64,000 nt of DNA from a virus (IMGVR_UViG_3300027754_000035); one strand, 5' to 3'. Shown: positions 1 to 64,000, counted from the stretch's first letter. Notes: generated from the letters alone by a model not told the origin. Made by a program: numbers and translations.

Positions 1-71
1 TGCTTATTATAAGCCAGAAGAAAGAAAAGAAAATGCGGGGTAATTCTATCATACAAAACCAATTGATCGTA

Positions 72-79
72 TATTTATA
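72..79 (+). promoter_or_regulatory. Late-promoter-like TATTTATA box
   Basis: 5 nt before ATG 85; one of about 20 copies upstream of structural/late genes. Confidence 0.65.
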
Positions 80-84
80 GTAGA

Positions 85-2505
85 ATGTCAAATGCGCTGA
101 ACATCTATAACGAGAATTTTGGATATCAAGTTGTCACCAATGGAACATATGTGGCGATTGGTAATCCAAACTCAAAACCATACAGCTGTCAAGAGGGGTT
201 TATCCGCATTGGTGAAGTGTTGGTATATCAAAAAAACCGATTTCAGTCCAACTACTCATTTGCAAAAACATATCGTAGACAGGCGTCGGCACCAACTGTT
301 ATAACCCAAACTAGTTATGGTAAAGCACTGGCTATGTGTGATGATTGGTTGGCTGTGGCAGATACCGCATATAGTCAAAGTACCAGTGGAACACCAACAT
401 CGGGTTGTGGAGTAGACATTTATAGACTGTACAATACATCCCCAACCGCAAGTTGTGACACAGATCCGGCGTCATGGACGTTAGATTCAACTCCAGCATA
501 TTCAATAACATATACAGGCAATGTGTCTGATAAATTTGGTCAAGCTGTTGCGATCTCTGACAATTTTATGGTTGTTGGTGTCCCAGGTCACAACAGTGAT
601 CTGGGTAAAATAATGATTTATCGTTACGATGGTGCATCTGGATTTGTTTATTATAAAACTGTGGTGTGTCCCGATGTTGGTCAAAAATTGTTTGGTGCTG
701 CTGTTTCTATAGATAAACTTTCTGAAAATAGAATTGCTGTGGGAACTCTCACAACCACACAAAGTCGAGTTTATGTATATGATTTAACCAACGATGCAAA
801 TGTGAGTGTTACTTTGCGTCAACGGTTGGAACAAAACACAGCATCAAAATGGTTGCAGACAGGTGGTGATAATACGATTTCATTTTATCCATCTGGAAGC
901 AACGCTCAAACACATACTAGATATGGTTCTTCAGTGGCAATTTCCAATGATATTTTGATTGTTGGTGCTCCCAATGATTTGATTTACTATGAATACAGTG
1001 GTTCCGCACTGGTACGTCAACGGGGTGCTGCGTATGTGTACTATACACCATCTGGTTCTGGACAATATATACTTGAACAGAAATTGTATGGTGATGGCAA
1101 CACGTTCAAAGACAATCTGTTTGGATATAGCATTGATGTGGATGATAAGTACATATTGATTGGATCACCAAAACCTTATTTTCCATTTTCAAGTGTGTAT
1201 TTGTCGGCGTCTGTTGATCGATATAATTTGAATTTCGACGATGATGATTTTGGAGCAAGCACTTACAACGGTCAAACACTTTTGTATCGTTGGACAACCA
1301 ACCAATGCTCTGGATCAACTATATTGAATTTGGCTACCACCGCTCCAATTTCATATCGAAAACGCATAGGTGAGTGCTTTACTGCATTTGGAGAGTCGGT
1401 TGCACTATCCAACGACAACATTGTGATTGGAGCACCAGCACCGTTGGATGATGATTTGTATTTACAAACGCCGTTGCTGACTGAGCAAAGTGATACTCCA
1501 ACAACAGATTGCTCGACTGAGATTGCCGACATCTGGGAACTTGCAATGGAGGATTCAATTTGTGATTGTTCCGGTAATGAAATAAACGGTGGTGGAGGTG
1601 GAATCGTTTATGTTGTCGAGCAGCCCATTGTGGATGTATTTGGTAAAGCGTTTATTTACAACTTTTCTGATCTACAAAAGGACGCCAAGGTCGGAAATGT
1701 GTTCTATAACAACGATAAGTTCATTGTCAACAATACTGGTAGCGTACTACGTGATTTATTGCGTGACCCAACCAATACTTTGAATGATTATATCTACGGA
1801 TCATATCAAAGCCAAATAACGTTGAACGAAAAGCAGTTTATTTGCACAATTGAACCAGGCGAGTTTAATGTCAGCACAAATCCAACCGCAATCACTGGAT
1901 CTGCGTTTGATTATGCTATTTCAAACGACGAACAGTTCAACTTTACGGATCTAGATCTGATTCTTAGATATATTAATTCTAAATTGACCACCAATCGTAG
2001 TGAATATTGGTGGGATGTTTTGGTAGAGGGCGATATACAACAAAGTCAATTCACATTCTTTACGTCGTCGATGTACAACTACACACAAAGTAAATTGACA
2101 CCCGAGTTAAAGTGTGTACTCAACAGTAAGAATTTTGATATTAATAACGATGGTATTGTTGATTATTCCGATGCATACATGCTCTGGAATTACTATATTG
2201 AGAATCTAGAGATTGTTAATTATAAACAGTACATTTCTCCAACGTCAAGACGCAACAACTACGATGATATTATCAAGTTTTTGGATACTAAAACCGGCAA
2301 AGGTTTTGGCAATAAAATTAAAAATGAGTTCTTTGCTTATCACATCAGCGCATCTTTGGACCCAACTGGTTCCTATCTTGCTCCGTATATTACCGATGTA
2401 GGTTTGTATGCGGGCGCAGATTTGGTGGCTATTGGTAAAATTGCAAGTCCGATTAAAAATAACGGACAAATTCCAATCAATATTGTGGTGAAATGGGATA
2501 CCTAA
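85..2505 (+). CDS. Virion structural/adhesion protein: FG-GAP-like beta-propeller repeats, dockerin/EF-hand-like motif, C-terminal tail-collar-like domain
   Basis: Repeated FG-x-AVAISD..IVVGAP units (YGKALAM, FGQAVAISDNFMVVGVP, YGSSVAISNDILIVGAP, FGYSIDV, FGESVALSNDNIVIGAP); DINNDGIVDYSD Ca-binding-like motif; C-term YITDVGLY...LVAIGKIASPIK; TATTTATA at 72-79. Confidence 0.6.
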   Translation: MSNALNIYNENFGYQVVTNGTYVAIGNPNSKPYSCQEGFIRIGEVLVYQKNRFQSNYSFAKTYRRQASAPTVITQTSYGKALAMCDDWLAVADTAYSQSTSGTPTSGCGVDIYRLYNTSPTASCDTDPASWTLDSTPAYSITYTGNVSDKFGQAVAISDNFMVVGVPGHNSDLGKIMIYRYDGASGFVYYKTVVCPDVGQKLFGAAVSIDKLSENRIAVGTLTTTQSRVYVYDLTNDANVSVTLRQRLEQNTASKWLQTGGDNTISFYPSGSNAQTHTRYGSSVAISNDILIVGAPNDLIYYEYSGSALVRQRGAAYVYYTPSGSGQYILEQKLYGDGNTFKDNLFGYSIDVDDKYILIGSPKPYFPFSSVYLSASVDRYNLNFDDDDFGASTYNGQTLLYRWTTNQCSGSTILNLATTAPISYRKRIGECFTAFGESVALSNDNIVIGAPAPLDDDLYLQTPLLTEQSDTPTTDCSTEIADIWELAMEDSICDCSGNEINGGGGGIVYVVEQPIVDVFGKAFIYNFSDLQKDAKVGNVFYNNDKFIVNNTGSVLRDLLRDPTNTLNDYIYGSYQSQITLNEKQFICTIEPGEFNVSTNPTAITGSAFDYAISNDEQFNFTDLDLILRYINSKLTTNRSEYWWDVLVEGDIQQSQFTFFTSSMYNYTQSKLTPELKCVLNSKNFDINNDGIVDYSDAYMLWNYYIENLEIVNYKQYISPTSRRNNYDDIIKFLDTKTGKGFGNKIKNEFFAYHISASLDPTGSYLAPYITDVGLYAGADLVAIGKIASPIKNNGQIPINIVVKWDT

Positions 2506-2536
2506 CCCTATTTATTATAAAGAATACTAGAAACAT

Positions 2537-3022
2537 ATGGCAACCCAATCTGATAGCAAAGTGATTGATCGTGAGTCAACAAACAGAAGTTTGGCTGACA
2601 GATATTTATCGGGTCAAGCAGCGGGTGGTGCATACCAACCAGTTCAAAAGAACGTAAAATCCCAAGGAACCAATGAATTGGCAGTGCAGAACAGCATTGT
2701 TGATGCCAAGTATACTTCCACCAAGGGTTTCAAGTTGGGTACCAACACTGGTACTGAAAACTTTAACACTACTGCTTTGAATTATAGCGATAACATCAAT
2801 GGTGGTGTGCGTACCGATGGTGTTGATAAAATCGCAACCAATTGGAATGGTGCAGGAAGCAAAGCTGCTTTGTATACAACCACAGCCGGAGGATTCCAAA
2901 CCAAAGCAGCAGTGGGACAATCACAATTTAATGATGCTCAAGGACTACAGTCCAAGCAACAATCCCTTTATATGAAGGGGTTCAATAACCAAAAATACAG
3001 TAACGGTAAGTTTACTCGCTAA
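2537..3022 (+). CDS. Hypothetical protein with internal GF-x repeats (possible virion protein)
   Basis: 161-aa ORF; repeated GFKLGTNTG..NF / GFQTKAAVG..QF / GFNNQKY segments; TATTTAT at 2509. Confidence 0.5.
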   Translation: MATQSDSKVIDRESTNRSLADRYLSGQAAGGAYQPVQKNVKSQGTNELAVQNSIVDAKYTSTKGFKLGTNTGTENFNTTALNYSDNINGGVRTDGVDKIATNWNGAGSKAALYTTTAGGFQTKAAVGQSQFNDAQGLQSKQQSLYMKGFNNQKYSNGKFTR

Positions 3023-3041
3023 ACTCACTATGTATTAGGTA

Positions 3042-3554
3042 ATGGTTATACTAGGGTTAGATTCGTCCACATCAGTAACAGGTTGGGCATTTAGAGAGGA
3101 TAAAAAGATCCTCTCTGCTGGTTTTGTTGACACCAAAAAATTCGATACAACCAAGGAAAAGACGCAACACGTTATTTCCGTTTTACAAAAAGATCCAAAC
3201 ATGAAGAATGTGGATCATGTTAACTTGGAGGCAGCACTCAGTGGGTTTGCCGGTGGATTTACGTCACAACAGGTCATTATAACACTAGCACGACACAATG
3301 CGGTGTTTGCCTACATAATGGAAGAACACTTAAAGAAGAAGGTAAATCTTTTGAGTGTGACCACAATGCGTAAGCATCTGTTTGGTAAGTGTCGTATCAA
3401 GGGCATCAAACCCAAGGAATTTGTAAAACAACAGTTGGAGTCGTTGATGCCAGATGTAATACAGTTCGCCGTATTGAATAAAAAAAACAAGTGGGACGAG
3501 CGGAATAGTGATATGTACGATGCTGTGGTATGCGCCATGTACGACGCAAATTAA
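3042..3554 (+). CDS. ruvC: RuvC-like Holliday junction resolvase
   Basis: N-terminal ILGLDSSTSVTGWA (catalytic D), VNLEAALSGF (E), C-terminal DMYDAVVCA (D..D). Confidence 0.8.
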   Translation: MVILGLDSSTSVTGWAFREDKKILSAGFVDTKKFDTTKEKTQHVISVLQKDPNMKNVDHVNLEAALSGFAGGFTSQQVIITLARHNAVFAYIMEEHLKKKVNLLSVTTMRKHLFGKCRIKGIKPKEFVKQQLESLMPDVIQFAVLNKKNKWDERNSDMYDAVVCAMYDAN

Positions 3555-3558
3555 AAAA

Positions 3559-3586
3559 TTGCAACTCGTAAGATGTGGTGTATGCT
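3559..3586 (+). promoter_or_regulatory. sigma70-like promoter for primase
   Basis: TTGCAA-16 nt-TATGCT, 11 nt before ATG. Confidence 0.5.
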
Positions 3587-3597
3587 ACTGTAGACGT

Positions 3598-4518
3598 ATG
3601 GTTGAAACATCGGTACTAGATATACTTACAAAGTTGTTTAAGCATCGCCCACATATTCAGAAGGGCGGTGAAGAACTCATGTTTTTCTGTCCAAGTTGCA
3701 ACCACTACAAGCGTAAACTAAATATTAATACCAATAGTGGTTATTATCACTGTTGGGTGTGTAATTTTAGTGGCAAAAGTTACAAGAGCTTGTTGAGCAA
3801 GATCAAGGCACCATCAGAATTCTACGAAGTTCTGTGCAAAATCAAGGTGTCCAAGACTCAAAACCATAACGAAGTCAAAAAGTTGTTTTTGCCTTATGAA
3901 TTCAAGCCGTTGTATAAACCATCACCCGAAGTAGCGTATAAACACGCTGTGTCGTATTGTGTGAGTCGTGGACTCACGGTGTATGACATGATTAGATACA
4001 ACATCGGGTATTGTACTGAGGGGCAGTTCCAGAACCGCATTGTGGTACCATCGTATAATGCCACAGGCGAATTGAATTTTTATTGTGGTCGTGACTATTA
4101 CAATAGTAAAATAAAGTATCGGCTGTGTGAGTCAACAAAAGACATTGTTGGGTTTGAGATGCTGACAGATTTTACCAAACCTATCACGTTGGTAGAGGGT
4201 GTATTTGATGCATTTTCAGTAAAGTATAATGCTGTACCATTGTTTGGGAAAACACTCAGCAGCAAACTTAAAATAAAGTTGATGACCCAAAAACCTCCCC
4301 GAGTTAATGTGTTGTTGGATAATGATGCCATCAAAAGTAGTCTTGAGATATGCACCTTTCTGATTCAGAATCAGATTGATGCGTACTTAGTTTTATTGGA
4401 CGGTAAAGATCCCAATGAAATTGGACATACAAAGACATGGCAAAACATTGATGCTAGTGTTAAGATGGATGAAACAACGTTGTTTAAGATGAAAATGAAA
4501 CTGAAGCACAATCTATGA
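3598..4518 (+). CDS. DNA primase (DnaG/T4 gp61-like)
   Basis: Zn finger CPSC...HCWVC; YCVSRGL, YNIGYC, NRIVVP; TOPRIM LVEGVFDA and LLDND; ATG at 3598 follows a sigma70-like promoter. Confidence 0.9.
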   Translation: MVETSVLDILTKLFKHRPHIQKGGEELMFFCPSCNHYKRKLNINTNSGYYHCWVCNFSGKSYKSLLSKIKAPSEFYEVLCKIKVSKTQNHNEVKKLFLPYEFKPLYKPSPEVAYKHAVSYCVSRGLTVYDMIRYNIGYCTEGQFQNRIVVPSYNATGELNFYCGRDYYNSKIKYRLCESTKDIVGFEMLTDFTKPITLVEGVFDAFSVKYNAVPLFGKTLSSKLKIKLMTQKPPRVNVLLDNDAIKSSLEICTFLIQNQIDAYLVLLDGKDPNEIGHTKTWQNIDASVKMDETTLFKMKMKLKHNL

Positions 4519-7500
4519 TAGTTCTAAAAAATACAGATACGAAATTTGACTTTGCGGTTCAAGTCTCGGATATTCATATCAGACTCACCAAACGCCATGA
4601 CGAATATACAAGTGTATTTGATAGATTCTATGGTTTCTTGGACAAGCTTGGTAAAAATGCCAGTGCTATTTGTGTTGTGACCGGAGATGTGTTTCACAAT
4701 AAAAGCGATCTAAGTCCAGAGTGTGTTCATATTGGTATTGATTTTCTCAAAAATTGTGCCAACAGAATGCCCACGATTTTGATCGCAGGTAATCATGATG
4801 CTACGTTGGCAAACAAAAGTAGATTGGATTGTTTGACGCCAATCGTTCAAGGACTGAATCATCCAAATCTATATTATCTCAAGTCCAGCGACGTTTTCCG
4901 CTACGAAAATATTCTTTTCAACCATTTTAGTGTATTTGATGAACCAGATAAATACATCAAGTATGACAGCATTCCGCCCAAATATCGACACGAAACTGAA
5001 CACCACGTTGCGTTGTTTCATGGTCCAGTTAACAACGCAGTAACCGACGTAGGATATACTGTTAGTAATCGTGCCATCACCAACGAATTGTTTGATGGTC
5101 ATCAGATTGTGATGTTGGGCGATATTCACAAGCATCAAATTTTGCAAGAATATGATGATGCAAACGGCAAACCCGTAGTTGTATATGCCGGTAGCATGAT
5201 TCAACAGAATCATGGCGAAGACCTCAAGGGGCATGGGTTTTTGTTGTGGGATTTGAAGCGTAAGATGTTCAAGCATTATGAACTAGCCAACGATTATGGC
5301 TTCTACACGGTAGAAATCAATAAGGGAAAGTTACTTACTGACATCAAGGATCTGCCTAAAAAGGCACGTATTCGCACCAAGTGTTTTGAATCTATTCCGT
5401 CGCAGGTCAAAGATGTGATGGCTGAACTCAAGCAAAAGTGTGAAATACTTGAATCCACATTTATTCGCGTGGATGAATTCGATACCAACAACAGCAAAGT
5501 TACACATCTCCTTGATATCCATAATATTTTCAACGTAGATTATCAGAATAAGTTGATTGAGGATAGTCTGACTGGCAAGAAAGTTGATGCCGCCTTGATT
5601 GAAAAAGTCAAGATACTCAACAAAACCATCAATACCCAAATCCCAAAGGATAAAACCCCCAAGAACATTCGTTGGAAACCCAAGACTTTTGAGTTTGACA
5701 ACATGTTTAGTTACGGTGAAGGCAATTTTATTGATTTTACTCAACTACGGGGAACTATTGGTTTGTTTGCTCCAAATGCCAGCGGTAAGAGTAGCATCAT
5801 GGATGCATTGGCATTTTGTGTCTTTGATAAATTCAGCAAAGGCTACAAAGCGGGACATGTGTTAAATACACAAAAAATGACTTTCAAGTGTAAATTTAAC
5901 TTTGAGGTTAGTGGTGTTGATTACTTTATTGAACGTGAGGGTAAAGCTGATAAAAAGGGTAACGTAAAGGTTGAAGTTAAATTCTATAAGCTTGAAAATG
6001 GAAATGAAGTTCCATTGAACGGAGAAGCTCGTAGAAGTACCAATGATATCATTCGTGATTATGTGGGTACATACGACGATTTTATTCTTACCGTATTGAG
6101 TATTCAAAACAGCAAGACAGGTTCATTTGTGGATCTTGGACAAACCGAGCGTAAGGATTTGTTGTGCCAATTTATGGGTCTCAATGTATTTGATCAATTG
6201 TATAATATTGCCAATGAGAACTTCAAGGAAACCAATACTCTGTTGAAGAGTGTCAGCAAGGATCAGCTAGACGCAGATCTTGTTAATATATCTGGTAGTA
6301 TTGATATTAACCAATCAAACATCACATCTTTTAATTCTGAGTTGACAGTACTGGAACAAACGAAGGATGAGCACAACAACAATCTTTTGCAACTGAGCAA
6401 GAATATTGTTAAGCTAGATTCGGTTAAGTATGTTGATATCGTCGGATTGGAAAAAAACAAGATTGACTATGAAGAAAAAGTTGGTAAGTTTCAATCGGAC
6501 ATCGTTGACAACAAGACCAAAATGGAGTCAATTGAATTGCAACTTTCACAGTTGAGTTCTTCTTTGAAATTGTGTGAGAACATTGAGACCACCTATCAAG
6601 AATATAAGGATGTCAAGAAACTTGAGGAAAGCAAACAGCATCAGATTGACAGACTAAAGGTTGTCATAAAGAGCAAGGTTGATAAGCTCAAGAAACTTGA
6701 GGAACACAAGTATGACCCTAACTGCGAATACTGTATCAATAACGTGTTCGTAAAAGATGCTATTGCTACAAAACAAGATCTCGAAAATGAAAAGATCAAT
6801 GCCGCCATTATCATAGGCGAATACAACACATTAAAAGCCAAGGTCGAGGCGTTTGGCGATATAGAAACCACATATCAGACCTGTCAGAGTGGGAATAATG
6901 AGAAAATTAAATTGGAAAAACGTCGGGAGATTATAAACACATCAATACTCCGAGATGAAAATTATTTGATAACATTACAAAACACGTTGAAAGCCACAGT
7001 TGATGCAATTGATAATTTCTATAAAAATAAGGATACTATTGAGAACAACCAAATGTTGTTGAATCAGATTGACGAACACAAGGCTATTATCAAGGATATT
7101 GAATCTGAAATTAAGTCTGTGAATTCAAAATTGTTCACGGCGTCAACCGAAAAGGGTAAGTTGGAACTTCAATACAAGAATACTACCGAGCAATTGAATA
7201 AGGTCAAAGAGTTGGAGGTATCATACGAAGCATACAAACTATATACTGCTGTTATTAGCCGTGACGGTATTCCATATGAAGTTATCACCAAAACTTTGCC
7301 GGAAATTGAAAAAGAGGTCAACAATATTTTGAGCCAAATCGTTGAATTCACAGTAACTCTTACAACCGATGGCAAAAACATCATGAGCAACATTGTTTAT
7401 GATGATAAGCGTTGGCCGTTGGAGATGGCTAGTGGAATGGAAAAGTTTGTGAGCGGGTTGGCTATTCGTGTAGCATTGATCAACATTAGTAATCTACCAA

Positions 7501-7703
7501 GACCCAATATTATTTGCATTGACGAGGGATGGGGGACGTTAGATCAATCAAACATAGCATCTGTTGGTAACTTATTTACATATCTAAAACATCAATTTGA
7601 TTTCATTTGGATCATTTCACATTTAGATTCTATAAAAGACTCAGTTGACGTTTTGCTAGAGATTACGAAGGAGAATGGTTTCTCTAAAATTGTTTATAAA
7701 TGA
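4515..7703 (+). CDS. Mre11/SbcD nuclease fused to Rad50/SbcC ATPase (gp47+gp46 in one chain)
   Basis: Phosphoesterase motifs SDIH, GDVFH, AGNHD, FHG, LGDIHK; Walker A APNASGKSS; coiled coil with Zn hook CEYC; signature ASGMEK; Walker B IDEGWGTLD; H-loop ISH. Confidence 0.92.
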   Translation: MIVLKNTDTKFDFAVQVSDIHIRLTKRHDEYTSVFDRFYGFLDKLGKNASAICVVTGDVFHNKSDLSPECVHIGIDFLKNCANRMPTILIAGNHDATLANKSRLDCLTPIVQGLNHPNLYYLKSSDVFRYENILFNHFSVFDEPDKYIKYDSIPPKYRHETEHHVALFHGPVNNAVTDVGYTVSNRAITNELFDGHQIVMLGDIHKHQILQEYDDANGKPVVVYAGSMIQQNHGEDLKGHGFLLWDLKRKMFKHYELANDYGFYTVEINKGKLLTDIKDLPKKARIRTKCFESIPSQVKDVMAELKQKCEILESTFIRVDEFDTNNSKVTHLLDIHNIFNVDYQNKLIEDSLTGKKVDAALIEKVKILNKTINTQIPKDKTPKNIRWKPKTFEFDNMFSYGEGNFIDFTQLRGTIGLFAPNASGKSSIMDALAFCVFDKFSKGYKAGHVLNTQKMTFKCKFNFEVSGVDYFIEREGKADKKGNVKVEVKFYKLENGNEVPLNGEARRSTNDIIRDYVGTYDDFILTVLSIQNSKTGSFVDLGQTERKDLLCQFMGLNVFDQLYNIANENFKETNTLLKSVSKDQLDADLVNISGSIDINQSNITSFNSELTVLEQTKDEHNNNLLQLSKNIVKLDSVKYVDIVGLEKNKIDYEEKVGKFQSDIVDNKTKMESIELQLSQLSSSLKLCENIETTYQEYKDVKKLEESKQHQIDRLKVVIKSKVDKLKKLEEHKYDPNCEYCINNVFVKDAIATKQDLENEKINAAIIIGEYNTLKAKVEAFGDIETTYQTCQSGNNEKIKLEKRREIINTSILRDENYLITLQNTLKATVDAIDNFYKNKDTIENNQMLLNQIDEHKAIIKDIESEIKSVNSKLFTASTEKGKLELQYKNTTEQLNKVKELEVSYEAYKLYTAVISRDGIPYEVITKTLPEIEKEVNNILSQIVEFTVTLTTDGKNIMSNIVYDDKRWPLEMASGMEKFVSGLAIRVALINISNLPRPNIICIDEGWGTLDQSNIASVGNLFTYLKHQFDFIWIISHLDSIKDSVDVLLEITKENGFSKIVYK

Positions 7704-7810
7704 TTAGAGTTCTTGAAGACAAAAAAAGAAAATGGGTATAGTAAGATAGATTTTCGGTAAGAAAAAATACAAGTTGATATAAATAGTTCACGGTTCCACT
7801 TTTTTGGCAA

Positions 7811-7818
7811 TATTTATA
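7811..7818 (+). promoter_or_regulatory. Late-promoter-like TATTTATA box (sheath)
   Basis: 53 nt before ATG; leader has AAAGGA. Confidence 0.65.
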
Positions 7819-7871
7819 AAGTAAACATAACTATCCAAAGTTAGGGTTAACACTGAAAGGAATATAAACAT

Positions 7872-10800
7872 ATGCCAATACAAGAAGGTGGACGTTGGAG
7901 TCCAGAACAATCAATAGTATCTCCCGGCGTTTTTACCCGAGAGATTGATCAATCGGGCCTCGCCCAAGGCGTGGCCAACATCGGTGGTGCTATCGTGGCA
8001 CCATTTGCAGACGGTCCTGCATTTTTTCCAAGAATCGTCACCGACGTTGCAACATTAGAACAGGTGTTCGGTGTTGCTGACGGCGTTTATTACGGACCAT
8101 ACACCACCAAGGAATACTTGATTCAACAAGGCGTCGTAACAGTCGTTCGTGTTGGTGGTTTGACTGGTTATTGGCAAAAGAATCCGCTGGTGGTTTATGC
8201 ACAACCCGGCGCTTGGGCACGCAGCAGCGATATTGGTGCATTGACAACAGCATCGTTCATGTATTTGAACAGTGACAACTATACTGCAAATATTCAATAC
8301 GTTCACTCAAGTTCAGCATGGGTAATCCCTGCCGCTGGTACATCCGGTATTCCTACAGGCCCTGAGTCTGGTATCAGCGCAAGTATTAGTTTGACTACCA
8401 AGGCACAAGTAGTAAGTTTCCTTGGATCTTACTCATATTTGGCAAATATCAATAATTTGTCAGCATCGTTGTCAACAGCATTGACTGCAAGAAAATTGGT
8501 AAGTATTACTACCCTTAATGCATATGCCGCATTTAGCGCATCGGTTGTGGCAGGTAGCGGCAAGGTCGCCAAAAATGGTGGATCTTCTGATTATGCTCTG
8601 GCTGCGTTCGACGTGGAAAAATTCATTCCAAAAGGTGGTTTCTATGTGTCGGGGTCTGGTTTAGCTCAAGAAACTCGATCATTGAATTCAACACTCAATG
8701 GTGTGTGTACTGGTAACAATGCCGTTCGTAGTTGGCCCGCTAACTCTGGTTCGTATTTGACAGCATCAATCACAGTTTCGGATGGTCAAGTAACTTGGCC
8801 ATTTGTGTTTATTCTGTCAGCATATCCATCGGTCGCAAACACCACGGGATATACTTTCAATAAACTAGCAGGATCTATTAAGAATCTATTTGCGCCGGTA
8901 GTTGCGTATGATAATTCGTTTGTAAAGTTTAGTGGTAGCATCAGTGCTCGCTTTGGTGCTGCTGCACTGACCAGCAATTATCCAGCAAATTATGCTGGTA
9001 CTGGGTATTTGAGTGGTAGCCAACTATACGGTGGCAAGCAATTGAGTCTGGGAACTGTTGGTACTACCAATCGATTGGTTAGAAAATTCACAGCCCAAGG
9101 GCCTGGAAACACCAACTACAGTGGGTTTTTCTATATGTCATCAAGTGCTCAAGGTCAAAACACCGATGAAGCAACTCAAATTGCAACAGCAATCAACGAA
9201 AGCTCTGAAACTGTGTTTCGGTTGAGTTCTTCTAAGTTGAATATGGGTAGCACCACATCAGACATTACTTTGGCATATGACAAAGACACATTTGATGCAA
9301 CCAGCACACTGATTGTTCACAGCGCAAGTTTCGCAAGTGTACGTAGTGCCGCTACTTGCGGCGCAGCACTTCGCTTCTTGGGTATTGTATCAGGTGCATA
9401 CGGTCCATACGATGGTACATTCGTAGCCGATGCTAATGGAAGCGCAGATCCATGTAATCCTGCTGGTGACGGTCGTAAGAACATGGTGTTGGGTGTGTTG
9501 GCTAATACCCAAAATGCTTCAACTCAATTCGACAACAACTATGCGGTATATGGATTTGTGGACTCAACCGTGGCTCAATTGACAAGCTCTGTATATCCTT
9601 ACAAGGGCAACATCAATCCTACCGAAAACCAATATCAATTGGCTTTGCGTTACAACTTCACCGATCCGGATGGTAACACCACAGATGGTACATATGGTTA
9701 CTATGGTTTCAGCTTGAATGAGTCTGACAACAACTACATCAAGGATGTGTTTGGTGCCGATCCTACGGTTGGTAATCCATCAAAGCAAATCGCTGGACAG
9801 AAGGTAGAAGCAGCATACACCTACGTTTTGTTTGAAGACAGCATTCAACGTTTCTTGGCAGAAAAGACTCGTTCAACAGCTGAGGGTGGTGGTTGGAAAT
9901 TGCAAGTGGCAACCGCGCCTTCGTCTGGATTCAGCGTTGGTGAATCTATGAAATTCGTAGATCAATATTCATACGATCCAAACAGTGGTGATTCACAATT
10001 CGCAATCAGCAATGCATCAACACCTTGGATCTACAGTCAACAAATTGCTCCATTCAAGGGTAGTTCAGATGCATCTGCACACCCAGTCAAGTTCAAGTTG
10101 TTTAAGGTTCATACCTTGAGCGATGGTACATTGAGTAACCAAAAGTACAAGATCGAAATCAGCAACGTCAAGTTGGCTGGTACAGTTCCAGGTAGCAACT
10201 ATGGTACGTTTACACTCGCAGTTCGCTCATATAGCGATACTGATAAGCGTCCTAAGTATTTGGAAATCTACCAAAACTTGAACCTTGACCCAGACAGCGC
10301 AAACTTCGTGGCTCGCCGCATCGGTGACCGTTACGCATATATTACCTTCTCAGGTAAGATTGTGGAATACGGAACTTATGTAAACTTGAGCCGTAACATT
10401 CGTATTGAAATGACAGACACTGCTTACCCAGAGAGTATCGTTCCTTACGGATTTGAATCATATAGTAGCCCAGTCGATAGTACGTTGAGTACCTTCTTGC
10501 CAGCAGTTCGCTACAGCAAGGCTTCTATCTACGGTCTTGGACCCGGTAAGTATCCATCGGGTACTGTGTTTGGTGAAGTTCCAGAGGCAAGTGAAGAAAT
10601 TGCATATCTGTATCCTACCGCATCGTTTGGTGTTGGTGTAGATATTGATACCAAGCAATGGTTCAAGCCGCTGCCATACTACGGTGGTAATGATCAAAAC
10701 GGTGACAACATCGACTTTGATCTTGAAGCCAAGGTTTGGGGAACTGAAAACGCTCACTATTATGCTCAAGGTGTGGCCGCAAGCACGGGTTCACTCCTAG

Positions 10801-11864
10801 ATCCCGCATTGAGTGGTAGTATTCCAAGCACCTACGATCCAGTAAACGAATCAACCTACGTCAGACTGCGTAAGTTCGTAGTTGGTTTCCAAGGTGGTTT
10901 CGATGGTCAATGGCCTGCAATTCCAATCAATGTTGGAAGCGACATCACCGCCGGTAACACTCAAGGTCTTGATTGTACCTCAATCAAGAGCCCTGGTAGT
11001 ATCGGATACAAGCAATGTATTGCTGCTCTGAGTAACTCTGACGAGTGGGATATTAACTTGATTGCTCTACCAGGCATCTTCTGTGAACAACACAGCTATG
11101 TTACTAACTTGACAATTGACATGTGTACACAACGTGGTGATTGTTTCTACATCATGGATAACGTGGTGTTCCCAGCAAGTAACCAAAGCGTTGGATTGAT
11201 TGATGCTGCTATCAACAGCGTCGCAACAATCGACAGCAACTATGTTGCTACTTACTATCCTTGGATCAAGATTCTTGATACCAACTTGAACAAGGTAATC
11301 AGTGTACCTCCATCAGTGGTGTTACCTTCAATCTATGCAGCAAACGACAATTCTGCTGCTGAATGGTATGCTCCAGCAGGTTTGAACCGTGGTGGTATTC
11401 CACAAGCAGTTCAAGTACTTGATCGTTTGACTCATCAAGAGCGTGATCAATTGTATGAAGGTCGTGTTAACCCAATCGCAGCATTCCCAGGACAAGGCAT
11501 TGTAGTTTGGGGTCAAAAGACTCTACAAATTGCTCCAAGTGCATTGGATCGTGTGAATGTTCGCCGCTTGTTGATCAACTTGAAGAAGTTTATCGCAAGC
11601 TCAAGCAACTACTTGGTGTTTGAACAAAACGTTGCAGCAACACGCAATCGCTTCTTGGCAATTGTTAACCCATACTTGGAGAGTGTACAACAACGTAACG
11701 GTATCTATGCTTATCAAGTTAAGATGGATGCAGCTAACAACACTCCAGACTTGATCGATAGAAATATTCTATACGGTCAGATCTATATTCAACCAACTCG
11801 TACAGCAGAATTCATTATGTTGGACTTCAACATCATGCCGACTGGTGCGACTTTCTCAGCTTAA
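7872..11864 (+). CDS. Contractile tail sheath protein (T4 gp18-like) with large insertions
   Basis: N-term SPGVFTREID..GAIVAPFADGP; C-term WYAPAGLNRG, VNPIAAFPGQGIVVWGQKTLQ, LDRVNVRRLL, IQPTRTAEFI. Confidence 0.95.
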   Translation: MPIQEGGRWSPEQSIVSPGVFTREIDQSGLAQGVANIGGAIVAPFADGPAFFPRIVTDVATLEQVFGVADGVYYGPYTTKEYLIQQGVVTVVRVGGLTGYWQKNPLVVYAQPGAWARSSDIGALTTASFMYLNSDNYTANIQYVHSSSAWVIPAAGTSGIPTGPESGISASISLTTKAQVVSFLGSYSYLANINNLSASLSTALTARKLVSITTLNAYAAFSASVVAGSGKVAKNGGSSDYALAAFDVEKFIPKGGFYVSGSGLAQETRSLNSTLNGVCTGNNAVRSWPANSGSYLTASITVSDGQVTWPFVFILSAYPSVANTTGYTFNKLAGSIKNLFAPVVAYDNSFVKFSGSISARFGAAALTSNYPANYAGTGYLSGSQLYGGKQLSLGTVGTTNRLVRKFTAQGPGNTNYSGFFYMSSSAQGQNTDEATQIATAINESSETVFRLSSSKLNMGSTTSDITLAYDKDTFDATSTLIVHSASFASVRSAATCGAALRFLGIVSGAYGPYDGTFVADANGSADPCNPAGDGRKNMVLGVLANTQNASTQFDNNYAVYGFVDSTVAQLTSSVYPYKGNINPTENQYQLALRYNFTDPDGNTTDGTYGYYGFSLNESDNNYIKDVFGADPTVGNPSKQIAGQKVEAAYTYVLFEDSIQRFLAEKTRSTAEGGGWKLQVATAPSSGFSVGESMKFVDQYSYDPNSGDSQFAISNASTPWIYSQQIAPFKGSSDASAHPVKFKLFKVHTLSDGTLSNQKYKIEISNVKLAGTVPGSNYGTFTLAVRSYSDTDKRPKYLEIYQNLNLDPDSANFVARRIGDRYAYITFSGKIVEYGTYVNLSRNIRIEMTDTAYPESIVPYGFESYSSPVDSTLSTFLPAVRYSKASIYGLGPGKYPSGTVFGEVPEASEEIAYLYPTASFGVGVDIDTKQWFKPLPYYGGNDQNGDNIDFDLEAKVWGTENAHYYAQGVAASTGSLLDPALSGSIPSTYDPVNESTYVRLRKFVVGFQGGFDGQWPAIPINVGSDITAGNTQGLDCTSIKSPGSIGYKQCIAALSNSDEWDINLIALPGIFCEQHSYVTNLTIDMCTQRGDCFYIMDNVVFPASNQSVGLIDAAINSVATIDSNYVATYYPWIKILDTNLNKVISVPPSVVLPSIYAANDNSAAEWYAPAGLNRGGIPQAVQVLDRLTHQERDQLYEGRVNPIAAFPGQGIVVWGQKTLQIAPSALDRVNVRRLLINLKKFIASSSNYLVFEQNVAATRNRFLAIVNPYLESVQQRNGIYAYQVKMDAANNTPDLIDRNILYGQIYIQPTRTAEFIMLDFNIMPTGATFSA

Positions 11865-11882
11865 TACTGAGTTAGCTTAAAC

Positions 11883-11914
11883 AAAACCCCGCCCCTAAAA
11901 AGGCGGGGTTTTTT
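11883..11914 (+). terminator. Rho-independent (bidirectional) terminator after the sheath gene
   Basis: AAAACCCCGCC-cctaaaaa-GGCGGGGTTTTTT. Confidence 0.9.
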
Positions 11915-11971
11915 CTTTTATATTTTTGAAGTGTATGTTAATATGTATCTATTAGATAAGGAGTATTGTAT

Positions 11972-13477
11972 ATGACTGAACGAGGTAAAAAAATAAGAGA
12001 CGCATTTTTCAAAAAGTATGGTGTTTATCATCCATCTCAACTGCCTGAAGTTAAAGCTAAAATAAAGCAAAAACGAGAAAGTGGTGCGTATGACAACATG
12101 GTGAAAAAGATGAAGGACACTCTCAAAGAAAAATATGGAGATGAAAACTATAACAATGTAGAGAAGGGAAAACGCACCAAATTGGCGAAGTATGGGGATG
12201 AAAACTATAATAACCGAGATAAAATGACGCGGACCAACAATCAGAAATATGGAATGAATGTTTCGCCCAACACTCTTAAAAGAACTCAAGAACGTGCATC
12301 CAATGGAGATATTGGCTTCAAATCTGATCAATTTAAGCAGTATCTCAAAGATAATAATATAGAGAATGTGTCTCAATTGACGGACGTTAAAGAAAAAAAG
12401 AGACAAGAGATGATCAATCGTATGGTTACAAACATTTTTGAGGGTGGTCGCCTTAATAAGATTGTATTACCGATTTTTCAACGAGACGAATATACAGGAT
12501 GTGATTATGATAAGATGTATAAGTTTAAGTGTTGTAAATGCAACAATGAATTTCAAGATAATTTATACTCGGGAAATATTCCACGGTGTTTGAATTGTTA
12601 TCCTCACAATAGGTTTAAGTCATCAATAGAAACTGAGATCTTGGATTTCTTACAGTCACATAACATAGAAACAAAACACCATAATAGATCTATATTAAAT
12701 GGAGACGAAATTGATATATACGTACCATCCCTTAATTTTGCAATTGAATGTGATGGTGTTTATTGGCACAGTGAAATTGCTGGCGGCAAGAACAAACAGT
12801 ATCATCTTAGCAAAACATTGAGGTGTAATCAACAAAATATTCAATTGATGCATATATGGGATTGGGAATGGCGTTGTAAAAATTCTATAATTAAAAGTAT
12901 TTTGCTTAATAAGATGGGTAAGTCTACAAAAATTTATGCACGAAAATGTGTTGTTAAAGAAGTATCAAATGAAGATAAATCAAATTTTTTGGAAGACAAT
13001 CATATACAGGGAGACGATACGTCATCAATACGATTGGGGTTATATCATAACAACGCATTGGTTTCTATAATGACATTTGTCAAATCCAGATACGATAAAA
13101 AATATCAATACGAACTGTCTAGATATTGCAATTTATTGAACACAAATATCGTGGGAGGATCGTCTAAACTATTTACACATTTTATTAAAAATTATGATGC
13201 AAATTCAGTTGTGACTTACAGCGATAAACGTTTATTTACAGGAAAAGTTTATGCGGGGTTGGGTATGCGGGTGTTGAAAGATACTCCGTGTGGTTATCAT
13301 TATTTTCATAAAAATAACGGCGTTCCAATAAACAGAACTCATTTTCAAAAACACAAGCTTGATAAAACCTTGGAAAAATTTGATTGTGATTTGAGCGAGT
13401 GGCAGAATATGCAAATAAATGGTTATGATCGTATCTGGGACTGTGGTCACTTCAAGTACGAATGGCTGAGAATGTAA
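11972..13477 (+). CDS. Free-standing homing-endonuclease-like protein: KYG repeats + Zn ribbon + Vsr/DUF559-like PD-(D/E)xK nuclease + C-terminal Mom-like GNAT domain
   Basis: KKYGV/KEKYGDENYNN repeats; CCKC..CLNC; EIDIYVPSLNFAIECDGVYWHS; YELSRYC, VVTYSDKR, GKVYAGLGM; SD AAGGAG 8 nt upstream of ATG 11972. Confidence 0.75.
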   Translation: MTERGKKIRDAFFKKYGVYHPSQLPEVKAKIKQKRESGAYDNMVKKMKDTLKEKYGDENYNNVEKGKRTKLAKYGDENYNNRDKMTRTNNQKYGMNVSPNTLKRTQERASNGDIGFKSDQFKQYLKDNNIENVSQLTDVKEKKRQEMINRMVTNIFEGGRLNKIVLPIFQRDEYTGCDYDKMYKFKCCKCNNEFQDNLYSGNIPRCLNCYPHNRFKSSIETEILDFLQSHNIETKHHNRSILNGDEIDIYVPSLNFAIECDGVYWHSEIAGGKNKQYHLSKTLRCNQQNIQLMHIWDWEWRCKNSIIKSILLNKMGKSTKIYARKCVVKEVSNEDKSNFLEDNHIQGDDTSSIRLGLYHNNALVSIMTFVKSRYDKKYQYELSRYCNLLNTNIVGGSSKLFTHFIKNYDANSVVTYSDKRLFTGKVYAGLGMRVLKDTPCGYHYFHKNNGVPINRTHFQKHKLDKTLEKFDCDLSEWQNMQINGYDRIWDCGHFKYEWLRM

Positions 13478-13520
13478 TCTTTGGAGTTTAATCGTATTAA
13501 TATATTAATCTTGACCACAC

Positions 13521-13548
13521 CCCGCACCTAAAAAGGTGCGGGTTTTTT
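13521..13548 (+). terminator. Rho-independent terminator
   Basis: CCCGCACCT-aaaa-AGGTGCGGG-TTTTTT. Confidence 0.9.
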
Positions 13549-13571
13549 GTTTTTCCATATATTTATAGATA

Positions 13572-14606
13572 ATGATCAAATTAAATATTCTCCTAAATGA
13601 AGTATTGAGTGAAGGTGGAGCGGGTGGTCACATGGACCATCCTTTTGACTTTGCTAGCAATGGCAAACAACTTGTCAATGTATTTGTAAAAACAATTGAT
13701 ACATTGAAAAAGGGTACCGGAAGTGTAAAAATTGATGGTGTCAATGCCAGCATTCGTTTAGCCAATGGACAATTTGTAATGGATCGTGGTAGTGCTAAAC
13801 CGTTTGATGTGCAGGGTATGCGACCATCCGATTTGGCAAAACGGTTTGAACCTGGACATGGATTCATAAAGATTGGTAGTAAGGTTATCAACATTTTTGA
13901 CGATGCAATTCCAAGTACACAATCAGAACTGCAACAACTTGGTCTATTGAATAATCCAAATATTCTATTGAATGTGGAATATGTTGAGGGGCAGACAAAT
14001 GTTGTGGGATATGGAGACATTGGAAACTTTTTAGCAATTCACGGACTCAAAGAAATCAAACCAAAAACCTTTGGTAAAACTGGACAAGTAAAAAGTCGTG
14101 TGGCAGTGGAAATTTCTTATGATAAAGATGTGATGCAAAGTTACATCAATAAGTTGAATATTGTTGCCAAGAAATATGGTTTCAAAGTATTGGGTAGTGT
14201 TGGCACAACATTCAAATCGGAGCCTAGTTTGTCAAAACCACTGAATGAAAAGATTACACTGTATCCAGACGGTCAACCAGTAACAAAGAGTCTCAACGAT
14301 TGGTTGAAAGCTGTTAAGATCGAAACTCCACTAATTACCCGTGAGCAGTTTATTGCGGCCAGAAAGAGCAAAAATATTGGTAAAGATTTTGTTGGTCAAG
14401 ATATTAAAAAGATTATCAACGATACTGTTGTGTATATTGCCACAATCAAATTGGGTGATGAAATTTTGAAAAATGCCACCAGTGAGATTGGTGATTTAGA
14501 AAAACACGAAGGTATTGTGATTCGTGATCCGAGCATTTATAGTAAACCATATAAAATAACTGGTAGCTTCATTATTAATGGACTTCAGAGTGGTTTTAGC
14601 AAATAA
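13572..14606 (+). CDS. Conserved phage protein with ligase-like nucleotidyltransferase motifs
   Basis: EGGAGGHMDHPFD N-terminus; KIDG (KxDG), NVEY, EGIVIRD and KPYK motifs in the order of the covalent NTase superfamily. Confidence 0.5.
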   Translation: MIKLNILLNEVLSEGGAGGHMDHPFDFASNGKQLVNVFVKTIDTLKKGTGSVKIDGVNASIRLANGQFVMDRGSAKPFDVQGMRPSDLAKRFEPGHGFIKIGSKVINIFDDAIPSTQSELQQLGLLNNPNILLNVEYVEGQTNVVGYGDIGNFLAIHGLKEIKPKTFGKTGQVKSRVAVEISYDKDVMQSYINKLNIVAKKYGFKVLGSVGTTFKSEPSLSKPLNEKITLYPDGQPVTKSLNDWLKAVKIETPLITREQFIAARKSKNIGKDFVGQDIKKIINDTVVYIATIKLGDEILKNATSEIGDLEKHEGIVIRDPSIYSKPYKITGSFIINGLQSGFSK

Positions 14607-14627
14607 AACTGTTTTAGCAAATAAAAC
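14593..14627. repeat. Tandem 17-bp direct repeat; each unit is self-complementary
   Basis: GTTTTAGCAAATAAAAC at 14593-14609 and 14611-14627. Confidence 0.85.
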
Positions 14628-14644
14628 AAATACGTATTGGTGTT

Positions 14645-15289
14645 ATGAAAAGAGCGCAAAATAAAAGTAATCTCGAAATCATTAAAGACTATGTTGAGGG
14701 AAATAGACCATTTGTTCAAGTTGGTTATGATGTAAACCTGACAGACTCACAGCGTAGAGAAGGTGATCAGTGGGAAGATGGTCAAGGTAAGAAGTGGGTA
14801 ATGAAAGATGGACGCAGGCGACGAGTTCCAAAGGTTGCCAGATTTATCAATGAACAACGTTGTAAAGATTGTAATATGGATGTTCGTTGGGGCAATTATT
14901 TGGACGATCAAGTTTGGCCAAAAACACATTTTTGCTATGATTGTTTTATAAACAATGAAACTCGCATGAAACTTGATGGTACTTGGGAATATTTTGACAG
15001 GGCCCGAGATTTGCGCAATGAACGTAGTATTACAAGTGACTACAAAAAGAAATTTGATGAAACACTAAAGTGGTGTAATGACCACGAAAATAAGCCTCTG
15101 GAGTTTATCAACGAAGATGGTAGCATTGAAAAATGGGAGGGTGTTGGTAGTGATATTGAAAAAATCCGTGCGGATGTATCCAAAGATCTAGAGTTTATAA
15201 ATGCGAGATTGGCGGAAATAGACGGTATTATAGCGGATTGTGAGGCAAAATATGAGTCAGCAAAACTACAGAGATCTAATAAAGGCTGA
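14645..15289 (+). CDS. Hypothetical protein immediately upstream of terminase (small terminase candidate by position only)
   Basis: 214 aa, CKDC..CYDC motif, overlaps terL start. Confidence 0.5.
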   Translation: MKRAQNKSNLEIIKDYVEGNRPFVQVGYDVNLTDSQRREGDQWEDGQGKKWVMKDGRRRRVPKVARFINEQRCKDCNMDVRWGNYLDDQVWPKTHFCYDCFINNETRMKLDGTWEYFDRARDLRNERSITSDYKKKFDETLKWCNDHENKPLEFINEDGSIEKWEGVGSDIEKIRADVSKDLEFINARLAEIDGIIADCEAKYESAKLQRSNKG

Positions 15290-16856
15290 GTACAAGCGTT
15301 GCTTGGAAGATCCTGTATACTTCATGAAGAAGTATGTAAAAATTCAACATCCAATGCGTGGTACTGTTGGTTTTGATTTATATCCTTTCCAAGAAAAAGC
15401 ACTGGCTGATCTGGTGAAATTCGACCTCAACATTGTGTTGAAAAGTCGTCAAATGGGTATTTCTACTCTAACAGCAGCATACAGTGTGTGGCTGATGACA
15501 TTTTTTAGCGATAAGAATATTCTGATCATCAGTATCACTCAAGAGACTGCCAAAGAAATTGTTACCAAGGTTCGTTTTGCAAATGATAATCTTCCGGCTT
15601 GGCTAAAAGTTGCATGTGTGGAAGACAACCGTTTGAGTTTGCGTCTCAAGAATGGATCAGCAATCAAAGCAGTTTCAAGTGCTGGTACTGCTGGTCGTTC
15701 AGCAGCACTGTCGCTGTTGATCATAGACGAAGCAGCATTCATTGATAACATCGAAGAGATTTGGTTGTCCGCACAATATACGCTATCAACCGGTGGTCGT
15801 GCAATTGTTTTGTCAACCCCAAATGGTGTTGGTAACTTTTTTCATAAAACTTGGGTTGCGTCCGAGGCAGGTGAAAATGAATTCAATACCATTAATCTGC
15901 CGTGGCATTTACATCCAGAGCGTGATCAAGCATGGCGAGATAAACAAACAGAATTGTCTGGTATAAAAGGTGCCGCACAAGAATGTGATTGTTCATTTGC
16001 TACATCCGGTAATCAGGTTATTCATATGGACATTATTGAGTTTTATAACAAAACTCATGTGCGAGATCCTATTGAAAAGCGTGGCAGTGGTTTGGATATG
16101 TGGATCTGGGAACGTCCAGATTATTCCAAAAACTATATGGTTGTGGCAGACTGTGCTCGTGGTGATGGTGCTGACTATAGTACATTCCATGTATTGGATG
16201 TGGAATCATTGGAACAAGTAGCTGAGTACAAGGGGCAACTCAGTACCAAGGATTTTGGAAATTTGTTGGTGACTGTTGCGACCGAGTATAATAATGCTTT
16301 GTTGGTAATTGAAAACAACAACGTTGGTTGGGCATCACTGCAACAGGTTATTGATAGAAATTACGATAATCTTTTTTATAGTAGTTCCGATCTGAAGGTG
16401 GTTGATATTGAAAGAACATACTCAAATAAAATCAATGGTGCTGAGAAAAAAGCGGTGCCTGGATTTACCACCACCAATATAAATCGTCAGTTGATCATCA
16501 ATAAGATGGAAAGTTTTTTCCGTGAACGTCATATTGTGATTCATAGCTCACGTTTATATGAGGAACTAAGAGTATTCATTTGGAATGGTGCTAAAGCAGA
16601 GGCAATGAAGGGATACAATGACGATTTGGTATTGGCGTTGGGCATTGGCTTGTGGGTTCGAGACACGGCATTAAAGATACAAGCTGAACAAATTGCTCAT
16701 ACCAGAACTATGTTATCGGGTATCAGTAAAGTCAGCGGTACATCTATCGGTCCGACCAATTCAACCAAGGTCATACAGTCTCCACAAGAAACGTGGAAAT
16801 TTGATACTGGTGTCGCACACACAGGTAAAAAAGAATCATTAACTTGGTTGTTGTAA
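15252..16856 (+). CDS. terL: Terminase large subunit (T4 gp17-like)
   Basis: KSRQMGIST Walker A, LLIIDEAAF Walker B, STPNG, nuclease ADCARGDGADYS and GYNDDLV. Confidence 0.96.
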   Translation: MSQQNYRDLIKAEYKRCLEDPVYFMKKYVKIQHPMRGTVGFDLYPFQEKALADLVKFDLNIVLKSRQMGISTLTAAYSVWLMTFFSDKNILIISITQETAKEIVTKVRFANDNLPAWLKVACVEDNRLSLRLKNGSAIKAVSSAGTAGRSAALSLLIIDEAAFIDNIEEIWLSAQYTLSTGGRAIVLSTPNGVGNFFHKTWVASEAGENEFNTINLPWHLHPERDQAWRDKQTELSGIKGAAQECDCSFATSGNQVIHMDIIEFYNKTHVRDPIEKRGSGLDMWIWERPDYSKNYMVVADCARGDGADYSTFHVLDVESLEQVAEYKGQLSTKDFGNLLVTVATEYNNALLVIENNNVGWASLQQVIDRNYDNLFYSSSDLKVVDIERTYSNKINGAEKKAVPGFTTTNINRQLIINKMESFFRERHIVIHSSRLYEELRVFIWNGAKAEAMKGYNDDLVLALGIGLWVRDTALKIQAEQIAHTRTMLSGISKVSGTSIGPTNSTKVIQSPQETWKFDTGVAHTGKKESLTWLL

Positions 16857-16875
16857 TACTTATACATAAGAATCT

Positions 16876-18765
16876 ATGGATGAAAAATCATTTCAGGAGC
16901 TAAAGAACCGATCGCTATACGCCAGACTCAAACGTTTATTTAGTAACGATGTTATAGTTAGAAATGTTGGCGGCAAAAAGCTAAAGGTCATTGACACCGA
17001 TGAAATTTTTTACGCATCGGATCGCAACTCGTTGCGTGACCGTTTCAATCGACTTCGTTCAACATCGTATAATCAATATACAAGAGATTTTAATCTCAGT
17101 TATCAAAGCAGTCGTGTAGAACTATTTCGTGATTATGACACAATGGATATGGATCCAATTCTAGCCAGTGCATTGGACATTTATGCTGATGAATGTACCA
17201 CTAGAAATGAGATGGGAGATATAATCACAGTTCGTAGCAGCAACGACGATATCAAGAGCATATTAAACAATTTGTTCTATGACATCCTCAACATTGAATT
17301 CAACCTTTGGAGTTGGACTCGTAGTATGGTCAAGTATGGTGATTTTTATTTGAGAATGCACATCAGTCCAGAGTACGGTGTATACATGGTTGAACCACTC
17401 AGCAGTTATTATGTAACTCGTATTGAGAATGCGCATTTGACCAACAGAAATTTCGTTAAGTTCCAAGTCAATCTACCATACGGAAATAAGATCGAAGATC
17501 TTGAGAACTATCAAATGGCACACTTTCGTTTGTTGAACGATAGTAATTTTTTACCGTATGGGAAATCAATGTTGGAAGGTGCTCGGCGTGTTTGGAAACA
17601 GTTGAGTTTGATGGAAGACGCAATGTTGATCCATCGTATTATGAGAGCACCTGAAAAGCGTATTTTCAAGGTTGACATCGGTAACATTCCTCCAAATGAA
17701 GTTGATAACCACATGGAGCGGATTGTTACACAAATGAAGAAGACACCGTATTTGGATCAAGCAACGGGTGATTACAATTTGCGTTTCAATCTTCAAAACA
17801 TGGCGGAGGACTTTTTCTTGCCAGTTCGTGGCAGTGATAGTGGTACTGATATTAGTAATTTACCAGGTCTTGAGTGGACAGGTACAGACGACATCGAGTA
17901 TTTGCGCAACAAGATGATGGCTGCTCTCAAGATTCCCAAGGCATTCTTGGGATATGACGAAACTTTGAGCGGTAAAGCAACTTTGGCTGCGGAAGATATT
18001 CGATTTGCACGTACCATTGAGCGTGTGCAACGTATTATTGTTAGTGAATTGAATAAAATTGCGGTGGTACATTTGTATTCACAAGGATATAAAGACGAAT
18101 CTCTTGTAGATTTTAGTTTGGAACTGACCAACCCATCCACAATCTTTGAAAAGGAAAAGATTGATGTTTGGAAGAGCAAGGTTGAGGTCAGTAAGGACAT
18201 GCAAGAAAACAAACTATTCAGCAAAAAGTGGATTTATGAAAATGTGTTTGGTATGAGTGAACAGGATATGATTGTTCTTCAAAAACAACTTGTTGATGAT
18301 GCTAAGGGTAATTATCGCTTCAAGCAAATTGAAGAAGAGGGCAATGACCCTGCATTGCAATTCCTTAAGACCAAAGGTGATGAAAATGAAGGTGGTGCTG
18401 GAGAAGCTGGTGGAGAAGCTGGTGGAGAAGCTGGTGGAGAAGCTGGTGGTGAAGCTGGTGGTGAAGCTGGTGGTACGCCAGCAGGCGGTGCTGAACCTGC
18501 TCCTAAATTGACTGAAAAGAAGCGTGATCAGACTGGTAGAAAGAATGCTAGAAAGTATCCATTCGGTGAAGATCCTTTGGGTACTTTGGAATTAAATTCT
18601 AGCAACGATCTGAGTCCTACTCACAAGTATAAGAATAACTCACCCATATCTTTGGAATCTTTGGTATCGTTAGATACATTACTCATGGGTTCTGAGAAGA
18701 CTAAACAAGTACTAAGAGAAGGTAAAAGTGTATCGTTTATGGATGAAACAAATATTAAAGAGTAA
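16876..18765 (+). CDS. Portal protein (T4 gp20-like)
   Basis: IASALDIYADE, KYGDFY, GKSMLE, LMEDAMLIHRIMRAPEKRIFKVDIGN, EDFFLPVRG, ALKIPKAFL. Confidence 0.95.
   Translation: MDEKSFQELKNRSLYARLKRLFSNDVIVRNVGGKKLKVIDTDEIFYASDRNSLRDRFNRLRSTSYNQYTRDFNLSYQSSRVELFRDYDTMDMDPILASALDIYADECTTRNEMGDIITVRSSNDDIKSILNNLFYDILNIEFNLWSWTRSMVKYGDFYLRMHISPEYGVYMVEPLSSYYVTRIENAHLTNRNFVKFQVNLPYGNKIEDLENYQMAHFRLLNDSNFLPYGKSMLEGARRVWKQLSLMEDAMLIHRIMRAPEKRIFKVDIGNIPPNEVDNHMERIVTQMKKTPYLDQATGDYNLRFNLQNMAEDFFLPVRGSDSGTDISNLPGLEWTGTDDIEYLRNKMMAALKIPKAFLGYDETLSGKATLAAEDIRFARTIERVQRIIVSELNKIAVVHLYSQGYKDESLVDFSLELTNPSTIFEKEKIDVWKSKVEVSKDMQENKLFSKKWIYENVFGMSEQDMIVLQKQLVDDAKGNYRFKQIEEEGNDPALQFLKTKGDENEGGAGEAGGEAGGEAGGEAGGEAGGEAGGTPAGGAEPAPKLTEKKRDQTGRKNARKYPFGEDPLGTLELNSSNDLSPTHKYKNNSPISLESLVSLDTLLMGSEKTKQVLREGKSVSFMDETNIKE
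18403..18474 (+). repeat. 12-bp tandem repeat x6 (EAGG) in the portal C-terminal tail
   Basis: GAAGCTGGTGG(A/T) six times. Confidence 0.95.
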
Positions 18766-18819
18766 CACAATTCGTGAACATTTTGCAAAGTGAAACATAT
18801 TTATATTTAATGGAACTAT

Positions 18820-19686
18820 ATGCGTAAGAAAGCTAAACATTCTAAGTTTAAGAACAGTGGCGTATTATTTGAGCTACTCACACGCCAAATTACCGCCGAT
18901 ATCTTGGCTGGGCGAGACGAATCCTTTACGAAGAATTTGATGTTCAAGTACTTCAACGAAGGTACTGCTTTGGGCAAAGAATTTCAACTATACAACTTTT
19001 TGGTCAACCAGTCTTCTAAAAATACTGAGTCGGCTGATCGTATAATTGGTGTGGTTCTTCAAACACGCTCTAAGTTGAACGAGCGTGATCTAAATAGCCA
19101 AAAGTATAATTTGATCAAAGAGATTAAGGATAAATTTGATATCGATGAATTTTTGAAAAATAAAATTCCAAACTACAAATTGTATGCGAGTGTATACAAA
19201 CTGTTTGAGAGCCAAAGTTCCGACGAGGCAAATATTGGAGTTGAAGACGTTGTTGAGGCTAGAGAATTTGTAATTGAGAATTTAACAAAAGAGAAGAAAA
19301 CCGACTCTCAGGCATTGGATGTATATAGTTCACAACCGGCCGACGTTAAGTTGCTCGCATATAAGTTTTTGATTGAGAATTTTAACAAAAAATACTCAGC
19401 ACTGTTGCCTGCTCAAAAAACTTTGCTCAAGGAGTATATCACAAATGTGTCCAACACCAACAAGTTTACTGAATTTGTCAATGATGAATACAAGCGAGTT
19501 TCTGATGCTTTGAAGGAACGTTCCATTCTTGTCAAAAGCAACATCATCAAGATCAAGCTCAATGAAACTGTTACTCAACTTTCAAATAAGACAATAACCG
19601 GTGTTGTTAAAGAAAATCAATTGGGTAGCTTATTAAGCGCATACGAATTGATTGATGAGTTGAACAAATTAGCCAATGAAAACTAA
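18820..19686 (+). CDS. Conserved hypothetical head-cluster protein
   Basis: 288 aa, KHSKFKNSGVLFELLTRQI N-terminus; between portal and protease; TATTTATA at 18798. Confidence 0.65.
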   Translation: MRKKAKHSKFKNSGVLFELLTRQITADILAGRDESFTKNLMFKYFNEGTALGKEFQLYNFLVNQSSKNTESADRIIGVVLQTRSKLNERDLNSQKYNLIKEIKDKFDIDEFLKNKIPNYKLYASVYKLFESQSSDEANIGVEDVVEAREFVIENLTKEKKTDSQALDVYSSQPADVKLLAYKFLIENFNKKYSALLPAQKTLLKEYITNVSNTNKFTEFVNDEYKRVSDALKERSILVKSNIIKIKLNETVTQLSNKTITGVVKENQLGSLLSAYELIDELNKLANEN

Positions 19687-20821
19687 ACTAAACGAATCTG
19701 GTGATCCATTTAGAGATATTGTCAAGCAGTACGCTAAAATGTACCGTGACAGTGAACTTGCTCGTATTGACAAAGAACAATACTCAAAATGGCTACAAGT
19801 TCATGCCGATAAAATGAGCCCTGCGACCAGAGCATCTATTGAAAAAAAAGTACAATCGGCAATCAACGGTAAAAACGAAGCTTCGACAAGTAGTGGTGCT
19901 GGTCCAGTATCCACACCATTTGCATTTAGTCGCCGGGGACCTGGTAATGTAAAAGCAGCAACTCAGTTGGGTTTCAAGTTGGCAAAACCAGTTGCTCATT
20001 CCAAGGATTTATCGTTGGAGAATCAGATGTATAGCGAACCAGCATATATTACTCCAGCACAAAATATTGAACCAGTTGATACGTGGGCAGATGCTAATGG
20101 GTTGGTTCAACACGGAGATCCAGAGTTAGATCCCGGTCTTGCCGGCCATCGCCAAGGTGCGTTGCCAATGTCAGAAGCTGGGAAAAAGATTGATCAAGTA
20201 GCTAAAATGCTTGAGGGGTTGAGTGGTATTCGTTATCGCAGACGTTTTAATGAAGCAGATGCCGCCGCTCAAGCAACGGTGTCAGCACCAGCACCAGCAC
20301 CGACGGCACAACCAAAAACATCGGCGGCACCCAATGTACAAGTTCAAAGTTATAGTTTACAACCCGATTTTAGCGAGTTTGATACAAAGTTAAAGGATAG
20401 CACCGAGGCACTCAAAACCGGTCTTCAAAAGAAGATTCAAGATCAAATTTTGAACAAAAAAATTGTGGTTAGGGCAAGCAAGGGATATAAACAACCAGAG
20501 TCCGATTACACTCTCAATGTTACTGGTGTAAATATTGATTATTACTACGACCGTTATGTAATTATTATTGTTGGTCGTGAAGAGAGTAAGCAAAAAACAG
20601 CTAAATTCTTTATCAAGCCTGGATTCAAGCTTAAAATCTTGGGTTCTGCCGATGTAAAACCCAAAGACAGATATCAAATTGCCAAGTCTCAAGCATTGGT
20701 TGATCCCAACAAACAAGCTTCTGCAACACCTAGCAATACGGTGACCAGCAAGGAACCACCCGAGGTTTCTGCCGAGACAAAACCAGAAGATAAAGGTGGC
20801 ACACAACCGCCACCAGTATAA
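19676..20821 (+). CDS. Hypothetical head-cluster protein (possible processed internal protein)
   Basis: 381 aa, overlaps the upstream stop; several (L/N)xE segment junctions; Pro/Ala-rich linkers. Confidence 0.55.
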   Translation: MKTKLNESGDPFRDIVKQYAKMYRDSELARIDKEQYSKWLQVHADKMSPATRASIEKKVQSAINGKNEASTSSGAGPVSTPFAFSRRGPGNVKAATQLGFKLAKPVAHSKDLSLENQMYSEPAYITPAQNIEPVDTWADANGLVQHGDPELDPGLAGHRQGALPMSEAGKKIDQVAKMLEGLSGIRYRRRFNEADAAAQATVSAPAPAPTAQPKTSAAPNVQVQSYSLQPDFSEFDTKLKDSTEALKTGLQKKIQDQILNKKIVVRASKGYKQPESDYTLNVTGVNIDYYYDRYVIIIVGREESKQKTAKFFIKPGFKLKILGSADVKPKDRYQIAKSQALVDPNKQASATPSNTVTSKEPPEVSAETKPEDKGGTQPPPV

Positions 20822-20824
20822 ATT

Positions 20825-21436
20825 ATGAACACATTATTGATTGATGTATTACCGTTTGAGTTTAAGATTAAGAAGGCTTCGCTCACCGAAAGTTTGAGCG
20901 ATGGAAAGCTTCTTGTCACGGGCACATTACAACGTGCCGAAGCAAAGAATCAAAACGGTAGAATTTACCCAAAAGGAATTTTGGAACGTGAAGCAACAAA
21001 GTACATGGACAACTTTGTTAAACAACGACGTGCAATGGGTGAATTGGATCATCCAGAGAGCAGCGTCGTTAACCTCAAAAACGTTAGTCACAACATTGTT
21101 GATATGGGTTGGGACGGTGACGATCTTGTTGGTACTGTGGAAATTCTTCCTACTCCAAGTGGCAACATTCTCAAGGATCTGCTCAAGGCAGGTATTTTGT
21201 TGGGAATCAGTAGTCGTGGATTGGGTAGTGTCAAAAAAGACATGCGAGAAGGAGCCGATGTTGTACAAGACGACTTTGACTTGATTGCATTTGATTTTGT
21301 TAGTAATCCAAGTACTCAAGGAGCATTTATGTATCCTGCTGGTAAAATCACTGAAAGTGTAAATCAGTCCAGCACCATCATCAATCCTTACCAAAATATT
21401 GATAGAATTATTCGTGATATCATCTCCGAATTATAA
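20825..21436 (+). CDS. Prohead protease (T4 gp21-like)
   Basis: QRAEAKNQNGRIYP, GELDHP, GISSRGLGS, FDFVSNPST. Confidence 0.95.
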   Translation: MNTLLIDVLPFEFKIKKASLTESLSDGKLLVTGTLQRAEAKNQNGRIYPKGILEREATKYMDNFVKQRRAMGELDHPESSVVNLKNVSHNIVDMGWDGDDLVGTVEILPTPSGNILKDLLKAGILLGISSRGLGSVKKDMREGADVVQDDFDLIAFDFVSNPSTQGAFMYPAGKITESVNQSSTIINPYQNIDRIIRDIISEL

Positions 21437-21457
21437 TTTGAAACCTATTTATAGCAT

Positions 21458-21913
21458 ATGATCAAGCTAAAACACCTAGTAGAAAATTCAACCGAGACGG
21501 CATATGCTCCCTTGAGCAAGGAGGAAAAGATTAAGTTGCGTGAAACTATCAAGTCTTACAACGAATATCGTAAGAGCTTGAAGGCATCGGTTGTGTACGA
21601 GACCGCTAACAAGATTATGGAAGCTGTGAATCTTGCCGAGCGTTATGCCATCAAGGAATGTAATGAATGGATGGAAGCCAAGATGGTTGAGCGTGATATG
21701 AAGGATGTCAAGAAGATGGCTCAAAAGTTGTATGAAGAAGCACACAAAATCAAGAGTGTGGAGCAACAACTTGAAATGTTGTATGAAGAAATTGGTTTGA
21801 AATTGGAGCGTTATTTTGAAATTGCAGACCCTATTGAGGTTCAACAAGGTACTGCAACTCCTACTTCACAACCTGCTGCGCCAGCACCAATGAAGAGTGT
21901 GGAAAGTAAGTAA
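21458..21913 (+). CDS. Hypothetical helical protein with MIKLKHLVE N-terminal tag
   Basis: 151 aa; TATTTATA at 21446. Confidence 0.6.
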   Translation: MIKLKHLVENSTETAYAPLSKEEKIKLRETIKSYNEYRKSLKASVVYETANKIMEAVNLAERYAIKECNEWMEAKMVERDMKDVKKMAQKLYEEAHKIKSVEQQLEMLYEEIGLKLERYFEIADPIEVQQGTATPTSQPAAPAPMKSVESK

Positions 21914-22309
21914 TTACTTCAACCCTTTTAACTTGGGATCTGATGGTACCGATTCAATAAAGGACAGCAGCTTTTCAAAACTCTCGAAGACGTAACGACG
22001 GTGTGTCTCAAGGACATAACCGTCTTCGTCTTTGTATATCTTAACTGGTACCAATTGGTCCAACATTTCGAGCGTAGGAACTTCGATCTCACTCACCATA
22101 TCAGTGTCGTTGTCGATCTTGAATCCCATGTCACCCAACGTGTCAATTTCATGAAAGTTCCAACCACTTGGATGATCAATATCAATCAGCTTGAATTTAT
22201 CTGATTCTACTGGCGCATCACCGTAAGCACGGTTGAGGAAATTTCCCAATTTGATTTGGGAGTAATGATTGTGATAATTTTTAGAGTCCATATGAATTGA
22301 TTCGGTCAA
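21914..22309 (-). CDS. Hypothetical protein
   Basis: 131-aa acidic ORF overlapping the upstream minus-strand gene by 29 nt. Confidence 0.55.
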   Translation of the reverse strand: MTESIHMDSKNYHNHYSQIKLGNFLNRAYGDAPVESDKFKLIDIDHPSGWNFHEIDTLGDMGFKIDNDTDMVSEIEVPTLEMLDQLVPVKIYKDEDGYVLETHRRYVFESFEKLLSFIESVPSDPKLKGLK

Positions 22310-22874
22310 TAAAGTCGGCTAGTATCTTGCCCTTTTGCGCATCTGGTTGGTTAAAGATGGTACTTAAAGTGTAAACGATCTTGGGTTTGTCACTGTTCTG
22401 ACTTGCCCCACGAATTTCTACAAAGCAAGCATAATTGTACATCCCGCTGTTTTGATTATTTTTCAACTTCTTGAAGACATAACTTTTGGTGGTTTCATTA
22501 CTGAATACTTCTGCACTCAACTCGTTGCTGCTTTTCTTGTGAACAAAGTTGACTTTACCAAATCCACCAAATCCATTTTGTTTGTTTTGAAAAGTAAGCA
22601 ATTCTTGTTTATCAAATGGCACGCCTATATTTTCGTTCAGTAATTGATCAAAACTTTTACCTTCTACTTCTCGCATTTTGCTAACACTGTACTCTGCTTC
22701 TTTGAGTCTATTCACAATTTCTTTTACTTTTGTGAAGTCTCTCGCAGCTTTGGTACTAATGTCGTGTGCCGTTTTTCTCAGATTGGCTGAGACTTTTTTG
22801 GGCGACACATCACCTTTTTGGACTGCTCTTACGAGTCTAAAGTATCGTGCTTGTTTTTCCGATTTTGCTGGCAT
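22281..22874 (-). CDS. Hypothetical protein (MPAKSEKQ N-terminus)
   Basis: 197 aa; TATTTATA on its coding strand at 22887-22880, 5 nt before ATG. Confidence 0.65.
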   Translation of the reverse strand: MPAKSEKQARYFRLVRAVQKGDVSPKKVSANLRKTAHDISTKAARDFTKVKEIVNRLKEAEYSVSKMREVEGKSFDQLLNENIGVPFDKQELLTFQNKQNGFGGFGKVNFVHKKSSNELSAEVFSNETTKSYVFKKLKNNQNSGMYNYACFVEIRGASQNSDKPKIVYTLSTIFNQPDAQKGKILADFIDRINSYGL

Positions 22875-22879
22875 ACATC

Positions 22880-22887
22880 TATAAATA
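22880..22887 (-). promoter_or_regulatory. Late-promoter-like TATTTATA box (minus strand)
   Basis: 5 nt before ATG 22874; orientation follows the gene. Confidence 0.65.
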
Positions 22888-23022
22888 GCAAAAAATTTAT
22901 GATTTTCTCTTTTTTAGTTATATTTATTATGAAATGCGTCAATGTCTTTGATGCCACACTAACATAATCTTCTTTGGAGTTCTCCAATAACTTCACCATT
23001 AAATTAGGAAAGGTATAAATAT

Positions 23023-24135
23023 ATGAGCGATCTATTGAAAGAAAGCATCGCAGACGCAAAGGCTGTTCGTGAAACAGCAATTGCCAATGCAAAAACCTTC
23101 CTTGAGGAAAACTTCGCAAAAAGCATGAAAGAGATGTTTGCGGAAAAGCTCAAGGAAGAATCAGAAGAAACCGCAGCAGCAGAAACTGAGGAAGGCAAGA
23201 TCGAAGAGAAGCTTGCAACCTCAAAGATTGGTGGCGAAAAGGGTAATGAAGCTTCAAAGCAACATCCTGTCAAGCCATCCACTTCTGCAAACAAAAACAC
23301 CGAACCATCTGGTAAGCAAGAATTTGATGCCACCATGGAAGAGGGAACCGAGATCACCAGTGAAGAATTGGATGAGATCCTCGCAGAGCTTGAAACCGAA
23401 GGCGCAGCCCAAGGTCAACAAGTTGTTGCTGAGGAAGAAGGTTGTGAAACCGACTCAACAGCACATCATGGTGGTTCTGACGATTCGGATGATTTGAATC
23501 TCGACGAATTGCTCGCAGAGTTGGACGAGGAAGGTCAAGCAGCACCAGTTGCTCCTGCCGCACTTGATCCAGCAATCGCAGCACAACCTCCAGTTGCTCC
23601 AGTTGCTCCAGTAGCACCTGTTGCTCCAGTAGCAGGTCAGATTCCATCACCATCAGAGGGTGAAGATTGTGATGACTGCGACACCGACATCAGTTCCGAA
23701 GAGATGGCGGAAGCACTTGTTGCCTTGAGTGAAGAAAATGAAGCATTGAAGGTACAAGTTGAAGAAGCAATGAACACCGTTAAGTACATGAAAGATGTGC
23801 TTGCGGAAACCAATTTGTTGAATGCTAAGTTGCTTTACACCAACAAGCTATTCAAGGGTAAGAATTTGACCGAAGCGCAAAAGCACAAGGTCATTAGCAC
23901 ATTTGACCTCACCAGAACACTGCGTGAGATCAAGTTGGCTTATACAGTTTTGGCCGAATCATTTAATGCCGGTGGATCAGTTGCCAAGAAAAAGACCAAT
24001 GCAACTGTCTCAACTATCACCGAAGGTTTGGCAAGCAAACCAGTATCATCAACAAAGCCTGCATCTACCATTGTAGAACCGCTGGCTGATCAGATGGCTT
24101 CAAGATTCCAACTGCTCGCAGGAATCACGAAGTAA
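23023..24135 (+). CDS. Prohead core/scaffold protein (T4 gp22-like)
   Basis: Acidic coiled coil, PVA repeats, ETNLLNAKLLY; directly upstream of MCP; SD-like AGGAAAGG. Confidence 0.8.
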   Translation: MSDLLKESIADAKAVRETAIANAKTFLEENFAKSMKEMFAEKLKEESEETAAAETEEGKIEEKLATSKIGGEKGNEASKQHPVKPSTSANKNTEPSGKQEFDATMEEGTEITSEELDEILAELETEGAAQGQQVVAEEEGCETDSTAHHGGSDDSDDLNLDELLAELDEEGQAAPVAPAALDPAIAAQPPVAPVAPVAPVAPVAGQIPSPSEGEDCDDCDTDISSEEMAEALVALSEENEALKVQVEEAMNTVKYMKDVLAETNLLNAKLLYTNKLFKGKNLTEAQKHKVISTFDLTRTLREIKLAYTVLAESFNAGGSVAKKKTNATVSTITEGLASKPVSSTKPASTIVEPLADQMASRFQLLAGITK

Positions 24136-24183
24136 AATTAGTTTGCGAGTAAGTAAACAAACCAAAAGATAGGAAACAATTAT

Positions 24184-25929
24184 ATGGATATTAAAGGTCT
24201 ATTGACTAACAATATGAATCCACAGGCTAAGCTGATGGCTGAAACCCGTGGTCTACAAGGCAAGTGGGAAAAGACAGGTCTGCTCGAAGGCACCAAGGGT
24301 GTTGAGAAGGCACACATGTCCATCCTCTTGGAAAATCAAGCAAAGCAATTGCTCGACGAAGCAACCACGACTGGTACTAGTACCAGTTCTGAACAATGGG
24401 CTGGCGTAGCTCTTCCATTGGTTCGCCGTGTGTTTGCGGAGATCGCTGCTAAGGAGTTCGTCAGTGTTCAACCAATGAACCTCCCAAGCGGTCTGATCTT
24501 CTATCTCGACTTCAAGTATGGTTCTGGTAACCACTTGGGTCACACCGCTGGCGAAAGCCTTTTTGGTGGTAACAATAAGAAGCTAGGTTCAACCGACGCA
24601 GCAGTGAATGGTTTGTACGGTCAAGGTCGCTATGCGTACTCTGAGCGTACCGTAACTAGCTCTGCATTCAGTGCTGGTTATGCAACCGTTACAACCGCAA
24701 GTTGGAACGATTTGCAATTCGATTCAGCGTTTAGCTCATCAGTCAATGGTGCCGGGAAAGTTGTTGGTACCTACAAGATCACATTCAACATCGACGACAA
24801 CACTCAATCAAACACCGCCGCCGCCACTGGTTACGCATGGAATGTTGATTTGAATGCTGTTCGTTCATTCCAGGCTTCATTGGCCAATACCGGATTGACC
24901 ATGTTGAATACATATGCAACCGCAACCAACACTGGTAGCATTGCAAATCCATACTACCAAATCAACTTGTTCACCACGCAGGCCGCTGGAGTCTTAGTGG
25001 CGTCACCAAGTACATTGCGCTTGAATTACACGCTTCAACCTACGGATAATCTTCGTGGTGACTTTGAAGCTGGTAAGACAGCCGGTGAAGGTTCTGGCAA
25101 CAGTTCCGCAACCGCAACACAATCAATTGATACCGACATTGGTATTCCTGAAGTCAACCTTGAGTTGAAGAGCGAACCAATCGTTGCTAAGACTCGTAAG
25201 TTGAAGGCAGTCTGGACACCAGAATTGGCACAAGACTTGAATGCATACCACTCAATCGATGCAGAAGCAGAATTGACTGCGTTGTTGAGCGAGTATGTGT
25301 CAATGGAAATCGACTTGGAAATCCTCGACATGTTAAACGAGTCTGTGACCGGTACAACAACCGAGGCATGGAGTGCTCAAATCGGTACCGAGTTCACCAA
25401 GAGTCTGAACAATCAAACTGATGTTGCTACGTTCACCCGTGTGACGAACGCATCAGCAAACCGTACCGCATACGTCAAGTCAACCTGGTTCCAAACCCTT
25501 GGTAACAAGATCCAAAAGGTCAGTAACAAGATTCACCAGTTGACATTGCGTGGTGGTGCTAACTTCTTGGTGTGCTCACCAGATGTTGCAACTATTCTGG
25601 AGTCAATCCCAGGGTACGTTGTCAGCACTGATGGTGACCAAGCTAAGTTCGCAATGGGTGTGAGTCGTGTTGGTAGCTTCGCAAGTCGCTTCCAAGTCTA
25701 CAAGAACCCATACATGACCGATAACGTCATTCTGCTTGGTTTCCGTGGAAGCAACTTCCTCGAAACCGGTGCTGTGTACGCTCCATACATCCCACTCATC
25801 CAGACCCCATTGGTCTATGATCCAGTGAACTTCACCCCACGTCGTGGTGTGATGACCCGCTACGCTAAGAAGGTAGTCCGTCCGGAGTTCTACGGTAAAG
25901 TCTTGATCGCCGATCTCGACACCGTATAA
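24184..25929 (+). CDS. Major capsid protein (T4 gp23-like)
   Basis: LVRRVF, VSVQPMNLPSGLIFYL, KTRKLKAVWTPELAQDL, EIDLEI, AVYAPYIPL, FTPRRGVMTRYA. Confidence 0.97.
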   Translation: MDIKGLLTNNMNPQAKLMAETRGLQGKWEKTGLLEGTKGVEKAHMSILLENQAKQLLDEATTTGTSTSSEQWAGVALPLVRRVFAEIAAKEFVSVQPMNLPSGLIFYLDFKYGSGNHLGHTAGESLFGGNNKKLGSTDAAVNGLYGQGRYAYSERTVTSSAFSAGYATVTTASWNDLQFDSAFSSSVNGAGKVVGTYKITFNIDDNTQSNTAAATGYAWNVDLNAVRSFQASLANTGLTMLNTYATATNTGSIANPYYQINLFTTQAAGVLVASPSTLRLNYTLQPTDNLRGDFEAGKTAGEGSGNSSATATQSIDTDIGIPEVNLELKSEPIVAKTRKLKAVWTPELAQDLNAYHSIDAEAELTALLSEYVSMEIDLEILDMLNESVTGTTTEAWSAQIGTEFTKSLNNQTDVATFTRVTNASANRTAYVKSTWFQTLGNKIQKVSNKIHQLTLRGGANFLVCSPDVATILESIPGYVVSTDGDQAKFAMGVSRVGSFASRFQVYKNPYMTDNVILLGFRGSNFLETGAVYAPYIPLIQTPLVYDPVNFTPRRGVMTRYAKKVVRPEFYGKVLIADLDTV

Positions 25930-25954
25930 TTTGGATTAGTCTAAATTAGACAAC

Positions 25955-25987
25955 AAACCCACCAGTCGAAAGGCTGGTGGGTTTTTT
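25955..25987. terminator. Bidirectional terminator between convergent MCP and mom-like genes
   Basis: AAACCCACCAGTC-gaaa-GGCTGGTGGGTTTTTT. Confidence 0.9.
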
Positions 25988-25990
25988 ATT

Positions 25991-26767
25991 TTAGAAGAAC
26001 GACGTTGAAGTTTCAACATTGTGTTCTGTAACAACTTCCTTGAATATGGTTCCTTTGATGTATGGCAACACTTTGTGTTTCAATGATTTCACAAGCTTTT
26101 TATTTTCAATCTTGCCACAAATGAACTTAACGTAACGATGTTTACCACTTTCACGTTTGCGCCAAAAGGTTTTGCCTATACGTTCTTTTAGTTTATCGAC
26201 GTTGTGTGTTTTCCATCGGCTATACACACTGCGACTGTGAATCCAGTTATAGTTTGGTGGGCCTTCAAGACTAACGCTGTAATTGGGCATCAATGCTATA
26301 TCAACGTAATTGTCACCTTGATACATAAACCCAGTGGCTTGGTAAATTGTACCACGATGTCCTTCTTCGCTATCGGCATACGTCAGAATACATTTGACTT
26401 TTGGATAATCCTTGTTGAGCAGCCGAAAGCTTTCGGCCAATGCATAACTTTCTATGTTTTTACCATACCCGTCAGCAATCCAAAGTCTGGTCAATTCAAA
26501 CACATGGTCATTGGTCAATAATTCACTGATGCTTTTACTTGCACAGCGACCCACTGCGTTACCATATACCAATACACCTATGAGTTTGTTGTTGAATCCA
26601 CCAAAGAATGTGCTTTCTATATAGTCTTTATAATATACACCATACGCCACTGTGCAACTTGTCCACTTGTGGCTATAATGATTTTTTTCAATCATTGTAC
26701 GTGCGACCGATTTGTTTATCGGTTGTAGATGTATCAACGAAGTATCACAATATTGTGCATCACTCAT
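25991..26767 (-). CDS. Mom-like DNA base-modifying GNAT enzyme
   Basis: IEKNHYSH, GVLVYG, FELTRLW, KNIESY, ILTYADSEEGHRGTIYQATGF match the motif pattern of the phage Mu Mom family. Confidence 0.8.
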   Translation of the reverse strand: MSDAQYCDTSLIHLQPINKSVARTMIEKNHYSHKWTSCTVAYGVYYKDYIESTFFGGFNNKLIGVLVYGNAVGRCASKSISELLTNDHVFELTRLWIADGYGKNIESYALAESFRLLNKDYPKVKCILTYADSEEGHRGTIYQATGFMYQGDNYVDIALMPNYSVSLEGPPNYNWIHSRSVYSRWKTHNVDKLKERIGKTFWRKRESGKHRYVKFICGKIENKKLVKSLKHKVLPYIKGTIFKEVVTEHNVETSTSFF

Positions 26768-26773
26768 ACCATT

Positions 26774-26801
26774 ATTGTATGGTGGTATTTAACAAAGTCA
26801 A
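26774..26801 (-). promoter_or_regulatory. sigma70-like promoter for the mom-like gene
   Basis: TTGACT-16 nt-TACAAT on the minus strand, 6 nt before ATG. Confidence 0.65.
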
Positions 26802-26805
26802 TTAT

Positions 26806-27756
26806 TTATTTCTTCCAACGCAACATCTTTTTGAGTTCTTTAATCAAATCCTTATCAGATTGATCTAGTTCTTTATCAAAATGTTGCAACAAATCATCGA
26901 TGGTAATTGATTTATCATCCTTGGCCATAGTCTGAATTTCTTCGATGTTGTCGATGAGTTTTGACAGTGTGGTTTTGTATTTTTCCAATTCTACAGACGG
27001 TGAAAACCCACTAAAGTTAAGTGATTTTGGAGCAACGCCTTTAATTATATTTACGACGATGGCACCAACAATATTGAATACCGAGAACACCGCAGCGGCG
27101 ATTGGGTTGGTAGCAGCAAGCAAGCGTAGTACCAAAAAGATTACTCCAAATATTAAAATACCAACAATACAGCTTGTTACAAATCGTTTGATACCATAAA
27201 ATACAGCACCCAACCCAAAATATTTGTTAACGTTATCGATGATCACTTTATTATCATCTGCGGATTCTGCTTGCTTTTTTGCGGTAGTGGCGAGTTCACC
27301 AATCTTCTTGTTTAGATTGACATCCAAATCATCACTCTTTTTTTGCACAGATAAAATTTCAGCATCTTTTTGTTGCAGCAGTTTAGTACCACGTTCACGT
27401 TCTTTTGCTATTTCACTGTTCAACAGATCCACCATTGATTTAATTTTTGCCAATTCATCTACCTTTGGCGAGCCAGCAATACTGATTACTCGTTGATTGA
27501 TTTCTTTGGCTGTGGTTACTTCGTGTGTAACGTTAGTTGCTGGGACTTTGCTCAAACTATAGTCTACACCCTGTGCCATTGTGGCAATTTCCGACATTTT
27601 TTTGTCAGAATTGTCCGCTATCTTATTTTTAGCGACCACAACAGCATCGGCTTTGCCTTGCATTGCCTTTTGATTGTCATTTTTATTGTCTGGAATTATG
27701 GTGCCACATCCGGCCAACATAACCATACAAATTAGGGTCGTAAACATCTTTTTCAT
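26806..27756 (-). CDS. Lipoprotein with coiled coil and C-proximal transmembrane hairpin (u-spanin-like)
   Basis: Lipobox MLAG-C at residue 17, ~165-aa coiled coil, hydrophobic segments TSCIVGILIFGVIFLVL and IAAAVFSVFNIVGAIVV. Confidence 0.55.
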   Translation of the reverse strand: MKKMFTTLICMVMLAGCGTIIPDNKNDNQKAMQGKADAVVVAKNKIADNSDKKMSEIATMAQGVDYSLSKVPATNVTHEVTTAKEINQRVISIAGSPKVDELAKIKSMVDLLNSEIAKERERGTKLLQQKDAEILSVQKKSDDLDVNLNKKIGELATTAKKQAESADDNKVIIDNVNKYFGLGAVFYGIKRFVTSCIVGILIFGVIFLVLRLLAATNPIAAAVFSVFNIVGAIVVNIIKGVAPKSLNFSGFSPSVELEKYKTTLSKLIDNIEEIQTMAKDDKSITIDDLLQHFDKELDQSDKDLIKELKKMLRWKK

Positions 27757-27763
27757 ATCACAA

Positions 27764-27800
27764 TATAAATATCACCTTTTTATACGCAAAAACTATTTAT
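27764..27800. promoter_or_regulatory. Divergent pair of TATTTAT(A) boxes
   Basis: Minus-strand box 27771-27764 (lipoprotein) and plus-strand box 27794-27800 (operon leading into the RNA-repair island). Confidence 0.65.
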
Positions 27801-27805
27801 GTAGT

Positions 27806-28408
27806 ATGATTAAATTCAATGACCTTATTGAGAACGACACGCTGTGCCCAATGAAGTTGGTACAAGATCCAATTGTCAGTTCTAATTTGAAATATCACAT
27901 CACAAACGGTATACCTTTATGTGAAAACATCTTTAGAACTTACAGTGAGTCTTACTTTGAGTTGCTAGAAGAAGTTCGCATACTATATATTAGCAACGGA
28001 ATCGAGTTATGTGACGTGGATGCCGAACTAGTGGAGAGTGACCTTGGTAAAAAGGAATTGTTTGAAGGGCGAGAAGTTTATTTGGATGCTCCAATTGAGG
28101 TAGAAGAAGATTTGATCATGGAATTGAAGCATAGAGGTCGCACTGTGCATTTGAATCGCCCATTTCGTACTCCTGGGCAATCTAAAAAATATGCAGTGTA
28201 TGTGAAATCAAAAACTGGCAAAGTGAAAAAGGTTACTTTCGGAGACCCAAATCTGAAAGTTAAAGGTAGTAGTGCAGCACGTCGCAAGAGTTTTGCTGCT
28301 CGGCACAAATGTAGTCAAAAGAAGGATCGCACAACCGCTGGTTATTGGAGTTGTAGAAGTCACAGAATCAAGAGCCTTGGAAACAAAGGCAAGGGACGTT
28401 ACTGGTAA
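27806..28408 (+). CDS. Conserved hypothetical protein with basic C-terminal domain
   Basis: MIKFNDLIEN start 5 nt after TATTTAT; KKYAVYV..KVTFGDP..RRKSFAARHKC..GYWSCR. Confidence 0.65.
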   Translation: MIKFNDLIENDTLCPMKLVQDPIVSSNLKYHITNGIPLCENIFRTYSESYFELLEEVRILYISNGIELCDVDAELVESDLGKKELFEGREVYLDAPIEVEEDLIMELKHRGRTVHLNRPFRTPGQSKKYAVYVKSKTGKVKKVTFGDPNLKVKGSSAARRKSFAARHKCSQKKDRTTAGYWSCRSHRIKSLGNKGKGRYW

Positions 28409-28427
28409 AATCAAATTATTTGACAAT

Positions 28428-28943
28428 ATGTTAATAAACGAAAATAGACATGTAGAAAAAGGGTGCTTAATGGCGTATGTTGATCCTACTTATGGACCCC
28501 GCATTGCGGCAACAGGCCAGCGCATTATTCCACCACAAAGCGTATATACCGATCCAGATGATCCCACATATGGATATGATACTGAGCCACATGTTACTTT
28601 GAAATATGGCTTTGAACCAGACTTGACAAGATCGGCTGTTGCTAGTATACTTAGTGATGTAAAGCCATTTATTTGTAGAATCAGAGCACTAAACCAGTTT
28701 CTGAATGAAAAGTATGATGTAGTTAAATTCGAAATAGAAAAACATCCTATATTGACAAAACTACGCAGTCGGTGCGACATGTATCCAAACACTGATAGTT
28801 ACCCAGACTACAATCCCCACATGACACTTGCGTATGTCAAAAAGGGAACATTTCCACATATTCGTGAAGGATTGAATATTGCCGTACCAATTACACGATT
28901 CAAATACAGCGGTCCTAATGGCAAATATTTTATTAACTTATGA
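28428..28943 (+). CDS. 2H phosphoesterase (Acb1/T4 gp57B-like or LigT-like)
   Basis: Two HxT motifs: EPHVTLKYG and DYNPHMTLAY. Confidence 0.8.
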   Translation: MLINENRHVEKGCLMAYVDPTYGPRIAATGQRIIPPQSVYTDPDDPTYGYDTEPHVTLKYGFEPDLTRSAVASILSDVKPFICRIRALNQFLNEKYDVVKFEIEKHPILTKLRSRCDMYPNTDSYPDYNPHMTLAYVKKGTFPHIREGLNIAVPITRFKYSGPNGKYFINL

Positions 28944-30382
28944 TTACTTTCAAAAATTTATTGGTGGAAGGTGCAAAAGAAAATGCTGCGTTGGACTACT
29001 TGCAAAAGCTGGTTCAGAGTGGTCCTTTCAAGGGGCGGGTATATCTGGCTGGCGGAGCGGTTCGTGATATGCAACTTGGTAAAGATCCAAAAGATCTTGA
29101 CGTGGTTGTAACTGGCGGACTTGATGCTGGTATGGAGTTTGCAAAATGGGCAACTCAAACCATGAATAACTATAGTAATGGTAGCAATCCAGTGTTATTT
29201 CCAACATATGGTACTGCCAAGTTTACTCTTAAAGGTATTAAGCACAACGGCTTTGATCTGAGCGATATTGATATCGAAGCTGTGGCAACTCGTAAAGAGA
29301 AGTACACAACGGGTAGTCGTAAACCAGAGGTCAGTGCAGGCGATCTGGAGGACGATGTACACCGCCGTGATTTCACGGTCAATAGTTTGCTCAAGGATTT
29401 GACCACTGGCGAAATTTTGGATTTGACCGGAAAAGGCAAAGAGGACATTCGTAGGGGTATTATTCAGACTCCTTTGAATCCCGATGTCATCTTCACAGAA
29501 GATCCATTGCGTATGCTGCGTGCTGTTCGCTTTACCATGAAATATGGTTGGGAATTACCAATGTTCATGATCAGAGCGTTGAAGCGCAATGCTGCTCAGT
29601 TGCAGAACATTAGTGCCGAGCGTACCCGTGATGAGCTTGATAAAATGCTTGTGACGGGTAGCCCAGACCGTGCAATCAAGTTGTTGCGAATCACTGGACT
29701 GTTGAATTACATCATTCCAGAGTTCAAGACTGCTTACAAAATGACGCAGAACGTACACCATAAACGAGATGTGTTTGGTCACACCTTGGATGTGATGAAA
29801 GGTACCGACCCAGTGTTGTTGCAGCGTTTGATGGCATTGTTTCACGATATTGGCAAGACAGTTACTCGTAGTGTTACTCCCACGGGCGTACATTTCTATG
29901 GACATGAAGATGTTGGTGCTGATATGACCCGAGACATCATGCGCCGGTTGAAGTACCCAAATGAGCTTATTGATGCTGTTGTGTCTGGTGTAGCTAACCA
30001 CATGAAACTAAAGCATGGTGGCGATGATGCTGTGAAATTGAGTGACAAGACGTTGCGTAAGTTTAAGATTGCGTTGGGAGACAAGCTTGAAGACGTGTTG
30101 AATGTTATTCACGCTGACAACACGGCTCATAGCGAGGCAAGTAGTATGCCCAATCAGATTGTGAATGTTCGCAACCGATTGAAAGGATTGGAGGCTTCAA
30201 CTCCCAGCGAACCAAAACTACCCATCACTGGAAAAGATTTGATTGATATGGGCGTCAAACCGGGTCCAATTTTTAGCAAAATTCTTGCTGCTGTTACTGA
30301 AAAATGGTATGAGAATCCCAATATAACAACACAACAGGCTTTGCATATTGCCAAGTCTATTGTAAACTCACAACCAAAATGA
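28940..30382 (+). CDS. cca: tRNA nucleotidyltransferase (CCA-adding enzyme, class II) with HD domain
   Basis: GGAVRD..DLD, RKEKY..SRKP loop, RRDFTVN, EDPLRMLRAVRF, ISAERTRDEL, HD domain GHT..HDIGK..HEDVGA. Confidence 0.9.
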   Translation: MITFKNLLVEGAKENAALDYLQKLVQSGPFKGRVYLAGGAVRDMQLGKDPKDLDVVVTGGLDAGMEFAKWATQTMNNYSNGSNPVLFPTYGTAKFTLKGIKHNGFDLSDIDIEAVATRKEKYTTGSRKPEVSAGDLEDDVHRRDFTVNSLLKDLTTGEILDLTGKGKEDIRRGIIQTPLNPDVIFTEDPLRMLRAVRFTMKYGWELPMFMIRALKRNAAQLQNISAERTRDELDKMLVTGSPDRAIKLLRITGLLNYIIPEFKTAYKMTQNVHHKRDVFGHTLDVMKGTDPVLLQRLMALFHDIGKTVTRSVTPTGVHFYGHEDVGADMTRDIMRRLKYPNELIDAVVSGVANHMKLKHGGDDAVKLSDKTLRKFKIALGDKLEDVLNVIHADNTAHSEASSMPNQIVNVRNRLKGLEASTPSEPKLPITGKDLIDMGVKPGPIFSKILAAVTEKWYENPNITTQQALHIAKSIVNSQPK

Positions 30383-31398
30383 TTAAACTTACAGACATAC
30401 TACAACAAAGTGTGATCAAACTCACCGAAGGTGGTAAGCTTTTTGGTAGTAGAGCACAACGTGTGGCTACTGCTGAAATGAATGCTATTTTTGATGAGCT
30501 TAAAAAACGACTGGGTAGTCGGTTTGAAAAGTTTCAGTTGAGCAAAGCTTTGCCATCCAAGGCAGACCATGGTGATATTGATATTGTCATTAGTGGCAAC
30601 TCTGATGTCAAGAAAGCGTTGTTTACTTACTTGGGGCCATTGATCAAAGACTATAGTAAGAATGGCGATATCTATAGTGTGTTGTATAGCAGCGAAACTG
30701 GCAAGACTGTTCATGTAGACTTTTTGTATGCTTCTGCTGATGACTATGATGCTCAATATGACTATTTGAGCTACAACGACTTCAGTGGTATTCTGGGTGT
30801 GTTTGCTCGCAGATTGCGTTTCAAGTATGGAACTGATGGTTTCTTCAAAATCTATGAAGACAAGCGGGGACAATATCATTATATTCTGTTGACCAAGAAT
30901 CTGCGTGACGGACTCAAAATGTTGGGCTATGCACCAATTCTATCAAAGTTTGATGACATCAAAACACTCGACGACATTGTTGAATTTATTAGCTACACCG
31001 ATTTATTTGATAGCTCATATTTTGAAGGTGTGGGTCATAACAACAGTGATCGCAAGCGTATGCGAGCAGGCCGTCCTAGTGCTCAAGAACTCAAAGCCAA
31101 GCTGATTGCGTTGAACAAACGCAGAACTCAACCAGACGACGAACATTACGTCAAAACACTGTTTCCAGACAAGTATGCTGACTTGGTAAAGAAACAAGCC
31201 GAGATTGAAGCTTTTGCTCCTGTGAAGGGCAAATATGGTGGCGATTGGATTCTACAAAACTTTCCACAAATCAAACCTGGCCCAGCTCTTGGAAAAATCA
31301 AGTTGTTTTGGACTCAGAAATATGGTGATAAACTCGATAATGTTTCTGATGATGAACTCCGTAACGTGACCGCTGAGTTTTTGAAAACACTAAAATGA
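30379..31398 (+). CDS. Pol-beta superfamily nucleotidyltransferase of unknown specificity
   Basis: KADHGDIDIV (DxD), VHVDF third Asp; C-terminal IKPGPALGKI helix like the tail of the adjacent CCA enzyme. Confidence 0.6.
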   Translation: MIKLTDILQQSVIKLTEGGKLFGSRAQRVATAEMNAIFDELKKRLGSRFEKFQLSKALPSKADHGDIDIVISGNSDVKKALFTYLGPLIKDYSKNGDIYSVLYSSETGKTVHVDFLYASADDYDAQYDYLSYNDFSGILGVFARRLRFKYGTDGFFKIYEDKRGQYHYILLTKNLRDGLKMLGYAPILSKFDDIKTLDDIVEFISYTDLFDSSYFEGVGHNNSDRKRMRAGRPSAQELKAKLIALNKRRTQPDDEHYVKTLFPDKYADLVKKQAEIEAFAPVKGKYGGDWILQNFPQIKPGPALGKIKLFWTQKYGDKLDNVSDDELRNVTAEFLKTLK

Positions 31399-31688
31399 AG
31401 CCTTATAGTGAGGTAAAATTAGATAAAAATCAATACATTAGATCATTTAGCTCCAAGGTGAAAACCGAGGAGCTTGAATGGCATTTGGACCGAGAAGATA
31501 GAGTTATTGATGTTTTGGAAAACGATGGTGGTTGGATGATACAATTAGACAATAAGTTACCTTCTTTACTCAAGGAAACGATATTTATACCTAAAGAAAC
31601 TTATCACCGTGTTATAAAGGGCACAGGAGGGTTAGTAGTAAGAATCACCAAATTGTATGAATCCAACAGTACAAAACACACTGGCTAA
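31395..31688 (+). CDS. Small cupin-fold protein
   Basis: WHLDREDR...IFIPKETYHRVIKG two-His cupin pattern. Confidence 0.6.
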   Translation: MKPYSEVKLDKNQYIRSFSSKVKTEELEWHLDREDRVIDVLENDGGWMIQLDNKLPSLLKETIFIPKETYHRVIKGTGGLVVRITKLYESNSTKHTG

Positions 31689-31794
31689 AATTCTTAAAGT
31701 AAAAAAGCTAAAAGAAGAAAAGCAACGTAAAGAGGCGTTGGCAAAGTTGCCGCCTGTTTCAGAGTACAAACTTCTGGCATCGTTATTACTATGA
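31657..31794 (+). CDS. 45-aa basic peptide not in the ORF track
   Basis: MNPTVQNTLAKILKVKKLKEEKQRKEALAKLPPVSEYKLLASLLL; its TGA overlaps the next ATG (ATGA). Confidence 0.45.
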   Translation: MNPTVQNTLAKILKVKKLKEEKQRKEALAKLPPVSEYKLLASLLL

Positions 31795-32513
31795 GTAAAA
31801 AATTAAGAGTCTTTGATTTTGACGATACGCTTTTTCATACATCTGGCAAAGTGATTGTTGCACATGCGGATGGTTCTACTGATCAGTTTACACCCGCACA
31901 GTATGCAGTTTATGAACCACGATCTGGTGACAAGTTTGATTTTTCTCAGTTTGTATCGGTTGTAGATCCAAAAGTTATTCGTCCGGTCGCCAAGAGATTC
32001 TATAAAATTGTGAATGCTGGTGATGATGGTCGTTTGACTGTAATTTTAACAGCCCGAGGTCCAGATAGTGTGCCTCATATACAAAATATACTTCAAAAAT
32101 ATTTTCGTGTAAATATTCCAATTATTGCGGTGAATAGTAGCAATCCACAGACCAAGGCAGATTGGATTAAAAATAAAATTGATGCTGGCTTTGACGATGT
32201 GTTTTTTGTGGATGACAGTCCCAAGAACATCAAGGCTGTGTATGTCGCAGTAAAAGATCTGCCAATCAAATACAAAATTGTTGATTTGTCAGGACCACGC
32301 AGATTCCAGGCCGACAACAGGCCAGGTCAGAGTCAACCCATCACTGAGATTAAAACTGGAGATATTTTGAGAGAATTCAATGGAAAACGTCTAGAAAATA
32401 TCAGAGTTGCGTTTAATGATCGGGGTGATGTTGATTTGTTGGAGTTGTATTTTGAAGATAGTTACAAAGCATTAGTTATTGATGGTGAACACTTGGATGC
32501 TAGAATAGTTTAG
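31791..32513 (+). CDS. HAD-superfamily phosphatase (PNKP 3'-phosphatase-like) with C-terminal extension
   Basis: VFDFDDTLF motif I, LTAR motif II, K, FVDDSPKN motif IV. Confidence 0.75.
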   Translation: MSKKLRVFDFDDTLFHTSGKVIVAHADGSTDQFTPAQYAVYEPRSGDKFDFSQFVSVVDPKVIRPVAKRFYKIVNAGDDGRLTVILTARGPDSVPHIQNILQKYFRVNIPIIAVNSSNPQTKADWIKNKIDAGFDDVFFVDDSPKNIKAVYVAVKDLPIKYKIVDLSGPRRFQADNRPGQSQPITEIKTGDILREFNGKRLENIRVAFNDRGDVDLLELYFEDSYKALVIDGEHLDARIV

Positions 32514-32541
32514 AAATTGGCACTAATATCGAACCGCACGA

Positions 32542-32549
32542 TATTTATA
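32542..32549 (+). promoter_or_regulatory. Late-promoter-like TATTTATA box (neck operon)
   Basis: 4 nt before ATG 32554. Confidence 0.65.
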
Positions 32550-32553
32550 TTTA

Positions 32554-33792
32554 ATGAGTGCTAAATTAGACCAAGACAGGGTGCGCTGGCCGGGCAGCGG
32601 TAGTATCGTGAACTTAGCATCTGTGCCGTTCGGATATTATTTGGGCGAACGTTGTACCGGTGGCGAGACCACATTTGAGAACGATTGTAGTGGTAGTGCC
32701 ATGTGGGCGGCAAAACGGTTGGGGTATCCGATAGTAGATATCGAAATGATCGATGTTAATTTTTATGCTTGCTTTGAAGAATCTGTTTTGGAGTATAACC
32801 GTGTGGTCAATGAGTTCAATATTGTTAACAACATGGTTAACGTGCAGGGTCTTCCACAAGATAAATATAAAAATCTCACGGGTCTTGCAGTCAAAGGTAC
32901 AGGTTTACCATTTGTTGTACAACTCAGCAAGCAATATGGATCTGAAGCCCTTTTGGGTGGTGAAGTGCAACTGAAGCGTTGTTCTATACCAACTAGTTCC
33001 AGTATGAGCAGTTCTTATGGTGGTGGTAAGGGAACTCAACAAGTATACGATTTGAATAAGTTGATTGGTCGTGACGTTGAACATTTAAGTAGTTCTCGTA
33101 TTGAAGTCAGACGTGTATTCCACTATAGAGCACCAGCAGTGGCTCGTATTTATGATCCGTTCAGCATGACAGGTATGAGCTACAGCAACGTGTTGGGAGA
33201 ATTAGGATTCGGTGGCTATAGTCCTGCTACACAATTTTTGATGACGCCTATCTTTGAGGACTTGGAACGTATTCAAGCTATTGACTTCAACGACATGGTT
33301 CGTAAGAGCGCATTTGGGTTTGAAATTTATGGCAACAATTTGTTGAGAATTTTTCCAATTCCCAACTATGATTTCAAGATCTATATTGAGTACTACGTTG
33401 AGAGCGACAAGGACATTACTAATTTTACTAGTGGTAGCAGATATCAATATATCAGCGATCCAAGCGATGTGCCATATGAATATTGCACATATTGTAAGAT
33501 AAATCAACCCGGTAAGCAGTGGATTAAAAAATATTTTCTGGCGTTGTGTAAAGAAACTTTGGGTCGTATTCTTCAGAAATATACTCAGATACCAATTCCC
33601 GGCGATAGTGTTACCATGGATGGTGCTGAACTGCGTGCCGAGGCCAAGGACGAAATGTCCAATCTTCTTGAGAAATTACGAGAGATGTTGGACAAATCAT
33701 TGCGTGTCAATCAGTTAGAAAATAAAGACAAAGAAACTGAGGCAATGCATAAAATGTTGTCAAGAGTTCCCCTTAAAATTTATATAGGCTAA
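32554..33792 (+). CDS. Neck protein (T4 gp13-like)
   Basis: WAAKRLGYPIVDIEM, WIKKYFLALCKETLG, C-terminal PLKIYIG. Confidence 0.8.
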   Translation: MSAKLDQDRVRWPGSGSIVNLASVPFGYYLGERCTGGETTFENDCSGSAMWAAKRLGYPIVDIEMIDVNFYACFEESVLEYNRVVNEFNIVNNMVNVQGLPQDKYKNLTGLAVKGTGLPFVVQLSKQYGSEALLGGEVQLKRCSIPTSSSMSSSYGGGKGTQQVYDLNKLIGRDVEHLSSSRIEVRRVFHYRAPAVARIYDPFSMTGMSYSNVLGELGFGGYSPATQFLMTPIFEDLERIQAIDFNDMVRKSAFGFEIYGNNLLRIFPIPNYDFKIYIEYYVESDKDITNFTSGSRYQYISDPSDVPYEYCTYCKINQPGKQWIKKYFLALCKETLGRILQKYTQIPIPGDSVTMDGAELRAEAKDEMSNLLEKLREMLDKSLRVNQLENKDKETEAMHKMLSRVPLKIYIG

Positions 33793-33795
33793 TTT

Positions 33796-34362
33796 ATGGC
33801 AGCACCAACAACCAAACAGTACCCCAAGAATTTGTTCCCCGAGTATTGGACAAATGGTCGTAAAGACATTGGTATTTATAGCTCAAACTATTCACCGGGT
33901 CGATTCTTTTCACGGCGTGATATGAATCTTTTGGGATCAATCAATTCTGAATTATTTGGTGACATTGTTGAAAATGTTATTCAGTTGTTCAAAATTGCGT
34001 CGGCCGAGACCAAAGTTAACATTTATGGTGAGTCTAGCTCCGATACTGGCAAAACTTTTTATCCAGGTATTGATATGACTGCGTTGATTCAACGAGAGGA
34101 TATAACTGGCGATGATAATGGTGGTTTTGGTCCAGACCGAAATCAAAGTGTGGTTTATAAATTTCGTGAGCGTGATTGTATCACAACAGGATTCTTTCCC
34201 GAGATTGGCGATGTTGTGTTGTATAATGAAAGATTCTATGAAGTTGATAATGTGATTCAAGAACAATTTTTGGGTGGCCACCCCGACAAGTCTTGGAGCT
34301 TTATTTGCAATACTCACTATAGCAGACTAAGCAAACTAAACGTAGTGGAAAGACAATCATAA
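33796..34362 (+). CDS. Neck/head-closure protein (T4 gp14-like)
   Basis: TKVNIYGE, FPEIGDVVLYNERFYEV; follows gp13-like. Confidence 0.7.
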   Translation: MAAPTTKQYPKNLFPEYWTNGRKDIGIYSSNYSPGRFFSRRDMNLLGSINSELFGDIVENVIQLFKIASAETKVNIYGESSSDTGKTFYPGIDMTALIQREDITGDDNGGFGPDRNQSVVYKFRERDCITTGFFPEIGDVVLYNERFYEVDNVIQEQFLGGHPDKSWSFICNTHYSRLSKLNVVERQS

Positions 34363-34365
34363 TTT

Positions 34366-35823
34366 ATGTCATGGAAAGGTAATCCAACTTCTAAGCAGCA
34401 AGACGGATTGGGCATCAATCCTGCTCCAAATATCCGACAAGAAACTTCAAATTTGTCGGACATTCGCAGTTCTGAGGTTCAGTCACAAGATACGGGTCTT
34501 GTTATTTCTGGTCGTATACGACAACTTCCTTCGGACCATAGTACAACGATTCCTTTGGTTGGACCATACAACAAAGAATTTGCAGTTCGTAGAGACAATG
34601 ATAAGACTGAGAATTTTTCTGTTAGTCTTCTCGATGTCGATACCACCATCATCAACCACATGTCAAGCCGCCTTGATTTGAACGTCATGGATAATGGTGA
34701 TTTGATCAAGGTTCCAATTTTGTATGCAAGCCCCGAGCGTTGGAATTCTGTAAAACGTGATGGTTATTTGCGAGATAATCAAGGAAAAATACTGTTGCCC
34801 GCAATACTCATAAAAAGAACCACGGTAAGTAACAACAAAGACTTGATGACGTTGAATCGATATTTGTCGTATCAAGTTGTCACCCAATTTGATGAAAAAA
34901 ATAAATATGACAAGTTTAACATATTAAATTTTGGTAATCCATTCAAAAATAAACCAACCAAGCAAATTTTCAATGTTACGTTACCAGACCATGTATTGAT
35001 AACATACGAATGTATGTTGTGGACGGATTATGTGGATCAGAACAACAAGTTGTTGGAAAAAATCAATTTTGGCACACATGATTATTGGGGTGTAGGTGAC
35101 TTTAGATTCAGAACCAGAATTGATGATTATACGAACACCGTTGAGTTGGGTGCTGGCGAAGATAGAAATGTAAAGACCACATTTAATTTGACGGTCAATG
35201 CATATCTTTTACCAAAGACTCTGGATGGTGTAAAATCTACAACCTTCAAAACATTTACTGTTAGAAAAATTATTGTGAGTGACAGACTCGTCGATAGTGA
35301 CCAAATGGCTACTTTGCAAAAAAATCAAAATCCGTTGGGACCATATTCTTATTTGAAAGACGTGGGGGTTCTGTATCGGACCGGTGATGGATCGTCTGTT
35401 CCTGATCTTAAGTTGGATCCTGTTGTTGTTAAAATTCCTTTTCACCCAGCACCAAAAACCTCATCCGATTACGGCGAGAGTGGTTGGTTGGCATACGATG
35501 GTAATTACATATATGTTTATCACAATCATTCGGGATGGCTGCGTAAACCAATTCCAGTTTTTGACTACGATGCCGATGCAGGCCGTTATATCAGTGGATA
35601 TGATTGCAACAACCAACCTATTTACACAAATAGTGTGCGACCGATCAACACGGCGTTTCGTGTGTTTCAAAGATTTCCTGACAAGTTTTATCATCAAGTT
35701 CCATACCAATCGTCGGATTATGGCCAAGATGGTTGGATCAGCTACGACGGAAACTATTTTTACATATATTCAGTTGGAGAATGGCACAGAATACCAATTA
35801 GTCTGATTAATGAGTCGTTTTAA
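34366..35823 (+). CDS. Tail terminator/sheath stabilizer (T4 gp15-like) with duplicated C-terminal aromatic module
   Basis: VPILYASPERW, ILLPAILI, LPDHVLITYE; two DYG..GW.SYDGNY.Y.Y repeats. Confidence 0.7.
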   Translation: MSWKGNPTSKQQDGLGINPAPNIRQETSNLSDIRSSEVQSQDTGLVISGRIRQLPSDHSTTIPLVGPYNKEFAVRRDNDKTENFSVSLLDVDTTIINHMSSRLDLNVMDNGDLIKVPILYASPERWNSVKRDGYLRDNQGKILLPAILIKRTTVSNNKDLMTLNRYLSYQVVTQFDEKNKYDKFNILNFGNPFKNKPTKQIFNVTLPDHVLITYECMLWTDYVDQNNKLLEKINFGTHDYWGVGDFRFRTRIDDYTNTVELGAGEDRNVKTTFNLTVNAYLLPKTLDGVKSTTFKTFTVRKIIVSDRLVDSDQMATLQKNQNPLGPYSYLKDVGVLYRTGDGSSVPDLKLDPVVVKIPFHPAPKTSSDYGESGWLAYDGNYIYVYHNHSGWLRKPIPVFDYDADAGRYISGYDCNNQPIYTNSVRPINTAFRVFQRFPDKFYHQVPYQSSDYGQDGWISYDGNYFYIYSVGEWHRIPISLINESF

Positions 35824-35866
35824 TTTTGTGTAAGTAAAACTAGTTTCTATTTATATTGGATCAACT

Positions 35867-37243
35867 ATGATTTTTGCAGAAAACGATTTATTACTAAGTC
35901 GGCGCAGTTCAGGTTCATTTAGTGAGCAGGTCATACGACCACAAACTGCGTCGGTTTTTTCGTTTGATGAAAACCTGCGTCCATATGCAGTTCCATCAGC
36001 GTCTTTGAATGTGGGTTATGCTACCCACGCTCTGAGTGCGTCATATGCTCCTGGTAGTAGTGCCGTAAAGGATCTTGTTCTAGTTACTAACGGTACAGCA
36101 ACCACGATCAATAAAGGTCAAGTGGTCCGTGTTATTGGTAGCACTGGTAGTCCAAATGTTGTAGTTGATTTGGCTGTATCCATGATTCATATCTTGGGTA
36201 CCGATATTAGAAGTGATGTTTTGGGCGTTGCGGCAGAGTCTATAGGCAGTGGGTCTGTTGGTCATGTGATGTTGAGTGGGTATTTGGATGGTATCAATAC
36301 CAACACTGGTTATAGTGACGGCGATGTTATCTATCTCAGCGCAACAATTTCTGGTTCATTCACAAACATACGCCCACACGCTCCAGTGGACGTTGTAAAA
36401 ATTGGGTATGTTACCACAGTTAATAGTACAAATGGTGCAATTTTTGTCAATCTAAAACAACCAGTTACGCTGGATGAAATCAGCAACATCAGTAGTAGTG
36501 CATCTCCAAAAAATGGTGCATTCATGGTGTATGACTCTATTAATGGTGTTTGGGTAGACAAGAGTAGTGGATTAATATTGAGTGGTAGTTTGAGCGGTAG
36601 CAACGTTGATGCTGGCACTTTGATGGCTGGTACTGCTGTTGTTGAGGATCAACTCACAACGCTCAATGCTACTGTCAATAACGATTTGGATGTTCTTAAC
36701 GACGTTATTGTTGGTAGAGATTTGCATGTTGAGCGGCAGATAATTGCTAGTGGTAGTGCCGCACCATTCAAAGTTATTAGCAAAGTTGATGGTACCGCCG
36801 TATTCTATATTACTGGAAGTCGTATCGGTGTCAACGACAAAATGGACCCTGCGTTCAATTTTGAAATTAATGGTAGCTTTGCTGCGACCACAAAGTCATT
36901 CGTTATTGATCACCAAGAGTTGCCCGGAAAACGTTTGGTTCACGCAACTTTAGAAGGTCCAGAACATGCTGTATTTGTGCGTGGTCGAAGCAATAATATG
37001 GTGATTGAATTCCCAGACTATTGGACGTGGTTGATTGATGAAAACACAGTTACTGTACATCTTACCGCAATTGGATCTCCCGATACCTATTATGTGGAAA
37101 AAGTTGAGGGTAACAAAGCTTATATTGCTGTAGATCGTAAGACCAGCTTTTTCAAAAAGATGTTTACACAACCAAAAGTAGATTTCTACTATATGGTTAA
37201 CGCCGAGCGTAAGGACGTAGATAAGCTACAAACTATAATTTAA
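35867..37243 (+). CDS. Tail fibre/spike-like structural protein with C-terminal chaperone-like domain
   Basis: Beta-rich; KSFVIDH...RLVHATLEGPE...FPDYW C-terminal domain. Confidence 0.55.
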   Translation: MIFAENDLLLSRRSSGSFSEQVIRPQTASVFSFDENLRPYAVPSASLNVGYATHALSASYAPGSSAVKDLVLVTNGTATTINKGQVVRVIGSTGSPNVVVDLAVSMIHILGTDIRSDVLGVAAESIGSGSVGHVMLSGYLDGINTNTGYSDGDVIYLSATISGSFTNIRPHAPVDVVKIGYVTTVNSTNGAIFVNLKQPVTLDEISNISSSASPKNGAFMVYDSINGVWVDKSSGLILSGSLSGSNVDAGTLMAGTAVVEDQLTTLNATVNNDLDVLNDVIVGRDLHVERQIIASGSAAPFKVISKVDGTAVFYITGSRIGVNDKMDPAFNFEINGSFAATTKSFVIDHQELPGKRLVHATLEGPEHAVFVRGRSNNMVIEFPDYWTWLIDENTVTVHLTAIGSPDTYYVEKVEGNKAYIAVDRKTSFFKKMFTQPKVDFYYMVNAERKDVDKLQTII

Positions 37244-37284
37244 TAAAAAAAGAGCCAGTGCAAATCTGGCTGTATTTATATCAT

Positions 37285-37566
37285 ATGAGCGACAACGTTA
37301 TAAAATTCACAGAACTGGAAATGCAAGACATTGCAAAGCTTCAAGCAAACTATCAACAAAAGATTTTTGAGCTTGGACAACTAGAACTTGCAAAGGTGGA
37401 ACTTGAGCAGCAACAATCTGATTTGACAGACAGCCGCAACAAGCTGTTTGAGGAGTGGAAGCGAATTCAAGCACAAGAAAATTCATTGCTCAAGCAGCTT
37501 AGTGATAAGTATGGTGATGGCACTCTCAGTCTGAAAGATGGAACTTTTAAGCCTATTGCGAAATAA
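37285..37566 (+). CDS. Small coiled-coil protein (possible fibre assembly chaperone)
   Basis: ATG 4 nt after TATTTATA; heptad repeats; C-term KYGDGTLSLKDGTF. Confidence 0.6.
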   Translation: MSDNVIKFTELEMQDIAKLQANYQQKIFELGQLELAKVELEQQQSDLTDSRNKLFEEWKRIQAQENSLLKQLSDKYGDGTLSLKDGTFKPIAK

Positions 37567-37584
37567 TTCACATATTTATATTAT

Positions 37585-37797
37585 GTGAAAGTTAGGCTAC
37601 AACAATACAACGAGTCAGTTTATTACGAATCTCTGTTTGTCGATCCTGGGTTGGATGGCATCAGAGATTTTTTTGCTTGGTTTGCCAAAAATTATCAGAC
37701 TGGCAAAATAAAATTAGATATAAGTGTGGGTCTAAGCATAAAATATCTTGACATACCGGCTAAACAAAGTATAAGCTACGCCAGTGCTTGGTTGTAG
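37585..37797 (+). CDS. Hypothetical protein
   Basis: GTG 4 nt after TATTTATA (37573-37580). Confidence 0.45.
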   Translation: MKVRLQQYNESVYYESLFVDPGLDGIRDFFAWFAKNYQTGKIKLDISVGLSIKYLDIPAKQSISYASAWL

Positions 37798-37855
37798 TGC
37801 TTGGTTAAGCTTAGTAGCTTAGTAGCTCAGTGAGTAGTTCAATTACTAACCTGAT

Positions 37856-38173
37856 ATGAGTCAAAGAAAACCAAGAAGAAAGAGCAGGAAGAAGCAAACC
37901 AAGCAGGAACAGGCCCTGGTTATAGAAACCCATCTTAAGCAGCTTATACCTATATTTTTCAGAAGTCTTACAGATGCCAGTGGATACTGCTACAATCCAG
38001 CAGGTAAAACTCCAAAGATACTGATAGAAAAGAATCTACTACCCCGTAGAATGTTGAATGTGGTAATTGAAGAAGTGACGCACGCTTTCTTTTATGATCT
38101 ACCAGAATACAAGGTAAGAAAATTCAGTGCTCAATTAGGCCGAGTTATCTACAGTCTATTTCTCAAGAAGTGA
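37856..38173 (+). CDS. Small zincin-like protein with degenerate HExxH (EEVTH)
   Basis: VVIEEVTHAFF...E..V; basic N-terminus. Confidence 0.45.
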   Translation: MSQRKPRRKSRKKQTKQEQALVIETHLKQLIPIFFRSLTDASGYCYNPAGKTPKILIEKNLLPRRMLNVVIEEVTHAFFYDLPEYKVRKFSAQLGRVIYSLFLKK

Positions 38174-38186
38174 ATATTTATTAGAA

Positions 38187-47348: not shown

Positions 47349-50300
47349 ATGGCAACACCAAAAACAGATTTAAGTAACACCCCAAGCTGGGCAACACCTC
47401 GCACAGGCGAGATTCGTGAAGAAATTCGTTGGTGGGAAGCCCAAAATATTCCGTGGCAAATTGTGCGAGAATTGCGTCGCAGAAGCAGCAATGTAAATCA
47501 TGGTCAGTATGCAACTGTGAATGTTGTGACTGATTTCAAAAATCAACATGAAAAATACAGAGGACCACTTACTCCTTGGGTACGAGCATTTTCAAATGGA
47601 ACCGGCAACGTCGTAAATCAAACAATACCAACCAGCACATATTTGTACAAGAATGGACAACTACCTGCGTATAGGGGATTTTTGTTGCAAGGTGGTGACG
47701 GATTTGATAATGCTTATGGTTACAAGCGTCAAGGAAATGTGTTGGTGGAAGACAAAGCAATCATTGGATATCAATCCGATGGTGCTCCACATTACATAGA
47801 CCCCAAGTATAGAACTGCATATTCGTATAATAATCAAGACAACAATCCCCAATTTCCTCAAAATTCAGCGGTACCTTCAGTTTTGCCGCCGCCTGGTATT
47901 ACGTCTGTACAAGTCAGAACCAACAAGGATATGATGAGCACAGCAACCATTCAGTGGAAATGTTATGGTCTGGCCCAACTGGAATACATGATGCCATTTT
48001 GGCTGAGTCCCAAAATCAATGTATTTTTGGAGTTTGGTTGGAATTTATACAACAATGCGTCGTTGTTGGAGTTGAATAATGAGAATAAATGTTACGAGTT
48101 GATACTGCGACCAGAACTGGCATTGGAGCAGTATTACAACAGTTTTGGTAATTATGGATTAATAACGGGCATCATTAGTAAATATAATTTCAGTACAGAT
48201 GACGGGTTTGTATACACATGTAATACCGATATTATCAGTCGTCAGGCCATGTATTCTGGTTTTCGTGTGGATAATCCAACGGTCACTGACAACCAAGATG
48301 GTACCACCACAGAATATGTAGATTTCAAAGAATGTTTAACCACATATTTACCATTTATCAAGCAAGTTGTTGAAAATCGTGCCAACTACATGGATTACAT
48401 CATCAAAAATGCTGATAAACTACTCGCAACAAATAAAAAGGGTGCCAAGGATAAACAAAAGAGTGCTCAATTAGCAACAATGTTGCGTGTGCAACCAGAT
48501 AATAAAGATCCGCTCAACATATTTTACAATGGTAAACCCGAGAATCGAATTTTTATGGGTAGGTATGAGAGTGTGTATGGAAACCGTAAGTTACCAATAG
48601 CAGGCCAAACTGCTGGTCAAATGGATGCCGCCCGAGCGAGCCAAAATTTTGCCGGTGGTCTGGGTGGTGCGTATATACAACCACAGACATATACACAAAC
48701 TCCTAGCATCAGTGGTGTTATCAAATATGGCTCCACCACGTCGGCCAAGTGGGCTGGCCGTGAAATTATTTCATTTGCCGACAAGGATACTGACTTTGAT
48801 TTTGTGGAAGATGGCAACGACGAGGTTTGGTTCCAGATGGATTTTGTATTTGAATTACTCAATTTATTTTGTTCCGAGAAGACAACCAAGAACAACAAAA
48901 TTGATATTTCGGATTTTATTGTTAGTGCGCACCCAAATTTAATTTCGTGTGATCGAGATGTGTTGATCCCAAATTCTATTGCTCCCAAAATCAATATGGG
49001 GCGACAGCCTCGGACTGCAACCGAGACTCGCCCAGGCCAAGACGGTTATTTAGATAGCGTGGATGCAACATCCAACCCGTTCTTGACACAATACTATGCT
49101 AGTGACTATACGCTTGCCATCGCCGCCGGAGAGACAGCGGAAAAATCCACAACAAACAGTGCAGTAAATAATGTTGATTCTGGTATTTGGCGAGCAGCAA
49201 GAAAGGCAAGAACCACATTCAAGACTCTCGGCTCACCCCGTGATGATTTAGATAGTTTGATCAACAAGCTGTACTATCAAATTAGTGGTCCAGACGTAGG
49301 TACAGCAGCATTTCCTTTCAAGGAAAAGAAAGTAATAGGTACCCGAACCTATCAAGCATATTACCACGGATATTTCAAACATATATACATCAGCAAAAGC
49401 AAACTAATTGAGATTGGTAAAGATGGATCAATTAAAACCTTGCAGCAGATGGTCAACAAGATTCTGAATGTAATCAACGAATCGGTAGACAATTTTTGGA
49501 AGTTTGAAGTAGTGGAAAATCCACAAGGTGGTATGGCGATCATTGATAAAAATTTAATTATGCCACAAGGTACCAATCTTTATCAATTTGATATTGGTTC
49601 AACCAGTGGTGTGATCAAAAAGTTTAGTTTTGATGTAAACATGACCAACGAACAAGTCAATCAAGTATTGTATGGTAGTGGTCAAAATGCTGCTAATATT
49701 GCAAATGAAGTCACCAAGGTCGCCGGTGATCCGGCGACCACACTTGATCAAAAACGAATCAAGATTACTCAAATAGGTTGCGGAATTCCGGCGATTGCAT
49801 TCACAGACAGATTTGAATCTCGTCAGTTGCGGGACACGATTGCTAAAAAATTGGAACAACTTGACAAGGAGGAAAAGCTCGCACAAAACAAACCAAATGC
49901 TACTACATCGCCCCCACAAGATAACGATAGGGTACCCCACGGTCCAATCGTTGATAAAAATGAAGCGATTCGTCAATTACAAACGCATGGTAAACAAAGT
50001 GATGATGTGTTGGTTATGCGTATTCGGGCAAAAACCGCCAACGAAGATATTTATGCACCGATTGAAGAAAGTAGTTATAAAACACAAATACTAGGAATTT
50101 CTAATCCGTTTTCTGGAACAGTTAAAACGTCATCCGCACTATTTGGTTGGGTATATTTGAATTTACCCGGCAGCATGAAAGGTAAACTACGTGAAATGTT
50201 GGATGATGGTGATACCAAAAACAACACGGCCCGTTATGCTGGACCAGCGGATAACTTTACACTATCATTGACACTTGATGGTATTATGGGTTTTCGTATG

Positions 50301-50468
50301 TTCCAACACTTTTCGGTTTCCAATTTACCAAAACCATATGTGCCGGGTAATGTAATATTTATGGTCACCGAAGTTGAGCATCAACTCAATGCTGGTAAGT
50401 GGGAAACTGTGGTAACCGCACTGTTGAAACCAGCCAATGATAGGTTGTTCAATTATATACCTATATGA
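47349..50468 (+). CDS. Large baseplate hub-like protein
   Basis: 1039 aa; PGITSVQV, VFLEFGWN, LTLDGIMGF..FMVTEVEHQL..WET; follows the LysM gene. Confidence 0.6.
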   Translation: MATPKTDLSNTPSWATPRTGEIREEIRWWEAQNIPWQIVRELRRRSSNVNHGQYATVNVVTDFKNQHEKYRGPLTPWVRAFSNGTGNVVNQTIPTSTYLYKNGQLPAYRGFLLQGGDGFDNAYGYKRQGNVLVEDKAIIGYQSDGAPHYIDPKYRTAYSYNNQDNNPQFPQNSAVPSVLPPPGITSVQVRTNKDMMSTATIQWKCYGLAQLEYMMPFWLSPKINVFLEFGWNLYNNASLLELNNENKCYELILRPELALEQYYNSFGNYGLITGIISKYNFSTDDGFVYTCNTDIISRQAMYSGFRVDNPTVTDNQDGTTTEYVDFKECLTTYLPFIKQVVENRANYMDYIIKNADKLLATNKKGAKDKQKSAQLATMLRVQPDNKDPLNIFYNGKPENRIFMGRYESVYGNRKLPIAGQTAGQMDAARASQNFAGGLGGAYIQPQTYTQTPSISGVIKYGSTTSAKWAGREIISFADKDTDFDFVEDGNDEVWFQMDFVFELLNLFCSEKTTKNNKIDISDFIVSAHPNLISCDRDVLIPNSIAPKINMGRQPRTATETRPGQDGYLDSVDATSNPFLTQYYASDYTLAIAAGETAEKSTTNSAVNNVDSGIWRAARKARTTFKTLGSPRDDLDSLINKLYYQISGPDVGTAAFPFKEKKVIGTRTYQAYYHGYFKHIYISKSKLIEIGKDGSIKTLQQMVNKILNVINESVDNFWKFEVVENPQGGMAIIDKNLIMPQGTNLYQFDIGSTSGVIKKFSFDVNMTNEQVNQVLYGSGQNAANIANEVTKVAGDPATTLDQKRIKITQIGCGIPAIAFTDRFESRQLRDTIAKKLEQLDKEEKLAQNKPNATTSPPQDNDRVPHGPIVDKNEAIRQLQTHGKQSDDVLVMRIRAKTANEDIYAPIEESSYKTQILGISNPFSGTVKTSSALFGWVYLNLPGSMKGKLREMLDDGDTKNNTARYAGPADNFTLSLTLDGIMGFRMFQHFSVSNLPKPYVPGNVIFMVTEVEHQLNAGKWETVVTALLKPANDRLFNYIPI

Positions 50469-50851
50469 TATTAGATACCGATTTAACTTTGAAAAATCGT
50501 CTGGGGTTGGACAATTTTAACTTTATGATACCTGCTACGTATTTTCCTACACCAAATAAGAACAATTACGATGATGGTTCATTTGTTCGGTATTTTATCA
50601 ACAAACGCAACCAAAATCAAATCATTGAAACAAATGCCAGAGACTACTCTGCTACAAATGATTGGTTTTTTATCAAGGGCGAATTAACTTGGCAACTTAC
50701 GGGTGTGCGCAATAACCAGTACAATGGTAAGATGTTGGTGGAGCCTGGTGTTGAAGAATACAACATTATTCAGATCAACAATCTCAAAAAAACAATGCCT
50801 GGCATTGAGAATATATTAACCAACCCAGTACAGTTTTGGCAAGGTTATTAA
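50465..50851 (+). CDS. Conserved hypothetical (baseplate region)
   Basis: YFPTP..YDDGSFVRYFINKRN; overlaps upstream stop. Confidence 0.55.
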   Translation: MILDTDLTLKNRLGLDNFNFMIPATYFPTPNKNNYDDGSFVRYFINKRNQNQIIETNARDYSATNDWFFIKGELTWQLTGVRNNQYNGKMLVEPGVEEYNIIQINNLKKTMPGIENILTNPVQFWQGY

Positions 50852-50856
50852 CAAAG

Positions 50857-50884
50857 TTGACTTTCGCAGAAATTCTGATACACT
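50857..50884 (+). promoter_or_regulatory. sigma70-like promoter
   Basis: TTGACT-16 nt-TACACT with extended TG; 6 nt before GTG 50891. Confidence 0.6.
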
Positions 50885-50890
50885 CAGAAT

Positions 50891-52177
50891 GTGCAGGAAC
50901 AGTCTAAAATTTACATCAAGTTGATTTTGCGAGATGGATATGTGCATCCATCGCAAGACACTCCTATTGCTGCGTTTCTCTACAACTACAATACACAGAC
51001 CAGAGAATACTATAATTTCGCACATCCCGATGTAATCAGCAATAGTACATTCAAACAGTTCAAACAACTGATTGTGAATAAAAAGGTGTATGTTCGCAAC
51101 AAAAAACGCAATCGATATCATCTTAATGATATTGATCTTTACGATGTGAACCTGTTTCCATTTCTAAAAAGTGGAGATATTATTGAAACGTCGGATCATC
51201 TTTTCACATCACATTTGCGCATGACGCATCACAAGATCAAAGATACAAACATTATTGTGCCGTATGCAATTCACCAAAATGAATTTGACGATGAAATTTT
51301 TGTGGTAAAAGATTTTGATTCTGAGAAGACTGATAGTTACTGTTACAAATTTTTCAACAACATTGTTAGTGATACATTGTTTGAGGTAGAAAAGAATGGA
51401 CTTCAAATTGATACCAAGATATTCACAACACACTTTGATGCCAAGGTTCGCAACAACATGGTGTACAGTGAGTACAACATTTACAATCCAACTGGTCGGC
51501 CCAGCAACCGATTCGACAATGTAAACTATGTGGCTCTCAACAAAGAAGATGGATGTCGAGCTAGTTTTGTATCACGATATACCAATGGAAAATTGTTGTT
51601 GGTAGACTTCACTGGGTTTCATCCATATATTGTTGCCAATTTGACTGGCTACAAAGTGCCTGACAACGAAACTGTGTATGAGCACTTGGCAAAACAATAC
51701 TATGGTGTTGATGTGGTCAGCAAGGAACTATTGGGTAAATCCAAGAAACTCACAATGGTCAATCTGTATGGTCAAATATCCAAACAATACATACAAATAC
51801 CTTATTTTACACAGACCGAAGAATTGAAGGAAAAATACTGGACAACGTTTATAGAAAAGGGATATGTAAAAACTCCGATTTATAAGCGCAAGATCACCGC
51901 AAACCATATCTCGGATCCCAATAAAAATAAGCTATTTGCATACATAATTCAGGCCACCGAAACTGAATATGGTCTCAATAGTTTGAGTAATTGCCTCAAG
52001 TATGTATTTGGTAAACCAATCACTCCGATTTTCTATATCTACGATAGTGTGGTGTTTGACATAGCCGATACCGTGAACCAAGCCGAAATCGACGAGTTGG
52101 TGAATATTATCAAGAATAGACGATTCAAGGTCAAGGTATATATGGGAAATAATTACAATGATTTGGCATTAGTCTGA
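50891..52177 (+). CDS. Divergent family A DNA polymerase domain protein
   Basis: EKNGLQID, TGRPS, VNYVALNK, motif A VDFTGFHP, motif B KKLTMVNLYG, IQATETE, motif C IYDSVVFD. Confidence 0.75.
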   Translation: MQEQSKIYIKLILRDGYVHPSQDTPIAAFLYNYNTQTREYYNFAHPDVISNSTFKQFKQLIVNKKVYVRNKKRNRYHLNDIDLYDVNLFPFLKSGDIIETSDHLFTSHLRMTHHKIKDTNIIVPYAIHQNEFDDEIFVVKDFDSEKTDSYCYKFFNNIVSDTLFEVEKNGLQIDTKIFTTHFDAKVRNNMVYSEYNIYNPTGRPSNRFDNVNYVALNKEDGCRASFVSRYTNGKLLLVDFTGFHPYIVANLTGYKVPDNETVYEHLAKQYYGVDVVSKELLGKSKKLTMVNLYGQISKQYIQIPYFTQTEELKEKYWTTFIEKGYVKTPIYKRKITANHISDPNKNKLFAYIIQATETEYGLNSLSNCLKYVFGKPITPIFYIYDSVVFDIADTVNQAEIDELVNIIKNRRFKVKVYMGNNYNDLALV

Positions 52178-52198
52178 AGTCAAACATATTTATAATTG

Positions 52199-54094
52199 AT
52201 GAAATTCGAATCAATTATAAACGACGTTTGTTGTGACGATAGAATCAAGGATGGTACTCTGCGCCTTGAAAACCCAGAACACGTATTTGTTTTGCAAGAA
52301 TACTTGGAAAAAGCTGGTTACAACATCAATGAAATTGTAGCCAAGACTGCCAAGTTATTTATTGAAGGTAGATTCCCAGACCGTCAAGCTTATAATAAAG
52401 ATGGTATTCTGGTAACATTTCCAAGCAAAGAATATCGTACCCGAGCCGTAGATAAAGGAACTCACTTTGCAGAAAATCCCAAGAAGAATGCTGGTACTTT
52501 ATATTCACCATCTGATACTGGAGATTTATCAACATCTGATGTTTCGACAGATTCAACCAATACTGATGCCACACCCAAGAAAAAATCTGACACAGTATCT
52601 CTTGACCAAGAGTTGAATAAAAAGGTGGCTGGCGATGTTGATGTTGATAATCGTAGCACCAAGGATAAAGTGCAAGATGCTGAGGCTGTACAAAGTATTT
52701 TAACTACCGCTGCTCCACTGGTAAATTACAGTGTGGATGAAGCAAAAAAATTTGGATTCTACAACAAAGGATTTGATTGGTATGATTGCGATGGAAATCT
52801 ACTAGGTGAGCAAATCTATGATGACTTATCGGGTCAAGTGATGATTCAGGCTGAACGCACTACAACCAACGAAACAAAACCCGCTCCGGCCGGCAAATTC
52901 AAATCAATAGACCTTGAAAACTTCTTAGCATACGAAATTAATAGCTATGCCAAAACAAAGAAGTTTGTTACCCAGAACGCAACTGCACAAATTTTAGCCA
53001 AAAGCTTGGTTGATAAGTATAAAATAAAAGATTGCATAAACCTTGGAAAAACAGGCTGCAAAATTACAAATCCTTTGTTTGCTCAAATCAAAGAAACATC
53101 AAAAACAGATCTTGTTCTGATTGGTAATACAAAAATGCGTGCAAGTTTGAAAGAAAACGGCGCACAAGGTTGCAGCGCACAAAACCGTGAGGTCAACGCC
53201 ATCATTACCACGGTTTTGCAAGAAACCGGAGAAAGCCAGCAAACGATGGAAAGCGTGAGTTCGTTTATCATGGATGGTATCAAACAAAAGTTCTATGTAC
53301 CTTTGCAAGACGAAGTTAAAAGTAAGCTACAAAAAAGTCTTACAAAGGTTATAAATGGTAAAAGCATCGATTCAATCAAAAAAGATATTGCGTCTGTGGA
53401 GTCAATCATCAAGACCAATAAAGATTATGTCATCAACGGAGAAATCCCACTGGACATGACAATGGTGTTGGCCAAGATCAATGAAGTGTTTAACCAACCA
53501 GAAAAGCGTTATATGTTTATCGAAGAAATGCTCACTGGCAAGAGAAGGTTTAGATCTGGTGCCAAGTTGGGTGGAGGTGCGGGTGATGTACAGTGTGTTG
53601 CGGACCATATGATGACTTGGAATCGTGAAGGTAACTATCATCTATACACGGTTCAAGACTTCATCGACAACAATCAAAACAACATCACGTTTAGATTTTC
53701 AAATCGTGGCGGCGACCGAGGCATGGCTGTTCGTAGCGATTTTGCGAACATGTTCAACGAATCTATTCTGGACGAAGGCTTGTTTGACATGCTCAAACAA
53801 GCTGGAGCATCAATCACAAAGTTCTTTTCGGATATTACCACACAAATTTCTTCTTTGTATGGTGAAGCAAAAGCCTATTTCACAAAAGTTTATGAATCGA
53901 TCAAATCTGGACTTGAAAGCATCTATGAAGCCATTCTGAAGTTTGGTCGATTCTTGAAAGAAATTATCAAGGCCGGCTGGGCAACATTTGCAGACTGGGT
54001 GGGTATCGAAAGTGAGGCAACTGGCACTTGGAACAATCTAATGCCAACATCATCGTCATCGGTTTCTGAGCCAGATGTAATTTCACAAGTATGA
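52199..54094 (+). CDS. Large hypothetical protein with PD-(D/E)xK-like C-terminal half
   Basis: ATG 4 nt after TATTTATA; SKTDLVLIG..ASLKENGAQ..EMLTG segment. Confidence 0.5.
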   Translation: MKFESIINDVCCDDRIKDGTLRLENPEHVFVLQEYLEKAGYNINEIVAKTAKLFIEGRFPDRQAYNKDGILVTFPSKEYRTRAVDKGTHFAENPKKNAGTLYSPSDTGDLSTSDVSTDSTNTDATPKKKSDTVSLDQELNKKVAGDVDVDNRSTKDKVQDAEAVQSILTTAAPLVNYSVDEAKKFGFYNKGFDWYDCDGNLLGEQIYDDLSGQVMIQAERTTTNETKPAPAGKFKSIDLENFLAYEINSYAKTKKFVTQNATAQILAKSLVDKYKIKDCINLGKTGCKITNPLFAQIKETSKTDLVLIGNTKMRASLKENGAQGCSAQNREVNAIITTVLQETGESQQTMESVSSFIMDGIKQKFYVPLQDEVKSKLQKSLTKVINGKSIDSIKKDIASVESIIKTNKDYVINGEIPLDMTMVLAKINEVFNQPEKRYMFIEEMLTGKRRFRSGAKLGGGAGDVQCVADHMMTWNREGNYHLYTVQDFIDNNQNNITFRFSNRGGDRGMAVRSDFANMFNESILDEGLFDMLKQAGASITKFFSDITTQISSLYGEAKAYFTKVYESIKSGLESIYEAILKFGRFLKEIIKAGWATFADWVGIESEATGTWNNLMPTSSSSVSEPDVISQV

Positions 54095-54489
54095 TTCCTC
54101 AAAAACAACTTCTTTGCACATTTTCGACCAGTGATAAATACCTTGATGTTGTCAAAGCAATCGCCGGGGTGTATGAACTGCCCGACAAGAAAATGTTTTT
54201 GTTTGTCAATGAAAAAAATATACGAGAAATTTATTTGACGTTCAACGTGGTCAAAAATCCAGATAGCAAAGTCAAATACCCCAACACCATCAGTGTTCAC
54301 AGAAAAAAGCAAACCAATACGTTGTACACTCTCAACGCCATGAATAGGTTGATTGAGGATGAGAACAATGGTGTGTTTGATAAGAGTTACCAATTAAATT
54401 GGGATTTATATAAAAACAGTATTATACTGACTTCAGATCCTGGTGTGAAAATAGTATCGTTGCGACTGTTTTCTATACTGCCCATTTGA
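54091..54489 (+). CDS. Conserved hypothetical protein
   Basis: LLCTF..TISVHRKKQTNTLYTLNAMN. Confidence 0.6.
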   Translation: MIPQKQLLCTFSTSDKYLDVVKAIAGVYELPDKKMFLFVNEKNIREIYLTFNVVKNPDSKVKYPNTISVHRKKQTNTLYTLNAMNRLIEDENNGVFDKSYQLNWDLYKNSIILTSDPGVKIVSLRLFSILPI

Positions 54490-54503
54490 TACTTATTTAT
54501 AGC

Positions 54504-54532
54504 TTGACCGCACAGCTACTTAGGTGTAGAGT
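54504..54532 (+). promoter_or_regulatory. sigma70-like promoter upstream of the SSB gene
   Basis: TTGACC-17 nt-TAGAGT; TATTTATA just upstream at 54494. Confidence 0.6.
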
Positions 54533-54610
54533 GTATCAAGTTAGTTACACTTCCGAGCTTGAGTGAGCTTGGACACTTAACTAATTAACCAGTAAACTAA
54601 TTAACTAATT

Positions 54611-55477
54611 ATGGCATTAAATATTGCACAATTGAAGAGTCGCTTGAACTCACTTTCAAGCCAAAATACCAACAAGAAGTCTGATCTTATTTGGAAACCA
54701 AAGCCAGGTAAGCAAGTTGTTCGTATCGTTCCCTACAAATACAATCCCGAAAATCCATTCATCGAACTCAAGTTCCATTATAACATCAATGGCAAGACTT
54801 ATTTGAGTCCCGATAGTTTTGGTCGTCCAGATCCTATTGTTGAATTTGCAAACCGTTTGAAGAAGACGGGATCGAAGGAAGATTGGTTGATGGGTCGTAA
54901 GATGGAACCCAAGATGCGCACATTTGCTCCCATCATCGTTCGTGGTGAAGAGAGCGAAGGTGTGAAGTTCTGGGGATTCGGAAAGCAAGTTTACCAAGAA
55001 ATTGGTGCGCTGATCCTCGACGGTGAATTTGGTGATATTACTGACGTGGCAAACGGCCGGGACATCACAGTTGAATTCAAGACGGCAGAAGAGTCTGGTA
55101 AGAGTTTCCCAATCACTACTATTCGTCCCCGTGGTACATCAACCACAGCAGTTGATCCGTCAAAGGCTGAGTTGGTGGAAAGCCTCAAGAATCAGACCAA
55201 CATCTTGGACTTGTTCCCAGAGTTGAGCTATGATGAACTCAAGGATGTTATGGACAAGTGGCTGAACCCTGAGACCGGTGAAACCGAAGCTGTGCCTGTG
55301 GTTGTAGCCGATGATGATGTTGATGTTGATGTTGCACCAGTGGCAACGGTCAAGCCAACAGTCAAGCCATCTGCTCCGGTCACTGTTCCTAAGACTGCAT
55401 CCCCAAGTGCAGCAAAGTCAAAGGCCGGTGCTTCTACTGACGTAGAAAAGGCATTTGATGATTTGTTCAACTCCTAA
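54611..55477 (+). CDS. Single-stranded DNA-binding protein (T4 gp32-like)
   Basis: WKPKPG..VRIVPY, FHYNI, GVKFWGFGK, DITD..GRDITV, acidic C-terminus DVEKAFDDLFNS. Confidence 0.85.
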   Translation: MALNIAQLKSRLNSLSSQNTNKKSDLIWKPKPGKQVVRIVPYKYNPENPFIELKFHYNINGKTYLSPDSFGRPDPIVEFANRLKKTGSKEDWLMGRKMEPKMRTFAPIIVRGEESEGVKFWGFGKQVYQEIGALILDGEFGDITDVANGRDITVEFKTAEESGKSFPITTIRPRGTSTTAVDPSKAELVESLKNQTNILDLFPELSYDELKDVMDKWLNPETGETEAVPVVVADDDVDVDVAPVATVKPTVKPSAPVTVPKTASPSAAKSKAGASTDVEKAFDDLFNS

Positions 55478-55491
55478 ATCCAAATAAAAAT

Positions 55492-55521
55492 AGCTGGCGG
55501 AGTTTTTATGCTCCGCCAGCT
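55492..55521. terminator. 11-bp hairpin between SSB and recA (U-tract only on the minus strand)
   Basis: AGCTGGCGGAG-tttttatg-CTCCGCCAGCT preceded by AAATAAAAAT. Confidence 0.55.
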
Positions 55522-55535
55522 GTCTACATATAGTT

Positions 55536-56681
55536 ATGGCAAAAAAATCAAACAACGGCGGAGCGTCTTCCGATAAAGACGACCTAATTGATCTGCTTCA
55601 AAGTGAGCTTAACAAAGCCAATAAAGATGGTGGAAAGATTGCGTACAGGTTGGACGAACAAGATAGTCCAGCAGATGTTACGGATTGGATCAGTACTGGT
55701 TCATCTATGTTGGATCTTGCTATTAGTAATCGACCACATGGTGGTTTACCGGTGGGAAAAATGGTGGAATTCAACGGACTCGAAGGAACAGGAAAATCTT
55801 TGTTGGCAGCACACGTTGTTGCCGATACGCAAAAAAAGAAAGGACTTGCGGTAGTTATTGATACCGAAAATGCAGCCGCTCCCGATTTCTGGAAGAGTTT
55901 GGGTGTTGATCTATCTAAGTTATTGTATGTTCAATGTGAAACCGTTGAAGATATTTTTGATCAGATGGAGCGTATGATTGCAATTGTCAGAAAAAGCAAC
56001 AAGGATCGTATTCTTACAATCATTGTTGACTCTGTGGCAGCAGCATCAACCAAGGCAGAACAAGAAAGTGAGCACGGCAAGGATGGTTATGCAACGGGTA
56101 AGAGCATCATTATTAGTAAGGCGATGCGCAAGATTACAACCATGCTTGGTAAACAGAAAGTACTTATTGTGTACACCAATCAACTACGGCAGAACTTGAA
56201 AGCAATGGCGTTTAGTGATCCGTATATAGTAAGTGGTGGTAAAGCTCTTGCGTATCACTGTAGCGTTCGTGTTCGGTTGAACAATGCAGGCAAACTCAAA
56301 AAAGGTGATGAAGTCATTGGAAATGAGTGCAAAGCTGTGGTTGTAAAAAACAGAATGGGTCCACCACAGAGAATCACAAATTTCGATATCTATTTTGATA
56401 GCGGAATTGCAGATTATAGCAGTTGGATAAAAGTGCTAAAGGATAATAATATTCTCAAGCAAGGTGGTGCGTATTACACGTATGTTAAAAATGATGGCAC
56501 AGATTGGAAGTTTCAAGCAAAAGATTTCATATCAACACTGCGAAACGACAACGCTCTCAAGGAAGAAGTCTACTTGAAGATTTGTGATGCTGTTATTATG
56601 AAATACAAAGATCCAAACAGCAAGATTGTTGAAGATGTTGAATTGTCAACTGACGATGTGTCGGGATTAGAAGAACCGTAA
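55536..56681 (+). CDS. recA: RecA/UvsX recombinase
   Basis: ISTGSSMLDLAI, GLEGTGKS Walker A, IIVDSVAA Walker B, NQLRQ, GGKALAYHCSVRV. Confidence 0.95.
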   Translation: MAKKSNNGGASSDKDDLIDLLQSELNKANKDGGKIAYRLDEQDSPADVTDWISTGSSMLDLAISNRPHGGLPVGKMVEFNGLEGTGKSLLAAHVVADTQKKKGLAVVIDTENAAAPDFWKSLGVDLSKLLYVQCETVEDIFDQMERMIAIVRKSNKDRILTIIVDSVAAASTKAEQESEHGKDGYATGKSIIISKAMRKITTMLGKQKVLIVYTNQLRQNLKAMAFSDPYIVSGGKALAYHCSVRVRLNNAGKLKKGDEVIGNECKAVVVKNRMGPPQRITNFDIYFDSGIADYSSWIKVLKDNNILKQGGAYYTYVKNDGTDWKFQAKDFISTLRNDNALKEEVYLKICDAVIMKYKDPNSKIVEDVELSTDDVSGLEEP

Positions 56682-56687
56682 ACCATC

Positions 56688-57755
56688 ATGAGCGGTTTCA
56701 CTTCCAATGAAAAAAAACGATTGTTCTCTTTGTTTGAGAACGTCAAGGAAGAGATCGGAGTTAACGGACTTCAAAAAACCGTTAACTCCGATGTTCTGCT
56801 GATTGATGGCTTGAATACTTTTATTCGATCTTTCATGGCAATTCCGTCGATGAATGCTGACGGTTTGCATACCGGCGGGATCGCAGGTTTTCTAAAAAGT
56901 GTGGGTTACGCAATTAAGTTGCTTAATCCAACAAGAGTCATTGTTGTGTTTGATGGCAACGGTGGCTCGCAAAAACGTCGCAAGATTTATCCAGACTACA
57001 AAAAGGGTCGTAAGACTCGTATTCGGTTCAACAGAACATATGATGAAATGACCAGTTCTGACATTGAACAGAAAAACATCAGATTGGAACTTTTGCGGTT
57101 GATCAATTATTTGGAGGTTTTGCCGTTGACCACAATGGCAATCGATAATATTGAAGCCGATGATACCATTGCGTATCTATCAGAACAAACATTCAAGGAC
57201 AGCAATGTATTCATTATGTCATCCGACAAGGATTTCTTGCAACTGGCAAGTGACAAGGTGAAATTGTGGAGTCCTACCAAGAAAAAGCTTTTCGGCTGCA
57301 AGGAAATTGTGGACGAGTATGGAATTAGTTGCGGCAACTTCATATATTACAGAGTAATGGAAGGTGATGCCAGCGACAATATTCCGGGTATTGAAGGAGC
57401 GGGAGCCAAGCGAATTCTACAAGCATTCCCGTTTCTTGCTGACGAACGAGTCACTTCTTTGCAGGAAATCTACAACTACGCAGAGAATAATAAAGGTAAA
57501 TACAAACTCTACGAGCGAGTATTGGAAAACAAACTCACGATGGAACGTAACTATGAATTGATGCAGTTGAAAGATACTCAAATTCAAAGTTTCACACAAC
57601 TTCGCATCGAAGAGATCATGCAAAAACCCACACCTCGCATCAACAAACTGGCATTCAGTAAATTGATCAATGAGGATAAAATGTGGAATAACCTACCGAA
57701 TTACAACGTCTGGCTCAGCGAGACGTGGGGCAAGGTTAACAGCTTCGTGCTGTAA
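56688..57755 (+). CDS. 5'-3' exonuclease / RNase H (FEN family)
   Basis: LIDGLN, VFDG, YPDYKKGR, EADDTIA, SSDKDFLQL, GDASDNIPGI. Confidence 0.92.
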   Translation: MSGFTSNEKKRLFSLFENVKEEIGVNGLQKTVNSDVLLIDGLNTFIRSFMAIPSMNADGLHTGGIAGFLKSVGYAIKLLNPTRVIVVFDGNGGSQKRRKIYPDYKKGRKTRIRFNRTYDEMTSSDIEQKNIRLELLRLINYLEVLPLTTMAIDNIEADDTIAYLSEQTFKDSNVFIMSSDKDFLQLASDKVKLWSPTKKKLFGCKEIVDEYGISCGNFIYYRVMEGDASDNIPGIEGAGAKRILQAFPFLADERVTSLQEIYNYAENNKGKYKLYERVLENKLTMERNYELMQLKDTQIQSFTQLRIEEIMQKPTPRINKLAFSKLINEDKMWNNLPNYNVWLSETWGKVNSFVL

Positions 57756-57786
57756 TTGTAAATTGTAAATTCAAACTTCATATACG

Positions 57787-57815
57787 TTGCACACAGCAAG
57801 CCTGTGGTGTACAGT
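57787..57815 (+). promoter_or_regulatory. sigma70-like promoter upstream of helicase
   Basis: TTGCAC-17 nt-TACAGT. Confidence 0.55.
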
Positions 57816-57853
57816 AACTAACATACGGTAACACAAGAACAAAAACAAAGAAA

Positions 57854-59242
57854 ATGAACGATACGCACATCATCGATAACTTAAAGAAATTTGGAAATGA
57901 ATTCCAGATCAAATGCATCTCCGGCTTAGTCAGTGACCGACCATTTATTGAACGTCTAGCAGACCTCGTTGAACCAGACTTTTTTGAAACCGATGCACAC
58001 AAGTGGATTGTGAAAGAGAGTATTAAGTATTTCAACGAATACCGCGATCTACCAACACTGAATGTTTTCAAGGTAAAAATGGATACCTTGACAAATGATG
58101 TGTTGAAGCAAAGCATTGTCAACAACCTCAAAGTTGTTTATATGAAGATGAATGATGGTGATCTTACATTCATCAAAGAGCAATTCCTTGAATTCTGTAA
58201 GAATCAGAAGCTCAAAATGGCAATCAGCGAAAGTATGGATTTGCTTGTCACGGGTGAATATGAAAAGATCAAGAGCAAAGTTGACGAAGCTTTGAAGGCT
58301 GGTATGGAGCGTAATCTGGGACATGCTTATGATGAAGATGTTGATAAGCGCATGTCTGTTATGGCTCGTAACGCAATCAAAACTAATTGGGAAGTTATTG
58401 ATAACTTGATGGATGGTGGACTTGGGCCGGGTGAACTTGGCATTATCACAGCGTGTGCGGGCAGTGGTAAATCGTGGGTTCTCAGCAAGATTGGTGCTGA
58501 AGCCATGAAGCAAGGCAAGAACGTTCTCCATTTCACTTTGGAATTGAATGAAAACTACGTGGGTCTGCGTTACGATGCTTGTTTCACTGGTATTGATTTC
58601 CAAAATATTCGCAACAATGTTGATATTGTCAAGCAGAAAATTGGCGAAGTTTCTGGTAAATTGAAGATCAAGTATTTTCCAATCAAGACCGTATCTGCAA
58701 ACAGCCTCAAGAATCATTGTGAGCGGATTCAAACACTGGGCACAAAAATTGATTTGATTATTGTTGATTATGCTGATATTTTGAGACCAATGCACAGTGA
58801 GCGCAACAGCAACAGTTACAGTGAAGCTGGTGGCATTTATGAAGAACTGCGTGGTGTTGCTGGTGAATTGCAAGTTCCTATTTGGAGTGCATCTCAAAGC
58901 AATCGTGCGGCAATGGACGAAGACATTATTCAAGCCAACAACATTGCTGATAGCTATCGTAAAATTATGACCGCCGATTTTGTTATGAGCTTGAGCCGTA
59001 AGGTGCAAGATAAGGTAGCTAACACAGCACGATTCCATATTATTAAGAATCGTTTTGGACCTGATGGTTTGACGTTCCCAAGCAAAATGAATGCTGGCTG
59101 TGGTCACATTGAAATTTTTGCAGAAAATAGCCGAGAAGGTGTTGCTCTTCAAAATGAAATGATGAATGGTGAAAACCAAGTCAAGAGTGTATTGAAGAAT
59201 AAGTGGAACGCACATAGCAGTTCCGAGGATGCTGACGAATAA
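57854..59242 (+). CDS. Replicative DNA helicase (DnaB/gp41-like)
   Basis: GGLGPGELGII..GSGKS, LHFTLE, IIVDYADIL, IWSASQSNR, KNRFGPDG. Confidence 0.93.
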   Translation: MNDTHIIDNLKKFGNEFQIKCISGLVSDRPFIERLADLVEPDFFETDAHKWIVKESIKYFNEYRDLPTLNVFKVKMDTLTNDVLKQSIVNNLKVVYMKMNDGDLTFIKEQFLEFCKNQKLKMAISESMDLLVTGEYEKIKSKVDEALKAGMERNLGHAYDEDVDKRMSVMARNAIKTNWEVIDNLMDGGLGPGELGIITACAGSGKSWVLSKIGAEAMKQGKNVLHFTLELNENYVGLRYDACFTGIDFQNIRNNVDIVKQKIGEVSGKLKIKYFPIKTVSANSLKNHCERIQTLGTKIDLIIVDYADILRPMHSERNSNSYSEAGGIYEELRGVAGELQVPIWSASQSNRAAMDEDIIQANNIADSYRKIMTADFVMSLSRKVQDKVANTARFHIIKNRFGPDGLTFPSKMNAGCGHIEIFAENSREGVALQNEMMNGENQVKSVLKNKWNAHSSSEDADE

Positions 59243-59352
59243 TGCATAGTCTGGCGATGCTAAAAGTTTAATAAAAAAATTAAAAAAACTGCTGATTAAA
59301 CATCAACATCGCCAGACTCAGCAGATAGTTATTTACCACCATCGAATAGATT

Positions 59353-61647
59353 ATGAACAAAGAAATTTTTATCAAAAAACGCAGCGGAAAAGTTGAAAAG
59401 TTTAATGCAGACAAAATCAACAAGATTCTGCAATGGGCTACAGAAGATATAAAAGGTGTAAGTTTTGAAGAAGTTGCTATGAATGCCCATCTGTCATTTT
59501 TTGATGGTATGAGCAGCAAGAATATTCACACAATGCTCACTGAGGCAGCATCCAATCTTATCAGTGAGGAAAAATCCAACTATCAATTTGTAGCAGCACG
59601 ATTGTTGAACTATCAGTTGCGCAAGGAAGTTTGGGGTGGTAAGAATCCTCCAAAGCTATATGATCTTGTCAAGGATAACATATCTCACTTGGTGTATGAT
59701 GATGCAATTCTGAATTGGTATACTAAACAAGAGTTTGATAAACTTGATGAATATCTTAAGCATGATCGTGATTTGAATTTTGCGTATGCTGGTATCAAAC
59801 AACTATGTGACAAATATCTTGTACAAAATCGTAGCACCAAGAAAATCTATGAAACTCCACAGTTTGCATACATGTTGATTGCTATGACCTTCTTTAAGGA
59901 TTATAAGGAGCACCGCCTTGAATATGTGAAGCGAGCATACAACTACTTTAGTAAACATAAAATCAATCTACCCACGCCAATCATGGCGGGTGTACGAACA
60001 GCAATGAAAAGTTATGCTTCATGCTCTCTTTTCACTGTGGACGACACACTACACAGTATATTTGCTAACAACAGTGCGGTAGGATTCGCAACCGCAAGTA
60101 GGTATGGTATTGGACTCAATTTGAGCCGTCTACGTGCCACTAACGCACCCATTCGTAATGGTGAAGTGATTCATACAGGTCCTATTCCATTTGCCAAAGC
60201 ATTTGAGTCAACCGTGAAGTGTTGTCACCAGAATGGTATTCGTGGTGGAAGTGCAACTGTAAACTTTGCATGGTTCCATTACGATATCATGGACATTCTG
60301 GTGTTAAAGAACAACGCTGGTACTGATGACAACCGAGTTCGTAAGTTGGACTACTGTGTTGGATTAGATAAACTAATCTTTGAACGTTTTTTGAAGAATC
60401 AAGATGTAACATTATTTAGTTATCATGAATGCCCATCGTTGTGGAATACTTTCGGATTGGAAGGATTCAAGGAAAAGTATGAGAAGGCTGAAGCCAATAA
60501 AAATCTCAAATTTAAGAAAAAAATACCTGCCCGTGAATTGATTGGTCTTCTTGCCAAGGAACGTCTGGAAACAGGCCGCATCTATACGATGTTTGTGGAT
60601 CACGCAAATGAACATGGAAGCTGGCTTGACCAAGTGGATACGAGTAACCTGTGCCTAGAAGTCAACCATCCTTTGATTCCTATTAGTGATGTTAATGATC
60701 CAAATGGTGAAATTGGCGTTTGTATTCTTGCGGCAGTGAATTGGCTCGAAATTGCATCTGAACAAGAAATGGAGAGTGTTTGTGATATTATTGTCAGAAT
60801 GCTTGATTCTTTGATTGAACACCAAAATTACTTTGTTCCAGCCGCCGAGAATTTTGCCAAGAAACGTCGCAGTCTTGGTGTTGGTGTTTCCAACTTGGCT
60901 GCTCTTCTTGCCAAGGAGGGTTTGAAGTATTGGGATCCCAAGGCTCCCAACTTTGTTGCCAAGTGGATGGAAATGATGAGTTTCTATTTGATCAAGGCTA
61001 GTGTTGAAATGGCAAAAGAACTTGGTAAGTGTGAGAAGTTTGATAGAACCAAGTTTAGTCAAGGTATTCTTCCAATTGATACTTATAAGAAAGACGTTGA
61101 TGAATTCATCACTGAACCTCTACATATGGATTGGGAAGGCCTGCGTAGCGACATCAAGCAGCACGGTATGCGGCACAGTACATTGACAGCGTGTATGCCG
61201 GTGGAATCGAGCAGCGTTATACAGAGTAGTACCAATGGTATTGAACCTCCACGTAGTGCCATCAGTTTCAAGGGAAGCAAAAGCAATATTTTACCAGTGG
61301 TAATTCCCAACATTGATAAATATAAGAACAATTATACTTTTGCATTTGATATGCCAAGTAACGAAGGTTATCTAAAGGTTGCAGCGGCAATTCAAAAGTT
61401 TACTGATATGAGCATCAGTACAAATACATACTATATTCCATCTCGCTATGAAAAGAATGCGGTACCTGTAGAGACTGTGATCAAAGACATGCTTTTGGCC
61501 TATAAGTACGGACTCAAGAATTTGTACTATGCAAACACTGATGATGGTGATAAGCAAAGTGCGATGGAACAAAAAGCAGTTGTGGAAAAACTACAACCAA
61601 AGCTGGAGCAAGAAAGTGGTTGTGAAAGTGGTGCCTGTGCCCTATAA
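59353..61647 (+). CDS. nrdA: Ribonucleotide reductase class Ia alpha subunit with ATP cone
   Basis: IKKRSGKVEKF ATP cone, PTPIMAG, SCSL, TSNLCLE, MPVESSS, GLKNLYY, C-term CESGAC. Confidence 0.96.
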   Translation: MNKEIFIKKRSGKVEKFNADKINKILQWATEDIKGVSFEEVAMNAHLSFFDGMSSKNIHTMLTEAASNLISEEKSNYQFVAARLLNYQLRKEVWGGKNPPKLYDLVKDNISHLVYDDAILNWYTKQEFDKLDEYLKHDRDLNFAYAGIKQLCDKYLVQNRSTKKIYETPQFAYMLIAMTFFKDYKEHRLEYVKRAYNYFSKHKINLPTPIMAGVRTAMKSYASCSLFTVDDTLHSIFANNSAVGFATASRYGIGLNLSRLRATNAPIRNGEVIHTGPIPFAKAFESTVKCCHQNGIRGGSATVNFAWFHYDIMDILVLKNNAGTDDNRVRKLDYCVGLDKLIFERFLKNQDVTLFSYHECPSLWNTFGLEGFKEKYEKAEANKNLKFKKKIPARELIGLLAKERLETGRIYTMFVDHANEHGSWLDQVDTSNLCLEVNHPLIPISDVNDPNGEIGVCILAAVNWLEIASEQEMESVCDIIVRMLDSLIEHQNYFVPAAENFAKKRRSLGVGVSNLAALLAKEGLKYWDPKAPNFVAKWMEMMSFYLIKASVEMAKELGKCEKFDRTKFSQGILPIDTYKKDVDEFITEPLHMDWEGLRSDIKQHGMRHSTLTACMPVESSSVIQSSTNGIEPPRSAISFKGSKSNILPVVIPNIDKYKNNYTFAFDMPSNEGYLKVAAAIQKFTDMSISTNTYYIPSRYEKNAVPVETVIKDMLLAYKYGLKNLYYANTDDGDKQSAMEQKAVVEKLQPKLEQESGCESGACAL

Positions 61648-61658
61648 TAAAAAATAAC

Positions 61659-62720
61659 ATGAAAACTGTACTGAACAAATCCAATATTGATGTAAATAAG
61701 AATCCTATGTTCCTAGGAGAGGATCTGTCTCTGCAAAGGTATGATCGCCAAAAGTATCCTAAGTTCTACGATTTGTATGACCAACAGTTGAACTTCTTTT
61801 GGAGACCACAGGAAGTTACGTTGGTCAAGGATATTACAGATTACAAGAATCTATCAGACGAAGAACGTTTTGTATTTGATAGTAATCTTAAGTTTCAGAC
61901 CGTAGTTGACAGTATGTTGAGTCGTAGTATTCATCAAATGATGCAACACGTTACAAATCCAGAATTGGAAATTTGTATGAATACTTGGAGTTTCTTTGAA
62001 ACCATTCATAGTAATTCATACACATATATTCTTCAAAACGTGTATCCTGATGCCACCAAGTTCTTTGATAGCATTCTTGAAGATAAGGAGATTGTCAAGC
62101 GAGCCAAAGCAATCAGTGAAAAATATGACGCTTTGCTTGCAAATGATAAAGACGACATTCGTCAACAAATTTTTGACGCATTGATAGCAACTCAGATCAC
62201 TGAGGGCTTGATATTTTATGTAAGTTTTGCGTGCAGTTTCTATTTTGGATATCGTGGTAAGATGGAGGGTAACAGTAAAATCATCAAGTTCATCAGCCGT
62301 GATGAAAACCTACACGTAGCCATCACACAAAATATTCTTAAACATCTTACAGACAATAAGGACGAGGGATTCCAAGATATTATCAAAAAGAGTGAAGACA
62401 AGGTATACGAGGCGTATAGAATTGCCGTGGAAGCTGAAAAGGATTGGGCGGATTATCTATTCAGCAAGGGCAGTCTTGTGGGATTAACAGCAGAAAGTCT
62501 CAAAGCATATGTTGAGTGGCTTGCCAACAACCGTTTGACAAGTATGGGATACAAGAAATTGTACCCAAATGCCAAAATAAATCCATTGGCTGGATGGTTG
62601 GATAGTTATTACGACAGCAAGAAACTACAGGTTGCACCTCAAGAAACTGAGTTGAGCAGCTACGTAAAAGGTGTTGATAACACCATTAGCGAGGGCGCAT
62701 TTGATGGATTTAAGTTATAA
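61659..62720 (+). CDS. nrdB: Ribonucleotide reductase class Ia beta subunit
   Basis: FFWRPQEV, ETIHSNSY, EGLIFY, RDENLH, APQETELSSY. Confidence 0.96.
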   Translation: MKTVLNKSNIDVNKNPMFLGEDLSLQRYDRQKYPKFYDLYDQQLNFFWRPQEVTLVKDITDYKNLSDEERFVFDSNLKFQTVVDSMLSRSIHQMMQHVTNPELEICMNTWSFFETIHSNSYTYILQNVYPDATKFFDSILEDKEIVKRAKAISEKYDALLANDKDDIRQQIFDALIATQITEGLIFYVSFACSFYFGYRGKMEGNSKIIKFISRDENLHVAITQNILKHLTDNKDEGFQDIIKKSEDKVYEAYRIAVEAEKDWADYLFSKGSLVGLTAESLKAYVEWLANNRLTSMGYKKLYPNAKINPLAGWLDSYYDSKKLQVAPQETELSSYVKGVDNTISEGAFDGFKL

Positions 62721-62773
62721 ATAATGCATCACTTTTGGGAATTGAGTCATATTTATATGATAGAATTATCTGT

Positions 62774-63439
62774 ATGAACGACAAACGCAACACCAACAAG
62801 TCCAATCGCACCAAATTGATAGAATCTCTTCGTAAGATTGTGCGTGAGGTTATTGAAGAAAAAAAGACCGACGTGGAAAAGACTTGGGCAGAAATGATGA
62901 CTAATCTCGAAAAGGAAATCAAGAAGCCAATCAAGTTGGACGACGCTGGTAATTACAATGTTTGTGAGTGTGAGCCACACCATATCAGTATTCGCCCAGT
63001 TGTACACGATATATTTGATTTGCAATACTTTAAGGATGGTGTAGACCGTACCAAAGTAATGTATCAGCCATACAGCGAGGTCAAGAAGTTGGTCAAGGCA
63101 TGGCTCAATTCCACTGCGCCAAATTATGTTGATAAGGCGTATGACCGAAATGTTGAGAATAGTAAAGACAAACAAGGTGGTAAAAAGGCGGATAGTGCCA
63201 GCGATGAACAGAATTTGATCAATCCGGAAAAGAACAATAAAGTCGTCAGAAACATCAAGGCAGAAAAAATGAATGATGAAATAGACGATCCAACTCAACC
63301 AATGCGTGCCGTTGGTAAGTTTGAAAAGTTGTCGGATTATAAGTCAAAGAAACCAGACTATACACCACCCACGTTACCAAAGAGTCTCCAAAAATTAGTG
63401 ATTAAATATACAAAAGGTGGCAAGAATCGTAAGAAGTAA
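62774..63439 (+). CDS. Hypothetical protein
   Basis: ATG 62774; LIESLRKIVREVIEE N-terminal segment. Confidence 0.55.
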   Translation: MNDKRNTNKSNRTKLIESLRKIVREVIEEKKTDVEKTWAEMMTNLEKEIKKPIKLDDAGNYNVCECEPHHISIRPVVHDIFDLQYFKDGVDRTKVMYQPYSEVKKLVKAWLNSTAPNYVDKAYDRNVENSKDKQGGKKADSASDEQNLINPEKNNKVVRNIKAEKMNDEIDDPTQPMRAVGKFEKLSDYKSKKPDYTPPTLPKSLQKLVIKYTKGGKNRKK

Positions 63440-63454
63440 TGTGAATATTGGTGT

Positions 63455-63483
63455 TTGACGTAACTTCTAATGTGTGTTAGACT
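63455..63483 (+). promoter_or_regulatory. sigma70-like promoter
   Basis: TTGACG-17 nt-TAGACT with extended TG. Confidence 0.65.
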
Positions 63484-63513
63484 GTTAGTGTAACAATACA
63501 AAAAAGGAAATCT

Positions 63514-63873
63514 ATGAAGAATTTTATTCTTGGTGCAGTATTATCCGCAGTTTTGGCAACCCAAACCGTCAAGGCCGGAGATCGTGAATGGGCTGTTGCT
63601 GGCAAGGTTTTGACTGGTGTAGCTGCAATCACCGTTATTGATAGAATTGTTAATCCACCACAACCAGTCGTGGTTTATCAACAACCTGTTGTGGTTCAAC
63701 CCGCACCAACAGTGGTATACGTTCCTGCCCCACAAGTTGTGTATGTGCAACCAACACCAGTTGTATATGTGCAACCAGCACCAGTTGTTTATTATTATTC
63801 ACAACCGGCTGTTGTTGTATATCCAAATCATTTTCACCCAGTAATGTATCACCGTTACGGTAGACATTGGTAA
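63514..63873 (+). CDS. Secreted/membrane Pro-Val-rich small protein (VYVQP repeats)
   Basis: Signal peptide ..TVKA/GDREW, hydrophobic helix, VVYVPAP/VVYVQP repeats; SD AAGGA. Confidence 0.7.
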   Translation: MKNFILGAVLSAVLATQTVKAGDREWAVAGKVLTGVAAITVIDRIVNPPQPVVVYQQPVVVQPAPTVVYVPAPQVVYVQPTPVVYVQPAPVVYYYSQPAVVVYPNHFHPVMYHRYGRHW

Positions 63874-63896
63874 GCAATTCAAATAGTATGTTAAAC

Positions 63897-63924
63897 ACCA
63901 CCAACAAAAGTTGGTGGTTTTTTT
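63897..63924 (+). terminator. Rho-independent terminator
   Basis: ACCACCAAC-aaaa-GTTGGTGGT-TTTTTT. Confidence 0.88.
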
Positions 63925-63933
63925 ATTTTCCCA

Positions 63934-63961
63934 TTGACAGATTTACAACTTGTGTTATTCT
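63934..63961 (+). promoter_or_regulatory. sigma70-like promoter for the next (truncated) gene
   Basis: TTGACA-16 nt-TATTCT with extended TG. Confidence 0.6.
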
Positions 63962-64000
63962 TATGGAAGTAAAACAACACACGATATGAGCAAAAAGACT

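Follow-up and report, generated by a model that had tools for sequence, protein, structure and literature searches.

Five genes of the analysed window, a stretch of 64,000 nucleotides from an uncultured freshwater T4-type giant phage (IMGVR_UViG_3300027754_000035), begin with the same short tag, which is probably a T4-type capsid targeting sequence (CTS) followed by a cleavage site for the prohead protease. The tag closely matches the head-loading peptide of T4, and the proteins that carry it are therefore probably injected with the DNA; it is by analogy that we infer their packaging, cleavage and injection alike. The consensus of the tag is M-I-(K/T)-(L/F)-x-x-(L/I)-(L/I/V)-(x)-E, and the five proteins, which all differ in fold or family, carry it as a short N-terminal leader:

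13572–13613, + strand: RNA-ligase-like protein, tag MIKLNILLNE-VLSE; it contains two (L)-x-E sites (E10 and E14) and is immediately followed by the conserved GGAGGHM
13614–14606, + strand: RNA-ligase-like covalent nucleotidyltransferase body, with KxDG motif I (K53), EG motif IV and motif V (K328)
21458–21913, + strand: Glu-rich helical protein of 151 aa, directly 3′ of the protease gene; tag MIKLKHLVE at 21458–21484
27806–28408, + strand: 200-aa protein whose C-terminal domain is very basic (phrog_7595); tag MIKFNDLIE at 27806–27832
28940–30382, + strand: CCA-adding enzyme with an HD domain; tag MITFKNLLVE at 28940–28969
30379–31398, + strand: Pol-beta-type nucleotidyltransferase with an HGDIDIV motif; 17-aa tag MIKLTDILQQSVIKLTE at 30379–30429

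The shared tag and its relatives

A preliminary description of the window had already picked out these five N-termini, and all were confirmed. It had also named the start at 52199 (MKFESIIND) as a weaker copy, which did not hold: this start lacks residue 2, ends in D, not E, and fits no version of the motif, and the 52199 protein was left out of the tag count as untagged. A strict regular expression for the tag matched 4 of the 54 called N-termini versus none of 20,509 internal positions (composition predicts ~0.003), with a P value that is inflated because the motif was defined only after the matches were seen. At the DNA level, a degenerate pattern of the tag gave 4 matches in the window versus 0.10 expected, a count reached in 0 of 100 shuffles. 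The same pattern occurred 19 times forward and once in reverse in five related IMG/VR records, where a reversed control pattern gave 0. The codons, including those of the conserved Leu, Ile and Glu, vary among the copies, so that conservation acts at the protein level. On these comparisons, the tag is non-random and selected at that level.

Within the tag, the x positions vary in orthologues while positions 4, 7, 8 and 10 are fixed, position 4 being L or F and position 7 L or I in all five copies and their orthologues. The final triplets (LNE, LVE, LIE, LVE and LTE) all fit the gp21 site (L/I)-x-E. T4 IPII and IPIII begin MKTYQEFIAE, and the IPI leader begins MKTFKEF and has ITE as its final triplet. 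In IPIII, residues 4 and 7 decide targeting, and residues 8 and 10 processing (PMC9026906). As far as sequence can tell, the fixed positions of the tag are the targeting and cleavage determinants of the T4 CTS.

In relatives, the tag was found on at least 14 unrelated families, including an ART-PolyVal ADP-ribosyltransferase (E 1e-27), a phosphoribosyltransferase, a NUDIX hydrolase and small basic proteins, and tagged genes come in runs of 4–5 consecutive genes. Seven genes of contig L024, which has a T4-like context, begin MKTFKEF, MITFKQY, MRSFKEF or MNTFKEY, and one of these belongs to the ligase-like family (MITFKQYLLNE, followed by GGAAGHM). Such starts bridge, in sequence terms, the T4 CTS and the tag of the window: the MKTFKEF of L024 is the start of T4 IPI, and the MITFKNLLVE of the window CCA enzyme likewise points to continuity with the T4 CTS. 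Flavobacterium phage immuto, the closest cultured relative as judged by the capsid protein, has 2 starts that fit the tag versus 1 in the control, so the large number of tagged genes is specific to this lineage.

The RNA-end enzymes

The preliminary description had identified a CCA enzyme, a Pol-beta-type nucleotidyltransferase, an RNA-ligase-like protein and a 2H phosphoesterase, and Pfam, motif and structure matches bore out all four. In the ligase-like family (41 sequences), K53, D55, G56, E313, G314 and K328 are invariant. A Pfam search with the ligase-like protein gave no match; the structure matches of its AF2 model (pLDDT 92 for the body, <50 for residues 1–14) were led by T4 Rnl1 (Z 9.2), followed by the Naegleria ligase (Z 8) and other RNA ligases, with a Foldseek E value of only 5e-3. 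Motifs I, IV and V and the modelled adenylyltransferase fold place the protein in the ATP-dependent RNA ligase (covalent nucleotidyltransferase) superfamily. Its family also reveals the junction of tag and enzyme. Among 100 cluster representatives in which 5 or more residues precede the GGA(A/G)GHM motif, half of them with N-terminal tags and half with internal junctions within fusion proteins, P1 is E in 92, P3 is L, I or V in 97 and P4 is L, I or V in 84. A further 25 representatives have no tag, and (M)GGAAGHM forms their first residues. An invariant, presumably mature N-terminus stands directly after the Glu, and the tag-less forms, together with the low pLDDT, argue against the Glu and the hydrophobic residues belonging to the enzyme fold.

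The ATG of the nucleotidyltransferase gene (30379) overlaps the stop codon of the CCA gene. Across its family G65, D66, D68 and D114 are invariant, and the AF2 model (pLDDT 89, with residues 1–18 <50) matched Pol beta, lambda and mu in Foldseek (E 1e-6, probability 1.0). We therefore assign the product to the Pol-beta superfamily of nucleotidyltransferases on its carboxylate motifs and predicted palm fold. The tag of its homologues is 10, 14 or 17 aa long, and (L/I/V)-x-E always abuts the invariant GGKLFG; the homologue in L004 begins without a tag, which is therefore not obligatory for this enzyme. In the models of both this protein and the ligase-like protein, the tag forms a short free helix with a single hydrophobic face, and the contrast between the low-scoring leaders (residues 1–14 and 1–18) and the otherwise confident models argues that the tag is not part of the enzyme folds.

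The product of 28940 matched Pfam PolyA_pol (8e-21), PolyA_pol_RNAbd (4e-16), HD (6e-9) and tRNA_NucTran2_2, as well as phrog_2244 (E 6e-58), and contains the motifs GGAVRD (38–43), DLD (52–54) and HD (302). With all the defining domains present, it is predicted to be a class II CCA-adding enzyme (tRNA nucleotidyltransferase) with an HD domain. Orthologues of 64–99% identity keep M-I-x-(L/F/M)-x-x-L-(L/V)-x-E-G, with variable x positions. L010 encodes a polyprotein in which NUDIX and cell-wall hydrolase domains are followed by the CCA enzyme at the C-terminus, and the junction reads K-L-L-M-E.

The gene directly upstream of the CCA enzyme is a partial case:

28407–28943, + strand: 2H phosphoesterase gene, ATG at 28428, product beginning MLINE; Pfam 2_5_RNA_ligase2, E 1.6e-11

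The MLINE start and the in-frame K-IKLFDN upstream of it had both been noted before and were confirmed, with the start corrected from 28429 to 28428. The protein has two HxT motifs (HVT at 55, HMT at 131), and its match to Acb1 (2.9e-4) falls under the cutoff of that family. The upstream K-IKLFDN (28407–28427) looks like a tag whose start codon has been lost. By its sequence, the 2H protein of this phage retains only the last five residues (M-L-I-N-E), which correspond to the cleavage half without the targeting half. Distant homologues have full tags (MIKLETMLTE, MIKLNDLMSE), and close ones begin M(L/I)(L/I)xE. The gene is absent from L001 and L002, relatives of 99% identity.

The head module and a proposed route into the capsid

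The head genes of the window supply candidate components for loading and cleavage, and are listed here after one of the TATTTAT boxes:

13560–13566, + strand: TATTTAT box, 5 nt 5′ of the ATG at 13572
19676–20821, + strand: 381-aa protein of the head module, encoded between the portal and protease genes and beginning MKTKLNE, a short L-x-E leader
20825–21436, + strand: gp21-type prohead core serine protease; Pfam Peptidase_S77, E 7.3e-31
23023–24135, + strand: candidate scaffolding protein, 370 aa, acidic, beginning MSDLLKE, just 5′ of the capsid gene
24184–25929, + strand: gp23-type major capsid protein; phrog_138, E 2e-69; propeptide 24184–24360

The gp21-like protease, whose presence had been claimed earlier, is confirmed by its Peptidase_S77 match and is presumed to be the enzyme that removes the tags. 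In the capsid protein, which is ~50% identical to those of phage immuto and of Microcystis phage Mel-JY01, a cultured carrier of tagged proteins, L-D-E59 followed by A aligned with the maturation site of T4 gp23 (L-T-E65 followed by A), and the protease of the window would share this cleavage specificity on head proteins. Family searches with the 381-aa protein and with the 370-aa protein gave no match; the latter contains 16 (L/I)-x-E sites and is a candidate scaffolding protein by position, composition and synteny with T4 gene 22. The tagged 151-aa protein is probably a prohead core or internal protein. It has seven more (L/I)-x-E sites beyond the tag, which its orthologues in L001 and L003 retain. 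Homologues of the 200-aa protein (L005:3275-4090 and L018:2160-2603) are tagged too.

TATTTAT boxes also occur at 21446–21452 and 27794–27800 and 5′ of many structural genes, and as putative promoters they suggest late timing of the tagged genes. Of the enzymes said earlier to lie behind late-type boxes, 13572 does so, as do the tagged genes 21458 and 27806; the box of 28940 is degenerate, and 30379 has none because its start overlaps the CCA stop codon. Most genes behind such a box have no tag. In T4, the ip genes have early promoters as well.

Under our reading of the tag as a CTS, the tagged proteins would be made alongside the head proteins, and their first ~10 residues would form a short amphipathic helix (M1, I2, L/F4, L/I7 and L/I/V8) that, as in T4, binds to the scaffolding core while the prohead assembles. 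Once the shell closes, the S77 protease would cut after the Glu of (L/I/V)-x-E, in the same step that breaks down the scaffold and processes the capsid protein. Conservation suggests that the cut would create the new N-termini GGAGGHM (ligase-like protein), GGKLFG (nucleotidyltransferase) and GAKEN (CCA enzyme). Like T4 IPI–III and Alt, the enzymes would then stay inside the head alongside the packaged DNA and be injected together with the genome, and they could act ahead of any phage gene expression. Their roles are a matter of speculation, and may include tRNA repair or maturation (CCA/HD enzyme, ligase and nucleotidyltransferase) or the blunting of first-response defences. As first proposed from the N-termini, a CTS with a gp21-cleaved leader passed all the computational tests applied to it (T4 positions, S77 protease, capsid L-x-E and mature N-terminus), and it gained from the tag-less and fused enzyme forms, the tagged ART-PolyVal and the CCA–cell-wall hydrolase fusion in relatives; it failed at 52199 and held in part for the 2H gene.

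A leader that is removed by a protease but takes no part in capsid targeting would either keep the enzymes inactive until cytoplasmic trimming or mark the domain borders of polyproteins, the trimming being done by the phage protease or by another Glu-specific protease. Such a propeptide would fit the cleavage half, (L/I/V)(L/I/V)-x-E, being the most conserved part, its presence at internal junctions of fusion proteins too, and the 2H family mostly retaining M(L/I)(L/I)xE only. We nevertheless regard it as highly unlikely, as conservation extends to positions 2–4 and 7, which are dispensable for cleavage and correspond to the residues that direct targeting in T4 IPIII, and one of the tagged proteins sits within the head-gene module. 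Moreover, S77 proteases are, on the T4 model, assembled into the prohead and activated there.

Very little credence can likewise be given to an amphipathic N-terminal helix that serves some other localisation or interaction (membrane, assembly factory or common chaperone) without packaging or injection. The one hydrophobic face of the modelled helix would suit such a role, and a signal for the membrane or the assembly site would resemble the tag, because the inner membrane is where T4 proheads are built (PMC9026906). This would, however, leave unexplained the near-invariant Glu immediately preceding conserved mature N-termini, the tag-less MGGAAGHM forms and the identity of leaders with T4 IPI words.

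Least credible is a similarity that arises from nucleotide-level constraints, whether an AT-rich start aiding translation of leaderless or Shine–Dalgarno-less late mRNAs or a 5′ cassette end that the genes have in common for recombinational shuffling: ATG ATY AAR is AT-rich, the TATTTAT box lies only 5 nt from many ATGs, so that the mRNAs may be nearly leaderless, and the tagged genes lie in variable clusters (as with the 2H gene in L001 and L002), but codons at the conserved Leu, Ile and Glu differ, most genes with the same box are untagged, LLxE is also found in the interior of long ORFs, away from any initiation site, and the tag could serve recombination as well as targeting, as has been suggested for T-even ip loci.

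If the tag is a CTS, it may be readable as a code (M-I-K-L-x-x-L-L-x-E, with the cut behind the E), and sequence alone might then suffice to predict which proteins uncultured phages inject. We raise more tentatively, as a possibility that we would not yet favour, that freshwater T4-type giant phages deliver a capsid-borne, ready-made kit for tRNA repair and maturation, consisting of the CCA/HD enzyme, the Rnl-like ligase and the Pol-beta-like nucleotidyltransferase, that counters defences at time zero. Were this true, the load of relatives would extend to 2H/Acb1-like, NUDIX, ADP-ribosyltransferase and phosphoribosyltransferase enzymes, and tRNA-cleaving or signalling-based abortive-infection systems would be countered ahead of phage transcription.

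Comparison with known systems

The T4 capsid targeting sequence was reportedly treated by Mullaney and Black in 1996. It occurs on IPI, IPII and IPIII and in the propeptides of Alt and gp24, and is removed by the prohead protease gp21 (PMC9026906, PMC3012670); the T4 internal proteins are a diverse set of which the CTS is the sole common feature (PMC3012670). The tag resembles it as an N-terminal leader of 9–19 residues on unrelated proteins, variable in length (10 versus 17–19 aa), with hydrophobic or aromatic positions 4 and 7, an (L/I)-x-E end and an S77 protease in the same genome. Relatives have an ADP-ribosyltransferase with the tag, as T4 has Alt, and a related contig uses MKTFKEF itself. 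The consensus differs (MIKLxxLLxE here, MKTYQEFIAE in T4), as does the cargo, which here consists mostly of RNA-end enzymes of 340–480 aa (CCA/HD, Rnl-like ligase and Pol-beta-like nucleotidyltransferase) and in T4 of small basic proteins. Unlike in T4, the same cleavage junction also lies inside polyproteins, and the tag is known here from its sequence.

In phiKZ, 201phi2-1 and SPN3US, gp21-related proteases process the propeptides of ejection proteins by cleavage at (S/A/G)-x-E or A-x-E (PMC5694885). These are likewise giant phages that combine many packaged enzymes (here predicted) with a T4-related protease cleaving on the C-terminal side of Glu, and the N-termini of their paralogues are conserved and thought to be head-targeting. 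Whereas their propeptides mostly exceed 100 residues and have a small P3, the leaders described here are of T4 length, with L or I at P3.

Another point of comparison is the polyvalent proteins that phages and conjugative elements deliver by injection (Iyer et al. 2017, as cited in PMC7824862). The domain repertoire of ART-PolyVal, NUDIX, cell-wall hydrolase and GNAT is the same, and some relatives string such domains together with CCA or ligase domains. In contrast to a single giant polyvalent protein, the domains of the window are separate genes with a tag each, and delivery would be via the head interior.

Finally, T4 repairs tRNA with Pnk and Rnl1, and RNA repair in jumbo phages involves RNA ligases, the RlaP nucleotidyltransferase, a CCA enzyme and 2H proteins (PMC7824862). 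The same enzyme classes are clustered here (28428–31398, and 13572). However, the known phage RNA-repair systems are described as expressed after infection, whereas the enzymes of the window, because they carry a packaging-type leader, would arrive pre-made.

The shared N-terminal leader and the genes that carry it

The preliminary description of this DNA had proposed that unrelated proteins share an N-terminal tag, and the five N-termini on which this was mainly based were recovered exactly: MIKLNILLNE (13572), MIKLKHLVE (21458), MIKFNDLIE (27806), MITFKNLLVE (28940) and MIKLTDILQQSVIKLTE (30379). A weaker sixth candidate, MKFESIIND at 52199, was dropped from the tagged set, as it lies in the wrong register, ends in D in place of E and gave no motif match. 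The genes of the tagged set, with the associated 2H gene, are as follows.

13572-14606, RNA-ligase-like covalent nucleotidyltransferase, assigned from motifs and predicted fold
21458-21913, Glu-rich helical protein of 151 aa directly 3' of the protease gene, with seven more (L/I)-x-E sites
27806-28408, protein with a very basic C-terminal domain (phrog_7595)
28428-28943, 2H phosphoesterase with both HxT motifs
28940-30382, complete CCA-adding enzyme with HD domain, assigned from Pfam and motifs
30379-31398, Pol-beta-type nucleotidyltransferase, assigned from invariant residues, structure model and Foldseek

A strict motif, drawn up post hoc once the matches were known, occurred at 4 of 54 N-termini and at 0 of 20,509 internal positions, with ~0.003 expected from composition. 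A degenerate DNA pattern for the tag gave four matches in the window against 0.10 expected (at least four in 0 of 100 shuffles), and across five related records it gave 19 forward matches, one reverse match and no control match. Constraints at the nucleotide level could explain part of these data; the conserved tag residues are, however, encoded by different codons in different copies, which argues that selection acts on the tag peptide. The window-type pattern had no match in T4 or LR756508, was not above control in LR756501, and in phage immuto gave two matches versus one control match; these phages have either other leader words or few tags.

The enzyme identities proposed from the sequence alone were upheld. 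The CCA enzyme has the Pfam head, neck, HD and tRNA_NucTran2_2 domains and the motifs GGAVRD, DLD and HD. The second nucleotidyltransferase has invariant G65, D66, D68 and D114, and its AF2 model (pLDDT 89) matched Pol beta/lambda/mu in Foldseek (E 1e-6). The ligase-like protein (P0001) gave no sequence match in PDB, Pfam or PHROGs, nor by tblastn across 50,697 phage records; K53-x-D55-G56, E313-G314 and K328 are invariant, and the best structural matches of its model (pLDDT 92) were RNA ligases, namely T4 Rnl1 (Z 9.2), the Naegleria ligase (Z 8), Trl1 and Rnl2. Motifs and modelled fold thus identify it as an RNA-ligase-like covalent nucleotidyltransferase. The name DUF6267, to which a protein atlas pointed, was discarded because that Pfam family matched none of the sequences in alignment A1. 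A role as core or internal protein is probable for the 21458-21913 product.

The 2H gene begins MLINE with K-IKLFDN in frame upstream, as first described, and its start is corrected here to 28428. The in-frame IKLFDN-MLINE looks like a full 2H leader minus its start codon: the family mostly begins M(L/I)(L/I)xE, and distant members have the full leaders MIKLETMLTE and MIKLNDLMSE. Many family members score for Acb1. Fusion of the 2H gene to 27806 through a frameshift at TGG-TAA-A was considered, found to be unsupported and dropped. In two related contigs (L001 and L002), 99% identical in the adjacent CCA gene, the 2H gene is missing save for its last ~20 codons, an insertion/deletion polymorphism within the tagged-gene cluster.

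Junctions before the predicted mature N-termini

Among 120 homologues of the nucleotidyltransferase, leaders are 10, 14 or 17 residues long (e.g. MIKLMDLLVE, MIKLKDIVTEIINE and MIKLTDILKESASKLKE), and in all 120 (L/I/V)-x-E directly precedes the invariant GGKLFG. The leader of the window protein is doubled; its first Glu is now Gln, and the second site remains.

Among 1.84 billion cluster representatives searched, 362 matched the ligase-like family; 150 of the matches were listed, and 125 of these have the G-rich N-terminal motif. At least five residues lie upstream of the motif in 100 of the matches listed. Counted back from the presumed cut after Glu, P1 is E in 92 of them, L/I/V occupies P3 in 97 and P4 in 84, and P2 varies. 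Half of the 100 are N-terminal leaders of 5-34 residues; in the remaining 50 the junction is internal to a protein of 420-1280 aa. A further 25 of the matches listed begin directly at (M)GGAAGHM; one tag-less representative, P0292, lies on a 5-kb contig. The Glu therefore appears dispensable for the enzyme, yet it is near-constant in forms with residues ahead of the domain. Cytidylyltransferase-like, GNAT and Tad3 (Thoeris inhibitor) domains are among the fusion partners; in four such fusions from other phages (P0314, P0257, P0250 and P0256) the junction always reads (L/I)(L/I/V)-x-E-G.

CCA orthologues of 64-99% identity retain the leader while its x positions vary. On one related contig (L010) the CCA enzyme is the C-terminal part of a polyprotein, behind a K-L-L-M-E junction; this single 1039-aa ORF (8270-11386) comprises a NUDIX domain, a Hydrolase_2 cell-wall hydrolase, a part of ~250 aa and the CCA/HD enzyme. 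In LR756501.1, a 735-kb uncultured phage, the CCA homologue is preceded by M-L-N-E and ends a very long ORF (151887-159284, reverse complement), the upstream modules of which are set apart by repeated DPYGEEDWE-like linkers. Both AF2 models (ligase-like protein and nucleotidyltransferase) show the leader as a free helix, at pLDDT below 50. Conservation of the junction is the strongest indirect evidence for cleavage.

Head genes, putative timing signals and the proposed mechanism

The window derives from a giant freshwater phage, uncultured and with a head of the T4 type, and the gp21-like protease of the preliminary description is confirmed within it.

7872-11864, tail sheath, 1330 aa
15240-16856, large terminase
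16876-18765, portal
20825-21436, S77 gp21-type prohead protease (Pfam Peptidase_S77, E 7e-31)
24184-25929, gp23-type major capsid protein (phrog_138, E 2e-69)

The capsid proteins of Microcystis phage Mel-JY01 and Flavobacterium phage immuto share ~50% identity with that of the window. No near-identical cultured phage was found: megablast with 13000-31500 had no match among cultured phages. The related IMG/VR contigs (29-78 kb) are 9-31% complete by CheckV. With a slash after the Glu, L-D-E59/A of the capsid protein aligns on L-T-E65/A of T4 gp23, and L-R-E10/S of T4 gp24 falls in the same column. The scaffold candidate (23023-24135) begins MSDLLKE and has 16 (L/I)-x-E sites, and a head protein of 381 aa at 19676 begins MKTKLNE.

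Several neighbouring features were also recorded. The sheath is unusually long, and sheath families match only its last ~340 residues; an HNH/homing-endonuclease-like gene of 503 aa (11966-13477) follows it. A Mom-family gene (25991-26767, minus strand; Pfam Mom, E 3.6e-43) faces the major capsid gene in convergent orientation, which points to hypermodified adenine in the phage DNA. Between it and the tagged basic protein, on the strand opposite to the latter, lies a gene whose product has a signal of lipoprotein type, MKKMFTTLICMVMLAGC (26806-27756, minus strand).

At 13572, 21458 and 27806 a TATTTAT box stands 5 nt upstream of the start codon, and the box also precedes many structural genes, including those of the sheath, the adaptor-like protein and the tail module. 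The distribution of this putative promoter box fits co-expression of tagged and virion genes. Of the three tagged enzymes proposed to lie behind late-type boxes, 13572 has the box, the one at 28940 is degenerate, and 30379 is coupled to the CCA stop codon. TATTTAT(A) boxes at 13560, 21446, 27794, 32542, 37273, 38175, 40014, 44539 and 52187 (plus strand), among others, keep a fixed 5 nt to the ATG, and many genes behind them have no Shine-Dalgarno sequence; should the box act as a late promoter, transcripts from it would have little or no 5' untranslated leader. For the protease and scaffold genes the element is TATAAAT instead, spaced 1-2 nt from the ATG.

We propose that the leader would dock the protein on the scaffolding core, that the S77 protease would cut after the Glu, and that the enzymes would be retained in the filled head and delivered with the DNA. 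We regard this mechanism as a whole as likely; cleavage is argued from the junctions, and docking, retention and delivery from analogy with T4. The leader could instead be a propeptide for cleavage only, or a localization signal of another kind. Each would explain part of the data but, like constraints at the nucleotide level, leaves the full combination unexplained.

In jumbo phages, RNA-repair systems bring together RNA ligases, CCA enzymes, 2H enzymes and RlaP-type nucleotidyltransferases (PMC7824862). With related enzyme classes present here, it is plausible that the phage pre-loads a kit for tRNA repair or maturation, yet we hold this as a speculative suggestion that falls short of even chances. 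Should the tag act as it does in T4, the heads of distant T4-type phages would be loaded with entire sets of enzymes, among them tRNA-end repair enzymes. Phage RNA repair and counter-defence would then begin at injection rather than after early transcription, injected proteins of uncultured phages could be listed by a sequence rule, and phage heads could be filled with foreign proteins by means of new natural tags. The conserved, predicted mature N-termini, GGAGGHM (ligase-like protein), GGKLFG (nucleotidyltransferase) and GAKEN (CCA enzyme), are concrete peptides to seek in lake metaproteomes.

Tagged proteins in relatives and comparison with T4

To our knowledge, a short capsid-targeting peptide has been dissected in T4 alone, where the natural cargo known so far comprises Alt and a few small inhibitors. 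The mechanism, that of the T4 capsid targeting sequence (CTS), is thus the known part. What is new is that the proposed cargo consists of RNA-end enzymes of 340-480 aa, that a broad range of families is tagged, that polyproteins have the same junction internally and that mature N-termini are exactly predictable. In our literature search no paper connected a CTS with CCA enzymes or RNA ligases, and the MKTFKEF leader word appeared in none.

Four tagged genes lie in a row upstream of the CCA gene in one related contig (L005), and two others (L006 and L007) have five in a row with the CCA gene last. Among the proteins tagged in relatives, an ART-PolyVal ADP-ribosyltransferase (E 1e-27) is reminiscent of T4 Alt; the tag is also found there on homologues of the 27806 basic protein, a NUDIX hydrolase, a phosphoribosyltransferase, small Cys-rich proteins and an HExxH protein. 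Mel-JY01 (PP395634) has four MIKLKSLLQE-type starts (60276-62762), among them MIKLKSLLQE itself at 60276 and MIKLMSLVTE at 62056, with one of the four on an 18-codon ORF that ends early; by sequence it was the single cultured carrier of the tag detected. The layout of the tagged genes resembles that of the variable T-even ip loci, the products of which have only the CTS in common (PMC3012670) and are first-response anti-defence proteins (bioRxiv 10.1101/2022.04.14.488369).

In phage immuto (NC_055915.1), two small proteins (25061-25456 and 111675-112139) have a common internal R-M-Q-x-L-A-G-I-I-T-E, ~12-22 residues from the N-terminus, which may be a second, longer leader type with an I-x-E end. 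A ligase-family member also occurs on a contig of T4-like context (L024; UvsY, gp46/47-like, SegE and PhoH), in which seven genes begin MKTFKEF, MITFKQY, MRSFKEF or MNTFKEY, the ligase-family protein itself with MITFKQYLLNE/GGAAGHM. This contig bridges the T4 CTS and the window tag. A cytidylyltransferase-like (HxGH) enzyme on it (12559-13170) begins MKTFKEFVDS, a leader without Glu; the window homologue (40026-40823) has no leader and begins at the domain.

In the T4 record, IPII and IPIII begin MKTYQEFIAE, and IPI begins MKTFKEF with a leader ending ITE. T4 propeptides are between 7 (Alt) and 65 residues (gp23) long, and the first 10 residues of IPIII are enough for packaging, with residues 4 and 7 mainly deciding targeting and residues 8 and 10 processing (PMC9026906). 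The window tag is fixed at the corresponding positions, 4 (L/F), 7 (L/I), 8 (L/I/V) and 10 or 9 (E), and the 17-residue leader of the window nucleotidyltransferase is comparable with the 19-residue leader of IPI.
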